NCBI RefSeq assembly: GCF_026571515.1
Contig: NW_026857880.1
Coordinates: forward strand, 496,001 to 560,000
DNA from: Ruditapes philippinarum
Lineage: Eukaryota
Length of the DNA stretch: 64,000 nt
Direction: 5' to 3'
Part shown: piece by piece, positions 1-64,000 of the stretch
Position numbering within the stretch: the stretch's first letter is position 1
How the letters are laid out: each line of letters begins with the position of its first letter
Notes under the pieces: generated by a model
What the model was told of the DNA's origin: nothing
Seen by the model: the letters and a program-made list of their open reading frames with translations, nothing else
Database searches by the model: none
Translations under genes and position numbers: made by a program

Positions 1-214
1 AAATAAAACAAAGTTAGAATAATAATATAAGTAGCTTTGGTTCAATTGAATAACTGTAGTAAAAGTAAATCTTGAGACTTCCTATATACACAGTTTTCTT
101 TCATTAAGTCTGTAAGTAAGTGTATCCTTTTGATTCATTAAAACGAAATACATTAATTCAAAATTTCCGGAATAAGTATAATTATTCCACAGAATATTAT
201 TATGGTACAGTGTA

Positions 215-1380
215 TATAGAGGATATTTGTTTGTTTGTGTGTAAGATGAAAGTTTATTTCATCGAGTGGGCTTTAAAAACAGTATTCTCACGAGTGGCGT
301 AGCCACGAGTGAGAATACTGTTTTTAAAGTTCACGAGATGAAATAAAATTACATCTTACACAACAAACAGACAAATTTTCTTTTTATTTTATGCTTAAAA
401 ACAAGTTAAAACGAAATTTCTATAATTTTAACGTTAATATTAAAATCTGTTTCCCCCATTGAGAGCCCCATTTAGACGGAATTTCTCATTTAAAACAAGA
501 AGTCTTGAGCTGAAAAATAAGTCCGCCAATCAAGGTTAAATGACGGTGATATTTATTCATTTTATTTAAAAAAAATGAATGATCGCTTGTTTTAATAATA
601 AAAACAAACAATTCTTGTAGGAGAAAAAGTCCAACCATCCATCCTTATTTCTGTTACTTACTGCGAATTTATATTAGACCTGGCTTTGTAAAATGTAAGC
701 GGCAGCCATTTTTTAAAGTTGTGTATTTCATGGGAGGAAAATAATTCTGTAAGATTCAGAAGGATATAATTTGGGTTTGTTAGTCATACACCTTTTTAAA
801 AGAAAGAAAACTTATTTGAGGATTGTAACAGACAAAAAATAAGTGTTGACAGAAGTGAAAACATTCAGAAAAGGAGCTAGGAAAATGGAAAACTTGGAAG
901 CTTGCTAAGGAACGCTGGGTTGTTTTACTTATTTTACGAGTGATGGCTGTCAATGCTATTCAATATTTCATAAAGCATACGGCAGTTATTGCTCGTAGGA
1001 TACTTTAATATGCCCAAATGTCATCAAGAGCAATTTTGCATGTGGAAGGAATGTATATTTCAGACTGTAAAAACGAAACAAAAAAATTTAGAGACGAAAT
1101 TTGGTGATTGGAATTTGAAGGAATAGAAGTAAGTTTTCTCTCTTTATTACTTTTGACATGTAAGTTATTTATCTATTTCAGCTTTGCTATTTCTTTTAAC
1201 AGCCTGACAGAATTGTCAGTAAAAATAAAATTGAGGTACCACATGGGGAAAATCTTAAAAAAGTAGTTTCGCCATTGAAAAAAGTGAAATTATATTTTGA
1301 TAATTTTCACTGTGAAATTATCAAATATAATTTTCACGGATAAATCAGTAATCCACTGAAAAGCATAAAATAAAAAGATA
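215..1380 (+). mobile_element. Non-autonomous element with a long 5' hairpin and short internal/terminal inverted repeat (Crypton-like)
   Basis: ATAGAGGATATT start; ~75-bp-arm palindrome centred on GAGTGGCGTAGCCACGAG; TTTTATTTTATGCTT (~382) pairs with AAGCATAAAATAAAA (~1361). Family name is inference. Confidence 0.65.
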
Positions 1381-3841
1381 TATATCTGCTGTTTGTAGTT
1401 ACAAATCGATTGTTAAAAGAATTATTCAAAATACATAATACTATATGGTAAAACATCGTTGTATTTTTCCTTTGAAACTATTATTCATGTAAAAGGCCTT
1501 TGCCTTACGGTTGGATCACTATGAATATAATTGTAGCAGAATAGTATTTTTATCACCGAAACATTTTATTCTGTTTCTTTACATTATGCAAGTGTATTAA
1601 ATATAAAAGTTTCTAAGTTATTACTATTTTGAGAATCGTCAATATGATTATGGAAACAATTCAGTAATCGCCAAAGTAATGCTTCTCATCAGACGGGAAA
1701 TACTCTCCGTTGCCTTAGCTTAGCTCGAATGACGGAAAGTAGCTCAACAAGAAATCATTCATCTAAATAACTTCAATGATAAAGACACACATAAGGAATT
1801 TTATAAATTTTGTTAGAGAACATCAGTCCTCCTTAAAAGGCTAGTATAAAGTTTGCATTGGACAACGTTCATGTTTTTCATGTATGTAAGAATACCTTTC
1901 GTAAGAATCATTGCGCTTTTTTGTGAAATTTCATGAATTCTTCAGAACGTTGTTAATTAAAAATGGATCAAATGCAAATTACTTTCTATAACAACGTTAT
2001 CGTTCCTGTTAAATAAATTATACAGCACCGGTAGAATGAAAAGAAACAAAGAAAGACTACGATTTACAGGGCATATTCAGAAATGTTATAAATATGACAA
2101 TGAACCAGCAAACGCAGTTGTGTTGGCAAAAAAGTGCAGGCTACCTTTACAAGTGTAACACATAAAGGGCGTGTGACGATTTTTTAAAATCATTTATTCA
2201 TTTTATTTTTATCATTTATTCATTTATTTTTGTTTCTTTCCTATTTTTATTTATTTATTTATTTTTTTGCTGTTTATTCAGAATGCGAAAAGTTGCTTTC
2301 GACATTTTATATGTTACCCTTTCGACTTTGTCTATCATAGAGATGCTTTTATATGTATATTTGCTGTACATATTTTAAACGACCACGAATCATTTAACTT
2401 GCTTTGGCATAAAGTATCCACAGTTATAGCATCTTCTTCACCTGATCTCACTTCAACAAAATAGAGGGAAAAAAAGAAATTCAACGCAATATATTCGGGG
2501 AAAATTGAAATGTTGCAGGCATTGTTTGATTTAACTTGTTTATGGACAGTGTATGTGATGAATTGTATTTGTCGGGGTTTATATTGGACATACTGTTCTG
2601 TTTGCTGAACGATCAGTCTCACAGTTATGTTTATTCCTTATGTACAATTTTCTCGCGTATACATTTTTACTTCTAGAACTCTGATATTTAAAGTACCGGG
2701 TATTAAGAGCTCTCCTTTGACTATTGCCTTCTCTAAATTTGTTTATTGTCCTGTTTGATGCGGAAAATTGTTCAATGTTGTTTTTTATAATAAAGATAAG
2801 ATATTGTGAGAGGCATTGGAGACGGCATTCAATGTATAAATTCAATCAAAAACAGACTTTAGTTTTTCTTCCAAACTCGTCGTTTTATTACTATTCCCAA
2901 ATTTATTTCTATTGTACAGAATAATCGGACTTCCCTCTGTCATTTTCTACAAGATATGGCGGTATGGATACAAAATCGTTTAAAAAACTGGAGTCATTTG
3001 TTGTATCATTTGTCAAACTGATAATTGTTTCACATAAGGTGGGGGGTATCTTAAACAATAGAACGCACAGATATAGTAATCCCCCGCTAAAATGACAAGG
3101 TGACTCTCGAGTGACAGAAAAGAATTAACGATTGAAACAGCTAAATAGGGACGTGTAGGTGTTAAAAACCTTTTTTATTATTGGTTAAACGAAAGCAGCT
3201 AAAAGCATTTTTTCTGTGTTCTTATGTGACATTAGTGGGTCAGCGTTTGGCTGATAAAAAATAACATAATTATTGCCAACCACGTAAATGCCATTGTTCT
3301 TCATTGAACAGTCGAAACTTAAGGAGGTGGACTAAAATATTAAAGAGGCATATAACAAACACTTAATATTATTACTTATTATTATAAGATTTGATTATCG
3401 CAGCATGTGACGTGCCAACAATACAACTTAAGATACATTCAGTTACAATGTAAGATGAATTTCGTTTTGTTTTGTTTAATACAATTATAATAATTGTTAC
3501 ATGATAAATAATAAGAAAATTTAAAGGTTTTGCTATATTTATTTCACTGCATGATCAATACACGTAAATTTAAAACAATATTTCTCCTTTGCAAAACATG
3601 ACTGTCATGGACATGTAACCATTGTTAAATCACGTTGTCTATCGATTTAAGATGTCCATAAACATTTCTTTAATATTTGTCTTTAATGACGTTTGTACAA
3701 ATAGAATAAATTTTTTCGAGTTTCTCGTGTTATCGCTTGGTACCAAACATACAAAAATACAGTAAAAAACAATTCAACTGTTTACTTGCAATAGTTGATA
3801 TTTACAATGACCGATAGAAAGGTAGCATAGTTAATTTGTAA

Positions 3842-6800
3842 TCATCGTTTATCTGTCAAAACTTTAGGAGGATTGGTGTTGCAACTTCCGCTGCATATTA
3901 GGCACCACACTGAAAAACAGAAAATGCATTTAGACATTTTAACAAATCATAAATAAGTTTATTCTTAAACAAAAAAACAGACATTTATCAAACAAGGTGC
4001 AAACTATTATCTCATTTGAGTATATTTGATTAACCAGACGACATACAGTATCTTTTGTCAATGTGCCAAAATTATATCATGTCTGGGGCCTTTTTGTTCA
4101 TTGACATGCTCTTAAAATATCGTTTTTGTTCTGTGTAATTTATTTCATCTTATCTTGTATAATAAATATATTTATTATACTTTGTTCACATGAGAGTGAC
4201 CGATTTATAATTTGATTCATCATTTGTTTTCTTAATAAACCATCATGAGAAAATAATTCATTAATTATCAAGAGAAAATAATGATCCTATTCGAGTCTAA
4301 GTTTTTTGTGAACCAAATTCATTTTTTTTTTGTAAAATTAAACATTAATTGAATATGTCATATAAGTAACAAATTTAAGTAAACAAATGCAATGTAGACA
4401 CAAAGACATTTACCACTCTCTTCCTCAAAAGCAATAGTCTCTCTTTTACTGCGCATTGTGTAGTCTTTCTCAACAAACACCGACTCGTAGTCTTTACAGA
4501 AGGCAGCTATCCGTTCTCCGTACATTACCACTTCTGACGGTTCTACAAACGTCTTTGACGTGCACTTGAATGTCTGCCTGATTTCATAGTCACCATTGTC
4601 CTGAATTTAAGCACAAGGTGTCTATACATTTCATACAAATAATTGATTGATAAAGTTAGATGTTAAAATTAACATTTGTGTAGCAAATAAAATTAAAATA
4701 TTCAATTATATAACATGGTCCCATGTAAAAGGCAAGAATGGTCATTATGATTCCGATTATTTTAATGTTCGAGCTATTTATCACATACCAAACTTAGTAT
4801 GCATACACAATATAGGTCAAATCGATTATATTTAGACAAGAACTGCATCTAAATTTCACAACTTACTCTTTCTGCTTGATAAAGAATATCTGTCAAATAG
4901 TCCATTGAATGTCTAGTTTTCTCTATGTAACAAACGCCCTTCTCAACAAGTTTAATGACACTGTATCCCTAAAATGTAATACTTTGTTTTAAAATCTCAA
5001 AATAAATACTTGCTTTAAATAGAAAGGTTGTTTTGTTTGCTGTTGTTTTTATTTCTAGAGAGAGTTATAGGAACAAAATAATGAGATGGGACTCTTCTGT
5101 TCATTAGAAATAAGGAATGGTACGACGTATATTGAAATATTCTCTAAGGAATTAAATCTAATTGATGAATAGTAATCATTTGGTATGTGAACATACCATA
5201 TATAGTTGCTTATTGATGCAAATATGCAGTATTTAAATTAAAATGTAAATATACCACAGAAAAGTCATGGAACGCAATAGATGGTGTGACTTTCTTGGAT
5301 GTTACTTTGGCGACGGTTGCTATGATCAGTTCTGCTTCCTCGTCAATCATCACATCCTCGTAGGCCCTTACAGCATCTCCAATATGTCCTACCACTCTTC
5401 GATACTGAATAAAGGATGTACATTAGCAGTTATTATTATTTCCATAGGTCACGTCTTTTATTATAATAGGTTAATTTCCGGATGATACAAAAGTCAATGT
5501 TGTATTTAAAAAAAAAGATATACTGGCATGCGAGCAGTTCCCGTACAAAAATCATAGTTACTTAAACATTATTTTTTATTACGATCACTCACCAAAATTT
5601 AAATGTTACACATCAATATTCGGCTCGTAACACAAATCATGGAAATTCCATCATGTTCTAAACATAGAATAACCCTTACTTATGAGGCCTCAAATGGGGT
5701 ACCGAAATTATCCATTATTTTGTATGAAGAGAAGTAGTTCCCGTACATAAAATCTAACCCATTGTAATTATATAAGTTTATTATATCGGACCTATTTTTC
5801 ATTTACAATTGTTGAACAGACCATTATCTAAGAGATAAATAGATGTAATTCAGGAAATAGAGCGTAGACTAAACGCGGGTATCTATTACCCGGTACCGTT
5901 ACCCCAACGCATTCACATGCAATAGCATGCTTGTATGCATGATATTTTACGTATCAAAGCCATAAAATTATTTTATATAGTAATATTGGTCAAAATTCTG
6001 ATAATTAAACAAGTTTTCATCACATTGCCTACTTATCTGTAAACAGGTGGTATTAGTGGAAAACCCTTTAACAAGCCTCACGTGTAAGTATTTTTGCGCA
6101 TGCGCGCAAGGACGGAATCCCCCAGAGAAAACAAGGTCACGTTTTGACGACGCACAGGTGGAAGTGATTTAAAATGAGACTTTTTATACGTACTACCGAA
6201 CTGACACTTAGATTTTGTCTTGTTTATGTATCTGCTTAATTTGAAATGAATTTTTGAAGAATGCAAGTAAAAATCAAGCGTTTAAATGAAAAATACGGGT
6301 ACTGCTTCTGTACGGGAACTGCTCGCATGCCAGTATATATATAAATTATCAAATGTCAAAAATCATTAATTGAACAAAACGCCGCTTTCGATAAAAGTAT
6401 TATGGAATATTGCCTTAATGTATCGTGTAGGGAATCAGCTTTGGACTATTAAACGTTTTTAGACATTCTTTTCGCAATTAATATGATGGTTAAATCGTGA
6501 CTTAAATTCAAGCATTAATGGCACTTTTACTGGTAAGTCTTTGAGTTGCAAAAAATGGATAGTGATACAGATACCAAGAGCTAAACCGTTTCTGACATCA
6601 ATAAATGCTTTCTTCAACAAAATAATCTTAATAACAACAGATTGGATGGTTATTTGAACATTGCAAAATATTTGGAAAATGAACTTACCTCTGGTACTGC
6701 TTCGGTCCTTAAGATAACACAGGCAAGAACAAAAATGATATACCTTGAGTTTTCCTGTGAATACACAAAACGGTTACTGTAACAAAATAGATTTGAAATG

Positions 6801-7636
6801 ACAATGTGAATTTATCGGAAATAAGTTAAGCACACACGACATTTTGCCTCAATTTTGACATAACCACAACCAGAATGTTTAATTTCATTTGGGCAAACTT
6901 GTAAGAACCATCTGTAAAAAAAACCTGCAACAACTGGAACAAGCTCTGCACCACGAATGGCAAGCTTTTACTAAAAATCGCATTAGACGCCTTACTTGTA
7001 GTATGAGGAGAAGGGTTGAGGCTATTATCCGAGCATGTGACGGTTACAAACGTTATTAAAAATTTGACTACATAATGTAATTTTAGATTACGCAATCGTC
7101 AACATTTTCCAACAATAACCACGAGTAAATGTTTTGTAAACGTTCCAACACCATACTTATAAACATTAATATGTTTGGTAAAAAACATCACATTTCCTTA
7201 TGCTGCAATCATTTCATTAAGCATAAACCTAACTTATAGATTTCTTGGTTTATAATCTTGGTATCGCTACTTATCAAATTACTTTTACTTAGCTCAATTA
7301 AGTCGTTATCTCATGACAGTGCTTTTAATCAAAACCAATTTTAAATTTCCGGGGTGTGCTTCACTTATTTCCAGGTGTATATATTTCTGTTAAATGTTCT
7401 TGTAAATATTATGAAATTCAAAACCTGACATGACGCGTATAAAACAAGACCTGTTTCTTATCGTCTGTGAATTTAATACATACGTAAAATGTAGTTTGAA
7501 CTCATTATCTCCAATTAGGATAATGTGGATAATTTAAAAGTATTGCATTTACAAATTTAATAAAGTGATGTTTAATCATGATTTATTTTAAACAATTGAA
7601 GAAGAAAATAAAATTTAAAGAAACTCCACTTACCAT
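3842..7636 (-). CDS. Secreted BRICHOS-domain precursor, paralog 1 (191 aa, 6 exons)
   Basis: Exons 7636-7634 (ATG|GTAAGT), 6754-6689, 5404-5255, 4968-4867, 4600-4414, 3909-3842, all GT-AG with consistent phases. Protein: M-ENSRYIIFVLACVILRTEAVPE (signal-like) ...SIAFHDFSVGYSVIKLVEKGVCYI... GERIAAFCKDYESVFV (BRICHOS HDF, CY and FC hallmarks) ...RSKR / ETIAFEEESVWCLICSGSCNTNPPKVLTDKR*. Confidence 0.88.
5523..6333. mobile_element. MITE with 25-bp TIRs and TA target-site duplication, in intron 2 of BRICHOS paralog 1
   Basis: CTGGCATGCGAGCAGTTCCCGTACA ... TGTACGGGAACTGCTCGCATGCCAG; absent from paralog 2. Confidence 0.88.
6817..7380 (+). mobile_element. Internally deleted Tc1/mariner element
   Basis: Transposase C-terminus NLQQLEQALHHEWQAFTKNRIRRLTCSMRRRVEAIIRACDGYKRY* at ~6921-7059; right TIR ACTTATTTCCAGGTGTA; left TIR damaged. 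Confidence 0.8.
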
Positions 7637-7707
7637 TGCTTTTCTTGTTATTGCTTTATTCTAACAGCAGGAACTTGAATAATGGAGAAAAAAATATGAT
7701 GCGATGT

Positions 7708-7715
7708 TATTTATA
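7708..7715 (-). promoter_or_regulatory. TATA box of BRICHOS paralog 1
   Basis: TATAAATA about 70 nt upstream of the ATG exon, conserved in paralog 2. Confidence 0.55.
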
Positions 7716-10187
7716 GGTTTTCCAAAACCATTCAGTATGATGTTATAGCTACAGTTTTTCAACATGTATTGTTTACAAAATTGCTAAAATATTAGGTTAG
7801 TAATTTAAAATACGTCAAGAGATTCCTATCATCCAAGTGTGAGTAAACAGTCCAACTGAAACCTTCAAATACCTTAGCTTTTACACCCTCCAAGATTGCA
7901 AGATTACACAAATTCTCGAAAGACAAATGTAAACGGGTCCAAAACAAAATCGTGATATAAAAAATAAATTGTTTTTTCAACGTTGCGCTTATGAAATTAC
8001 CCGATGATTAGGACTTCTTCATAGAAGTGTCGTGTGACGAAAATGACCAAATTCAATGTAATTTACTCAATCCTTAGTACTCAAACTTTCCAATCAGTTT
8101 CACAAACTTAAATCACATACTTGATACTACTTTCCTTTCGAAAAATTTGAGAAATAGATGTATCAAAATCTTTTAGAGTTTTAGAGTTCGTTTTATAATG
8201 TAAAGACAAAATGATATCAGAATGGAAACAAAAATATTTTTATCTTATTTATCTTTAAATTATTATAACCATAATTGAAATTTTAGTTTTGGTTATTTTT
8301 GAATAATAATATGCTCTCATTTAATGATATAATTATGTGACTTTCGGGAAGTCTAGACAGTGACATAATTGTCACGTTGGAATTTAATATAGCATCAATG
8401 ATTTTTGTGTCATAAAAAATATAAAAGAGTTTTTTCTACTTGTAGTCAGCACCACGAAGCAAATAATATTTTAGAAAGGCCTACTGCCCTTAACAAGAAC
8501 ATGTAACAACACAAAAAAGGTTAGAAAGTCACAATTTACAGGAAACCATAATTCTGATAATCCAGACAAAGAGTAACTAGACTAGGCTTAAATTTTGGAC
8601 AAGGATGTTTGGATATTTTTTTACGTTTCAATAAAATAACATATGAAAACAGAACAATACGGTTGAACGTAACGGCTATCTCTTTATCAAAAGGAAAAAA
8701 AAAACAACTTTAAGTTAGTCAGTTTAAAACGGGTTCGTTTGAATACCTTAAATTGTTAAATAGGGTGAACACATTTTTTTCTCTTCTAATGAATGCAAAT
8801 TACAAAATGAAATGGGTGTTTGAAAGAAAATTGTAAAAGAAATTAAAATTAATATGGAGATATAAATGCCACAATATCACTTGCTGTTTACCAATACAGC
8901 ATAATTTATTTTCTTTATGAATTATTTAGAACCCGTTTGTTTTCTTGCTGCAAGCAGCTTATCAATTTATATTGAAAAGCAAAAGAAAAACATTTTTAGG
9001 AAAGTGACTAGCGAAAAAAAAAATTCGGTTGTTTACTTGTATATGTGTGATAAATTGTTCTTTGAATTGTAAAAATAAAGATTACCTTTGGTTCAGCCTT
9101 TGTTGTGGAAAGAAAAGCAAACACAGCTACGATTGTTATCTTCTTCTGAAAATCAATAAGAATGAAACTTAATAATCGATTGTTTATCCTTATTTACTTA
9201 GTTATACTGCTTATAATTTAAAATACATTTATGTACATATCATTTGATTGATTAATCTATCATGATTCTAGATAGCATTTTCTTCTATTTTTTCAATTAA
9301 TTGTTACAACAAAGGTAGAAAACTTTTGATTACTGCAGGATAATATTAAAACAGCACGCCTCCATAAGAACAAAAAATCTCTCATTGTGCTAATTCTTCA
9401 AAGCTCACTTTATATACATACAAACGCTTTAAAAACGTTCATTTTAACGTTTTGCTTCAAAAACAGACAGAGCGATTTTTCACAATCGGGTTACATTTTA
9501 TCATATGAAGTGATTCTTTCATCCAGGTTACCTTGTGATGGCAAAGGACACTATCTGGATCAATGATCCGGAACGCAAGTCATTTTGATGTTTGCAGACC
9601 TCTCTTTCACACGTACATATGTTAAAAACATAATTTACTTTTTTATTTATACCGGTTTCCACGTTAGAAACACAGTAGATTGCAAAGAAATGCAGGTTTT
9701 ATGGACTTTTTTGTCAAATTTCTTTCTTGAACTATAAGGTCTAGTAGTGTGTTGGTTTATGTTATCAGTAATTATCAGTTTTAAGAATGATCTTTGTTAA
9801 TTAAGAAGTTGAAATCTAATATATGAATTTTGATAATGACAATGACAATGAGTTTATTAGTAATATAAGGCCTTCAGCCCAAAATACATTCAGAATTTTA
9901 ATTTAACAAAGAGTGAGATATAAATATATATAATATACATAGTTATGAGTATATTTACAATGAATTAGTTTAATGGTAATTGAATATTTAAGTTGAAATA
10001 AAGGTAATATTAATTAAATATATAATGTACAAATGCCAATATGATTAATATCAGTGTTGAAGAGGTAACTATTAATTTATATATAATATTTAAACATAAA
10101 GGTAATTGGTTACATAGAGAAACGGTCGTTTCAACAAATTCATGGCACATAAATAAATTAAAAACATTACAATACATGTATATATGT

Positions 10188-10874
10188 TTAAATGTGTTCA
10201 GTTAATTGAAGTTTTCTTAAACTATTTGCTTCATAGATAAATTTTGCCAGTTTTCTAATATTGTCTTTCGCTGTATCTGACATTATAGTATTAAAGCGTT
10301 CATTACTGTTTAGAATCACATTCCAATTACAAAAAATTAAGTGTTTGTGTCTAAGGTCGTTGTACAGCTGACAGTCAATCAAAAAATGCACTTCATTTTC
10401 CACAACATACGCATTACGTTTAACACAAAATGAACAAAATCTAAATTCTCTCTCAATATTTAAGTGCCTTCCTGTTTCAGTTTTCAAGTCATGGCCACTG
10501 CATCTAAAATTTGCTAATGCGCGTTTATATTTATAAGGCATACTCAGTGACAAATAACATTCGTCAGTAATAGATGTTTTATAAATTCTGTAACTAATTG
10601 CTTTAGGCGATGAATTAATGTCAGACATTATCTCTTGTCTACAGCAGTCTGAGACTCGTGTCCTAAATACTTGCATGAATGTATCAACATTTCCGACTCC
10701 GTTCGCTGTCCATGCGTAACCAAGGCCTAATTGAAATAACATGCGTTTAACATGAGTTGCCCATGTGATTCGTCCTTGTTCATCTAAGTTTCTAAGCATA
10801 ATATAGCATTGTCTTGGTAACCGATATTGTGGCATTTCCGTTAATTTCAGCCAGTACTTAACACATTTAGACAT
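10188..10874 (-). pseudogene. LINE ORF2, C-terminal zinc-knuckle part
   Basis: ANFRCSGHDLKTETGR...FCSFC...ENEVHFLIDC; a second frameshift lies near 10906. Confidence 0.85.
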
Positions 10875-10905
10875 ATATGTTACACTAATTGGAAGGCGTC
10901 CGCAT

Positions 10906-12126
10906 TCAGTAAGGGCGAAGAAACTTGCAATTAACGTTTTGATTTAAACATGCTATCCTTTTGCAAAATGATATATGCACATTTTCGATCTGTCGAGATG
11001 TGTTATATCCCCAAATCTCTGATGAGTAAGTCAAAATGGGTTTTACCATAGCATCGAATAGTTTGAAAGCATCATTAACACTAAAATAACCAAAATGTTT
11101 CTGATAAGCATAAATAACATTAACAGCCTTGGTCGCCTGTATGGCTAGTACATATTTCGTTTTAGTCCATGAGAGTTTCGGGGTAAAGTATGCTCCTAGG
11201 TATTTGTAACAATTGACAACTTCTATTTCATTTTCATTATACATCAATTGCTCATATTGTCTTAGTGGACCGCCATTTCTGAAAACGATTATCTTAGATT
11301 TATCAAGGTTTATACACATCCCAGTTTCAGCACAATAATTACTTATTTCATTTATTTGTCTTTGGAGATTTATAGCCGTGTGTGCAATACTGGAGACATC
11401 ATCAGCAAATAATAAACAATACATCTCTCCTGTATGTTGTGAGATAGTGATTCCATTTTGACATTTATTATTTAAGTATTTCACAAGGTCATTTATGTAT
11501 AGGTTAAAAATGATTGATGACGTCACACAACCTTGTTTTGTTCCTTTGGCGCACTGAAAGAAATCAGTCAGCCCGTTCATCGTAGGTCCTGATACTTTTA
11601 CACATGACCGAAGTTGAGAATAAATATTTCGGAATAACGTTAGAAATCTGCCTTCAGGGGATATTCCCTTCCTTTCTAAACTTTCCCATATTTTGAAATG
11701 TACACAATTGTCAAAGGCCTTAAGAAAGTCAACGTAAAACACATATAATCGTCCTCTTGATTTACTAATATATTTTTGTACTATAGATTGAAGATTAAAA
11801 ATGTTATCAATAGTTGAATAATTACTCCTAAAACCAGCTTGGCATTCATCTATAATGTTATTCAATTCTGCCCACTTGGTCAAACGATTTGCGAGGATTT
11901 TCATAAAAATTTTACTCAAGCTATTTCCTACAGAAATTGCCCTGTAATTATTCGGATCGGATTTATTTCCTTTCTTGTGTACTGGGGTAACAATGCTTTC
12001 TGCCCAGGTAGGTGGGAAATGTCCCGTATGTAGTATATTGTTGAATAATTTATTCAAGTATGGTATTGTTAAATATATAGTACCTTTGAACATTCTATGC
12101 ATATTCCATCCACTCCTGTAGCGCAA
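10906..12126 (-). pseudogene. LINE ORF2, reverse transcriptase part
   Basis: Motifs PVHKKG, NYRAIS, QAGFR, FYVDFLKAFD, GTKQG, LLFADD and YKYLG. Confidence 0.93.
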
Positions 12127-13451
12127 TTATTTTTCAAGGAATTAACACTTATCATGATTTCGTCGTCTGTGACGTCACAATCAAGATCTGTGTCATCTAT
12201 TCTATCATAAAGACTATTGAATATATCTTGATTATTTAAAACTTGATTGTTTTCAGAAAATAGCTCGCTTAAGTAGGAAATGTTATGTTGTGTTCGTCTA
12301 AATTTACGCAAACTGCTATATTTCAGTTGTTTCATCTTTGCACATTCCGAGTCCCACCAACGCGGTTGTTCATGATGTGCCTCCAGACTTCTGTTTTTAC
12401 CTTTATATACTTTTAAAAGCATGTTTTTACCGGCGATTTTAAATAGGTCTATAAAAGTTGTACATGTGTTGTAGATATTTTCCTCTTGAATAATATCATT
12501 ATAAAAGGTTTCAAATAATGGTGTGAATTTTTGTATAAATGTATCTCTGAGCGACTCTTTCCATTTATACGTTTGATGTTCATAAAGGTTCGGAAATGAG
12601 TGAAATTCCGTTGAATTCACGTTTACAGTATCAAGTAGAATTTCACAGGTAACCGGAAAATGATCTGATAAATCAAAGTCTTCAACACTAAAGTCTTGTA
12701 TACGATCAAATATGTCGGTCGACGCAATAAAATAGTCAACAACACTCAATCCTCCATTTGCTGTACATGTAAAGTTCCCGGTTGTATCTCTAAATAGACG
12801 TCCATTAAGAATATGAATCCCTAATGTACAACACATTTCAATAAGCGATATACCGTAACGGTTGCTTTTTTCATCGCGATTTTTTCTGTTCATATCAAAT
12901 ATGTCACCGGGATAATCTGTGCATGAGTTAAATACGTGATCAATGTCGTCATCTATTATGATATCTTCTAGGTTTCCGGTTCGAGCATTTAAGTCCCCAG
13001 CTACAATGAGGGACACATCACCAAGGTTTGAGATAATACATGTCAGTTTTTGAGAAAGGATATCTATACCGTTTTCCGACGTGTCTTGGTAAAGAGGTGA
13101 ATTCTCCGGTGCAACGTAGCAGAAAAATAACACAATACTCTTTTCTAATTTTGCAATATGCTTATCAATATAAAGGACAATACATTCTTTGAATTCCGGG
13201 TATATACGTTTAACAATGGCATTATTACATAATTCATTCCTTATAAAGACTGATACTCCACCTGAGCCTCGATAACATTTTGATGTTCTTGGGCAATCAT
13301 AATTTGTGAAGCCAGGTAATAAATTATCATAGTTATCATGCGTTGTTTGCCAAGTTTCACAAATGCAGACGACATCATATTTATTGCAAAATGTAATAAA
13401 TTCGTTGTGTTTGTTGTATTTACGTAATCCTTGAATATTTAATGAACACAA
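12069..13451 (-). pseudogene. LINE ORF2, apurinic endonuclease part
   Basis: Motifs LNIQGL, CICETW, GGVSVF, AGDLNARTG, SVVDYF and SDHFPV; frameshifted relative to the RT. Confidence 0.9.
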
Positions 13452-13496
13452 TTTTAAACTGTCATATTTACACGATTTTGGGCTTTGGCCGAATTC

Positions 13497-13832
13497 CTAT
13501 TTTTTAACAGAAACGGGACACTTTTTGTCTTTGCAATATGTGTAAATTTCATTATCAACAATCAGTTTATCATACTTAAAATATGCTGATTTGCCAGAGT
13601 CCAGACATTCTTTAAAAAATGGATATAATTCGGATCTTGCTAATGATATTCTATGGGGAAGGTCTTCTGATATACGAAACGGCAAGTCAGTTGACTTTCT
13701 TTTTGAGCGAAAAGCTGTGACAATGGCTTTTCGGTCAGCATAGTGTGCGAATCTAGCAAAAACCATTCTACTTCCTGATTTACGATATAGGTCATCAAAT
13801 TTTATATCTGAATCATCTACGCCATGACTGTC
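13497..13832 (-). pseudogene. LINE ORF1 C-terminal fragment
   Basis: ...IKFDDLYR..RMVFARFAHYADRKAIV...FRISEDLP...AYFKYDKLIVD, typical of an ORF1 RRM/CTD region. Confidence 0.7.
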
Positions 13833-16769
13833 TTTGATAAGAATATAGAAAGAACGTTATGTGTTTTCCGAAGTTTTGAAATAAGGAGCCTACAATTACA
13901 AGTAAAACTATTTACAAACTATGAATATCAAACTAAAGTTATCAACTATTTACGTACCATGCTTGTGTTTCGTCGGTTTTATTCTGAATTGCTTTCGATT
14001 CTTCGATGAATGTGATGACACAGCAACAAGGCAAATATAAAAACAGAGCGCGCTTCCACTGTATTTATACGATACCGTTTAATCACATGCACATGCTGGT
14101 TTGTTTCGCGTGTGTAACGCGTGTCCAAGTGACCTTCAATGCAGATTCACTGCGCAAAAAATGTATCATCAAAGTACAAATGTACTTCCTTTAGGGGGCA
14201 AAGTATGTATGTCAAGAGTGCAATAGCAAAAACTAGTACTGCAGTACTTGTATGATTTTGAAAATAACAGTAAATAGACACTTGAATGACGCGATATATG
14301 AAACTGTTTTAATATATATTTTATAATATTTGAATAAATTCATTTGATGATCAATAAAGTCAGAAGGGAGAAAATATACTTCTGAAACTTAAAGGTTCTC
14401 CAAGAAGTAGACAAAACAGAGACACCCTATATATAGGTATATGTTCAGTGTTCTATAGAAACGTTTGACGAAAAATATCATTATTTCAAATGTTTTATAT
14501 GTAAATTATGTATCGGCAATTGAAGACTTGAAGAGACTTAAGTTTACATGTCAGTTGAGCAAATTAGTTACGATTTCATGGTAAATGACTATACAAATAA
14601 TTTTATGGAAAGAATTTTCAAAAAGTTTGGACAGCGTATTGTATTTGATGCTTTTGCTACAAGCAGACGTATTGTAGTCCCTTACACAAAAACAATCCCC
14701 AAATAGAGTTGTCGTTCGTCCTCTTCAAAAGGATCGATAACAAGAATTTTGTTAAAACGAACAAAACATGTATTTGAACGTAGTAGATTTTAAGGAATAC
14801 AATCATATTGACGAAGGGACATAATATTTACATTGTCATAACATGTGTTGTTGTGTACAAATAATAAGTTTAATAAGTTTAATTATTATAATTGGAATTA
14901 TTGTATTGCCAACTTTCGAAGATAGTAATCGCCGCAAAAATGTTAACAAAATGCATAACTAACATTTTCTTAAAAGTAATATTAATATATTACAATACTA
15001 TTTTACTTACGCCGATAAACGGCCCGTCACAACATCACTTTCTGGTCAACGTTTTTCAGGTTGACACATCTGGCGTGTGATTAACGTGACACTGTGTCGA
15101 ACGCATAACTAGCGTGCGTCTTACTATTTGACAACGCCAGAAGAGTATTCCCTTTATATAATCCTGATTTACTCTAACACTTTGGTCGTCTTCGTCGGGA
15201 TCTTCTTCTCTGCGTGTGAATTCCCTCGATGTGTTCCGCTGTGTTTAAGTACAGTACATCTACTTGATACTTGGCTATAGCAAGCATATATAGCAAACTA
15301 AATCTTTCAGTATTTTCCATAGTAGGTGTTCTTTATGGGAGCCCAAAATCAAATGATTCTTGTTTTTAAATATGCATGGACGTTAGGAAAACGGTCAAAT
15401 GACGCTCATTGAACGCAAAAAGGACGTTCGTTGCACTTAAGTCACACGCTTTGTGCGCTTGAGGACCTTGCAGCTGTCAGTGAGTCGTTCACTGCAAAGA
15501 AACGATTAGTAACAATCAAATTTTTTTTATTGTTTTTAATATGTATATGGCGCATATTTGAATACATATTTTATGTCTGTTGAGAAATCAGTCTCACGTT
15601 TTATTATATAAATTTTCGTTTCATTCTAGATCTCGGATATTATTAAGTAACAGATATGAAAAGCTATACTTTGACTATTACCTTCTCTTAATTTATTTTA
15701 TTTATTGCCCTGCTTTATGCGGAAACTTGTTCCAAGGTTTCTATCATTAAGATAAGATACATGTTACATCGTTGTACATCGTTGTCAGAGACATAAGAGA
15801 CGGCCTTTAATGTATAAATCAAATCAAACACAGACTAATAAATATTATTATTTTTAATTTTTTCTTCATACTACTATTTCTAAATTCATTTCTATTGTCT
15901 AGATTTGTCGGACATTCATACAGTAATTGATTCGTTAATTACCTAGTACGAATTATGGGAGTTTGTTTGATTTATACGGGCTAGACGATAGCAGTATTCA
16001 TATTTCATTGACTAACTTCGATCATTTTTTACCAAATATGGCCATAGGGATACAAAGTCGTTTAAATCTGGAATCATTTGCTGAATCATTAGTCAACATT
16101 ATGAAAAAAAAAATGAAAAAAATAAGTGTAGGCAATTTCATAATTAGATTGGCACCTTAAATAATAAAACAAACAGATATAAAAGTAGCCCTTACTAAAT
16201 TGACAAGATGACTAGCAATAGATACTTAGACGTAAAAGAAAGGAATAAACAAATGAAACAGCTAAAGAGGGGCGTGTGTTTAAAAGTTTTTTTATTAGCG
16301 TCTTATTAACTTTTCTATCACTTGTTACAATTTTTGTTGCCCTACTTTCTGTAGGCACTGATAGTGTTTATCGAGATAAATGAATGGTTAAACAAAAGCA
16401 ACTTAAAGCATCTTTGTGTTCTTATATGACATTAGTGGGACATTGTTAGGCAGATTAAAAACATATTGCCAACCACGTAAATGACATTGTTTAATGTAAA
16501 ACAGTCGAAACTAATGGAGGTGAACTAATATATTAAAGACGGACATACTAGTAAACTCTTAATATTATTACTTATTATAATATGATTTAATTATTGCAGC
16601 ATGTGTCGTGGCAACAATACAGCTGAATATACTTTCTGTTACCATGTAAGATGAATTTCGTTATGTTCTGTTTTAATACAATTATAATACTTGTAACATG
16701 ATAAATAACAAAACAACTTTTAAGGTTTCGCTTTATTTATTTCACTGCAAGATCGATACACGTCAATTT

Positions 16770-17167
16770 ATAGAGGATATTCAAGTTTTTTCTATAAATA
16801 CATGATTTATTTTCATCAAGTGGTATGAAAATAAATATTTCATGAGTGGCGGTAGCCACGAGTGAAATATGGTAATTTTCATGCCACAAGATGAAAATAA
16901 ATCATGTATTTATAGAAAAAACTTGAATTTTCTGTTTATTATATACATTTTCTCTTTTTTTGCGATAAAATTTGAAAGACTTTCCCTTAAATTTTGTGTA
17001 CTGGCAGAATTTAAAAGAAAGTAGTCCGGCAAGACACCAGTGAAAATACGGAAAATATGTTTCACTGCAGTGAAAAATAAATTTTTACAGTGGAAATAAT
17101 GGAAATAAAAATACGCAATTTATTTCATCAATATTTCTCAATATTTCATTTATAAGTATATAATAAA
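16770..17167 (+). mobile_element. Related hairpin-headed (Crypton-like) element
   Basis: Same ATAGAGGATATT start and GAGTGGCGGTAGCCACGAG loop; TTTATTATATAC / GTATATAATAAA; empty site in duplication copy A near 3570. Confidence 0.75.
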
Positions 17168-17471
17168 ACACAATATTTCTTCTTTGGACCAAAACATAAC
17201 TGTCATGGACAAGTTACCATAGGTCTGTCTATTGGAGATGTGCACACACATTTCTTATATATTTGTCTTCAATGACTTTTCAACAAACATATTTAACAAT
17301 TTCGAGTTTGTTGTGTTATTGCTTGGTAACAAGCTGACAAAAATGCATGTAAAAAACACTATTTAGCTATTTAATTACGATAAAATATTGCATGATATTG
17401 ATAATGAAGATAGAAAGGTAACATTGTTATTTTTTCTAATTATTGATTATCTGTCGGCTGTCGGTGTATGT

Positions 17472-20400
17472 TTATTTCAAAGTTTTTTCAGGAGGAGGAT
17501 TGTCGTTGCAACTTCCTTTGCAAATGAAGCACCACACTAAAAAGCAATTATACAATATATTAAGACATTTGCAAAAATCATAAATAAATTCATCCATAAC
17601 AAAATAAGAGATATTAAACGACGCCAGGTACAAAAGGAGTATATTTGATAACAATGACAAAATAAATTATCTTTCTTCCATATGCGAAAATTATATCAAT
17701 ATTCATGTATGAAATGTCTGTATATATATTTCAGGATCTTCTTTTAAATTTCTTGAAACATAATATATTGATTAAATTTAAAAGCACGTATCATTTTAGA
17801 TCATAAGATATATGGATTGGAAAACATTCTTTTACAATAACATGCTCTGAAAGATAACTTTTACGTTCTGTGGAATTTATTTTGCCTTATTACGCGCGGT
17901 CTTTCGATGCATAATAAATATAAATGTACATGTTCTTTTTTCTCATGAGAGTGACCGGTTTATAGTTTGCTTTATCATTTTCTCTCTTTATTAAGTATCA
18001 AGAGAAAAGTAATAAGCTGTTTTAAGTGAACCAAAGTCATGTCCTAACTTTAAACATTAATTGAATTTGTCATATAAGTGACAAATCTAAGTAAACAAAT
18101 ACAATGTAGACAAAAAGATACATACAACTCTGTTCTTCAAACGCTTGGGTTGCTCTCTTACTACGCATTGTGTAGTCTTTCTCAACAAACACCGACTCGT
18201 AATCTTTACAGAAGGCAGCTATCCGTTCTCCGTACATTTCCACCTCTGACGGTTCTACAAACGTCTTTGACGTGCACTTGAATGTCTGCCTGATTTCATA
18301 GTCACCATTGTCCTGAATTAAAGCACAAGGTGTTGATACAAAAACATTTCATACAAATAATTGATTGATAAAGTTAGAAGTTGAAATTACTATTTGTTTA
18401 GCAAATAAATCTACAATATTCATTTGGATAACCTGGCCCGATATAAAAGGCAAGTATGGTCATCATTGTTCCGATCATGTTTTGATGTTCGAAAAATTTT
18501 ACCTCATAACAAACTTATTTATGCATTTACAATCAAAGTCAACTTGATTATATTCAGACAAAGACTGCAACTTACTCTTTCTGCTTGGTAAAGAATATCC
18601 TTCAAGTATTCCATTGAATGCCTAGTTTTCTCTATGTAACAAACGCCTTTCTCAACAAGTTTAATGACACTGTATCCCTAAAATGTAATACTTTGTTTTA
18701 AATCTCAAAATAAATACTTGATTTAAATAGAAAGGTTGTTTTGTTTGCTGTTGTTTTTATTTCTAGAGAGAGTTATAGGAACAAAATAATGAGATGGGAC
18801 TCTTCTGTTCATTAGAAATAACGAATGGTACGACATATTTTGAATAAATATTCTCTAAGGAATTTAATCTAATAGATTATGAAGTAATTTTTTGGTATGT
18901 GAACATACCATATATAGTTGCTTATTGAAGCAAATATGCAACATTTAAATTAACATGTAAACATACCACAGAAAAGTCATGGAACGCAATAGATGGCGTG
19001 ACTTTCTTGGATGTAACCTTGGCGACGGTTGCTATTATAAGTTCGTCTTCCTCGTCAATCATCACATCCTCGTAGGCCCTTATAGCATCTCCAAAGTGTC
19101 CTACCACTCTTCGATACTGAAAGAAGTATAAATATTAGCAGCTATTATCGTTTCCATAAGTCACGTCTTTTATTTTAAGAGGTTGATTTCCGGATGATAC
19201 AAAAGTACCTTTTAAAAAAAAAAACGCCGCTTTTGATTAATACATTATCATGAAATATTGCCTTAATTCATCTTGTAGTTAATCAGCTTTGGACTATTCA
19301 ATATCTAAAGAATTTCTCTTTGCAGTATAAATGCATTGTGAAATCATGAATTTAAATGTAAACATGGATGCCACTTTACTGATAAGTTTCAGTGTTGTAT
19401 AAATTTGATTCTGATAAAGATACCAATGCCTAAACCGTTTCTAACATCATTAAAGTTGTTCTGAAACAAAAAAAATCCTGTTAAGAACAGATTAGATGAT
19501 TATCTGAACATTACAAAATATTTGGAAAATGAACTCACCTCTGGTACTGCTTCGATCCTTAAGATAACACAGACAAGAACAAAAATGATATATCTTGAGT
19601 TTTCCTGTGAATATAACAAAGAATTACTTAACAAAATAAATTTGAAATGACAATGTGAATTTTTTTGCAACTATACGCCTGGAAATAAGTAAACCCCCCG
19701 GCATTTTGCATCAATTTTGACATGACGACAACTGAATTTTTAAATTTTATTTGGGCAATGGTACGAACCACCTGTAGTCAACTTGCAACGACTGGAACAA
19801 GCTCTGCACCAAGAATGGTAAAATTTACCTCATAATCGCATTAGACGCATTACTGGTAGTATGACGGTTACACACGTTATTTACAATTTGGCTACATAAT
19901 GTCATTAAAGATTACATCGTCGTCATCATCGTCAACATTTACCCCCCAAAAAAACGTTCAGTACATGTTTTGTAAACGTTCCACCACCATACTTATAAAC
20001 ACTTACATTTCTGGTAAAATAACACAACATATTTGCTTATGATTCAATAATTTGGTTATGAATAAACTTAACTAATAAATGTCCTGGTTTATAACTTTGG
20101 TATCACTACTTATCAAATTACTATTTCTTAGCTCAATTAAGTCGCCATCTCCTGATAGTGCTGTCAATCAAAACCAATTTTAAATTTCCGGGGTGTGCTT
20201 AACTTATTTCCAGGTGTATATATTTATGTTAAATGTTCTTGTAAATATCATGAAGTTCGAAACTTGACATGATGCTTATAAAATAAGACTTAATTATTTC
20301 ATATTGTCTGTGAATTTAATACATATGTAAAATGAAGTTTGAACTCATTTATCTACAATTAGGATGATTTATTTGTTAGTAATTAACATCATATAGTAAT

Positions 20401-20676
20401 TCATTCATAATCAATGAGCACCTTTAGTGTCAATTTAAACTCTTGTGACCCTTTATCAAGTGATTTCTTTTGCAAATACAAGAACGATATTTATGTTACT
20501 ATTAAACTCACAAAACAAATCTTGTGTAAACTGTGTACATCTTTTGTTTTCTTTTCAAACCATCGCATATAATGTGGATAATTTAAAAGTATTGCATACA
20601 GTTATGTTTAAATAAATCATGATTTATTTTAAACAATTAAGACTAAAATAAAATTTGTAGAAATTCCACTTACCAT
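17472..20676 (-). CDS. Secreted BRICHOS-domain precursor, paralog 2 (190 aa, 6 exons)
   Basis: Exons 20676-20674, 19604-19539, 19116-18967, 18677-18576, 18312-18126, 17536-17472. Exons 1-5 have the same sizes as in paralog 1. Ends RSKR / ATQAFEEQSLWCFICKGSCNDNPPPEKTLK*. Confidence 0.88.
19674..20218 (+). mobile_element. Internally deleted Tc1/mariner element (counterpart in duplication copy B)
   Basis: TIRs TACGCCTGGAAATAAGT / ACTTATTTCCAGGTGTA flanked by TA; remnant NLQRLEQALHQEW*NLPHNRIRRITGSM. Confidence 0.82.
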
Positions 20677-20746
20677 TGCTTGTCTTGTAATTGCTTTATT
20701 CTAACAGCAGGAACTTGAATAATGAAGAAAAAATATGATGCGATGT

Positions 20747-20754
20747 TATTTATA
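20747..20754 (-). promoter_or_regulatory. TATA box of BRICHOS paralog 2
   Basis: TATAAATA about 70 nt upstream of the ATG exon. Confidence 0.55.
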
Positions 20755-23099
20755 GGTTTTCCAAAACCATTCAGTATGTTGTTATAATGTTATGATCTAT
20801 GCCCATATAATCAGCTACAGTTTTTCTACAGGTGTTGTTTACAAAATTGCTAACATATTTGGTTAGTAATTTAATATAGGTCAAGAGATTCCTATCATCC
20901 AAGTGTGAGTAAACAGTCCAACTGAAATCCTGAAATACCTTTGCTTTAACACCCTCCCAGATTGCAAGAAAAACAAATGTAAACAGATCCAAAACAAAAA
21001 TCGTATAATAAACAATAAAATGTTTTGTCAAATTTGTGGTTATGATATTACCCCATGATTATGTCTTTTTCATAGAAGTGTCGAGTGACCAGAATAACCA
21101 AATTCATTGTAATGTACCTAAGCCTTAGTACTCAAACTTTCCAATCAGTTTCCCAACCTTTAATCACATACTTTATGCTACTTTCCTTTCGAATAATTTG
21201 AGAAATAGATATATCAAAAACGTTTAGAATTTTAGACTTCGTATTATAATGTAAAGACAAAATGATTTCAGAATTTTATTTCATTTATTTTCTACTTATT
21301 ATTACTATAATTGAAATTTTAGTTTTGGTTATTTGTTGATAATGTGTTTTCTTTTTTATATGCTCTCATTATATGATATAATTATGCAACTTCAGGGAAG
21401 TGACATATTTGTCACGTTACAATTTAATAACCTATTAAATATAGCACCAATGCCTTTTGTGTCATAAAAATAATAAATTTATTATGAAATAGTATCTTCT
21501 AATTGTACGAGGTCAGCACCACGAAGCAAATAATATTTTTCATAGGCCTACTGCCCTTAACAAGTTCTCGTAACAATAGAAAAAAGGTTAGAAAAATCAC
21601 AATTCTGTAACTTGTACTGTTCATTCTTCCGCCATTTACAGGAAACCAAGATTCTGATAATCCAGATATAGGGTAACTAGACTTTAATTTTGGACAAGGA
21701 TGTTTGTATATTTGTTTACGTTTCAATAAAATAACATATGAATACAGAACAATACGGTTGAACGTAAACGGCTATCTCTTTATCAAAAGGAAAAAAAAAA
21801 CACTTTAAGTCAGTCAGTTTAAAACGGGTTCGTTTGAATACTTTAAATTGTTAAATGGGATAAACACATTTTTCTCTCCTAATGATTAGTTTACTGTGAA
21901 TGTTTTGCCTATATTATATTTCACGCTGTTATAATGAAAATAGCAGAAATAGACAAGAACATCTTTAATCTAATCCATTCATCTAATATGTGTATTGATA
22001 TATTCACTTCTTTGTTTAACATTGCAAATAGATACTACAACTGCAATTTGACTAACATTTTGTGCAAAAGGTAAATAATTTTTTTTTAAAGCGCCTTTAA
22101 TTGAAAATTTTAGAGTAAATAATAAATTTTTAGATATTTGGCGGTCATCATGGACACCATCTTGAATTTTTCTGTCAGTACCCTAAGTTGAAGTTATCAG
22201 ATTTATAATTCTACAAATAATAAATTTTGCAAAATATCGCTAGGGGACTATTCATGCATATAGAAATCCACTCCTATATATATATGCACTGTACTTTAAG
22301 TTCAAAACTTGAGTCACTGTGTGGATGATCAAGTTCACGATCTATTTTGTCTCTATTTTCGTCAGTATCAACTACAAAATCTGACAGTATGATCATCCTT
22401 ATTTTTATTATTTTCCTTGTTTTTGTCATGTTTAAACATTTAAGCTTTAACGCCCCTAAATTCCAATTAACTGTCGAGTCATGGTGTCCGTGAATGTAGG
22501 TATTAACATTTTCAGTAGGCGTTAAGTTTTTTGTTGTAGATGTAAAAGTCGGTCATACTTAATTTTGAATATTTTTCGAGTGTTTGGTGATCATTGATTC
22601 CAATGAGTTTTGGTATTGGCGAGTTAAAATTGCGTTAACATGTTCCATGGGTCTTGATATGACAAGATATATTACACTTTGTTATATCACTGCAAAACGC
22701 ATCTACGAGTTTATCTCCGTTATTTTGTTTTATATCATTTCTCTCAAGACATCTCGCCTTTAAATAGTTTTTATACCGTGTTATGTTTGTGTAAATTATA
22801 AGCAGTCCATTTGTAAAAGGCACCAAATAAATGGAAATGGTGTTGATTACATTCGTTTAATTGCTCATACAAATTAGAAGTGATTGTAAACACATCTTTG
22901 GAGACTGTGGAGGCTTAATTGTTTAAGTCTTGTATAAAATTGGCATGAATAAAATCAGAGGTGAGGTACTGTACAGGTAAATTACTCTCTGGTTATAAGT
23001 TTGTTGATAGTCTGGGAACAAGAGACTGTTGGTTTTAAATATGCAATGATCAATCTTGTCAGTCCTCCTAAATGTAAGCATGCTTTATTTATAAGCAAT

Positions 23100-23305
23100 A
23101 TGAGCCGAGTCACGACAAAACCAACGTTATGTGCATCCGCGCAGTCTGATCAGGATCCATGCTGTTCGCTTACAAACCCTATTACAAGAAAGGAAACTGA
23201 TAGCGAACAGCATGGATCCTGATCAGACTGCGCGGATGCGCAGGCTGGTCTGGATCCATGCTGGTCGCAAACGCATAACGTTGGTTTTGTCGTGACGCAG
23301 CTCAT
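23100..23305. mobile_element. Palindromic MITE
   Basis: ATGAGCCG..CACGACAAAACCAAC ... GTTGGTTTTGTCGTGACGCAGCTCAT with an internal CAGGATCCATGCTGTTCGC inverted pair; second copy at 38489. Confidence 0.85.
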
Positions 23306-24286
23306 ATGTTCATGAGAGTAAGCTATCGAAATTTCAGTATTCTTTCAGTTGCTCTATATCCTTGGGAGTAATCTTGTAGGTAACTTACAGGATGTTGATA
23401 CTGCTATAATACTTTTGTTTTGTGTATTTTGTTTCTTCTATTCTTTTGTATTGTGTGAACTATTGTAAATTGTAATACTTTTTGTACACTGTTGTAAATT
23501 GTTATTCTTCCGTATTTTGCATACTGTTTTATGTTGTATTTATATATAAAAAAATGTAAACTGTTATAAGTTGTATTTTTTTTTATTTTGTAAGCTATGC
23601 GAACATTAAACCTGATAAAATCCCTTGCATAGTAAAATCGTCCGCTAATGTTTGATACTGTATATTATTCTAAATACGTATTAAAAATGCAGAGGGGACA
23701 TTTTTTATACGCCTTGTGCAAAAATATATTGACAATTAAAGACAGACGGCAAGTAATTATTTACATCTTTATTTCGGTCAAAATATAAGCGGAAAGAAAT
23801 GCAATTTTATATACTTATTTACTGTTATGTCCCGGAAGCACTTTAAATATGCCTCAATTGTTACCTCTTACCATAACAAATAACATGATTGTTTTATATT
23901 AAGAGCAAAAAGCTATGCAAGTATTTGGTAGAAGTTATCTGTAAACAACATAAGTGCAATGCATTTTATTTTTCTTTGAAGGCAAATGAAAAATATAAAG
24001 ACTTAAATAAGTCTTTCATAAACGTTTAATGTTTGGCACTGGAAGACATAAAAAGCACTCGGTTGCATTTGTTCCATATATTTATACCGCACGAATACCG
24101 GGATATGAAGTTAATTTAATGAAAATAAGGTGAAAACAAAAAGCTTACGGGCGGAAAACAGATGTTTGTTTATGACTAGTCTCCTTTGAAATCATATACA
24201 TATCACGACAGCAGAAATACACCATTTCTGACATTTGCATGTTTACAGTTTCTAGGAAAAGGTGTTCACTTTAGTCAATGCATTAT

Positions 24287-27200
24287 CTAATTCCTATCGT
24301 CTGATGGTTGTGATAGGTCTGTTGGTCGTGAGTTACAGTTTCCAATACAAAACCCACAGTTCACTGTTATAAAGGAGAAACAAATCAGTGTAACATGTAT
24401 CTACTAGATTCAACAAAATAACAAATATTCATATATCTTCTTACTTTAATTCATTATCTTAGTAAATAGGTACTCCACTAAGGCTGTCTGAAATGACGTG
24501 ACTGGAAATACTTTGACGTCATGATATTTTGTACCATTTAATGAACGTCTGAACCAATAACTTATGTTATAAGGCTTTTTGATCTCAGTGCGGCTCATTA
24601 TGCAAGAAAATCCGATATAAATAAGATTAAAATCTAAAATATGCGAGTTCACATATAACAATTAGTTAAGAGAGAAGTGTAAGAGAACAAATCATGTTTG
24701 AAATAATAAGAAATCTCAGAATTAAAACGTTTCTGCAAATAAAGATAGGTTATTAAATTTCTCCACTTACTTGCAGCTACAGACATTGTCCTGATTGACC
24801 GCTTTCTTTTACTTAGGAATTTTCGTGTCGAGAACACAACGTCGTCATCTTTACAGAATTCAGCAATCTTTTCTCCAAAACGAGATATGTCTGATGTCGG
24901 GACAATCTCATTTGAGATACAGGTAAATGTTTGTGTAATGTCGTAGAATCCATCTCTCTGAAATGATAATGTACGTATCTCACCATTAAATTTACTCGCA
25001 TCTAAACATTACATTCACTCGCATCTAAACATTACATTTACACGTATCTCACCATTACATTTACTCGTATATGTACATTACATTTACACGCATATGTACA
25101 TTACATTTACTCGCATATGTACATTACATTTACTCGCATATGTACATTACATTTACTCGCATATGTACATTACATTTACTCGCATATGTACATTACATTT
25201 ACTCGCATATGTACATTACATTTACTCGCATAGGAACATTACTTTAACGCGTATCTCATCTTCACACTTACATTAATAAATATTATCCTCCAATTGTTCT
25301 ATGTTCTGTCGAGAAACATGTTTTAATCCACAACATAATTATGTTCTTTACAGTCACCATCACTGTATACATATAAACAGTTTTTCCTAATTTTTATTTG
25401 TTTGGGTCGTCAGACCAAACAAATAATGGTAGCGAAATTTCAGAGTCTAATGTTGTTAATTGCAAATGCCGAAAGTAGTCCACTTTTTTTGAAGCGGTTA
25501 CTTCCCTTTTGTATGTACACTAAAGCCGAAAAATTCAGGGGAGATCACTGCGTAAAGATGGTCAAAGACAGGCGCATCAATTTTCAAGCAATGTAATTCC
25601 CGAATGGTCGAAGATTTCTAATATTGTTTTATTGTATTTTCTGATCGAAAATAACTAAATACAAAGCGGACATTCAATCTCTGACACAGAAGTTTACGAC
25701 AAACCTAACAACAAGTAGTTCTCAAAACAGCTTAAAACTAGCGATTTAAAAGAAAGAAATATTTTATTTTGTTACAAGTATCCAACAAATTACAACGCAT
25801 TTAAAGTTAAACAATAGCGTTGGCTTATAGAATTGTCAATAAATGCACAATTACAAATTACGCGGATGAATATGATTTTATCAATGAAAATACTATTTAT
25901 TACCGAATACTACACAAACCGAGTAGTGGAATTTATAGGTTCTACATGTCGGACTGTTTGGGCGAGAGGATTTTCGCTAAAATATTTACTTCAATTTTAA
26001 ACAACAGGTTTACCCTGAACAAAATACCTCGAAATTAATAAGGATTACAAACCCGAAATGCAATGGAAGTTCTAAATTTAGAATGACTTGATATTATTCA
26101 GATTTTGTGTGTAACTTCTCCGTGGTTCAGTGGTAACGCGCTCGCTTAGTGAGTGAGAGGTCTGGAGTTCGAATCCCAGTCGAGGAAACTTTTTTTTTTG
26201 TTAAATTCTTTTTTAAGTGTTTTTGTTAAGGAAGTAGCCATGATATGCAAGGATAAAGTGTGGCTGTCGTAAAAAATGAACATAAATGATTTTTTGATGC
26301 AACTCTAGTTATGCAGAATTCCGTATGTATCAAACTCTGGTGCCTTGCAAAATGAACTATAATACATAAAAATAAACCTATACAGGAAAATGCATACAGA
26401 TATACAGTTGATTTAGATTGCAAAGATCAGAAAATACCACAGAACTTGCAGCCCTTTGATTCTTTATAAATATAAATGCTTATAGTAAGCTCCAGGATTA
26501 TTTACATCTGTGTTAAACAACAGTTAAAGTCGTTACAAGCCCTAATTTAGAATAATATGGGTTTCTTCAGCCCGTTCACATATAAATTCACCGTGGCTGA
26601 AGGGTTTTCGGGCTCGCTTAGGAAGCGAGAGGTCTGGAGTTCAAATCCCAGTAAAGGTAACTCATTTTTTTCAAATTGTTAAAGTCAAATAAACATTGGA
26701 TTGAATATCAGTGTTGCAATTAGTCTTATAGCCAATTTAGTACAATTAAAACGCTGGAAAGCATTGATGGCACTATACATATAATCTCACAACTTGCACC
26801 TTTCTTACATTCTGAGACCCAAACAAATTCAGCGCCTTCTGTGCTTTGATTATATAATGTTTTCGTTCTCTCGTTTAGCTCAATAGGGAAATTAATAAAT
26901 TTGTAAACAAGGGGATGCTGGTTCGATCCTCGGGCAAGTCGGAATTTCTCCATGGCAAATGATCTTAGACATTGAGCCTAATGGTCATTTGTTTCTGACA
27001 TCTGGTCCTATTTAAGTAAGCTTCTTGCAGAACAATTACCGATTTGTTATCCGGGAAAGCCAGTAAGGTGGACTGAGATATGACCAAAACTATGTAAAAA
27101 TTAGAGTAAAAACAACAAAAAACCTTTGAGTCAAGTGAATTGATGTTGAATGAGACGCAAATTGTATCCCATATTTTCTTATAATGTATAGAATAGTAAA

Positions 27201-28853
27201 AAATGAAATATATTTACTTTCATTGATGTATTATACATATCTATCATTTCACCAAGTGTATGTCGTGTATGGAAGATATTACATCTTTGGCTTTTGTCAT
27301 TCCTGATGGCGGTGTAATTCTGTTAAAAGAATTCAGAAAGTAAACACATGTTTTCATGAAAATCGTATAATTATATCATCCGATATAATATATTGTTTAT
27401 AGTGGTGTTACAGTGTTTCAGTATTGTGGATAATACCTATTTTACAAGAGAATTGCCTTTTAATAGTGTTGGTATAAAAAAAGGCATACCTGTTATTATT
27501 TTTTTTAACAAAATTCGAAAATAAATTTGATATTTCTAATGTACTGTATTATATTTTGGAACGTTTTTTTTCTTTCAGTTTGCCCTTAACGGTCCTGGGT
27601 TCAAATACCGCGAAAGATTTTGGTTTCTTTATTGTTAGGAAACTATCCAGCAAGCTTACTGTGGTTCGGAATAAAGCACCTGATGTCATCCTTCACCAGT
27701 TAAAAGGTCGACCTTATGACCTTTACAGTGTTTCTGTAAATTAAAACCCAACAACACAAACATATTCTTCCATTGCATAATGGTGGGCAATGGTATATAT
27801 TACAAAATAATAATTAAATTATCCTTAACCAAACCATTAGTAAAACTCACTCGATTAGAGCAATAGTGAATGTAAAGACAAGTATGTAAAAGCGTTCGTG
27901 AATATAATTAAATTGACTGATTTTACGTATTATTTTGAAAAACATACCGAGTGAAAGTCATGCAAATTGATGGTTGACATAATTATATCTGACAGAGAAT
28001 TTATTCTTATCAGCGCATATTGTTCTTGTTTGTCAAACACAGCGTCTTCAACAGCAATCACTTCTCCTCCATAATGAGACTCGAAGCTGTGAAACTGAAG
28101 ATAAGATAAGTATTGAAATGCAAAAGCAAATTTTGACAAGGAGCAAACCCTAACAAGAGGTATAAACGGTGTAAATTGCAGATTCGGTTTGATGAAGTCT
28201 GTTCATAAGATGTACTCAAATAAAACATCAAGGTTGGTGATAAGGTGCAGCCTTGTTTGAGCATAGTGATATCATCGAACCGAATGAATCAGCTACTCAT
28301 TTCTGAGTCACTAGCTTAAAGGTCGTGATAGATAAATGTATAACAGAAGATATACTCGTATAGGTTTAATTCATTCTCTATTATATTGTCATGTTTGAAT
28401 AGTGCCTTGTCTAAATAGTGCTTAAGACAATGTTTTTTAGAAAAAATAGGCCTTACCTCTGGGAATGCTCTTGCTGTCACCGTGAGAATGGCAAAAAGAA
28501 ATACTTTCGTAGAGTCCTGAAATTTATTTGAAGCCAATTTTAAGTATAACAAAATAATTAGGTAACCGTCTATAGCCAGCAATTGAAAGAATTGAAAAGA
28601 AAGATTAATAAGATTAATGATTAAAAAAATAACAACACTTATTTATGTAGTTTTTATGACAAAATGATATTTAGACCTTAAAATTAAATGTGTACCCTTA
28701 TGGCATGTATAAATCTATGTCAGTTACTTAATTTATCGGTTTTAAGCACTTTCAAATACAATTATCTTATAGTTTGTTTGAAAACTGTTTGAAATATGAT
28801 TAAATTTAGCAATAAACATTCAATGAACAAATCAAATATGCACAGCTTACCAT
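24287..28853 (-). CDS. Secreted BRICHOS-domain precursor, divergent paralog 3 (191 aa, 6 exons)
   Basis: Exons 28853-28851, 28516-28457 (DSTKVFLFAILTVTARAFPE), 28094-27948 (...TINLHDFHS), 27319-27218 (NYTAIRNDKSQRCNIF...), 24957-24771 (...TFTC...FGEKIAEFCKDD...KRKR), 24363-24287. Same intron phases and the same 102-nt and 187-nt exons as paralogs 1 and 2. Peptide SIRTMSVAAMNCGFCIGNCNSRPTDLSQPSDDRN*. Confidence 0.86.
24970..25275. repeat. 23-bp minisatellite ACATTACATTTACTCGCATATGT
   Basis: About 13 copies, degenerate at the edges, next to the exon-5 acceptor of BRICHOS paralog 3. Confidence 0.92.
26116..26199 (+). pseudogene. tRNA-Pro-like pseudogene or SINE head (second copy ~26590-26670)
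   Basis: A-box TGGTTCAGTGG, CTCGC-TTAG(T/G)-..G(T/C)GAG arm, B-box GTTCGAATCC and a T-run; acceptor and T stems are imperfect. Confidence 0.55.
26870..27120 (+). mobile_element. Degenerate tRNA-derived SINE (similar fragments near 27590, 42560 minus, 52800, 54837, 56200, 61600, 63700)
   Basis: TAGCTCAATAGG A-box, GGTTCGATCC B-box, AAAC-rich tail. Confidence 0.45.
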
Positions 28854-31800
28854 ATCTAATTTTAATATTCATGTATATGATTCCTCACTACATAAACAAT
28901 CCTCGGATAGATAAGGATCAATATAATGTAATATATGTGTGATTGCTTTAGCCTTGTACTTATATATATTTTTACAGACATCAAGTCACATGACTGGCCA
29001 GAACATAATAAACAATCTACTTGATGCACATCTGTATACGTCAAAGATGCAGTGTATCACATATGAAAAAAACAATGTTACTTTGCAACTACAAGATGCA
29101 AAACATACAAAACGAAGTAGTGTTCACTATGGTGTCTTATATGTGACACGGGCGACATTAGCGGATGCTCAATAAATATAACTTTCAGCCACTAGCTGAT
29201 AAGCCCGCCTAAATTCACCTGGCATCACCTCTCTGTAGTATCATTAGTAAATAGATTTAGAAACCAAACGGTTGTGTTGTTTAATCTCTCTACCCATGCT
29301 TGTCCAGTGCTTGTCCAGTAACTATATATGATATAGCAGACATAACATTAGTGAAACGGGGGGGGGGGGGGGGGGGGGTATAATTATGTCAAAATGCAGT
29401 ACTTTGCCCTCTGAACATGATTGTGACACTTTATATACACAAAAATTGTCAAGTAATTGCCGTGTGGTTTCGGAAATATTAGATTAAATGGAAATTTTAG
29501 AACGATTTACAGTATACAGTTATAAAGGTGCATAACTATGTCAAAATGCAATTTCCAATTGTGAAATTAAATTATGTCCGACGATATCGTATCGCCCGAC
29601 CCCAATACCCCCCCCCCCACCTTTCTCTTCACCCAGTTAAATAATTTTGGTGGGGTTGAAAAAATAAGGAAAGTTTTAATAATTCAAATTGACTTATTTT
29701 AATTGTTATACCTGACATTCACACTTTCGTGATATTTCAAAGCATGACTGTACAGAAATATATGTTTAACAATTAATACTATTTTTGCCTAGGTTAATTT
29801 TATAACAACGAGCTTTTTGCCAGAAACATGGCATTTTGCAGATCTTGGCATTTATTTTAAACATATTCCCATTGTCAATGTCTGGTCTTCCAATTCATAT
29901 TAATAAGATATATTTATAGGCCAATTAAGCGTACGATATACCAATCTTTTGCGATTTTTCAAAAGCATTCTATTTTGGATTTTCTGTTACAGTTTCCAAA
30001 ATGTTACCCATTGACCATAATAGCTGAGCGCGCCTGTTTTGCATTCCTTGTATTCTCGCAACTAGCAAAGTTATTATGGTTTAGTATTTTGTATCGAAAT
30101 CAAAGTCATTCTGTCCATTTCTTTACATTATGCCTTTGACACAAATAATTTTATCTTCAGCGCTATTTTCTTTTATAACTTACATGTTCTAAATCCACTA
30201 TTAATGACAACGTTATAAAACACGTGTTTGCCGGATTTTTTTTTTTATTTTGAGTTTTACTATATTCATTTCTGAGACTTAACGTGCCTTTAATTAAATA
30301 TATTAACTGATAAAATTTGCCATAGAAAATAAACAAAAACATGTTTCTGTTTAGATGCCTTTTAAACGATGACGGAAAAAAAACAAAAAACAAAAACAGG
30401 ATATCAGTATAAACGTTTGGTTCATATCAGGAAGAAAAAAATATGGACAAAGGCAGAATGCGGACAAAAGTATCATTGGCTAATTATAAACAAAAATAAC
30501 TTATCATTATTGAATCTATCTTTGCCATTATTAATATTATTAATATTGTTGTTGTTGTTGTTTTTGTTGTCGCCGTCGTCGTCCTCGTTGTTAATGTTGT
30601 TGTTGTTGTGGTGGTGGTGTTTCATGAATTATATCAAAAGTTTATGCTAATAACAACAAGAAGCGATTATATCGCTGTAAGTGTGCTTGTTATCAGACGT
30701 CTCAGGAGTTGTGGGTTCGATACATACACGCAACACGACCACGTGACTTATGTGAGAAATATTAGATCTTGTTAGTCCAGACGCATTTGAGATAAAATAT
30801 ATTTATTTAAGCTTTTTACGTTTAATTAGGTTTCAATTTAAACAATTAGATTTTATTGATACAGACGATAATACGTTGCAGAATCATAATCTCGATACTT
30901 TGATAAAGGAAAAAACGTAATTTACTAAAGAAAGCTTGTGTCTGATGTTATACAGTGGTAATTTAGAAAGAGGACAATAAAAACTCTTTATAGCAATCAT
31001 TGTAAAATTTGCAAAAATGTCAAGTTAAATAGATGTACGTGATAAAAAAGTCGATATCACAGTAACAAAATCAAAAACAAAAAAGACAAAATAAACAAGT
31101 CCTTGAAAACCACTACTTGATACTTGTGTGCTAATTGTTTTAAAACATAAACAGTAAACAAAATACTTCGCTTTTGTTGTTGTTTTGAATGAATTATAAA
31201 AAAGTGTTGCAAATGTATTTTACAAAAAATATTTCGGTACGTTTAAATTACTATTATTCAAGAGGCACTTATTTTAGTGGTTTACATGGATCACATATTC
31301 ATTGCTTACGTATCAGTGAATACAATGGTCAACTTTGCAGTACTGTTACATTGAAGCATATATTGTTGTTTAACCATTAACAGAATACGCCTGTCAGTAA
31401 AATTACACTTAACCATACTGACCAGTTCGAAAAATATAACCTTACTTCTGAGCGCCAAAATTACTTTTGAGCGCCAAAATTGGACGCTATCAAACACAAA
31501 CCCAGAAAGCTTTCTGCTACCTTGTACTTGTTCACCTTGACTATTGAAACCAATACAAGTCGGTGCTAGGGGGTGTGAGGGGAAGTGACGCCTGTCTATA
31601 CATCTCAATAACAGACTCAAATCAAGCCTAAAGTCTGCAATTCTTACCTATCCATACATGCGCTCACTCTTCCTGGAGAATCTTCCCATTTCAAAAATTT
31701 AATTTTTGATGCAAAAATTAACCTCAATTTGTCACAGATCTGATTTTGATTTTATGTATTGTTTTCAACAGGTCTGGTGAATGTAAAAATAACAAGAAAC

Positions 31801-32352
31801 ATTTCGTTAAGAAGATATTTATTGAAGCAGTTCACTCTGTTCACAATATTGTATTTTCATAATCCAAGGTAGACTTTCTTCAAACATAAAATCATGGGTG
31901 CAAAAAGGTGTAAACATGTATTTCCAATTACATGTACAAATAGTTAAACTTAAGTCGTTAATGTTAATTATGTAGCGCATTGCTTTATGCATACAGAAGT
32001 TTATGAAGCACAAAGTAAAATCTTAATCTATTTTATGTTAACATCACTTAAATTTTAAATTAAAGAAATGATCAAGATTTTCAACTAAGTGCAGGATTTA
32101 CACATAAGAGGACATTAATGTAACAGTTGCACATCTTCCCTAATTTGGCAGAAAGCCAAGAAAAAAATGTGAAATTGGAGATTTTTATTTTAAAATATAT
32201 TCTAGGCCATTATAACAAGTTTTGACAATAAAAAAATACTGACATGTATTATCACAGAATAATTGTAACTCACAACAAAAATATGTGATGTATAACAGCA
32301 TAACAGAATACTAACAATATGTTTTAAACGGGAATAAAAAACATAACAATGA

Positions 32353-33574
32353 AAAACAAGCAATTATCATAGTATTGCAAGCAATCCATAAGTCCCCTAC
32401 CGGTAAGAGCCCAAGCAATATTCTGAAGGGCCATTGGCCATTCACTTATGTTCCTATTTTAAGTAAATTTGTTGAAAAAGTTCTTTAAAAGTGATCACAG
32501 GAAACAGTTTTTATGTACAGATAGACGGACTAGAGGACACTCTAAAGTTATTTTTTAAACATCCCTGTTATCAAAATATAACATTTTTAAAATCCTATCA
32601 TGATTGAAGAAGTTGGAGTAAAAATTACCAATTTCTCAAAAAAAAAGTTCAAAAGGGGCATAATTCTGGAAATAGTCTTGCTAGAGTATTGAACACTCAC
32701 AAATGTTGAGTGATAATAAGAAACATTTATATGAAGTTTGAAGTAGATACATTCAGAAAAAGAAGTTATTAAAAAAAAAAAAACAATTTTTTTTCATGAA
32801 AATTTTAAGTTCAAGGGAGGTAATTCTGATAAATTTTGTGCTAGAGTTGTAAACCTTGTCATATATGATGTGGTTGATTACAAGCAACTTATATTTAAAG
32901 TTTGAAGAAAATACCTTAAGAAATAAAGAACTTATAGTGAAAAAACTTAATAACTAGAATCAGAAATCTTGAAATTCAGTCTATTTGTTGCCATAGCAAC
33001 CAGAATTTTCAACATAGGAAGATAAGAAAAGGATGTGCATAATTTCCATACTGCCATATACCCATATGTCAAGTTTCATAAACATATTTTCAGTACTTTT
33101 GTGTTATCACTGGATCCAGGTTATGTGTAAAATTTGCCATATTTTCAGTCTATTTATTGCCATAGCAACCAGAATTTTCAACATAGGAAGAAAAGAAAAA
33201 GACGTGCATAATCTCCATACTGCCATCTATCCATATATCAAGTTTCATAAAAATATTTTCAGTACTTTTTGCATTATTGCGGGATCCAGGTTATGTGTAA
33301 AATTTGCCATATTTTCAGTCTATTTGTTGCCATAGCAACCAGAATTTTCAACATAGGAAGAAATGAAAAAGACGTGCATAATCTCCATACTGCCATCTAT
33401 CCATATATCAAGTTTCATTAAAATATTTTCAGTACTTTTTGTGTTATCGCGGGATCCAGTTTTGTGGACGGACGGACTGACGGACGGACAGACGGACGGA
33501 CGGACTGACGGACGGACAGACGGACGGAGGGTAAACCTAAAGTCCCCTCCGGTAAACCGGTAGGGGACTAAAAA
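32353..33574 (+). mobile_element. HINE-like element with ~170-bp tandem repeats and a (GGAC)n microsatellite
   Basis: AACAAG head, inverted repeat AGTCCCCTACCGGT / ACCGGTAGGGGACT, about three 170-bp units at ~32975-33458, GGAC microsatellite at 33466-33530. Confidence 0.8.
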
Positions 33575-34022
33575 ATGTGTATTTTCATATCAAAGTTTTA
33601 TTTCAATGATGCAGCTGAACAGCCTTTAGCTTCAGAACACTAACTAAATTTTGAAAGCAGACAAAAGGTTGGGATGAAACAATGGTGATCTAATTATTTT
33701 TTCCAAATATCAAATGGTAAATATTATTGTTTAACTTTTTAGTCAGTAAATTTTATCTAATATATTTTGCAGAAGTGTGCTAACTTATCAGATGAAAATA
33801 TTGAAGTACGTTTCTTTAAACTTCCAAATTCCCTTGACATGTACTGTCAAAAGAAGTTGATTTTTTACCAAAGTAGCAAATACTAACAATACATTAGCCA
33901 TTCAGTACATTTTAAGTATATTGTGCATATGATTATGAAAGTCAAACTACCTAGTGACTTTATTATCAAGTTTCTGTACAGACTAATGGTATCTTCATTA
34001 AAAAATTCTACAGTGTGCATCA

Positions 34023-34090
34023 AAAAGACATAAGTCTAACTTGAAAAGACATAAGTCTAACTCGAAAAGACATAAGTCTAACTCGAAAAG
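34023..34090. repeat. 21-bp tandem repeat x3
   Basis: AAAAGACATAAGTCTAACT(T/C)G. Confidence 0.85.
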
Positions 34091-37011
34091 TGTATCAATT
34101 ACTTGATAAGAAAATCCGAAAAGTGTAGAATTTATTTCAAACTGGTTAGAAAATACTTTGAATATAGTATTCAAGCAGTCCTTGCTATGAATGATTAAGA
34201 CATAAGAAAGTGATATGTATAAAAATATATAAAAACAACTCATATCAGTCTATGAATATATAAAATATAATATTAACATATTGTTGGTGTAAAAACTTCA
34301 ACATTGATTATAAAAAAGCACAACCGTAAATGTAAAAACTGTTTGTCTACAAAATTAGAGTGCATTTTACAACACAAGGTGAAATACTGTTCATTATTTT
34401 GCAAAAACACTTATAACAACATATACGTACATCATTTGTTTATACAACGCCATTTATGCAATAAAATATCTTTATACAAATACTTATGTTAATTTCAATA
34501 TTCAAATAATTTTTTTTTATTAATCTTAAAGTTTCTTTAAATGTGTTTACTAATAAGAGCAGTCGACATAATTCTAAAAAAATAGATATATCTTAATTAA
34601 CTATCATGTACTTTTTAACGGATTTACTCAAATAAAAAAAACAGATTCAAATTCATAATCTTTCAAAACTATTTTTTCTTTTTGTGTAATTGCTCTTTAA
34701 AATACCTAAAACTTGCTTTAATAAGCCTTACAAATTGTATAACTGAATCAGTACACCAGTCCCTAAAAATGTATCCATTGGTCAATTTCAAATTCACATT
34801 TAAAATTATAACCAATCAAATGTTGTAAAATATGGCGGATTCATCAGTCTAAAAGAGCAACGTTTCAATTGGTCAACTTCAAAGTAACCTTTAAAATTAA
34901 CCAATCAAATGCTGTAAATTGTGACTGATTCACGAAATTGCCAATGTTACAATAATGAAGTATCATGTACAAACTACAACAATTTAACAATGATATATCA
35001 ATTCCTTCCATTCATTCCACACTGCAGCGTTTTGAGAAAAAATAAAAACAACAACAGATATTATAAACATTATATATAAACACAACAAAGACAAAACGTA
35101 TATAAAATAACAGTAACACATTTATGACTCAGTCATTGTAATAAACATTGCATGTAAAATTTTACTTCAAAACAAGGGAGACAACCAATTCTCTATCTAA
35201 ATATATATCATTATTAACCAATCTTATAAAATATAAAAAAAATACAAAAACACAAGATGCAAGTAATTCCTACACCAGTGCTTAGTTAACACACATGTGC
35301 AAAAATATATATAAAAATATAGAGAATAATTATACATTCGATAGTTTTGATTTTATAATCTTAATTTAGATTAATGCTGATGAACTATTGTTACTGCTTA
35401 CCCATTTTTGATTCTAAATCTAATACTGAGAAGCTTGCCCAATTTGAAAACACAGTCAGACATTGCTGCTGATTTATTTTTGATTCTATTTTTTTTATAG
35501 TCTTACCTGTTTTTCAAACTGAAATAAGCTGATACTGATGAACTACAATGTTTAACATTATCCATTTTTAAGTTTAACTTAATAAAACTAATAATGACTA
35601 AATTTCTCTGTCAATTATTTCCCAACCTTAGGCTTCAGGACTTAGGCTTATTGCTTTCAATGAATGCCGCCTTTCCTTGTAGATGTTGTTTATCACATCT
35701 TATTGAACCAATACTGATGAAATATCTCGTTTCAGTTATTGCTCTACATATGATATCTGTAACTTCATAACTATCTATTATCATATAATGCTTACCCATT
35801 TTGTTTATACACAATACTGCTTGGTAAATCTTTACAAATGAACAACACAAATACAAATTTTGCCCCCCATATATCACAGGAAACATTCATAATAGGCATA
35901 AGGAGCAGGACTCATGTTGGTATGAAATAAAACAAATGGCAACATAGAGAAACCCTATGTATGAAGATAACAGAATTGACACAAAGTTAAATGAGAAATT
36001 ATTGGTCATCAGAAAGTCCTTCCTCTAAAAATTTATTGCCAAAAAACTACATTGCAATAAGAAAGAAATCACAGAGGAAGAACTTATTTGATCGATTGTA
36101 ATGCTGTAAAAATGTTTTGTTTAATACTGACACGAAAAAGTTGTTTTGTGTCTGGTCTCTAAAAAGGGGGGTAGTAATAATCATTTTTTTTTTGTCCTAA
36201 ATTTTATGTATACAAATACATATTTTAAAGGAAAGTGGAAAGGAAAAACAAAAGTCTATGATCAACATTTAAAATGAGTACCATAGGGAAAACCAAAACA
36301 AGACTTTTTTGTGGCCTGACATGCATTGAATCATTGAATTGAACTTCAGCTATCAGAATCTGTATCGTTGCGATTAAAATTTGAATTTCCTTTTAAAAGC
36401 GAAAATGGCCAACCATCTACCCGAAATTAATTCTATTATGAATGTAATGTACGAAATGTAGATGGCAGCAAGCAAAAATATCTAAATACACTCTTTAATA
36501 CTAGCATCACTTTTGAGCTTATACAGATAAAAAAAATCTTTAATTCAAAAGTAAGTATTTATGTTTATTAATCTTTAACATTTGTAACTGCATAGAAGTT
36601 AAATGGATGAAAGACAGTGTTTAATGCTGTAAGTGAAATTTGAATGGCAGTTTTCATAAGAAGTAACCATTTTGATATACAGTTAAACAGACTAAATGAC
36701 TGTGTGCAGAATGATTGATTCTCTGGGTAAATGTTTCAAAATTTTGGAACCAGTCTGTAAATGGTACAATATGATTGGTAAATTCAAAATTTGAATATTC
36801 AAATTCAGCCAATCAGATGAGAGAGGTTTAGACTAGTCTCCATATCTGTGTATGAGTTTATTCTAAAACACTGGCTCTCCAGCTTTCATATGTTTTGTAT
36901 ATCAACTTATGTCCAGAGGTTTCAAGGAATGTCTATTTTCTTTAAACAGGTAAAACAACATCACAGTAAAACAAAGGAAATAACAAAATATATTGAGACA
37001 TTTTTCTATAT

Positions 37012-40000
37012 TTAGTCCACCTTATTTGCAATGACTTCTTCCAATTTGTTGATTTGATTGAAAGGGTTACATGGAGGTACAAGAGTGACCATCTTTGACA
37101 TCTTACCCCCGCGGTTGTATCCTTGGTTGGCAGAGTCCGTAACTGGCTTCTCTCTGTAACATTTAATGATGAAAATATAAAATTGTGCTCATGTTTATAT
37201 GACCATTATTGATATATGAAATACAAGTCTAAGAAAATAAATCAATATACTTTAAATTTTTTTTACTGAAAGTAACTTTAATCATAATAACTTATCCACA
37301 TGCATGTTTCACTTTTATATCAAATATACAGCTACAGTTGACTGTTTTTCATAAAATATTGTTTGCTCAAGGTGTTTATTCAAAATTTATGAAAATCATT
37401 TCAATCATAATTATACTTAAAGGGAGACAACTCAAATTTCTTTATCAAAATTTATATACAACCAAGTCTTCCTGTTCCCTACGAACTAACTGTTTTTTAA
37501 ACGTTTACCAAAATTGTTTTACTGTAACACGAAATTTAAATTATTCTTTCAAATTCTGAGCGTTTAGCTCAAAGAGAAAAAAGAATCAAAATGGTTTCAA
37601 CAACCAGAATGTTTTACCTGTAAACAAGCTAAACAACAACAACATAGAAAATGTTTGCCCTTAACCTTTCGAATTTGTGATATTGATGTGTTTTGCTTTG
37701 AATTTGAAACAGACTATCAAATGTGTAAGAGATTTCAATATCAAAATAAACTAGAATGTCAGAACAGTGTACTCATCTATTCTCTGTGCTTGAAAGTAAC
37801 ACCAGAGCCTTGATAATTAAAAAAAATAAGTTCAAAAAGGGTCATACTTCTATTAAAATCCAAGTTATGGAGTTATAGTCCCTGGCCAATGACCTCCTAT
37901 TTTTCTCTCAAATAAGTTTGTGAAGTTTCAATCCATTACCTTCAGCTTTGGAGATACCAACTTGCATGCAAAAACAACCTAGGTTGAAGCTGATGCCTCT
38001 ATGAGTATAACAGCTCTCCCTATTCTTCAAATAGTTGGGCTAAAAATAAAACTTTATGTACCGACCCTGTTGCTCTATACTGGTTGTAATGGCATATCAC
38101 TCACAGTTCCACAAATTTAATGTTAAACTTATGATACCTATAATGCCTAGACAAAAGAGCAAAATAGTTGCAAAAAAAATTGAAAAAGAAAAATGTCATA
38201 CTTATGAACAAGTTTAGTAGTGGCCTGACTGTTTGGAGGGTGAGGTGCACTGTGAGCGGGGGCATACTGTCCTCTAAATAGTGTACAACCCTGGTAGCCA
38301 GGTATGTTTGGTTTACTGAAATATAAAAAATATATACATTTATAAATATGATTATGTGATATCTGAACATGGTCTGAACAGTTTGCTTCTCTCACAGTGC
38401 TTATCCTTAAAATTTTCCTTACAAAATAACGGTTTTGTCTAGATTTAAACATCCATCCAAAATAGGAATTTGCGATATTCAGACTGAAATGAGCCGCACC
38501 ATGACAAAACCAACATAATGGGTTTGCGACCAGCATGGATCCAGATCAGCCTGAGCATCCGCGCGGTCTGATCAGGATCCATGCTGTTCGCTTACAAGCT
38601 CTATTACAAGTAGAGAAACTGATGGCGAACAGCATGGATCCTAATCAGAGTGAGCAGATGCACAGACTGGTCTGGATCCATACTGGTCGCAAACGCACTA
38701 TGTTGGTTTTGTCATGGCATGGCTCAAATTAATCTCATGACAAGTAACGAGCATTAGAAATGAAAATTTTCACATTGTTCAAAGACTAATTTCAATACAA
38801 GTAACAAGTAATTGAAATGAGAGATATGTCCATTCTGTATAGTTTTAGCAGTCTGGTTTTAGGCCTGAATCAATCTATAAATGTGGTGTTTCATCATTTT
38901 TTTGTGAATAAAATACAGTACATTTGTACTTATATAAATTTTTTCAAAATAAATCAGACTTTCATAAAAAATGGGACTTAAATACTGAAATCAAAAGGAA
39001 GAACTTACTGTGATGTTTCACTATAGCGTGGTATGTTGACCCGTTTCACTGTAAAAGGTTTGAACTCTATACTAGCATTGTCCAACTCCTCCAGGTTCAC
39101 TGCCCCCACACCACCTCCATACCCTGGTATATGTTGTTTCCTAGGTGGCTGACTACAGCTACATATACAAAAAGCGCATGTATAAAGTTATATTCCTAAC
39201 ATTTCTAGGTTTCTAAAATGATTTGCAATATTTAATGTTGACATACAAATGACGCTTTTAAGGCTCCGTACAATTCGGGTACTGCAAATGGTATTGCACG
39301 ACCGTGCATATATTTTGAAGTGATGTCATTTGCATCATGAAAACTATGTAAAGACAACTAAATGTAAGCTTTACACTATTAGCGCGCAAATGAAAAATGA
39401 CTCTTTTTCACTTTAAACAGTCATTATTTTCACTATGTGATAAATAAAATATTATATCCGTGCAGGTTTATTACTGAATTTATTGAACTTGTGAATATAA
39501 TAATATATTATGCTTGCCAGAGGCTCGCATAATATGATTTTATTCAAATTGTTTTTTGTGTGTGCAGAATTAATAAGTACAATCTTTGATTTTCAAGACA
39601 ACACTTTGTTAAGCTACTAAATCTCTATTCAAACCATCATTATAAAATTGAGTGTGATTTAAGACTAAAATCTTAATTTAAAAAGGGTCAATAATAAGCA
39701 TTACACATAATCAGAAATAAATGGATAATTATAATACTACAAATGCAGAATGCTTACTGTGTATGTAAGAAAAAAAAGGATTTGTAACTTACAAAACAAT
39801 AGGAGCAGTCTTATAGTAAGCATTTCTTTTCTGAAACCAGTCCCATGATCTACCTGCATTCTGTAAATATCATGAATTATGTTTACTATTTATAGAAAAA
39901 ATAAATGCATAATCAAATTTCATGCCATGTGTATGTTCAAAGATGTAATTGCTCTACACTTTGTCATCAGGCAAACAATAATCTCAAGTCATTCATGCAG

Positions 40001-43000
40001 CTAATGATAAACTGCCTAAAGGTATCATTGAAGTATACTCAGCCACATACATCTACATACCGCAATGTATGGAATATCAAATTCCGAATGCTTAAACATG
40101 TTAAAGAAATTGAAGGTGTCATCTTATACAATGTAGAGCATCTTGATTATCATTAGCATGTTCTCCTATTTGACCAATACTTTATGTTTAAGAGAATGAA
40201 AAACTCAAGTGATAATAAATAGGCATGACATCCAGGGACATGTTGTAAAACATTAACAATAAGCACACACCTTAGCATACATAATACCAAATTTACAGAG
40301 TAACATCAATAAAGAATATCTTGTGTAGCATTAAGAATTGAAGTTGGAATAAAACTTTAAAGATGCTATCTTTGACTCAATTCATGAGCCATTGCCCAAA
40401 TCTACAACAAGGATTCTGGTGAAAACATGCACTTGGCTACCTTCATTCATCCTTTTACAGCCAGGTGTAAACATAATAAAATTCAAAATGCCTAGTGATC
40501 AATGTCCAAACCACAGTTGTATTGAGCAATCAATTAAGGTACATTTGTAGTTAGTATGAATAACTATGAATCATTGTGAAAAATCAGCATATTATGCCTT
40601 CTTCTGGATTTAACAAAGTTTAAAATCTTAAAGGAATTAAAAGATCACACTCCTTTAGAGTTTCAAAGTTTTATAAAGGATATAAATGATCACACGGAAC
40701 AGGGAATACTTTATCACATACGTATACATGTTTTAAGTATTAGATTAAATAATCTGTTTATCACAAATAACTGAACAGGTTCAATGTGAAGGTTATAATG
40801 GACTTACCTGCCATTCTTGTGCAGCAGGATCATATCTATGTAAGGTATATGTTTGTGAGATCATATCTTACCTGCCATTCTTGTGCAGCAGGATCATATC
40901 TATGTAAGGTATATGTTTGTGAGATCATATCTTACCTGCCATTCTTGTGCAGCAGGATCATATCTATGTAAGGTATATGTTTGTGAGATCATATCTTACC
41001 TGCCATTCTTGTGCAGCAGGATCATATCTATGTAAGGTATATGTTTGTGAGATCATATCTTACCTGCCACTCTTGTGCAGCAGGATCATATCTATGTAAG
41101 GTATATGTTTGTGAGATCATATCTTACCTGCCATTCTTGTGCAGCGGGATCATATCTATGTAAGGTATATGTTTGTGAGATCATATCTTACCTGCCACTC
41201 TTGTGCAGCAGGATCATATCTATGTAAGGTATATGTTTGTGAGATCATATCTTACCTGCCACTCTTGTGCAGCAGGATCATATCTATGTAAGGTATATGT
41301 TTGTGAGATCATATCTTACCTGCCATTCTTGTGCAGCGGGATCATATCTATGTAAGGTATATGTTTGTGAGATCATATCTTACCTGCCATTCTTGTGCAG
41401 CGGGATCGTATCTATGTAAGGTATATGTTTGTGAGATCATATCTTACCTGCCATTCTTGTGCAGCGGGATCATATCTATGTAAGGTATATGTTTGTGAGA
41501 TCATATCTTACCTGCCATTCTTGTGCAGCAGGATCATATCTATGTAAGGTATATGTTTGTGAGATCATATCTTACCTGCCATTCTTGTGCAGCAGGATCA
41601 TATCTATGTAAGGTATATGTTTGTGAGATCATATCTTACCTGCCATTCTTGTGCAGCGGGATCATATCTATGTAAGGTATATGTTTGTGAGATCATATCT
41701 TACCTGCCATTCTTGTGCAGCAGGATCATATCTATGTAAGGTATATGTTTGTGAGATCATATCTTACCTGCCATTCTTGTGCAGCAGGATCGTATCTATG
41801 TAAGGTATATGTTTGTGAGATCATATCTTACCTGCCATTCTTGTGCAGCGGGATCATATCTATGTAAGGTATATGTTTGTGAGATCATATCTTACCTGCC
41901 ATTCTTGTGCAGCAGGATCATATCTATGTAAGGTATATGTTTGTGAGATCATATCTTACCTGCCATTCTTGTGCAGCGGGATCATATCTATGTAAGGTTT
42001 ATGTTTGTGAGATCAATATCTTTCCTGCCATTCTTGTGCAGCGGGATCATATCTATGTAAGGTATATGTTTGTGAGATCATATCTTACCTGCCATTCTTG
42101 TGCAGCGGGATCGTATCTATGTAAGGTATATGTTTGTGAGATCATATCTTACCTGCCATTCTTGTGCAGCGGGATCGTATCTATGTAAGGTATATGTTTG
42201 TGAGATCATATCTTACCTGCCATTCTTGTGCAGCGGGATCATATCTATGTAAGGTATATGTTTGTGAGATCATATCCGGTCTCTCCTCCAGTGTCGAGGT
42301 TGGTGCCCACTGCTTTGGAGGTAACATTGTATCCCATGGCACTTCTTCAAAAGCTCTAATAGATAAAAAATTATATTTTTTTCGATATATTATAACTATC
42401 AATTCAGATTATATGTAGTTATGTCATAAGAATTGCCAGTCATGTGGTTTGAAAGTCCAGTTAGGGCAAGCCAATTTTTAAAGTTCTAATTATAGATAAA
42501 AGGTTATATTTTTTTCTAAAATTTATAACTTTAAAATTCAGACTAGTAATCTCAAGAATTGCTAGCAGCATGGGTTTAAATTCAGTCAGGGGCAAGCCAT
42601 TGTTTCCTTGAGCAAGACACTTTACACTAATTGCTGAGTAATTACTGGGTCCTGAGGAACCAATTTGAGTGTTTCTGTACAAATGTATTTCCAAAGCAAA
42701 CAAGCTAAAATAAATAATGTTTAAGAACTATTTAAAATATAATATGTCACACTTAAATTATGGTCATGATTAAATCAATCTTGATTAACTAGCCTGCACA
42801 GTTAAATATGCATGTATGAAGTCTATGTTTAATGAAGGTCAAAAGTGGCGACAATTTAACTTCATGCAATTTATAAGCAAAAGATATGAATTTTGAGCCA
42901 AATATAGGTAATTGTGCATGAGAAACTTAATGTACAGGACAAACCAGAACAATATGAGAAAAGGACATAGCCCTGAAAAGAGCTTTTCCGGGTGCCAAGC

Positions 43001-46000
43001 AAAGGTAACGACAGTTAACTTACTTTTGAGTTGAAGTACTATATTGGTATTTCATTGCAAGATGATCACGGCCCTCTTTGCTCTGTTCTGATGGAGGCTT
43101 TTCTACAAACATTGACTGAAATAAAAGGGAGATTAAAAAGTTGATTATGGAAAATCTTTCACAATCATTGTAATATATGATCCAATATAAGATAAAATAA
43201 TATCAGATTCTGAAGAAAGATCCTGGATTTAATAATAGCAAATAAATAATAACATGACATATCATATGCTTTCAAAATTAAATTTTAATCTTTAATTGAT
43301 TCAATGTCTCCTTCTTTGACATTGTAACATACATATAACAAAATAGAAAGAAAACTTATTTTGTTTAATAGTAAAAGAATTTCATTTTAAAAAGTGCTCA
43401 AGACATTCACATAGATATTGAATGTGCCAAGCATCATCTTATACAACTAAACAAAATCATTTCATTTTTTATAAATAACTAATTACATATTTCATAGTTT
43501 TACATTTTATTAGCATCTTGAAATATTTGCTTTAAAAACTGATGACTGAAAATAAATGGATTTTATCTTTCTGACCAAAAGCAGTGAATTAAGTTTAACT
43601 TGGCTATAAACGGTTACATGTATCAGTAGATCAGGCCTGCTACATGTACATCATGTATATGTATGTGACTGTGTTAACAGTTCACCAAGTATTTCAATTT
43701 AGTATTTTGATATTGATAATTATCTCTTATTCTCACAAAAAGAGAGTGGACAATTTCAAACCAGGAAAATTGTGAATACAGTGATCGGTTTGATAATGAT
43801 AGTAAATATGTTGTTTATTTTACAAAGTTGATAAAGAAAAACAGTGTAAACCTTTGCTCTTCTCATATCCAAAGCTTCTTTGGGAGGGTGTCTTGGGTCA
43901 TGAGCACTTGTCCATCCTTTGTAAAGAAAAAAGAATATACTGATTAGCAAATGATTATAATAATATTATCACTGATTATTTTTACCAATATTAACCCTTA
44001 ATGTTTCAATTTGATACTTATATCTTATTTCTAATCTAATTTTCACAATAATTCTAACAAGAGCTGTCGGTAGGACAGCAACGCTCGACTATTCTTAGTG
44101 CTTGATAGTAAAAAAAAAATGCTTGATAGAGTTACCTCCTCCTATTTACAGGTTGGGGTCATGATGGTGAACAAGTGTGTTAAGTTTCAAAGCCATATGT
44201 CAATGGACTTTGAAAATATTTGAACTATTACAAAAACTTTAACGTAAATTCTAAGTCGAACAAGAGCTGTCGGTAGGACAACAACGCTCGACTATTCTTA
44301 GTGCTTGATAGTAAAACAAAATGCTTGATAGTGTTACCTCCTCCTGTTTACAGGTTGGGGTCATGATGGTGAACAAGTGTGCAAAGTTTCAAAGCCATAT
44401 GTCAATGGACTTTGAAAATATTTGAACTATTACAAAAACTTTAACGTAAATTCTAAGTCGAACAAGAGCTGTCGGTAGGACAGCAACGCTCGACTATTCT
44501 TAGTGCTTGATAGTAAAACAAAATGCTTGATAGAGTTACCTCCTCCTGTTTACAGGTTGGGGTCATGATGGTGAACAAGTGTGCAAAGTTTCAAAGCCAT
44601 ATGTCAATGGACTTTGAAAATATTTGAACTATTACAAAAACTTTAACGTAAATTCTAAGTCGAAAAAGGGGCATAATTCTGTCAAAATGCTTGATAGAGT
44701 TACCTCCTCCTGTTTACAGGTTGGGGTCATGATGGTGAACAAGTGTGCAAAGTTTCAAAGCTATATGTCAATGGACTTTGAAAATATTTGAACTTTTACA
44801 AAAACTTTAACGTAAATTCTAAGTCAAAAAAGGGGCATAATTCTGTCAAAATGCTTGATAGAGTTACCTCCTCCTGTTTCCAGGTTGGGGTCATGATGGT
44901 GAACAAGTGTGCAAAGTTTCAAAGCCATATGTCAATGGACTTTGAAAATATTTGAACTATTACAAAAACTTTAACGTAAATTCTAAGTCGAAAAAGGAGC
45001 ATAATTCTGTCAAAATGCTTGATACAGTTACCTCCTCCTGTTTACAGGTTGGGGTCATGATGGTGAACAAGTGTGCAAAGTTTCAAAGCCATATGTCAAT
45101 GGACTTTGAAAATATTTGAACTATTACAAAAACTTTAACGTAAATTCTAAGTCAAAAAAGGGGCATAATTCTGTCAAAATGCTTGATAGAGTTACCTCCT
45201 CCTATCTACAGGTTTGGGTCATGATAGTGAACAAGTGTACAAAATTTTAAAGCTATATGTCAATGGACTTTGAACATATTGAAACTATTACAAAAACTTT
45301 AACGTAAATTTTAAGTCAAAAAAGGGGCATAATTCTGTCAAAGTGATTGAAACAGTTACCTCCTCCTGTCTACAGGTTGGGGTCATGATTGTGAACAAGT
45401 GTGTAAAGTTTCAAAGCCATATGTCAATGGACTTTGAAAATATTTGAACTATTACAAAAACTTTAACATAAGTGGTTAAGCCGACGCCGACGCTCGGGTG
45501 ACTGCAATAGCTCTACTTATTCTTATCGAATAGTCGAGCTAAAAAGGGGCATAATTCTGTCAAAATGCTTGATACAGTTACCTCCTCCTGTCTACAGGTT
45601 GGGGTCATGATGGTGAACAAGTGTGCAAAGTTTCAAAGCCATATGTCAATGGACTTTGAAAATATTTGAACTATTACAAAAACTTTAACGTAAATTCTAA
45701 GTCGAAAAAGGGGCATAATTCTGTCAAAATGCTTGATACAGTTACCTCCTCCTGTCTACAGGTTGGGGTCATGATGGTGAACAAGTGTGCAAAGTTTCAA
45801 AGCCATATGTCAATGGACTTTGAAAATATTTGAACTATTACAAAAACTTTAACGTAAATTCAAAGTCGAAAAAGGGGCATAATTCTGTCAAAATGCTTGA
45901 TACAGTTACCTCCTCCTGTCTACAGGTTGGGGTCATGATGGTGAACAAGTGTGCAAAGTTTCAAAGCCATATGTCAATGGACTTTGAAAATATTTGAACT

Positions 46001-49000
46001 ATTACAAAAACTTTAACATAAATTCTAAGTCAAACAAGAGCTGTCGGTAGGACAGCAACGCTCGACTATTCTTAGTGCTTGATAGTAAAAAAAATGCTTG
46101 ATAGAGTTACCTCCTCCTGTTTACAGGTTGGGGTCATGATGGTGAACAAGTGTGCAAAGTTTCAAAGCCATATTGTCAATGAACTTTGAAAATATTTGAA
46201 CTATTACAAAAACTTTAACGTAAATTCTAAGTCGAAAAAGGGGCATAATTCTGTCAAAATGCTTGATAGAGTTACCTCCTCCTGTTTACAGGTTGGGGTC
46301 ATGATGGTGAACAAGTGTGCAAAGTTTCAAAGCCATATGTCAATGGACTTTGAAAATATTTGAACTATTACAAAAACTTTAACATAAATTATAAGTCGAA
46401 AAAGGGGCATAATTCTGTCAAAATGCTTGATAGAGTTACCTCCTCCTGTTTCCAGGTTGGGGTCATGATGGTGAACAAGTGTGTAAAGTTTCAAAGCCAT
46501 ATGTCAATGGACTTTGAAAATATTTGAACTATTACAAAAACTTTAACGTAAATTCTAAGTCGAAAAAGGGGCATAATTCTGTCAAAATGCTTGATAGAGT
46601 TACCTCCTCCTGTTTACAGGTTGGGGTCATGATGGTGAACAAGTGTGCAAAGTTTCAAAGCCATATGTCAATGGACTTTGAAAATATTTGAACTATTACA
46701 AAAACTTTAACGTAAATTCTAAGTCGAAAAAGGGGCATAATTCTGTCAAAATGCTTGATAGAGTTACCTCCTCCTGTCTACAGGTTGGGGTCATGATGGT
46801 GAACAAGTGTGCAAAGTTTCAAAGCCATATGTCTATGGACTTTGAAAATATTTGAACTATTACAAAAACTTTAACATAAGTGGTTACGCCGACGCCGACG
46901 CTCGGGTGACTGCAATAGCTCTACTTATTCTTATCGAATAGTCGAGCTAAAAAGGGGCATAATTCTGTCAAAATGCTTGATACAGTTACATTCTCCTGTC
47001 TACAGGTCGGGGTCATGATGGTGAACAAGTGTGCAAAGTTTCAAAGCCATATGTCAATGGACTTTGAAAATATTTGAACTATTACAAAAACTTTAACATA
47101 AGTGGTTACGCCGACGCCGACGCTCGGGTGACTACAATAGCTCTACTTATCCTTATTGAATAGTCGAGCTAAAAACTGGAAACAAAGTGATTATACCCTC
47201 GGAAGCATTAATCATTGTGATCCCTTGGAAGCATTAATCACAACAAAATTATTTGAAAATTGCAGACTCGGTTTGATTGAGTCTGTACATGAGGGATAAT
47301 GAATAAGTGCAACATCCCTCACGCCCCCAAGTATATTCATGATATTGAAGCACTGATAAATGCTATAAAATTTAAAACTTTAAGATTAATCTGAAATATA
47401 TTCAATTTGCTTTGAGTGTGAGTTAAAAAATAGCTTCTCACACCCTTCTAATATTATATATTTAATAAGATGGATTGAATCTTTGATTTAAAAACATGAT
47501 TATAAAACAAGATGAATGAATATTTGTTATCTTCCACAGACATCATAAATCTTAAATTGGAGATCATTATCTAACTATGAATTCAAATATTATTTATCTA
47601 AACTTATTGCAATTATACATACGGTAAATTGATATTACCAGTAAATCATTATCTTAAATTTACAACAGATACTGCATGTCCTACTTAAGATATAAGATCA
47701 CAATAAATACCAAAACAAAACACTTTACTTTGTATATTTCTATCTGTAAATTAAAGATGGTTCAATAATTGATTTGAATATATTAGACTGCTATTGTGAA
47801 TTCTTAAAATGTCAATAGACCATTGCTACATCAGATTATACCATGTATTGATTGTGTGCAACTGTGAAATATTTGATACATCTGATATTTATCATTTAAG
47901 GTATGAGCCACCTAATGCATTACCTCCACTTTGAAGAGTACTCAAATAGGCTAGAACTACTGTCAACTGCATTGAAACTGAGGGGTGCTGGTTCAAGCCC
48001 CAGAAGAGGCAACTTTTTTTTTCTTTTTTTTTTTTTTCTTTGATCATTTTTTGTGTCTCTCAGATCACTCTTGATAAGAAAAAAGTGTTTCATTTAAATT
48101 ATAAGATTATTATTGGTATTTTTTTTTCTAAATTGTGCAAAATTTATTATAAAATATGGTACCTGATATTTTCAAAGTCTAATAAAATAAAAACAAGACG
48201 GTAAAAGTATTTTATATTTGACAAGTGCATCCAATATACTTTTAAGAAAATTTATCCAAACTTTGAAAACAGCCCCTGATTTGAGTAAATTTTAGGGATA
48301 TTTTGAATAAGGCCCTCCAAGTAGACAAATGATCAAACAACTACTTAAAATGGGTGGGGTAGGATAACATTTATATACATATTTCAAACATTTTGAGTAG
48401 AAACAATAATTTTGATGGGTCATTTGTTAGCTGAATGCTATTATTTGTTTCTAAAATATTTTCTATAGGAAAACATTATTTCATAATGATTATATAATAG
48501 AATAATTAGAGTTTCTAATTTCTAAAAAAGAGCCCTTCTAATAGCCAAGTTTTACTTTAGAAAAATCTCCCTAACTTGCAAACCATACGGTAAACTTTGT
48601 TTAAATTTTGCATTCTTGTGTCTTTTAAGGTATATAACTGACCTATGTTGTCAATTTTATAGTTCCTTATAGTGCCCATTAGGAGGCTCATACCTTAAAT
48701 TTTATATCATTAAAAACATTTGTTGCCATAGTTATTTATGAGGTGTTTTTTCTTTAAAATAATTTCAGATTCGCCAAGGTGATACATATTTACTTACACG
48801 CACAATTGAAGTAAAAGAGCAAATAAAAATTTCAGCTTCAAATGTAATTGCAAAATCATACACATAATAAATAATTTGTAAGTTCCCTGAGGACTGTGTT
48901 GATTTTTTGTCTATGCTGATGTTACCCAATATTTAATTTTATTAGAGCTACATGTATCTTGTGGCACCTTGTCTGCTTATATCAGTATCAAAAACAGACA

Positions 49001-49829
49001 ATATAATCTAAATTTTAGCATTAATTGTCTACTTGGTGAAACTCGTGATTTGTATTAATTAGTAATCAAAACAGCCAATATTATATATAAATCAACATTG
49101 CAGCATAGACAGTGTTACTACATGTATGTTATGTGTCAGCCCAAATCTGTCACTTTAAATTATGATGTAAATCAGTCTTAACAAATGAATAGAATTCTTA
49201 AAAATTGCTTAAAATTATTAAAACTGGGATCAATTCTATAAAGATGTGCAAATGTGCATACTAAATACAACAGTATATCTAATATATTAATACCCACCAC
49301 CTAGCTGTGATCTTATCCATATGTCAGATGTTTTTCTGCTATTCCATGCAGAGGGTGCACCTGGCTCATAGGTATTGGATCGACGCAGCTCAGGGGGCGC
49401 AGCCCTCTCATTCTTCCTATCCGAGTCTTTTGCTACGGGCGGTGCAGATTGAGGAGTATCACTTAATTGAACTAAAGATTTAATTTTCTGGTGACCCGTG
49501 TTGCGATCAACATCCCCACCAGCACTGACAAAACCTGATACAGGGTCAACAATGTTATCGTAACTACGGTATGGTGCTTCAGCCCTATGATCCCCATTAT
49601 CATTCCATTTTTTAAATGATATGTTTTTCAAATCTTCCTGAAAAGAGTCTACATCCTGGCGACCAGTTAATGAGGGAAATTTCATGTGCCGTATGCGCCT
49701 CTTTTCCTCAATCTGATGCACAGCATGACCACCTGCATTTGCATCAGTGTAAAGATAGGTTTTAAAATGTGGTCTACTTCTAAAAGTAGAATCTGCTAAG
49801 ACAGGGCCTGAAGAAATTACTTCTGTCAT
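37012..49829 (-). CDS. SPATA48: SPATA48 / SPMIP7 (C7orf72)-like sperm/ciliary microtubule inner protein, 433 aa, 8 exons
   Basis: Exons 49829-49298, 43916-43852, 43115-43024, 42355-42217, 39860-39793, 39158-39009, 38315-38202, 37153-37012, phases consistent (1302 nt). Motifs recalled from the vertebrate protein: [48 protein letters not shown] twice, [11 protein letters not shown]. Confidence 0.88.
38489..38727. mobile_element. Palindromic MITE (same family as 23100-23305)
   Basis: Same termini and internal palindrome. Confidence 0.85.
40803..42275 (-). repeat. 64-bp tandem array (23 copies) built from the SPATA48 exon-4 3' end plus splice donor
   Basis: Unit on the minus strand: ATATGATCTCACAAACATATACCTTACATAGATATGATCC(T/C)GCTGCACAAGAATGGCAG|GTAAG; copies nearly identical. 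Confidence 0.97.
44056..47175 (+). mobile_element. Helentron-associated (HINE-like) element concatemer carrying a 164-bp satellite
   Basis: Head AACAAGAGCTGTC..GACAGC..GCTCGACTATTC; tail (ACGCCG)n...GAATAGTCGAGCTAAAAA (subterminal inverted repeat); 164-bp tandem units in between. Confidence 0.85.
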
Positions 49830-50169
49830 GATTAAGATTAAAAAGTATAATTTTCTAGCATATACAAGTTTATCTAATGGAAATCTAAAACTGTCACTTA
49901 AGTTTAGCCATTAAATCTCCAATGCAATTTTATACATTATTCCCTGTACACCATTACTTTTCCGAACAGGTGTAAACTTCCTTGTTACCCTGAGACACGA
50001 CGGAAACTTCCATATAAGGTATTTTCCGTAAGCAGGTGCGTGTTGAAACGAGCGGAAATGGTTAATTGAATTTTAGACGGGTTTGCAGTTTTACAATTAC
50101 TATGTCGCAGACAAGCCTTGTATATTGCGATCGGAGAACCAGTCATCTGTCAATTACACGACATCAACA
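49830..50169. promoter_or_regulatory. Bidirectional promoter between SPATA48 and DPY19L
   Basis: Divergent ATGs 340 bp apart. X-box-like GTTACCCTGAGAC at 49984-49996; ETS-like CGGAA at ~50001 and ~50053. Confidence 0.65.
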
Positions 50170-53100
50170 ATGGCTGCAAAGAAACGAAATGCCCAAAGTA
50201 CCGATGCTTCAAATGGAAAATCTAGTTCTAGTAAAGCAACTAATAGACCAAAATTAAGCGGGAAAGCAAAGTCAAAAGATGATGAACATTCTAAGAGGAA
50301 TGCCAACTCAGTACTGTACAAGATTTGCTTGTTTGCATTGGGTAGGCATCATTTTCTTCTACTCGACTTATTTGTTCTTCTGTCTATCATAATTATAATA
50401 GCTTGTCGTGAATTAAAAAATAAAAACTTTATTTAACTTTCCCTTGTACTTATTGGAAGAATTTTGACAACTTGTTTTTATTTCAATAAATAATATAATT
50501 GCAAGTATTTCCTGAAGTTCAAATTTATTTTTCTTCCTGAATAAGAATTATAATGGTTCTTTACACTTGAGACAATAAGCACCACTGAAAGATCCGGTTG
50601 TCTCCATAATGAAGAGCTATCATAAATTAAGTTATTGGAAGTAGCCAAAAGTTCTAGCCGTATGTGAGTCATGTACAGCTAGCCTGGACACACTGTATAC
50701 TTTCTAGCCGTACGGCACTTTTTAAAATTATATGAAAGTCGAAAATGCATATGTTCTTTTGCGTCTTGAAACAAGGATTTTAACCAAGGACCTGCGTTTG
50801 TCCCTAAACTTTATCAATAAAAGTGTCAATTATAGTGACATAACGCACTATACAAAGTACATTGTATATGCGTATGCAAAGTAACTATGATTAAATAATA
50901 AATAGTTTAAGTTATAATGTTTTTGTTTTTTATGATTATATAAGATTTGTTGTTGTTTTTTTTGTAATAAAGATGAATTATTAAATCAATTTTTGTTGAT
51001 AAATTTAAGCACATGGAATGAATAATCATAACGGCCAAAGAAGCTTGTTTCATAACGGCATGAACAGAATGGAATGAATAAATAAATAGGACATCATACA
51101 TGTGAAATCTCCCACTTTTAGCGGGAGACTACCACTTTCTGCAGCCATATTTTCAAAGAATTTTCTTAAAAGAAGGGGTATTTTTACAAATTCAAGAAAT
51201 CTACCCATTTTTGATTTCAGAACTTCCTTCTTTGGTTATTGCAAATTCTAAAATCTCCCTCTTTTTGAAGAAAAATCTCCCACTTGATCATTGAAAAAAG
51301 TTCACATGTTTGGGACATTGAAAAAAATATGAGCAACTTATAGCAATTGCTATAATTGTATTTTTAAATAGATAAATTTTGAACATAAAATCAAAATCAA
51401 TTAGCCTAAATTAAAGCCTATAGTACAGAGACTTATTAGGACTTTTAGAATGCATTTCACATACGGAAAATGCAAACTTTCCTTACTGTATAATGATGGA
51501 CAAACTTCTACTGTCAGTAATTGACGCAATTATCAGAACACAACAACAATTATTTTCAGTGCTTTTTCATTATTAAAGGTGTTGAAAATTAAACTTATTG
51601 AACCAAAAAAGGACCTTTATAATAATTATATATTACAATGTTATTTAACTGCACCTAAACACGCCATCTGGAGATGACAACGATCAATATGATTCTGTAT
51701 TTAGCCAACATCTCTAAAAAAGTAAAAATACGAAGACAATTGCTGTTTCCTGGTTAAAATCCTCGTTCAAACCATAAAAAACATATGCATTTTCGACTTT
51801 CATATAATTTTGAAAAGTGCCGTACGACTAGACAATGCAGTGTGTCCAGACTAGCAGTACGTGACTCATGTATGGCTAGAACTTTTGGCTAGCCGTACTG
51901 GCCGGTACGGCTAGCCACTTCCTAATGAGCCAACTTCCTAGTGAGCCAATAATATGAATTTGTTCAAATTAATAATTTTTTTTTTAAATGATATCATTTT
52001 TACGATGACAGCTGTACCTCAGTCAAAGAAAAGATTTGCTAATTTTATTTCTCCAACATGTGAATATTAATACCAGCAGGTTACAAATGACTGTGATAAA
52101 AAACATTTGTTATTGAATTATGGCTAATTAACTCTGTAACTCACTTTTTTTCTGTTATGAATTGAAACTGTGATGTCAGATTGTATATATATTTAAGTTA
52201 AATTTAATCTGTACTGAGTAGCTATTCTTTATCTTGCAGCTTTGGTGATTGGATTTTGTCACAGGTAAATAATTTATTATTATCAAAAATTATTAAACAT
52301 ATTTATATTTGAACTTGAATACTTGGATTTGGCTTATATTTATAAGTATTTATAACTTGCTGTAATACTGTGGAATTTCCTGTCAAAGTCAGTTAATTTT
52401 GCTCTGACAATAGAAGTTGCATATATTGTGCTGATGTACTATAATTAAGTATATCTTTCAATCACACTGAAAATATTTTGTTATCTAATATCAGTTATAA
52501 ATGACAGGTATGAGTAAAGAATCAAGAATTTGTTTCGCAATGATTTATGGAGCTTAAATGAATATGTTTAAGCTCGATTGTGAACACTAAATATTTTTTT
52601 TTGATATTATTAATATGTAAATGTTTTTTACATTTTGTTTTCAGAAATCACATAGCTAATATGTTTGAAAGAGATAGACATTTTTCCCATCTGTCAACAC
52701 TAGAGAGAGAGCTCGCCTTTAGAACAGAAATGGTATGCTTACAGATTTTCATCAATTTCAGTAGATATTTTTGAATTACAGTTGGACCATGCATAGATTA
52801 GTGCTGAATATGTTTTAAACACAATGCCCACACTGCTGTTGGCTTAAACACTGCCAGGGACTTTGGATCTTATGATGCTAGAAAGCCGTCTAGCTAGCTT
52901 GCTAGAGGTCAGTGGTTCTTCTTTGGTATCAATCTTGCCTGAAATAATGCAATGAGGGGCTTCTATGGTCTTCCTTCTCCAGAAAAACTGACTTATATTT
53001 CCCAAACAAAAACTTTGCTTTTAAGTGATTAAGTTTTAGCATAGATAACTTGATTTATGGAGCATAGATAACTTGATTTATGGAGCATAGATAACTTGAT

Positions 53101-56100
53101 TTATGGAGCATAGATAACTTGATTTATGGAGCATAGATAACTTGATTTATGGAGCATAGATAACTTGATTTATGGAGCATAGATAACTTGATTTATGGCT
53201 TAGAAACCGTTGATTCAGAGCCTACCTAATTGTTATGGTTCACATTATTCCAAATGCTTTCAATTGTCAAGCAGAATTTGGATATATCTGTGCGTAATGG
53301 CTCACCATTGCATTGTACAAACATAGTCTCAAAACAAAAACAAACAATTTAATGATATTTTAACTTAAACAATTTTTTCCTTTTTATTTGTAGAAAAAAA
53401 TAGTTTTAGATTAGAATACCAAAAGGCCTCAAGTCTTGCATACACTAGAAGAACATAAGAAACCTTTTCATTTGAATTCTTAAATTGTAAAATAAATTAC
53501 TAGATACATGTACTTCTTTCATGAATCTTCGATCATAAAAATTCACATACATTTTATTTTAAGCCACATTTTAACTACTGTCATCAAATGTATTTTTTAA
53601 CTAATTAGAATTATTTTAAAGAAATAAGCCTTTTGACTAGAAAAGAAAACAACAAATAATTAAAGAATTGTCATAATACCAAAATGTTTATTAACATTCC
53701 ATGTATTTAAATGGATGTTTATTTTTATGTTTCACTGGTTATACTATTGTGGTTATCTTTTAATGATAAAGGTTTTTGTTTTAAAACTGTTAGTAAATAT
53801 CCTTAATTGTATAATTTATTACTCTTTGATTCATATCTAGTAAAATTTACAATGCTATCGTTGATGTATGTTGATTTGATGTAGAGATTAAACTATTGTT
53901 ATTGACAAGGGTATGGCGTAGGTTTCACACACCTTTGATACATGATAGGTTTAAATGTAGCTTTAACAGACTGGGAGCATGCAATGTTCGGATCATGTTA
54001 CATGTTTAATAACAGTAATGGCATTCTTCTGAACATAATTATTGAACGTTGTCTCCATCTATGACCTCAAGGTTATTAACAGATGCTTGTTTATTTTGTT
54101 TGTTAATTTATATGGATTAATATTTTACAAAAGGCTCTTTGCTTTAACTCTAGCCAAGTGTTTATTATAATTTATTTACATGGATTAATATTTTATAAAG
54201 TCTTCTTGGCTTAAACTCTGCTCAATTGCATTTTTCCTTTCCAAATTTTTTTGTAATTATGTCATACTTGCTGAAAAATTGGTTTTTGGTTTTTCTTTTG
54301 TTCTATTTAGGTGGTAAAAGATAATATTTACAAAGCAGTGCTTTTTGGGGGGATGAAATGATGGCAAGATCATGGAAATGGAAAAGTTGCATCATGGTGA
54401 GGGGAGGGAAAAATTAATTCTGCTTGACTGTGCTTGCAGGCATTATAAATGCTCCTTTGTGTGTGTGTGGGGGGGGGGGGGGGGATTTTCATTTCCACTT
54501 GTGGAAAAAAATCAGACCTAGTGACTGCATATGTGGCTGCAAAGTAATAGTATTTTGATTTCGAAATACCTTATTCCACTAAAATGCTACTCTGTATCCT
54601 TATCAACACGAGTCTTCTATTCAAGTGACGATTAAAGAATATTGTTTTATATTGTAGGGTCTGTACTACTCTTACTACAAGACTATGATAGAATCACCAA
54701 CATTTACAGATGGTTTATACCAGGTCATGAATGACAACATCACAGAGTTTCCTCTCACAATTAATACTCTTAAAAGATTTAACTTATACCCAGAGGTAAG
54801 TTGAACTCACCGGAATTCATTATTGTATCATATTAGGGCCACCATGGCAGAGAGTTAAGGTATTTCATACATCAAGTATGTCACTGAATATAAATCTGTT
54901 GCCTCTCACTGCTTTGGATTCCAACAATGTCATGAACTTGAATTATTTAATGTGAGGTGGCAACTCAACAAGCTTGTAATGTATGTGGTTCTACTTGTAT
55001 CTACCTGCTTGATAACTTAAAATAATACACCATAGGGCACATAGATTGATTTAAACTTGGGGAAGGGGACTTTGACTTTTCCATCAAAGAAATTTTGCCA
55101 GACAAAGTTACATGTGAATTGTTTTAAAAATCCACTTGTTTTGTCATTTTATTGAAATAAATTTGGATTTAGTTTTAATTTAAATATCTATTGCTTTAGA
55201 TGGTTCAACCATTAATTGTTCTAAATTAGTATATACAGTAGATAATTGATAAATATACAGTCATGTATTCTTATAATACTGCATGTTTGTAACATTGCTA
55301 TGCAATGGATAATTGTAACATATTATAAAATTTTATATACACAGCTGCTGTTAATTTACGAAGAATCTCACTTTTTTCTCTAAAAAAAAGATGCTTATTT
55401 GCTGTTTTATAAATTTGTTATAAATATTTCTGACATGTTATATGGCCCTATATAAACAGATGTTTGCAATATAACCCTCACCTAGTGGCTTGGGTTATAT
55501 TTCCAAACAATAGTTTATAAAGGGCCATATAACCTGTCAAAAATCATTATAACTAATATCATAAAACTATCATATTATCAACTGTAGAAAATAAATAATC
55601 ACTTGATTTTACATAATTTTTTTGTTCATAGTTAAATAACTTTAAGTTGAAGTATCACATTAATCTTATTAATTGGATCTTCTGATCAATATACTGTACA
55701 TATATCAGAAATCTAAGAAGAATTTATTTACATCATTCTGTGAATCATAAGTTAAACTTTTTTCCGTTATAAATTGAATATCTAACTATATTTAATTAGA
55801 TATATTTGTCATATCTGTGTTTTGTAGGTAGCTTTAGCTATTGGTTATCGAGCATATGAAGCTATTAATGCAGCATTTAATAGACCTACAAAAATGTGTT
55901 GGCGTGTAAATCGTGGAGAAGGTCTTAGTCCCGTCCAAAGTTGCGAAGGTTTGTTGAATAGATCAATAAAATTTCCATTCCTTGTTATTCTCCATATGCA
56001 TAAAGGTCACCCATGAAAATTTACATGTGTGGGTACTTTATTAATAAAAACCCAAATGTTTTGCATGCTAAATAATTTATAAAAAAAAATTGTTTACTTA

Positions 56101-59100
56101 CATACCCACTGTTACAGGTTTGGTTCATGTAACATAAGCGATAAGTTACACTAAACTACCAGTTTTAAGGAAGAGTAGATAAATGATGGGATATTAGTGG
56201 TGGCATGGCTAACATCTAAGGATTGCTAGCCACATAGGTTCAAACCCTGTCAAAGGCAAGCTGTTGTTTCCATGAGCAAAAACTTTACATGTAGTACTTG
56301 TTTTTTCTAGGAACAGATTCAAGAGTATTTCAACAATCTTATATCTTAAAACACATTCGATCTAAAACAAATTGACATATAATCAACAGTTGATTGATAA
56401 TTTTGTTTATCTAGTCATGTAAGTAATACATATATAAAACAAATTATTTCTGGTTTTCATAGGCTTCTGATTTCTTATTCTTTACCGACGTTTAAAAGAG
56501 AGGCAATTACATAGCAAACATGTATTTGATGTACACATGTTATGATTAAACCAAATACTGTACATTCAGGTTTGGGTGAGCCGTCATATTTCTATGTGGA
56601 ACATGTGTTCATATTGAATGGAATGATGATGTCCATATTCTTTCTGTTCGGCACCTACCTCAGGTAAGTGTAGCACTGCATTGTGGGTGTTAAACTTTTG
56701 GGAAATATTTGTGCTGATTGATTCTGATTTATAAGGTCCTTATCTGAAGGTGATACTCTCGTCTTAAGCTTGGATAATGTTTGACAAATTTCAGCAATTT
56801 TGTATAGCATAGTGTCAGTCAGTCACTGTAATTTTTGCCAAACAAACATGTCAATCAATTTAAGAGAATGCCTGTTATCATTACAAAATGTTGTGCATGA
56901 TTTATCTATGAAAAATAAGAAAAGATAAGAAAAATTAACAAGTTTTCATTTTATATTAATGATAACATTTCTATATATAAATTTCAATTTTTGTTTTTTT
57001 CAAAAGTTTTCCTGTAGTGTTGCAAAGTCTGGTCTGTATATATAGAAACATGATAATGTCATGTTACCTAAGTTTGCCAAAACTTGTTCAAGCTTTTGAT
57101 GTATGGGATACATGATTTTCTCAACCCTAATCTTGCTTGAGCCAAAGACAATTAGCCTTTGCCACATGTTCAGAGTGAGGCCAGCCTAGATATTTATGCT
57201 CTTTATTGTTGGTCAACTGACTGAAAAATTCCAACTTGATATCCCTTGAATTGATAATAGACAGTTTCTAAAATGAAAGGTGGACTGGTCCATTTTAAGA
57301 AATTCAGCAGGTTATGGATTAAAACTTGCTGACTTTGTAGGATGGAATAATTTGCTAAGCTTTGAATTAAGACTGATCGCTCTATTGAAAGTTTAAGGGA
57401 TTTTAATGTCATAGAAGAACATATTAGAATAGAAAAACTAACAAGACTGCAGGGATGTACAGGCTGGCCTGGCACTGTACTGATGGTAAAGGCAAATTGG
57501 AAGGTTAAGGGTTAAGCTGAATGCTGGTACTGAAAATTTCACTTATTATTGGTTTATTCACTTCTTACTTCACTTAGATCAGATCACCTGGGCTTAAAAT
57601 CTTGGCATGTTTCTAATTTATACTTAATTGAAAGTAAAATGTCACTCTGTGATTAAATCATTGCACGTCTTACATTTAATTTAAAATATTTGTATCTACA
57701 TGAAGTCTGTTTTTTAGCTCGACTTTTCTATGAAAAGGGGAGCTATCCTACTCGCCCCGGCGTCGGCGTCGGCGTTGGCGTCACACCTTGGTTAAGTTTT
57801 TCGTACCACCCCACTTTATTTCAGAAGTATTACAAGTATGGCTTTGAAACTTACCATACTTGTTCACCATCATAACCTCCATCTACAGACAAGAGTACAT
57901 AACTCTGTCAAGGTTTTTGACAGAATTATGGCCCTTTTTTGACTTAGAAAGTGTATTGAGCTTGGTTAAGTTTTTTGTACCACCTCACTTTTTTTCAAAA
58001 CCATTGGAGGTATTGCTTTGAAACTGACCATACTTGTTTACCATCACGACCTTCATCAACAGACAAGAGGACATAACTCTGTCAAGGTTTTTGACAGAAT
58101 TATGCCCCTTTTTGACTTAGAAAATACATTGAATATGGGTAAAATCCACTTATTGCCTTAACCCTTTGAGATATTGCTTTGAAACTTTTAATGCTATTTC
58201 ACATCATTACCCCCATCTGTACGCAAGAGAAGGTAACTCTGTCAAGGATTTGTTTTAAAAATTAAGGCCTTTTATCGACTTAGAATCTTGGTTAAGTTTT
58301 TAGTACCAGTCCACTTTTTGACTGAACTGTTTGAGATATTAATTTGAAAGTTGGAATACTTGTTTACAATCATGATTCCCAAACATGTCCAGGAGAAGGT
58401 AATTCTGTCAAAGATTTTATTTGAATTATGGCCCTTAACTGTCAATGTTTTGTATTATAGGCAAGCACTAAAAAACTTAAAAAATCTAAAAAAATTCATT
58501 CCTATCCACTTGTTCACTTTACCATAAATTATGTCATATAAACATTGCTGTAATATTCAAGGGTATCAAACAACTAGTTCACTTTAAAAATACAGAGATT
58601 CTTGTATTGCCTTTTACTGCAAAAACTTTTTTTATTGGCAAGCAATAAAAAAGTCGAGCGCGCTGTCTTACGGACAGCTCTTGTTTGTGTTTCTTTTTAC
58701 AATTTATAAAACTTGTGGGATTGATTTTTTTTAAGTAGAATTTAATTCTGACAAAAATCATGATACATGTATGTGTTTTATATGGGATTATTATTGTCAC
58801 CTTAGTGCAGTAACAGGTTAACTCCTATAAAAATGCAATAGGAGTTAACCCATTACTGCACCTGGGTGACAATATATGTTTTAAATTTAATTACATGTAT
58901 GAATATTTTAAACTTTTTATCATGGGAAAAGATATTATATAAGTTTTTGATTGATTACTGTCCGCTTACAAAGTTTTTATTTTTTAAAGTTTTTTATACT
59001 TAAAATTTTAATTGTTAGTAATATGACACCATATTTTAATTTTAAACCATCAGAATACAATATAAGATAATTGTTTGAAGTGTAAAATTTTAATTGTACA

Positions 59101-62100
59101 TTATTTGTTGAGTAAGGATTCAAGGTGTGCCATTGGTATCACGCTGGTTGTTCGTAGATTTTTATAAAACTCAATAGGAATGGTCCTTTGATAGTCCTCT
59201 AAAAAACAGCTTAAACTATTCTTGTCTGTTTAAGAACATAGTAGCCTCTGGCAAAAGTTCCAAATGTCAACGCTGATACGTCGGGGCAACAGTTTTAACT
59301 GATCCTAAAACACCCATGAAATAACTGTATACTACGTACCCTCTAGTGAGGATTTTGGCCCTTCTTGTATACTATTTATATGTTTTAGGTTAAAAATTGT
59401 GGGATTATTTGTGTTCAAAGTTTGAGGTTGTGATGTTACATATATTGTTGAGTTTTATTTATGATAAATGTTTCACATGTGTTTTAAGTTTGCAGTTGTG
59501 GGATAACACATGATTAAACTTTAGAACAGTGTGAGTACAACCTGGTTTGAATTTAAAACATTGTGATTACATTCAGATTTGAATTTACAACCTGTTTTGA
59601 ATGAATAATAGTGTGATGTCAACCAGGTTTGAATTTAGATCAGTGTGATTATACACTGGTTTTGATTTGAAACAGTTTTGCTACAGTCTGGTTAGACTTT
59701 GAAACAGTGTGATTTCAATCGGTGTTGAATATAAAAACAGTTTGATGATGAATTGGTTTGAATTTAAAACAATGTGATTACAATCTGGTTTGAAACTAAA
59801 ACTGATTGATCACGAACGGGTTGGGATTTAGAAAAGTGTGATTACAATCTGGTTTGATTCTAAAACATATTGATCAGGAACGGGTTGGGATTTAGAAAAG
59901 TGTGATTACAATCTGGATTGATTCTAAAACATATTGATCACGAACGGGTTGGGATTTAGAAAAGTGTGATTACAATCTGGTTTGATTCTAAAACATATTG
60001 ATCACAAATGGGTTGGGATTTTGAAAAGTGTGATTACAATCTGGTTTGCATTTAGTATAGTGGGTTTACATGTTGGTTTGACTGTTTGTTTACAGTGGAA
60101 GCATGTTTGGAGGGATACTAACAGTGGCATCATTTTTCTTTAATCACGGCGAGGTATGGTTTTTACACTTACATAATTCTATGTGTATAAATGTACATGT
60201 ATGTATGTCAACAATATCTTAACAGTTTTGTAACATGAATGTTGTCAACAGATCACAATGGAAAGCTATGTTATTTTGGTGAACATGTTATTGACCTATG
60301 ATAAATATTACAAATTTGGTCATAACAAAATTTGTGATAAGATTTTAGAATATAAGAATGTTCTTATAATCTTCTTTGAGAATATATTTTGTCATGTGAC
60401 TTTCTTTATTAGGAACAATAACAAAAAATTTGATGCAGAATGTACAAGATAAGCATTGTTTTCACTATTTCATAAATTTTCAGGAACTCTTAAAGATGCA
60501 TTCCACTAGTGCATTGTAGTGTTGTGAATTCTTTGTAATAAAGATACATATTTAATTAAAGCCATTTTGGTTTTTTATAGGAGAATAAATTGAATATCAG
60601 ATTTTGACTTCTAGTTTTTCTCATTCATCTTATAGTTAGATAAGTAGTGCAGTCTTTGCATCATTATTTCAATGTGTGTTGACATCAAAATACTTTTATT
60701 ATTTAACTGCAAACAACAAATGCAAAACTCTTCAATATTCAATTTTGAGTGCTTACTTTTTATGAAGTCAAAACATAAAAAGAAAAATAAAGATGGCATA
60801 AATAATGTTATTGAAAGATAATTCATAAAAAACAAGTACTGGTATTAAAAGTGATATTTCTTTCTTCAGGCAACAAGAGTACAGTGGACACCACCATTAA
60901 GAGAAAGTTTTGCCTACCCGTTTCTTGTCATTCAGATGTTTTTAGTCACCCATCTTCTCAGGTATAACATTGATCTATTGTGTTTGCATGTTTATGATAT
61001 ATATTTTTTACCATTGTAATTATGACGTCTTTGAGAGAAAAAAAGTAAATTTTAGATTCATTGATAATTTTGTTTTGTAAAAATTTTGCAATGTGTGTAC
61101 ATTTACAGAGTAAATAAACATTTTTTTATTTCTCTTTATTTCTTTAAGTCATAATTATGCTTAAATTATGCCTAATAAATGAAGCTCAAACTATCAATAA
61201 ATATTACACATAATAATAAAATGTGAAATACAGCAAAAAGTGAATATTGCAATTAATGAATGTAAAGCAGTTTTAATTGACAGGTAATGAAAAAAAACAA
61301 TACATTCTATAAAATTACTAATTTTTACTCTTAGTTCATATCTAAATTTTAATAAGTTTAATTCATATTTTGAGCAATATTGGCATTATGTAATACATTT
61401 CAGGACATCAGCGCCAACATTTAAACACAGTCTACCTATTGCCATAGCAACCATTTTATTCATGTTACCATGGCAGGTAAACATTAGTATTTTATTATAA
61501 TTGTAAGAATAATGATAAAGGCTGTCTCACTCTACCCTTTTTAGAAGTTATATTATTGCTATTGTTAGCTTTATAATAAAGTGACGAAGCTGTCTACCAA
61601 TTAACTCAATGAGAAGAGCTTGATATTTATAGTACAGAGTCGCTTGTTTTGATCTGCAGGCTTGGTGAAATTTTTTATATAAAAATTGATCACAGACGTT
61701 GAGTAAAATAGTCATTTGTCTCTCACTGTTAATTCAAAAATGTACGATAAGTTGTGAAATCATCAATTACTGGTTAGTTATTCAGTAAAGTTCCAGGTAG
61801 ATGGGACAGCTGAGATATTGCCAAAATTGTGTTAAAGTGGATTTAAATGGCACTCACACGTGAAGGAAATAAAGGTTTTTTTGTGCAAGACATATATCCA
61901 ATGTGATGCAAAACAAACACCCTGGAAAAGGATAAAACAGATCTGAAGTACATGACACTATTTGAATATAAACAATATAAATGAAGAAAAAGCAAAAAAA
62001 AGTTAATTCTAGACTGACATTTACAGTCTTAAGATGTGTTTTAAACAATAAATTACATGTATTCTTAAATACTGATGATTAAGAAAATAAATTTGTTAGA

Positions 62101-63651
62101 TTAACAGGTTCCAAAACAATATTTATGGCAGCCTATATGTTTTTCCCACATATATTTGGTATTTTATATTTTACAAATTTTCGGCTGTATTTTCAGTTTG
62201 CTCAATTCGCCCTACTAACAGAAATGATTGCAGTTTTTGCCACATATGTGCTAGGTTATATTGGATCCCGTAAAATGAAAGTTTTTCTACTTGGAATAGG
62301 GGTATGTATACATATGCAATTCATGGAACTACTAAACAGTAAATTAAAATTGATTTTGTAAATAATGCTAAACTAAAGTAATATGAATATAAGAATCTTA
62401 CACTGGCTGCCGGTACAGACCGGAATATCTAGCTCAAGGGTAACAGTTTATGGTGGTAACAAGGCTCTGCAGAGTTTCCGCTAAACAGTTACCCAAGAGC
62501 TAGATATTCCTGTCTGTACCAACAGCCTGTGTTTTATTATTTTTCTTGCATATTACATATCTTTTTTTTTTTCAGAACAGAAATTACCAAAACTGATAAT
62601 CTCATTACACACTTTTTTCTTATAGTAGCGTAAGAACTTACAACTTTGATTCATAACAGTAAATGACGTCATCCTAAAAATGCAATTCATTCATTAAAGG
62701 TGCGCGACAGTGACGTCATTTAAAGCACGCAACTTGTCTTACATGGGGGTGTAAGACAGGTTTCTCTAGCACCAGTAAACAGAGATAATCCTGTCTGATA
62801 TGCAAGAAATTGCATCATCTCAGCCTAACAGTGTGAAAACCAAAATGAAAAACCCATCTTGAGGAGACTGTCAGATTGCGAAATGTGATAATTCTGTTTT
62901 AAATACCCTTGCCCTAAAGGGTTGGGGGCTTGATTGATGAATTAACTTGTTTGTGCATTATCATGTTTGTTATTGCTTTGCAGAGTGGGTTTATTGTAAG
63001 CTATGTTCTGCTGTTTGGCAACGAGATGTTATTGACCTCATTCTTTTTCTCTGGTCTGCTGACAATTACTGTAAGTATTCCTCATTCTCCCTAAATAAAC
63101 AAAATCCTATCTTGTCATCAAAACTTGAGTACATGTAGTTCTGTCTCTCTTTTTACTTCTTCTATGAAAATAAGGGAAAGCAATGTTAACTTTAAAAGTA
63201 AAAAGCAATTTGTTTTAACTTATTTAAGGTGTAAAACAAGTGACTTTTGTGCAAAGTAAATTCATAATCACAAAATGCCTTCTATATTTCACAATCTCTT
63301 TACATTCACTAGAGAGGCAGAAATGATAAACATTGATTTCCCTTGTTTTCAAAGTAATGAGATAGGTATATCTGACATTTTAAAAGTTTCAAAGCCTTTA
63401 ATTATAAATCAAATAAACAAATTATCATAATCGTGGTGTAAACAAGCCTCATTTTTATTTAGAATGAAAGATGTAAAGTATTGTATTAAAATTGGGTATT
63501 TGATAATCTAGTACACATGTACTTAAAACCTTGGCTGAATATTAGTTTTTATGATTGAATAATGAATAATAAACTTAATGTTTTACTATTTCAGAGTATA
63601 GTGTATATAGAACCAGTGCTTGAGACTCTTCGTATACGCCCTTTAATATGG
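50170..63651 (+). CDS. DPY19L1: DPY19-like C-mannosyltransferase (DPY19L1-type), first 12 exons; gene continues past the window
   Basis: Exons 50170-50341, 52240-52264, 52645-52732, 54658-54795, 55828-55948, 56570-56663, 60096-60153, 60870-60961, 61404-61476, 62197-62301, 62984-63070, 63595-63651. Motifs [95 protein letters not shown]. Confidence 0.94.
50633..51926. mobile_element. MITE with ~120-bp imperfect TIRs in DPY19L intron 1
   Basis: AGCCAAAAGTTCTAGCC...TATATGAAAGTCGAAAATGCATATGTT versus AACATATGCATTTTCGACTTTCATATA...GGCTAGAACTTTTGGCT. Confidence 0.8.
53038..53198. repeat. 23-bp minisatellite AGCATAGATAACTTGATTTATGG x7
   Basis: Perfect tandem copies. Confidence 0.95.
55416..55556. 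repeat. Palindromic element (~65-bp arms)
   Basis: TTATAA..TGACATGTTATATGGCCCT..AATATAACCC / GGGTTATATT..AGGGCCATATAACCTGTCA..TTATAA. Confidence 0.7.
57711..58685 (-). mobile_element. HINE-like element with degenerate ~175-bp internal repeats
   Basis: TTTTTAGCTCGACT...(CGGCGT)n ... AGTCGAGC GCGCTGTC..GACAGCTCTTGTT; same architecture as 44056-47175 but inverted. Confidence 0.8.
58792..58873. repeat. Hairpin palindrome
   Basis: ATTGTCACC..GTGCAGTAA..GGTTAACTCCTAT / ATAGGAGTTAACC..TTACTGCAC..GGTGACAAT. Confidence 0.8.
59510..60080. repeat. Degenerate ~31-bp minisatellite with a ~62-bp higher-order unit
   Basis: GTGTGATTACAATCTGGTTTGA core; dimeric units at ~59775-60045. Confidence 0.85.
62388..62810 (+). 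mobile_element. Hairpin-headed non-autonomous element (Crypton-like)
   Basis: Palindrome ~62400-62530; TTTCTTGCATA / TATGCAAGAAA inverted pair. Confidence 0.6.
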
Positions 63652-63886
63652 GTAGGTAATTATTATACCTTTAGCTTCTATTACATAATTATACTTAAAA
63701 CAACAGTTTGATCTTGAACCTCTGTGCAAGGATCTTTGAATTCCTTCATATTAGAAAGCATTTCAGCTAGCTTAGGAAGGTTGGTGGTTCTACTCAGATG
63801 CCTTCTTTTGTCTCATATAATGCACTGGATGTGTTTTAGGTCTTAGTCCTATAGGAACATTGCTATATGACCAGAATCTGAATTTA

Positions 63887-64000
63887 TTTTTAGCTCACCT
63901 GTCACAAAGTGACAGGGTGAGCTTTTGTGATCGCTTTTCGTCCGTCCGGCGTCCGTCCGTCGTCCTTCCGTAAACTTTTACTTTAAATGACATCTCCTCA
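63887..64000 (-). mobile_element. Terminus of another HINE-like element
   Basis: TTTTTAGCTCACCTGTCAC..GTGACAGGGTGAGCT palindrome followed by (CGTC)n. Confidence 0.7.

Follow-up and report, generated by a model that had tools for sequence, protein, structure and literature searches.

The Ruditapes philippinarum window, by which we mean the whole 64-kb stretch of DNA analysed, is AT-rich animal DNA (GC 27-36%) and carries three tandem BRICHOS genes on the minus strand, g1, g2 and g3, each with six coding exons separated by GT-AG introns. Scanning all six frames with a profile revealed no BRICHOS copy beyond these three in the window, to which the paralog count is limited. In g1, the coding part of exon 1 is the ATG only (7634..7636), exon 2 (6689..6754) encodes a predicted signal peptide with Cys13, recognised by eye as a hydrophobic stretch, and the start of the mature domain, exon 3 (5255..5404) encodes strands β1′-β2 and the conserved BRICHOS Asp70 (5266-5264), and exon 4 (4867..4968) the first canonical cysteine, Cys86 (4932-4930), and helix 1. 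Strand β4′ with the extra Cys120 (4564-4562), the second canonical Cys142 (4498-4496), the RSKR site (4453-4442) and the first 9 tail residues all lie on exon 5 (4414..4600), while the coding part of exon 6 (3842..3909) supplies the tail cysteines Cys172, Cys175 and Cys179 (3904, 3895 and 3883) and then the stop. The interval 3842-4600, at which an earlier note had placed the whole cysteine pattern, comprises exons 5-6 only: it holds Cys120, Cys142, RSKR and the tail cysteines, but Cys86 falls outside it, in exon 4.

The paralog g2 (17472..20676, minus strand, 190 aa) has its exons at 20674-20676, 19539-19604, 18967-19116, 18576-18677, 18126-18312 and 17472-17536, with the extra cysteine at 18276-18274. 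The divergent paralog g3 (24287..28853, minus strand, 191 aa) has them at 28851-28853, 28457-28516, 27948-28094, 27218-27319, 24771-24957 and 24287-24363, with the extra cysteine at 24921-24919. Letter for letter, g1 (191 aa) and g2 are the annotated R. philippinarum proteins P0007 (XP_060597495) and P0002 (XP_060597500), described only as "uncharacterized". The exon-4-skipped form of g3 is identical to P0014, an annotated isoform in which exon 4 (27218-27319) is skipped in frame and the first canonical cysteine and helix 1 are lost. The predicted peptide is interrupted in each gene by a phase-1 intron (3909/4414, 17536/18126 and 24363/24771), the tail cysteines standing on a last exon of their own.

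Four of the five g1 splice joints are present in contigs. Those between exons 3-4, 4-5 and 5-6 occur in the contigs of all three contig runs, the last of them (3909/4414) being the one that builds the three-cysteine tail; the exon 1-2 joint (6753/7633) is exact in two of the three contig runs (two of the four runs overall), and only loose ends were found for exons 2-3. These three runs are RNA by guess, none of the runs listed as containing the locus being recorded as RNA, and the contigs were matched at 92% likeness, so that some may derive from paralogs or alleles. In the single raw-read RNA run, coverage of the g1 exons was low and none of the splice joints was listed. A missed g1 exon with a fourth tail cysteine was considered and rejected, given the stop codon of exon 6 and the observed joint. 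Pfam searches with single exons returned nothing at E 0.001.

An insertion of about 820 bp with 33-bp terminal inverted repeats lies in g1 intron 2 (5518-6338) and is absent at the matching place of g2; contigs of two runs skip it, as with a presence/absence allele, and its reads are abundant, as for a multi-copy MITE. Between g1 and g2 there is a LINE-type retrotransposon (10188-13766, minus strand) with endonuclease and reverse transcriptase in two frames overlapping near 12069-12126, and a 207-codon open frame (49287-49910, minus strand) resembles an exon of an unrelated gene. Tandem arrays at 40803-42276, 44049-47175, 57787-58436 and 24984-25246 include a 64-bp unit repeated 23 times at 98% and units of 164-222 bp that have a relative in inverted orientation near 57.7-58.4 kb; the array with the 23-bp unit lies in g3 intron 4.

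Cysteine pattern of a molluscan BRICHOS branch

The products of g1, g2 and g3 are members of the BRICHOS superfamily, on the basis of a profile match above the cut-off, the conserved Asp and two cysteines, and the order of the fold. The Pfam PF04089 score is 26.4 bits for g1, against a curated cut-off of 25, and 30 bits for g2, and 45 of the 49 alignment members match the profile at E 0.01 or better. In 27 alignment rows Asp70 and Cys142 are invariant and Cys86 is present in at least 90%; in the AlphaFold model of g1, elements β1′, β2′ and β4′ and two helices follow in the expected order. The signal peptide is predicted by inspection, from a hydrophobic N-terminus preceding a conserved A-x-P-E motif.

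In general, as the available text of the literature gives it, the superfamily rule is one Asp and two cysteines, the internal pair of proSP-C being the exception among human domains (PMC9714404, PMC10182729, PMC9627735), and some OAF proteins have an additional, unspecified disulfide (PMC9714404). The clam genes add a third domain cysteine. The motifs quoted in the earlier note (VCYI/RCNI and AFCK/EFCK at the canonical cysteines, QTFKC/QTFTC at the extra one) are all present in the window on the minus strand, and its count of six cysteines after the signal peptide, three in the domain and three in the tail, is borne out in all three genes after splicing: 86, 120, 142, 172, 175 and 179 in g1 (besides Cys13 of the signal), the same positions in g2, and 83, 117, 139, 169, 172 and 176 in g3. 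The tail, of 30-34 residues, follows RSKR (g1, g2) or KRKR (g3) and has the pattern C-x2-C-x3-C. The three paralogs do keep the third domain cysteine, as had been noted, but g1 and g2 are 90% identical and not independent, and were counted as one observation.

Homologue searches, cluster look-ups and a profile search with 31 hits among 1.84 billion representatives together yielded 70 relatives, nearly all molluscan where named. In the tree, the window genes belong to a starred, venerid clade of Ruditapes, Mercenaria and one Logan protein, with pairwise identities of 27-90% (median 38%). R160 of the convertase site is present in all 12 clade rows, cleavage itself being predicted. Cys120 is kept in 11 of the 12 clade proteins, and its conservation is more than would be expected by chance, because only 24 of the 140 columns of the domain, that of Cys120 among them, are identical in 11 or more of the 12 proteins at that median identity. 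The combination of a third domain cysteine and a three-cysteine tail is genuine and conserved in this uncharacterised branch of molluscan BRICHOS proteins. The sole clade protein without Cys120, P0013, has Val there; it keeps the CxxC, has no cysteine in the next 29 residues and then has a second CxxC, which makes four tail cysteines. The third tail cysteine, downstream of the CxxC, is thus absent together with Cys120, a joint loss seen in one annotated gene model; the Cys that P0013 has in alignment column 179 belongs to the distant CxxC and results from gapping, and spacing was used instead. The P0010 tail has five cysteines, still an odd number, and the P0011 model has no tail. Among the outer relatives, position 120 is Val, Ile or Leu in 14 of 20 (counted by eye).

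Other cysteines were also observed. In the Ruditapes paralog P0008 the furin motif has a cysteine instead of its first Arg, which brings the total to seven and could reflect an allele or an error in the gene model. Relatives with three-cysteine tails from mussel, oyster, unionids and abalone (P0047, P0028, P0035, P0038, P0063 and other Haliotis proteins) have a second extra-cysteine site before a conserved N-x-H-D motif, and five abalone proteins have a fourth domain cysteine three residues after the second canonical one.

The reading of the tail as a typical cationic antimicrobial peptide was rejected on charge: the net charge is 0 to -4 in all 11 clade tails scored and positive in none, and such a role is unlikely since the tails are neutral to acidic. 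Between g1 and g2, amino-acid changes are found at 7 of the 24 codons of the tail and at 6 of the 140 of the domain, with all six cysteines kept. The tail diverges faster than the domain in this pair, yet pN/pS, calculated for g1 against g2 only, is below 1 (0.35 for tail residues 161-183, 0.11 for the domain), and diversifying selection on the tail is not supported.

Predicted structure and cysteine co-variation

The AlphaFold model of g1 (residues 21-191, 49 sequences, an alignment depth too shallow for contact prediction) has a mean pLDDT of 89, with five models at 80-89. It places Cys120 in the middle of strand 116-126, β4′, between two helical regions, and gives the tail two strands (169-171 and 175-178) with the CxxC at the turn and a pLDDT of 86 over block 171-180. 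By strand alternation, Cys120 is predicted to share a face with the conserved I114, Q116, F118 and S122; from this and from the Val, Ile or Leu of the outer relatives, its side chain is likely to point inward, an orientation compatible with contact to a docked tail as well as with simple burial. For Mercenaria P0004, modelled with its signal peptide on 37 sequences, Cys120 is on the same strand and a helix is found at residues 2-16, with residues 158-179 below pLDDT 50. Modelling, which the earlier note had put forward for relating the third domain cysteine to the tail, therefore sets Cys120 on β4′ and orders the tail in g1, but leaves the tail of P0004 at low confidence. For strand β4′ the available text of PMC10182729 reports that, in AlphaFold models, it stabilises the hairpin of the client together with face A.

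An ITM2 model and the Atlas model of g1 can be superposed with TM 0.74 over 149 residues, all within 21-182, and since the domain has 140 residues, at least 9 tail residues are included in the superposition. Agreement with solved chains is weak (2yad, Z 4.2, 67 of 77 residues aligned, rmsd 3.4); Foldseek on the PDB gave no match at E 0.001, and a sequence search of solved structures gave no hits. The best fold matches of the full-length domain model were LolB/LolA and ependymin-related lipid-carrier folds, with Z up to 6.0, below kinship level.

Co-variation was scored in 31 hand-picked complete molluscan precursors, namely g3 and 30 of the 70 relatives, with cysteine counts entered by hand. 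Fragments, single-exon frames, near-duplicates and models missing the tail or an exon were left out (among them P0011, P0014, P0025, P0030 and P0062), as were the doubtful read-through models P0061 and P0069 and the long-tailed or multi-domain P0016, P0031 and P0037; the retained pairs P0002/P0007 and P0003/P0008 each fall within one 90% cluster. An odd number of tail cysteines is found in all 23 precursors that carry an additional prodomain cysteine, an even number in none of them, and the four even tails all belong to precursors without it. The homologs keeping one cysteine without the other, which would speak against the tether according to the earlier note, do exist: four of the eight precursors without an extra domain cysteine (P0021, P0027, P0029 and P0032, one sister clade) still have a three-cysteine tail. 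Fisher's test gives p 0.002 for the association, uncorrected for kinship although kin share states, while only two independent pairs are found on starred branches, never in the wrong direction (sign test p 0.5). The co-variation is suggestive and not statistically established.

Total cysteine number is even in 21 and odd in 10 of the 31, the five abalone proteins and P0008 carrying two extra cysteines. Odd totals in 10 of 31 and four odd tails with no domain partner mean that an odd tail does not need such a partner and that an unpaired cysteine is tolerated. Moreover, P0030, a model lacking the C1 exon, has a cysteine in the β1-β2 region with a two-cysteine tail, which would be a counter-example if the model were complete. 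The extra cysteine occurs at two sites, β4′ (11 rows) or the β1-β2 loop (12 rows). All 11 β4′ rows, 10 venerid plus Mytilus P0024, have the odd tail cysteine downstream of the CxxC; P0024 lies outside the venerid clade in trees, and its β4′ cysteine is three residues earlier, in uncertain register. In the 12 β1-β2-loop rows the odd tail cysteine is upstream in six, ambiguous (C-x2-C-x2-C) in six and clearly downstream in none.

A proposed domain-to-tail disulfide and its alternatives

We lean towards a reading in which a disulfide joins Cys120 to a single cysteine of the tail, with Cys179 as the most likely partner (a choice drawn from P0013), so that a two-chain chaperone-peptide complex would exist after cleavage. 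Cys86-Cys142 would be the canonical bond, and the tail a short hairpin, with C172-x-x-C175 at its turn, predicted to dock where ITM2-type client peptides dock. In the secretory pathway, Cys86-Cys142, Cys172-Cys175 and Cys120-Cys179, or an equivalent bond from Cys120 to the tail, would form, the co-variation suggesting the tail cysteine downstream of the CxxC as the partner. The predicted furin-type cleavage at RSKR would then give the two-chain complex, cleavage alone leaving the peptide bound, and thiol exchange or reduction would free it. The complex may itself be the working form, and the active part could be either the peptide or the uncovered chaperone. Redox release as a regulated event, also part of the earlier proposal, is doubtful, and weaker than the disulfide itself.

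The chaperone-to-client disulfide of the earlier note thus retains the position of Cys120 on the client-holding strand, its loss with the third tail cysteine in P0013 and the 23 odd tails, but has against it the four unpartnered odd tails, the unplaced tail of P0004 and the chance that Cys120 is a buried substitute for Val. According to this last explanation, which we regard as rather unlikely, Cys120 would be a free buried thiol, the peptide would be released, and its odd cysteine would be used in a homodimer or in a link to another secreted protein. The aliphatic residues of the outer relatives and the sister-clade tails agree with it, and there are precedents for both uses in the texts available: polaricin solves its odd cysteine with a Cys10-Cys10 homodimer (PMC10608444), and Cys38 of GKN2/TFIZ1 is bonded to Cys58 of TFF1 (PMC2632736). 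Against it stand the presence of the cysteine in 11 of 12 clade proteins at a median identity of 38%, its loss with the third tail cysteine in P0013, and the absence of even tails among the 23 complete precursors that have an extra domain cysteine.

The same co-variation fits a transient bond, in which the tethered thiol would guard the odd cysteine during folding and pass it to a dimer or partner on secretion. A pro-region cysteine aids folding of pro-BPTI. Within BRICHOS, Bri2 reshuffles intra- to intermolecular disulfides (PMC9278091), and CxxC-driven thiol attack has been proposed for Activin-A (PMC11502825), in both cases as given in the available text. This explanation is nonetheless improbable; a total of six cysteines permits a fully oxidised stable monomer. 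Less probable still is a four-cysteine metal site made by Cys120 and the three tail cysteines, an extension of the three-cysteine site suggested earlier. The CxxC at a predicted hairpin turn would suit it, as would the two CxxC in the tail of P0013, which lacks Cys120, and the four tail cysteines of P0020; but the proteins are predicted to be secreted, two-cysteine tails without CxxC exist (P0026, P0034) and cysteine spacing varies from x2 to x5. Under the oxidising conditions of the secretory pathway, Cys4 metal sites are uncommon.

The disulfide between Cys120 and the tail can be extended, as a tentative and somewhat less likely generalisation than regulated release, to a covalent latch at two sites in molluscan short BRICHOS precursors with a redox-gated, two-output switch. 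The latch would run from the β4′ cysteine to the tail cysteine downstream of the CxxC in the venerid proteins and a single one of mussel, and from the β1-β2-loop cysteine to the upstream tail cysteine in the proteins of mussel, oyster, unionids and abalone. Cleavage would arm the complex, and thiol exchange, possibly via the tail CxxC, would both free the peptide and uncover the binding face of the chaperone.

Comparison with known systems

As described in the text available for each source, ITM2/Bri2 and the gastrokines share with the clam proteins the BRICHOS Asp and two cysteines, a dibasic site (PMC9714404, PMC11168071) and a short β-prone peptide at the C terminus, predicted to occupy the client site; they have a signal peptide, which in the clam proteins is predicted. 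Bri2, however, holds Bri23 weakly, by non-covalent contacts (KD 9.5 uM; PMC11168071), whereas the clam domain has a third cysteine, and the cysteines of Bri23 pair together in one bridge (PMC9714404), whereas the clam tail has three. In Bri2, peptide occupancy lowers anti-amyloid activity (PMC11168071) and reduction switches on chaperone oligomers (PMC9278091). In proSP-C an additional disulfide within the domain ties the loop after helix 1 to face A (PMC10182729), and the odd cysteine of GKN2 bonds TFF1, a different gene product (PMC2632736), while the proposed clam bond would join the domain to its own peptide. A parallel is offered by Activin-A A60 and TGF-β, in which the prodomain is disulfide-linked to the mature part after furin and CxxC-like exchange has been proposed (PMC11502825); the Activin-A bond has been experimentally shown, in an unrelated fold, whereas the clam bond is inferred.

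The polychaete BRICHOS-AMPs (arenicin, alvinellacin, nicomicin, polaricin and HfBRI), again as far as the available text goes, resemble the clam precursors in their BRICHOS prodomain and in a cysteine-bearing tail of 19-56 residues that diverges faster than the domain; they are secreted and cleaved at a dibasic site (PMC6265681, PMC10745061), as is predicted for the clam proteins. Odd cysteine numbers are also found among worm tails, with one in polaricin (PMC10608444), five in HfBRI-54 and 11 in HfBRI-75/91 (PMC10745061). These peptides have been described as polychaete-only (PMC9756803) and are mostly cationic, unlike the clam clade tails with their charge of 0 to -4. The literature text mentions no prodomain-peptide bond in them, although precursor alignment figures may show otherwise; the supplement of PMC10745061 holds no precursor text, and its alignment figures may show an extra domain cysteine in odd-tail worms. 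No named worm precursor was among the homologue hits, and they are hence absent from the trees.

In a literature search that covered mainly openly available text, no publication dealt with these molluscan proteins or with a disulfide joining a BRICHOS domain to its own peptide; alignment figures and supplements may add to this. How BRICHOS domains hold and release aggregation-prone peptides is an open question in the field, and the solved BRICHOS chains listed by the fold searches, 2yad and 8rnu, are titled as domain-only. A natural covalent latch, if true, would give a stable chaperone-client complex for structure work. The results further suggest that molluscs have an expanded, as yet unannotated family of peptide precursors with non-cationic tails. 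A mussel transcript for a BRICHOS domain-containing protein, whose membership of this group is not established, is listed as up-regulated on toxic-alga feeding in Table 2 of PMC4203926.

Follow-up and report, generated by a model that had tools for sequence, protein, structure and literature searches.

The window, a 64,000-nucleotide stretch of the Manila clam (Ruditapes philippinarum) genome (contig NW_026857880.1, positions 496,001 to 560,000), contains three intact genes on its minus strand, each reconstructed as a model of six coding exons. All 15 introns have GT-AG boundaries, intron phases are equal between the genes and the exon encoding the tail is preceded by a phase-1 intron in each. 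The first-pass annotation had proposed three complete six-exon genes, and the tail, basic-site and upstream exons were all located on the minus strand where it had placed them. It had also called the cluster hidden. The models of genes 1 and 2 are identical in sequence to RefSeq proteins P0022 (LOC132751350) and P0017 (LOC132751354), both named 'uncharacterized', and gene 3 is likewise annotated (LOC132751353). The cluster thus escapes notice only in an ORF track of bacterial style, where it appears as fragments.

The coding span of gene 1 (191 aa) extends from 3842 to 7636. Exon 1 contributes only the ATG (7634–7636, donor GTAAGT) in a context conserved with gene 2, and exon 2 (6689–6754) a signal-peptide-like hydrophobic segment ending in A-V-P-E. 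Exon 3 (5255–5404) encodes N-terminal strands as far as H-D-F, where the BRICHOS domain begins, and exon 4 (4867–4968) the core of the domain with its first conserved cysteine (G-V-C-Y-I). The C-terminal half of BRICHOS is encoded by exon 5 (4414–4600), including an extra cysteine (F-K-C) and the second conserved one (A-F-C), along with an R-S-K-R site and the first nine residues of the tail. Exon 6 (3842–3909) supplies the tail core, W-C-L-I-C-S-G-S-C-N, and the stop codon.

Gene 2 (190 aa; 17472–20676, minus strand) has the same organization: the ATG of exon 1 (20674–20676), the signal-peptide-like segment of exon 2 (19539–19604), exon 3 (18967–19116), the BRICHOS core in exon 4 (18576–18677), the BRICHOS C-terminal half, R-S-K-R and tail start in exon 5 (18126–18312), and the tail core W-C-F-I-C-K-G-S-C-N with the stop codon in exon 6 (17472–17536). 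It is transcribed and spliced as modelled. Contigs of one public run (X1) support all five exon junctions, three as exact joints (19603>20673, 18676>18966 and 17536>18126) and the others through four loose ends that match neighbouring exon ends (19118 and 19539 for exons 2 and 3; 18312 and 18575 for exons 4 and 5). Depth in X1 is 105–303 over exons and 11–20 over introns. The joint between exon 5 and the cysteine exon, on which the proposed precursor depends, has a depth of 124.8 with a shorter side of 24 letters; splicing is seen for gene 2 only, and in run X1 only. One true RNA run, X24, showed no expression.

The coding span of gene 3 (24287–28853, minus strand) yields 191 aa when exon 4 is included. 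Its exons are the ATG (28851–28853, donor GTAAGC), the signal-peptide-like segment ending in A-F-P-E (28457–28516), exon 3 (27948–28094), the BRICHOS core with R-C-N-I-F (exon 4; 27218–27319), the BRICHOS C-terminal half with K-R-K-R and the tail start (exon 5; 24771–24957), and the tail core N-C-G-F-C-I-G-N-C-N with the stop codon (exon 6; 24287–24363). Exon 4 has 34 codons, the same number as its counterparts in genes 1 and 2, and is skipped in RefSeq isoform X2 (P0001), which otherwise has the same exons.

The domain of the clam proteins is BRICHOS, as the first-pass annotation had claimed. Against Pfam PF04089, with its gathering cut-off of 25 bits as the threshold for membership, the products of genes 1 and 2 score 26.1 and 30.0 bits, and 11 relatives also pass at 25.4–34.3 bits, with P0016 slightly below at 23.1. 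P0020, the closest relative of the gene 3 product, scores 29.7 bits; neither individual exons nor isoform P0001, which lacks exon 4, gave a PF04089 match in the Pfam search. H-D, two cysteines and G..I..F-C are invariant in the family. H-D (positions 69–70 of P0017), Cys86 and Cys142 are unchanged in 13–16 family sequences and present in all three window genes. The BRICHOS fold is a beta sheet flanked by helices, and comparisons of predicted fold do not point to BRICHOS in particular. An AlphaFold2 model of P0017 (pLDDT 83.4, pTM 0.76) superposes on the proSP-C BRICHOS domain (2yad_A) over 67 of 77 residues with an rmsd of 3.5 and a Z of 4.0, only rank 50, and chains of LolA and ependymin type (EPDR1) outscore it at Z 5.2–5.5. 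A Foldseek search with the clam model returned no match at E≤0.001, and the Bri2 BRICHOS domain (8rnu_A) gave a weak profile match (E 0.42) in the region H-D-F ... C-Y.

Around this domain the parts follow a fixed order: a predicted signal peptide, about 40 residues of beta strands, BRICHOS, a dibasic site, an 11-residue spacer and a cysteine core. The N terminus is signal-peptide-like, as had been supposed, with a hydrophobic stretch at residues 5–17 and invariant residues about the predicted cut (Ala at −1, Pro at +2). The proposal of an R-x-K-R furin site in all three genes stands for genes 1 and 2 (R-S-K-R) and fails for gene 3, which has K-R-K-R. Relatives have R-N-R-R, K-A-K-R, L-T-K-R or V-T-K-R, against a furin-type pattern of R-x-K/R-R, and several have K-R only. 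The cut-site Arg is invariant, and the dibasic K/R-R, found in every family member, is the sole constant part of the site.

Beyond the dibasic site the predicted tails are 19–56 residues long across the family, with an acidic or neutral spacer, a conserved hydrophobic core, C-x2-C-x3-4-C, and a variable end. The three window tails have the lengths (31, 30 and 34), net charges (−2, −1 and 0) and position of the first cysteine (12) originally given for them, and their description as non-cationic with an odd number of cysteines is borne out. The first cysteine lies at position 12 in 10 of the 12 distinct tails. Net charge ranges from −4 to +1 across the family, and all members but one have three or five tail cysteines. 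Such acidic-to-neutral tails are unlike most defence peptides.

These genes belong to a real, expressed, clam-specific family. At least 12 loci are present in the R. philippinarum genome, and a tandem array of five lies on this contig (the three in the window and two more to its left). Relatives occur in Mercenaria, with three lineages common to both genera and the layout conserved; the full gene 3 model and Mercenaria P0020 are 50% identical over 157 aa in what is a local comparison only. The family was not found in any other named species. That it is undescribed, as the first-pass annotation suggested, agrees with the literature searched, which holds no such family and in which BRICHOS peptide precursors appear only in annelids.

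Comparison of cysteine numbers across the family bears on the fate of the tail. Chaperone parts with three cysteines go with tails of three or five. In P0010, the lone member lacking the third chaperone cysteine, a chaperone part with two goes with a tail of four. P0025 breaks the rule with an extra cysteine beside the basic site, and the parity rule hangs on one informative switch, that in P0010. This parity argues that the 'odd' cysteine pairs inside the precursor; the tail may thus be disulfide-tethered to the chaperone part instead of simply released, and the original description of these proteins as releasing 3-cysteine peptides may be too simple.

We consider it probable that these tandem venerid-clam paralogues are secretory proproteins of about 190 aa in which BRICHOS shields the tail, a convertase cuts and the tail stays tethered through cysteine. 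The signal peptide is predicted to be cleaved after the invariant Ala, before x-Pro-Glu. By analogy with proSP-C, Bri2 and the annelid arenicin-type precursors, BRICHOS would shield the hydrophobic, beta-prone tail on the same chain during transit of the secretory pathway and a proprotein convertase would cut after the dibasic site. Cysteine counts suggest that the third chaperone cysteine would pair with one tail cysteine, leaving the other two to pair with each other, such that a disulfide would keep the cut tail on the chaperone part until bond exchange or reduction. Our best guess is that the tail serves as a secreted peptide in defence or signalling, because the family has expanded in tandem, its tails change quickly and some members have amidation-type ends.

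The known BRICHOS proteins offer partial parallels. Bri2 is cut by a furin-type convertase that frees a short C-terminal peptide. With proSP-C and Bri2/ITM2B the clam proteins share the Pfam BRICHOS domain with its conserved Asp and cysteine pair, and the general proprotein architecture of hydrophobic N terminus, linker, BRICHOS and predicted beta-prone C-terminal region. In contrast to these vertebrate proteins they are much smaller, have a predicted signal peptide and no membrane anchor, and possess an additional three-strand segment at the N terminus as well as an extra cysteine. Gastrokines are closer in size (∼180 aa); they too have a signal peptide, and one BRICHOS domain takes up most of the protein. 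They are not known to have a dibasic site conserved ahead of a cysteine core.

The gastrokine parallel raises a possible, though not the likely, alternative to the proprotein reading, in which a small BRICHOS protein is secreted and active whole, its tail being a fixed C-terminal element and no cargo. Disulfide and beta-strand pairing would hold the tail in place, the dibasic site being unused or yielding a two-chain form. The cysteine parity between chaperone part and tail is consistent with this, as are the spacer fixed at 11 residues, the non-cationic tails and the model of P0017, in which the tail core forms two short strands (169–171 and 175–178, pLDDT 83). The modelled tail of P0020, from the gene 3 lineage, argues the other way, with a pLDDT of only 38–52, as does the invariance of the dibasic site inside an otherwise variable region. 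P0021, P0020 and P0010 end in Gly or Gly-Lys-Arg, which resembles the amidation signals of processed peptides. Moreover, the chaperone parts of genes 1 and 2 differ with a dN of 0.023 and a dS of 0.184, whereas the dN of their tails is 0.204, about ninefold that of the chaperone part, which also counts against this alternative.

A bolder form of the tethered-tail proposal, which we think rather unlikely, is that the dedicated BRICHOS cysteine holds the cargo covalently and C-x2-C acts as a thiol-disulfide switch, freeing or dimerizing the peptide after convertase cleavage. If true, the family would be a redox-gated chaperone–cargo system that delivers, in molluscs, a novel class of small peptides that are non-cationic and have three cysteines.

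In annelid BRICHOS antimicrobial precursors a hydrophobic N terminus leads into a BRICHOS pro-region, and a short peptide at the C-terminal end follows a basic processing site (PMC9756803, PMC11767717); reviews place such precursors in annelids only. Arenicin, alvinellacin, capitellacin, nicomicin, HfBRI and AmBRI-44a share with the clam proteins this secretory layout of varying cargo on a conserved chaperone, with the peptide behind a basic site. It is nevertheless very unlikely that the clam genes are mollusc counterparts of these precursors, their tails membrane-active antibiotics like arenicin or capitellacin. The order of parts, the tandem expansion and the fast-evolving tail would all fit. 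However, annelid mature peptides are cationic with paired cysteines, unlike tails that do not exceed +1 and mostly have odd cysteine counts, and an exhaustive HMMER search with an exon 5 profile found no match outside the clam family. The clam proteins differ further in belonging to bivalve molluscs (Veneridae) and in the extra chaperone cysteine that matches the odd tail cysteine.

The C-x2-C-x-G-x-C core resembles the DnaJ zinc motif, C-x2-C-x-G-x-G, but departs from the DnaJ type, in which repeated units bind zinc: it occurs as a single unit, ends in Cys instead of Gly and has a Gly that is absent in several members. That the core is a zinc or copper site in a metal-binding or metal-carrying tail, the extra cysteine of the chaperone part being a possible fourth ligand, is most improbable: three closely spaced cysteines, a Gly kept in most Ruditapes members and a fourth conserved cysteine in the chaperone part would suit it, but the protein is predicted to be secreted, into an environment where cysteines are usually oxidized, three or four residues precede the third cysteine, the Gly is missing in several Mercenaria members and some members have five or four cysteines.

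Among natural anti-amyloid chaperone domains BRICHOS is the best studied, and the annelid cargo peptides are antibiotic leads. A mollusc family would widen the known cargo of the domain to short, non-basic tails with odd cysteines and a compensating chaperone cysteine, and would be a natural test case for how BRICHOS holds and lets go of a client. For the clams themselves, it puts a name to a lineage-restricted, tandemly expanding family of secreted-protein genes in two major aquaculture species, of potential interest for data on infection and stress.

The three precursor genes lie on the minus strand, and each is divided into six exons. Their coding models were assembled from splice sites read on the DNA of the assembly holding the window (1.4 Gb, G+C ∼31%). 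Gene 1 (LOC132751350; 191 aa) comprises exon 1, which supplies the ATG (7636-7634), and exons 2 (6754-6689), 3 (5404-5255), 4 (4968-4867), 5 (4600-4414) and 6 (3909-3842). Gene 2 (LOC132751354; 190 aa) has the same arrangement, with the ATG in exon 1 (20676-20674) followed by exons 2 (19604-19539), 3 (19116-18967), 4 (18677-18576), 5 (18312-18126) and 6 (17536-17472), as does gene 3 (LOC132751353; 191 aa), with the ATG in exon 1 (28853-28851) and exons 2 (28516-28457), 3 (28094-27948), 4 (27319-27218), 5 (24957-24771) and 6 (24363-24287). All 15 introns are bounded by GT-AG, and exon lengths and phases match among the genes. A phase-1 intron precedes the exon encoding the tail, the C-terminal peptide after the dibasic site, in all three, despite exon 5 of gene 3 being only ∼35% identical to that of genes 1 and 2. 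Raw minus-strand translation placed the exons carrying the tail, the basic site and H-D-F where the first-pass annotation had put them, and recomputation returned its figures for the tails (lengths 31, 30 and 34; charges −2, −1 and 0; first Cys at tail position 12). The R-x-K-R site it described for all three genes is present in genes 1 and 2; in gene 3 the site is K-R-K-R.

An initial placement of gene 1 exon 2 at 9145-9086 gave way to 6754-6689, where there is homology to the gene 2 exon and to relatives. The discarded 60-base exon-like segment (9086-9145, minus strand), 1.4 kb upstream of the gene 1 ATG, has AG/GT flanks and encodes a signal-peptide-like 20-mer resembling gene 3 exon 2; it is possibly a first coding exon, either orphaned or alternative. 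Between genes 1 and 2 lies a degenerate non-LTR retrotransposon (10188-13766, minus strand), whose ORFs, split over several frames, match an endonuclease/exonuclease/phosphatase domain at 47.1 bits and a reverse transcriptase at 108.6 bits. Intron 4 of gene 3 holds a 23-bp minisatellite (24984-25246; 11.5 copies, 92% match), with 27 bases left between it and exon 5. A fourth tail-like motif, C-L-L-C-S-G-Q-S-C, sits behind a CAG acceptor at ∼28990-29033 (minus strand), ∼160 bases upstream of the gene 3 ATG, with neither a nearby stop codon nor BRICHOS exons upstream. Such motifs are estimated to arise by chance ∼0.2 times per window, and this one is either the last exon of an otherwise lost copy, left as a relic, or a chance occurrence.

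RefSeq models exist for all three genes, each product being named 'uncharacterized protein', so that the cluster, at first thought hidden, is missed only by a bacterial-style list of ORFs. The RefSeq proteins P0022 (XP_060597495.1, LOC132751350) and P0017 (XP_060597500.1, LOC132751354) are identical to our models of genes 1 and 2 (P-numbers denote proteins of the family). P0001, isoform X2 of LOC132751353, is gene 3 minus exon 4; the skip, in a predicted transcript, removes the BRICHOS core together with the first conserved Cys, and P0001 had no Pfam match.

Transcription was examined by placing reads on gene 2 only (17400-23399). Contigs from one public run, X1, cross three of its junctions, 17536>18126 (exons 6-5), 18676>18966 (exons 4-3) and 19603>20673 (exons 2-1), all with CT..AC ends (minus-strand GT..AG). 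Four loose ends in X1 coincide exactly with neighbouring exon ends at junctions 5-4 and 3-2, and depth was 105-303 in exon bins versus 11-20 in introns 2 and 5. As the first-pass model implied, gene 2 mRNA joins exon 5 to the Cys exon (17536>18126; one run, shorter side 24 letters). This splice evidence comes from a single run, and RefSeq may rest on the same data. X24, a true RNA run, showed no gene 2 expression. Runs X22 and X23 are labelled RNA-Seq and were rejected as expression evidence: exons and introns alike are covered evenly at 1-5x, and reads break at GATC, ∼98% of those placed continuing there into unrelated sequence. They resemble Hi-C-type libraries of proximity-ligated DNA that were filed as RNA and, behaving like DNA, are uninformative on expression. 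A short inverted repeat element at 23130-23310 had ∼4000-fold cover in X22/X23, very high depth in X1 and many opposite-strand joints; it is a repeat present in very many copies, highly transcribed, or both.

The proposed BRICHOS match was borne out for genes 1 and 2, whose full products score 26.1 (P0022) and 30.0 bits (P0017) against Pfam PF04089, above its cut-off of 25 bits. Other family proteins score similarly: P0018, 34.3; P0010, 33.4; P0021, 33.1; P0019, 32.4; P0008, 32.2; P0023, 31.9; P0025, 30.6; P0007, 30.6; P0020, 29.7; P0005, 28.0; and P0003, 27.0 bits, with P0009 at the line (25.4 bits) and P0016 just under it (23.1 bits). With the domain divided among exons 3 to 5, single exons gave no Pfam BRICHOS match and a six-frame genome-wide scan with PF04089 found nothing in the window; these misses are no argument against membership. 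Gene 3 was searched against databases exon by exon, and its joined protein, compared only with family proteins already retrieved, is 50% identical to Mercenaria P0020 over 157 residues (local comparison) and reaches 175.8 bits with an HMM built from the family alignment.

The AlphaFold2 model of P0017 (pLDDT 83.4, pTM 0.76) aligns with the proSP-C BRICHOS domain (2yad_A) across 67 of 77 residues at Z 4.0 (rmsd 3.5), and LolA and ependymin-type half-barrels outscore it (Z 5.2-5.5). Foldseek against the PDB returned nothing for this model at E≤0.001; a profile search of PDB sequences reached the Bri2 BRICHOS domain with an E value of 0.42, its alignment covering the H-D-F ... C-Y region. The predicted fold is consistent with BRICHOS without discriminating in its favour. 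The structural evidence being weaker, BRICHOS membership is based on the Pfam scores and the conserved residues.

The BRICHOS residues are kept throughout the family. At the presumed signal cut Ala occupies −1 and Pro +2 family-wide, and the dibasic site is likewise kept, its Arg invariant. An 11-residue spacer occurs in 10 of 12 distinct tails and leads to a core of C-x2-C-x3-4-C in which hydrophobic residues separate the first two Cys. The C-x2-C-x-G-x-C-N pattern of the first-pass annotation, in its exact form, is a feature of Ruditapes; across the wider family only the three Cys are retained. Net tail charge ranges from −4 to +1. A protein atlas search with the tail gave no usable match. 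The tail core of P0017 is modelled at pLDDT 83 and the P0020 tail at 38-52, and the predicted complex of tail and chaperone part (the precursor upstream of the dibasic site, including BRICHOS) as separate chains scored 0.09, which decides neither way; support for docking of the tail is mixed.

Counts of Cys bear on how the two parts may be connected. The chaperone part has three, two canonical and an extra one in F-x-C, which is residue 120 of P0017, and the tail has three, or five in P0007. P0010 is without the extra chaperone Cys and has four in its tail. Of the 18 full-length proteins read, 17 have an even total. The exception, P0025, has an additional Cys adjoining the basic site, where one residue is also deleted, and on that account may be decaying. 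This parity supports pairing of the odd tail Cys with the chaperone part, based on the single informative switch in P0010, and such a bond would tether the tail.

A profile built from the exon 5 peptides of the three genes retrieved ten proteins in an exhaustive HMMER search, to which word-based searches added further relatives. Exon-5-like matches occur in at least 12 places in the Ruditapes genome. The window occupies 496001-560000 of contig C6367, on which five same-strand genes stand in tandem, P0021 and P0023 left of the window and then genes 1, 2 and 3. The two family genes just left of the window (G000:C6367:464000-487999), LOC132751374 and LOC132751352, have tail cores A-C-N-V-C-I-G-I-C-G and W-C-F-I-C-G-G-D-C-N-A. 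Other copies are on contigs C8071 (P0018), C4746 (P0025), C12018 (a gene-1-like piece), C7590 (two gene-3-like genes), C11887 (P0010) and C1955 (broken), and some may be haplotigs. The C1955 copy (G000:C1955:7000-16999), with a stop codon and deletion within exon 5 and exon 4 lying 3.7 kb away, is a probable pseudogene. Mercenaria mercenaria carries seven or more family loci on a single chromosome, and several of these are consecutively numbered. A maximum-likelihood tree of 16 proteins, leaving out fragments (P0002, P0004, P0006 and P0009), near-duplicates (P0011 and P0014), the isoform P0001 and the C7590 genes, resolves three lineages common to both clams (support 82/75, 100/99 and 99/98) and a recent expansion of the gene-1/2 lineage in Ruditapes. 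Among the proteins retrieved, none came from a named organism other than these two clams; the remaining matches were one transcript cluster (P0007) and metagenome fragments.

Between genes 1 and 2 the tail is far more diverged (first 24 codons, dN 0.204, dS high) than the chaperone part (dN 0.023, dS 0.184). These values do not warrant a claim of positive selection on the tail, its dN/dS lying below 1 and intron 5 being unusually diverged too (68% identity versus 78-93% for the others). A different 3' history or 5' gene conversion accounts for the contrast as well as selection does.

Reviews in the searchable literature place BRICHOS-related antimicrobial peptide precursors only in polychaetes and an echiuran (PMC9756803, PMC11767717), one of them stating that they are 'only found in polychaetes'. 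The searchable literature, with subscription journals outside its scope, contained no BRICHOS precursor linked to bivalve peptides and none of the family's locus names. The annelid precursors share their layout with the clam family but carry a cationic, paired-Cys peptide, and the clam proteins, which lack that feature, are not classed here as arenicin-type antimicrobial peptide precursors. As a guess at their role, they may deliver a secreted defence or signalling peptide. By analogy with established BRICHOS biology, the domain would chaperone in cis and a convertase would cleave the precursor. We place the clam family, from its sequences, among the BRICHOS proproteins whose C-terminal peptide is processed, the processing being predicted.

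Follow-up and report, generated by a model that had tools for sequence, protein, structure and literature searches.

The window (i.e., the whole 64,000-nucleotide stretch of Ruditapes philippinarum DNA analyzed here) carries the gene SPMIP7/SPATA48 on its minus strand. An eight-exon GT-AG model, in which exon 4 ends at the first of its repeated donors (donor 1), translates exactly to XP_060597503.1 (SPMIP7-like, Ruditapes philippinarum; 433 aa), with coding exon 1 giving a 100% match to that protein. The SPATA48 family (Pfam PF15073) is matched with an E value of 1.1e-28 and 100.5 bits, against a cut-off of 27. The exact translation and the Pfam match confirm the gene identity proposed in an initial annotation of this DNA. 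Seventeen homologues were 55 to 92% identical over full-length homology. The coding exons, all on the minus strand, lie at 49298 to 49829 (exon 1), 43852 to 43916 (exon 2), 43024 to 43115 (exon 3), 42217 to 42355 (exon 4; 139 nt, phase 0 end, stopping at donor 1, CAG/GTAAGA), 39793 to 39860 (exon 5), 39009 to 39158 (exon 6), 38202 to 38315 (exon 7), and 37012 to 37153 (exon 8, including the stop codon). Intron 4 measures 2,356 nt from donor 1 and 947 nt from the last donor, and its unique part occupies 39861 to 40802 (-). According to the parts of two studies drawn on here, SPMIP7/SPATA48 belongs to the PYG-module microtubule inner proteins located in the A-tubule of sperm, and its loss impairs spermatogenesis (PMC10973386, PMC11834534). 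Compared with the known SPMIP7/SPATA48, the clam protein shows no difference; the tandem array that lies across the end of exon 4 alters the intron only.

Several other features were observed in the window. A DPY19-family gene lies head to head with SPMIP7 (49829 on the minus strand versus approximately 50171 on the plus strand), with likely start codons approximately 340 bp apart, and an exon at 52616 to 52732 (+) matches Pfam Dpy19 (E = 3.5e-9). Exon 5 of SPMIP7 begins with AATGCAG/GTAGAT, in which a donor-like word follows the first 7 nt (39860 to 39850 [-]); three sequencing runs (X1, X2, and X3, described below) carry another base at 39852, inside this word. Intron 1 contains a 3-kb block of 164-bp satellite units (44049 to 47175), which by their size presumably resemble the bivalve BIV160 family, and intron 5 contains a high-copy dispersed repeat (39256 to 39575; summed contig depth of >100,000 in X3). 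Four adjacent open reading frames (ORFs) at 10188 to 13856 (-) read like what we take to be a frameshifted non-LTR retrotransposon, with endonuclease and reverse-transcriptase motifs. Related ORF pieces (..EIRQTFKC..GERIAAFCKD..) occur at 4358 to 4606, 18070 to 18348, and 24649 to 25008 (-). Near-identity between the first two, which lie 13.7 kb from each other, suggests a tandem gene or segment duplication, and the third had no Pfam match.

Tandem arrays make up approximately 6.8 of the 64 kb, and 1 of the 15 in the window touches an SPMIP7 exon. This is a 64-bp array of 23.0 copies (98% matches; score, 2799; 40803 to 42276) according to Tandem Repeats Finder (TRF); parsed into units, it is a minisatellite of 23 units at 40803 to 42275 (-), of which unit 1 is coding and units 2 to 23 lie in intron 4. 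On the minus strand, each unit corresponds to the last 59 nt of SPMIP7 coding exon 4 plus GTAAG. All 23 units start with ATATGATCTC, and 22 end with CAG/GTAAG, the exception being unit 4 (CAG/GAAAG at 42025/42024; changed base, 42023); the donor word is kept in 21 of the 22 downstream copies. Donor 1 (GTAAGA) is at 42217/42216, and the last donor, donor 23 (GTAAGT), is at 40808/40807 and continues into the unique intron. Both the unit anatomy and the coordinates of the array, donor 1, and the last donor were thus as first described, on the evidence of TRF and unit parsing. A second array in the window, a 23-bp unit repeated seven times with 100% identity (53038 to 53198), begins approximately 300 bp into the intron after the Dpy19 exon, takes in no exon end, and is another very young array.

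Differences among the 64-bp units were of two kinds. Three recurrent variants, all transitions and each shared by 3 to 12 units, define five unit types at three sites. All four combinations of sites 35 and 41 are present, and site 41 shows a gradient along the array, with C in the first five units and T in the last five. The other differences are private and confined to units 4 and 5, where three non-transition differences fall within 25 bp (41999 to 42024 [-]): the GT-to-GA donor change at 42023, one extra T at 42016/42015 that makes unit 5 65 bp long, and a TAT-to-TAA change at 41999. These are the sole non-transition changes in the array, and none is synonymous. The cluster, including GAAAG, may reflect local sequencing error rather than mutation. 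The mutated site reported near 42023 is therefore present in the assembly as a changed base in unit 4, while its reading as a mutation is in doubt.

To establish the status of the array in sequencing data, we relied on one search of public runs, which gave 24 runs, all as contigs, from which read counts and shares cannot be derived. Four runs (X1, X2, X3, and X16) were mapped onto 39000 to 40896, a region that takes in exons 6 and 5, the unique part of intron 4, and, from the array, the last unit together with 30 bases of the one before it. In the DNA-like run X3, the summed depth was 880 and 1247 on the unit and junction bins versus a median of 11 (4.6 to 24.3) on 14 unique bins, i.e., approximately 100-fold. 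No contig fitted two places, and the depth at 40868 to 40896 therefore spans the unit junction. The sequencing data thus show strong amplification of the unit, although summed contig depth is not a copy number, the figure of 23 is the count in the assembly, and X3 is possibly, but not necessarily, the sample behind that assembly.

The initial annotation had allowed for an assembly artefact, with only one copy in the reads. Such an artefact, i.e., one or a few genomic copies expanded into an array by long-read or consensus error, would agree with the private differences of units 4 and 5, which resemble uncorrected error in being clustered and non-transition, with the absence of X3 cover at 40600 to 40791, adjoining the array (a gap given no weight here), and with the finding that at most 12 of 17 sampled words were present in any run. 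However, the amplification of both the unit and the junction in X3 goes most of the way to refuting it, and the three transition variants, each of which is common to several units, also argue against it. We consider the artefact very improbable. The word shares were rejected as a junction test: 17 runs had 10 to 12 of the 17 words, close to the share of 0.63 to 0.66 expected without an array, and they cannot discriminate because X3, which has the junction, scores only 0.65. Runs X20 to X24, with word shares of at most 0.12, give no evidence.

Translation of the exon models showed that only donor 1 yields the intact 433-aa protein, as had been claimed. With donors 2, 3, and 23, for which the product was computed, translation stops at codon 288, leaving 287 aa; the premature stop precedes donor 2, and the outcome therefore holds for all later donors. 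The read-through that every later donor includes, with its stop at codon 288, lies at 42181 to 42216 (-), and the stop is at least 360 nt upstream of the last exon junction. Nonsense-mediated decay (NMD) follows a 50- to 55-nt rule for stops before the last junction. Exon 4 would be 203 to 1,548 nt long with the later donors versus 139 nt with donor 1, and the other internal exons of SPMIP7 are 65 to 150 nt. Regarding donor strength, donor 1 (GTAAGA) deviates from the consensus only at +6. The last donor (CAG/GTAAGT; 40802 to 40810 [-]) is a perfect match to MAG/GURAGU, in agreement with its earlier description as the better-consensus site running into unique intron, and is likely the original start of the intron. 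The last copy is the perfect one because the mostly exonic unit (59 of 64 nt) pushed the original +6 T away. Its use would require a 1,548-nt exon; it lies 1,409 nt from donor 1.

A scan of metagenomes for orthologues gave nine loci. Three (L007 to L009) were dropped, since they showed 52% identity over 27 residues, no match to another exon, and an open, bacterial-looking frame. Of the six kept, four, including a near-identical pair, carry an intron at that same codon, each with one donor (GTACAG, GTACAG, GTCAGT, and GTAAAT) and without a repeat of the exon end. The other two (L004, 160 to 360; L005, 1026 to 1226), which are near-identical, are without that intron, indicating its gain or loss along some lineage. 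These single-copy donors are no closer to the consensus than GTAAGA, which puts GTAAGA comfortably among donors that function.

The orthologues also bear on the suggestion in the initial annotation that the repeated AG/GT could serve intron gain by tandem duplication or recursive splicing. Each unit holds CAG/GT, and zero-length resplicing at its AG would give the normal mRNA; a model of intron gain from comparable arrays in amphioxus, called mirages, is put forward in the part of the source drawn on here (PMC3087553). The presence of intron 4 in four of the six orthologous loci, none with an array, shows that this intron existed before the array, which therefore did not create it. Among the four AGs of the unit, three give frameshifting mini-exons (28, 8, and 59 nt), two with an immediate TGA, and no in-frame internal exon was found from any AG of the unit. 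The duplication model needs exon sequence after the repeated AG/GT, and there is none here. The T content before the unit AGs is 0.15 to 0.25, versus 0.40 to 0.70 at the seven real acceptors. Upstream of CAG/GT itself, pyrimidine content is 0.45 (T, 0.15) versus 0.50 to 0.85 (T, 0.40 to 0.70) at the same acceptors, which bears out the remark made earlier that no pyrimidine tract is present and speaks against recursive splicing. We reject intron gain for this array and regard a role of the repeated AG/GT in either process as extremely unlikely.

Spliced contigs provide evidence on donor use. In X16, record 9 (578 nt) runs through exon 6, exon 5, and one unit (40808 to 40867) and then leaves the array, with 194 letters beyond the one unit that do not match the next unit. 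The top-bin depth of X16 (1.62) equals 5.52 × 12/41, i.e., the depth of 12 covered bases, and X16 therefore has no cover across the unit junction. Twelve bases also explain the top-bin depths of X1 and X2, whereas X3 requires junction cover; arithmetic bounds the junction cover at 11 in X1 and 15 in X2, versus exon 6 depths of 13.9 and 52.8, respectively. The same joint between exon 5 and the unit end (39860/40808) occurs in X2 (depth, 36; short side, only 24 letters) and is absent from X1 among the joints listed, the listed data consisting of 15 of 54 joints and 32 of approximately 4,200 pieces. X16 had been guessed to be a DNA metagenome, yet it has a spliced SPMIP7 contig and therefore contains transcript-derived sequence. 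No insertion across EWQ/x-GR was found in any of the 18 aligned homologues, including 7 from Logan assemblies. Two candidate proteins (P0034 and P0035; 91% and 88% identity) have no insertion at the exon 4/5 junction and were set aside, as neither is this species' protein.

Among the matches listed for the three transcript-like runs, we found no multi-unit spliced contig; contigs drop rare forms, and NMD would further thin the products of later donors. The animals behind X1, X2, and X16 may be without the array. The use of donor 1 on an array-bearing allele is therefore inferred.

Taken together, the locus is probably best read as a minisatellite across the boundary of exon 4 and intron 4, in which the first donor is likely used, so that the other 22 copies would be spliced out with intron 4 and an intact protein would result. 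A chance 64-bp duplication would have taken in the exon end and five intron bases, after which the array likely grew by unequal exchange (i.e., unequal crossing over or conversion). The 98% identity of the units, the shared variants, the occurrence of all combinations of sites 35 and 41, and the C-to-T gradient are as minisatellite turnover gives. Microhomology at the breakpoint amounts to one base only, and the mechanism of origin is therefore not shown. The spliceosome would take donor 1 through exon definition from the acceptor of intron 3 combined with first-come donor choice, which would favour a 139-nt exon, similar in size to the other internal exons, over exons of 203 to 1,548 nt. The array would be near-neutral. 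Against the use of the first donor stands the strength of the last one, a perfect consensus where donor 1 misses +6.

The initial annotation had proposed donor competition, with copy number tuning expression through NMD. Some transcripts would use donor 2, donor 3, or the last donor and stop at codon 288, NMD would follow, and array length would lower SPMIP7 output. The proposal is a reasonable one, given the perfect last donor and the leakage in CBS, the human case nearest to the clam array, and the position of the stop included by every later donor fits it. In the parts of a study of human arrays drawn on here, two extra donors are used in CBS and IFI6, and the one case that breaks first-donor choice in F7 involves perfect MAG/GURAGU pseudo-sites, such as the last donor in the clam; in F7 minigenes, only perfect pseudo-sites competed, taking 70 to 90% from a weak first site (CV, 74) (PMC1557585). 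In X1, the unit depth exceeds the exon 5 to 6 depth 3- to 4-fold, which is unexplained. Judging by its title, one paper reportedly ties the CBS variable-number tandem repeat to lower activity, which would likewise count for competition. A hairpin predicted at the unit junction would pair the GUAAG of donors 1 to 22 and not that of donor 23 (predicted unpaired probability, 8e-5; median of shuffled sequences, 0.012, with 2 of 200 shuffles reaching so low a value). However, an equal degree of burial (down to 2e-5 and 6e-5) is predicted for the donors in use at exons 1 and 5, and the fold therefore does not discriminate. Donor 1, missing the consensus only at +6, is unlike the weak F7 site, and the perfect site is distant. 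The leakage described in human genes goes to the nearest donors and so would not scale with copy number. Together with the lack of multi-unit spliced contigs among the matches listed and the prevalence of first-donor use among described arrays of this class, these points make donor competition unlikely.

Folding was also considered as the cause of first-donor choice and was rejected, as donor 1 was more open than the internal donors in only one of four settings. A still less likely extension is that array length sets the level of a sperm-tail protein in a heritable way, through leakage and NMD, with the perfect donor displaced by 1.4 kb, the predicted hairpin acting on the used donor, and exchange keeping the copies synonymous. 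Only if output did fall with array length would the locus gain in importance, as an allele whose length tunes the expression of a sperm axoneme protein in a farmed clam.

The preferred reading, a minisatellite spliced at its first donor, may be extended by exchange between the array and the coding exon end, the copies being filtered for protein compatibility or fed by synonymous exon alleles. The recurrent variants at unit positions 35, 41, and 53 are all synonymous third-position transitions (TAT/TAC, CCC/CCT, and GAA/GAG), a result with a chance of 0.026 among transitions, calculated post hoc and with n = 3. Two of the three sites are CpG, for which a hand estimate gives approximately 0.075 (0.5 × 0.5 × 0.3). 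The co-occurrence of all four combinations at positions 35 and 41 would agree with exchange, and the unit depths of X1 and X2, approximately 3 to 4 times those of exon 6, would fit single nucleotide polymorphism bubbles at the end of the exon. In contrast, the private differences are not synonymous. The synonymous pattern is a weak signal, and we regard such exchange as a tentative and rather unlikely addition.

Given these results, the array is most likely a molluscan example of a repeat type that is already known and is tolerated. It also warns annotators that arrays of this type resemble copies of an exon. Because the perfect donor comes last among the 23 and all wrong choices lead to the same stop, the locus offers a neat natural experiment on how an invertebrate selects its 5' splice sites. 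Our literature search, which left most subscription journals outside its range, found no mollusc or Ruditapes case of such an array.

Human minisatellites that start across an exon-intron boundary are described, in the parts of the source drawn on here, in F7 (IVS7; 37 bp × 5 to 9), IFI6/6-16 (25 pseudo-sites), CBS (IVS13; 15 to 20 units), LMNB2 (100 bp × 10 to 15), and PDGF (intron 4; 81 bp × 16 to 18); only the first donor is used in F7, LMNB2, and PDGF, whereas two additional donors are used in CBS and in IFI6, those in IFI6 being the nearest ones (PMC1557585). As far as these descriptions go, the clam array is like them in that the first unit spans the boundary, the donor is reiterated down the intron, and unit length and copy number are similar. 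The normal human mRNAs use the first donor, and the one-unit spliced contig of X16 would be the clam counterpart if it came from an array-bearing animal; the clam unit is exonic in 59 of 64 nt, whereas the F7 unit has 4 exonic bases of 37 (PMC1557585). The clam also differs from the human F7-type set, as far as described, in being a mollusc, in its perfect last copy, and in the slightly weaker donor that is probably used.

In amphioxus, the available parts of two reports describe mirages in Adh3 (10 to 72 bp), troponin C, the globins BflGb6 and BflGb9 (150 to 160 bp), and PGBD5 (60 and 108 bp), which reportedly leave splicing undisturbed (PMC3087553, PMC3902484). On these accounts, the clam array resembles the mirages as a tandem repeat of an exon end and a splice signal in an invertebrate. 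Instability between haplotypes was demonstrated for the amphioxus mirages and is a feature of theirs, and the clam has 23 copies versus 2 to 7 in the described globins and PGBD5. The 60-bp PGBD5 repeat abutting the 5' splice site, as described there, is very like the clam array. With head-to-tail units within the 10- to 160-bp range, a boundary-spanning first unit, and a reiterated donor, the clam array has the structure of the donor-spanning minisatellites and belongs to this known class.
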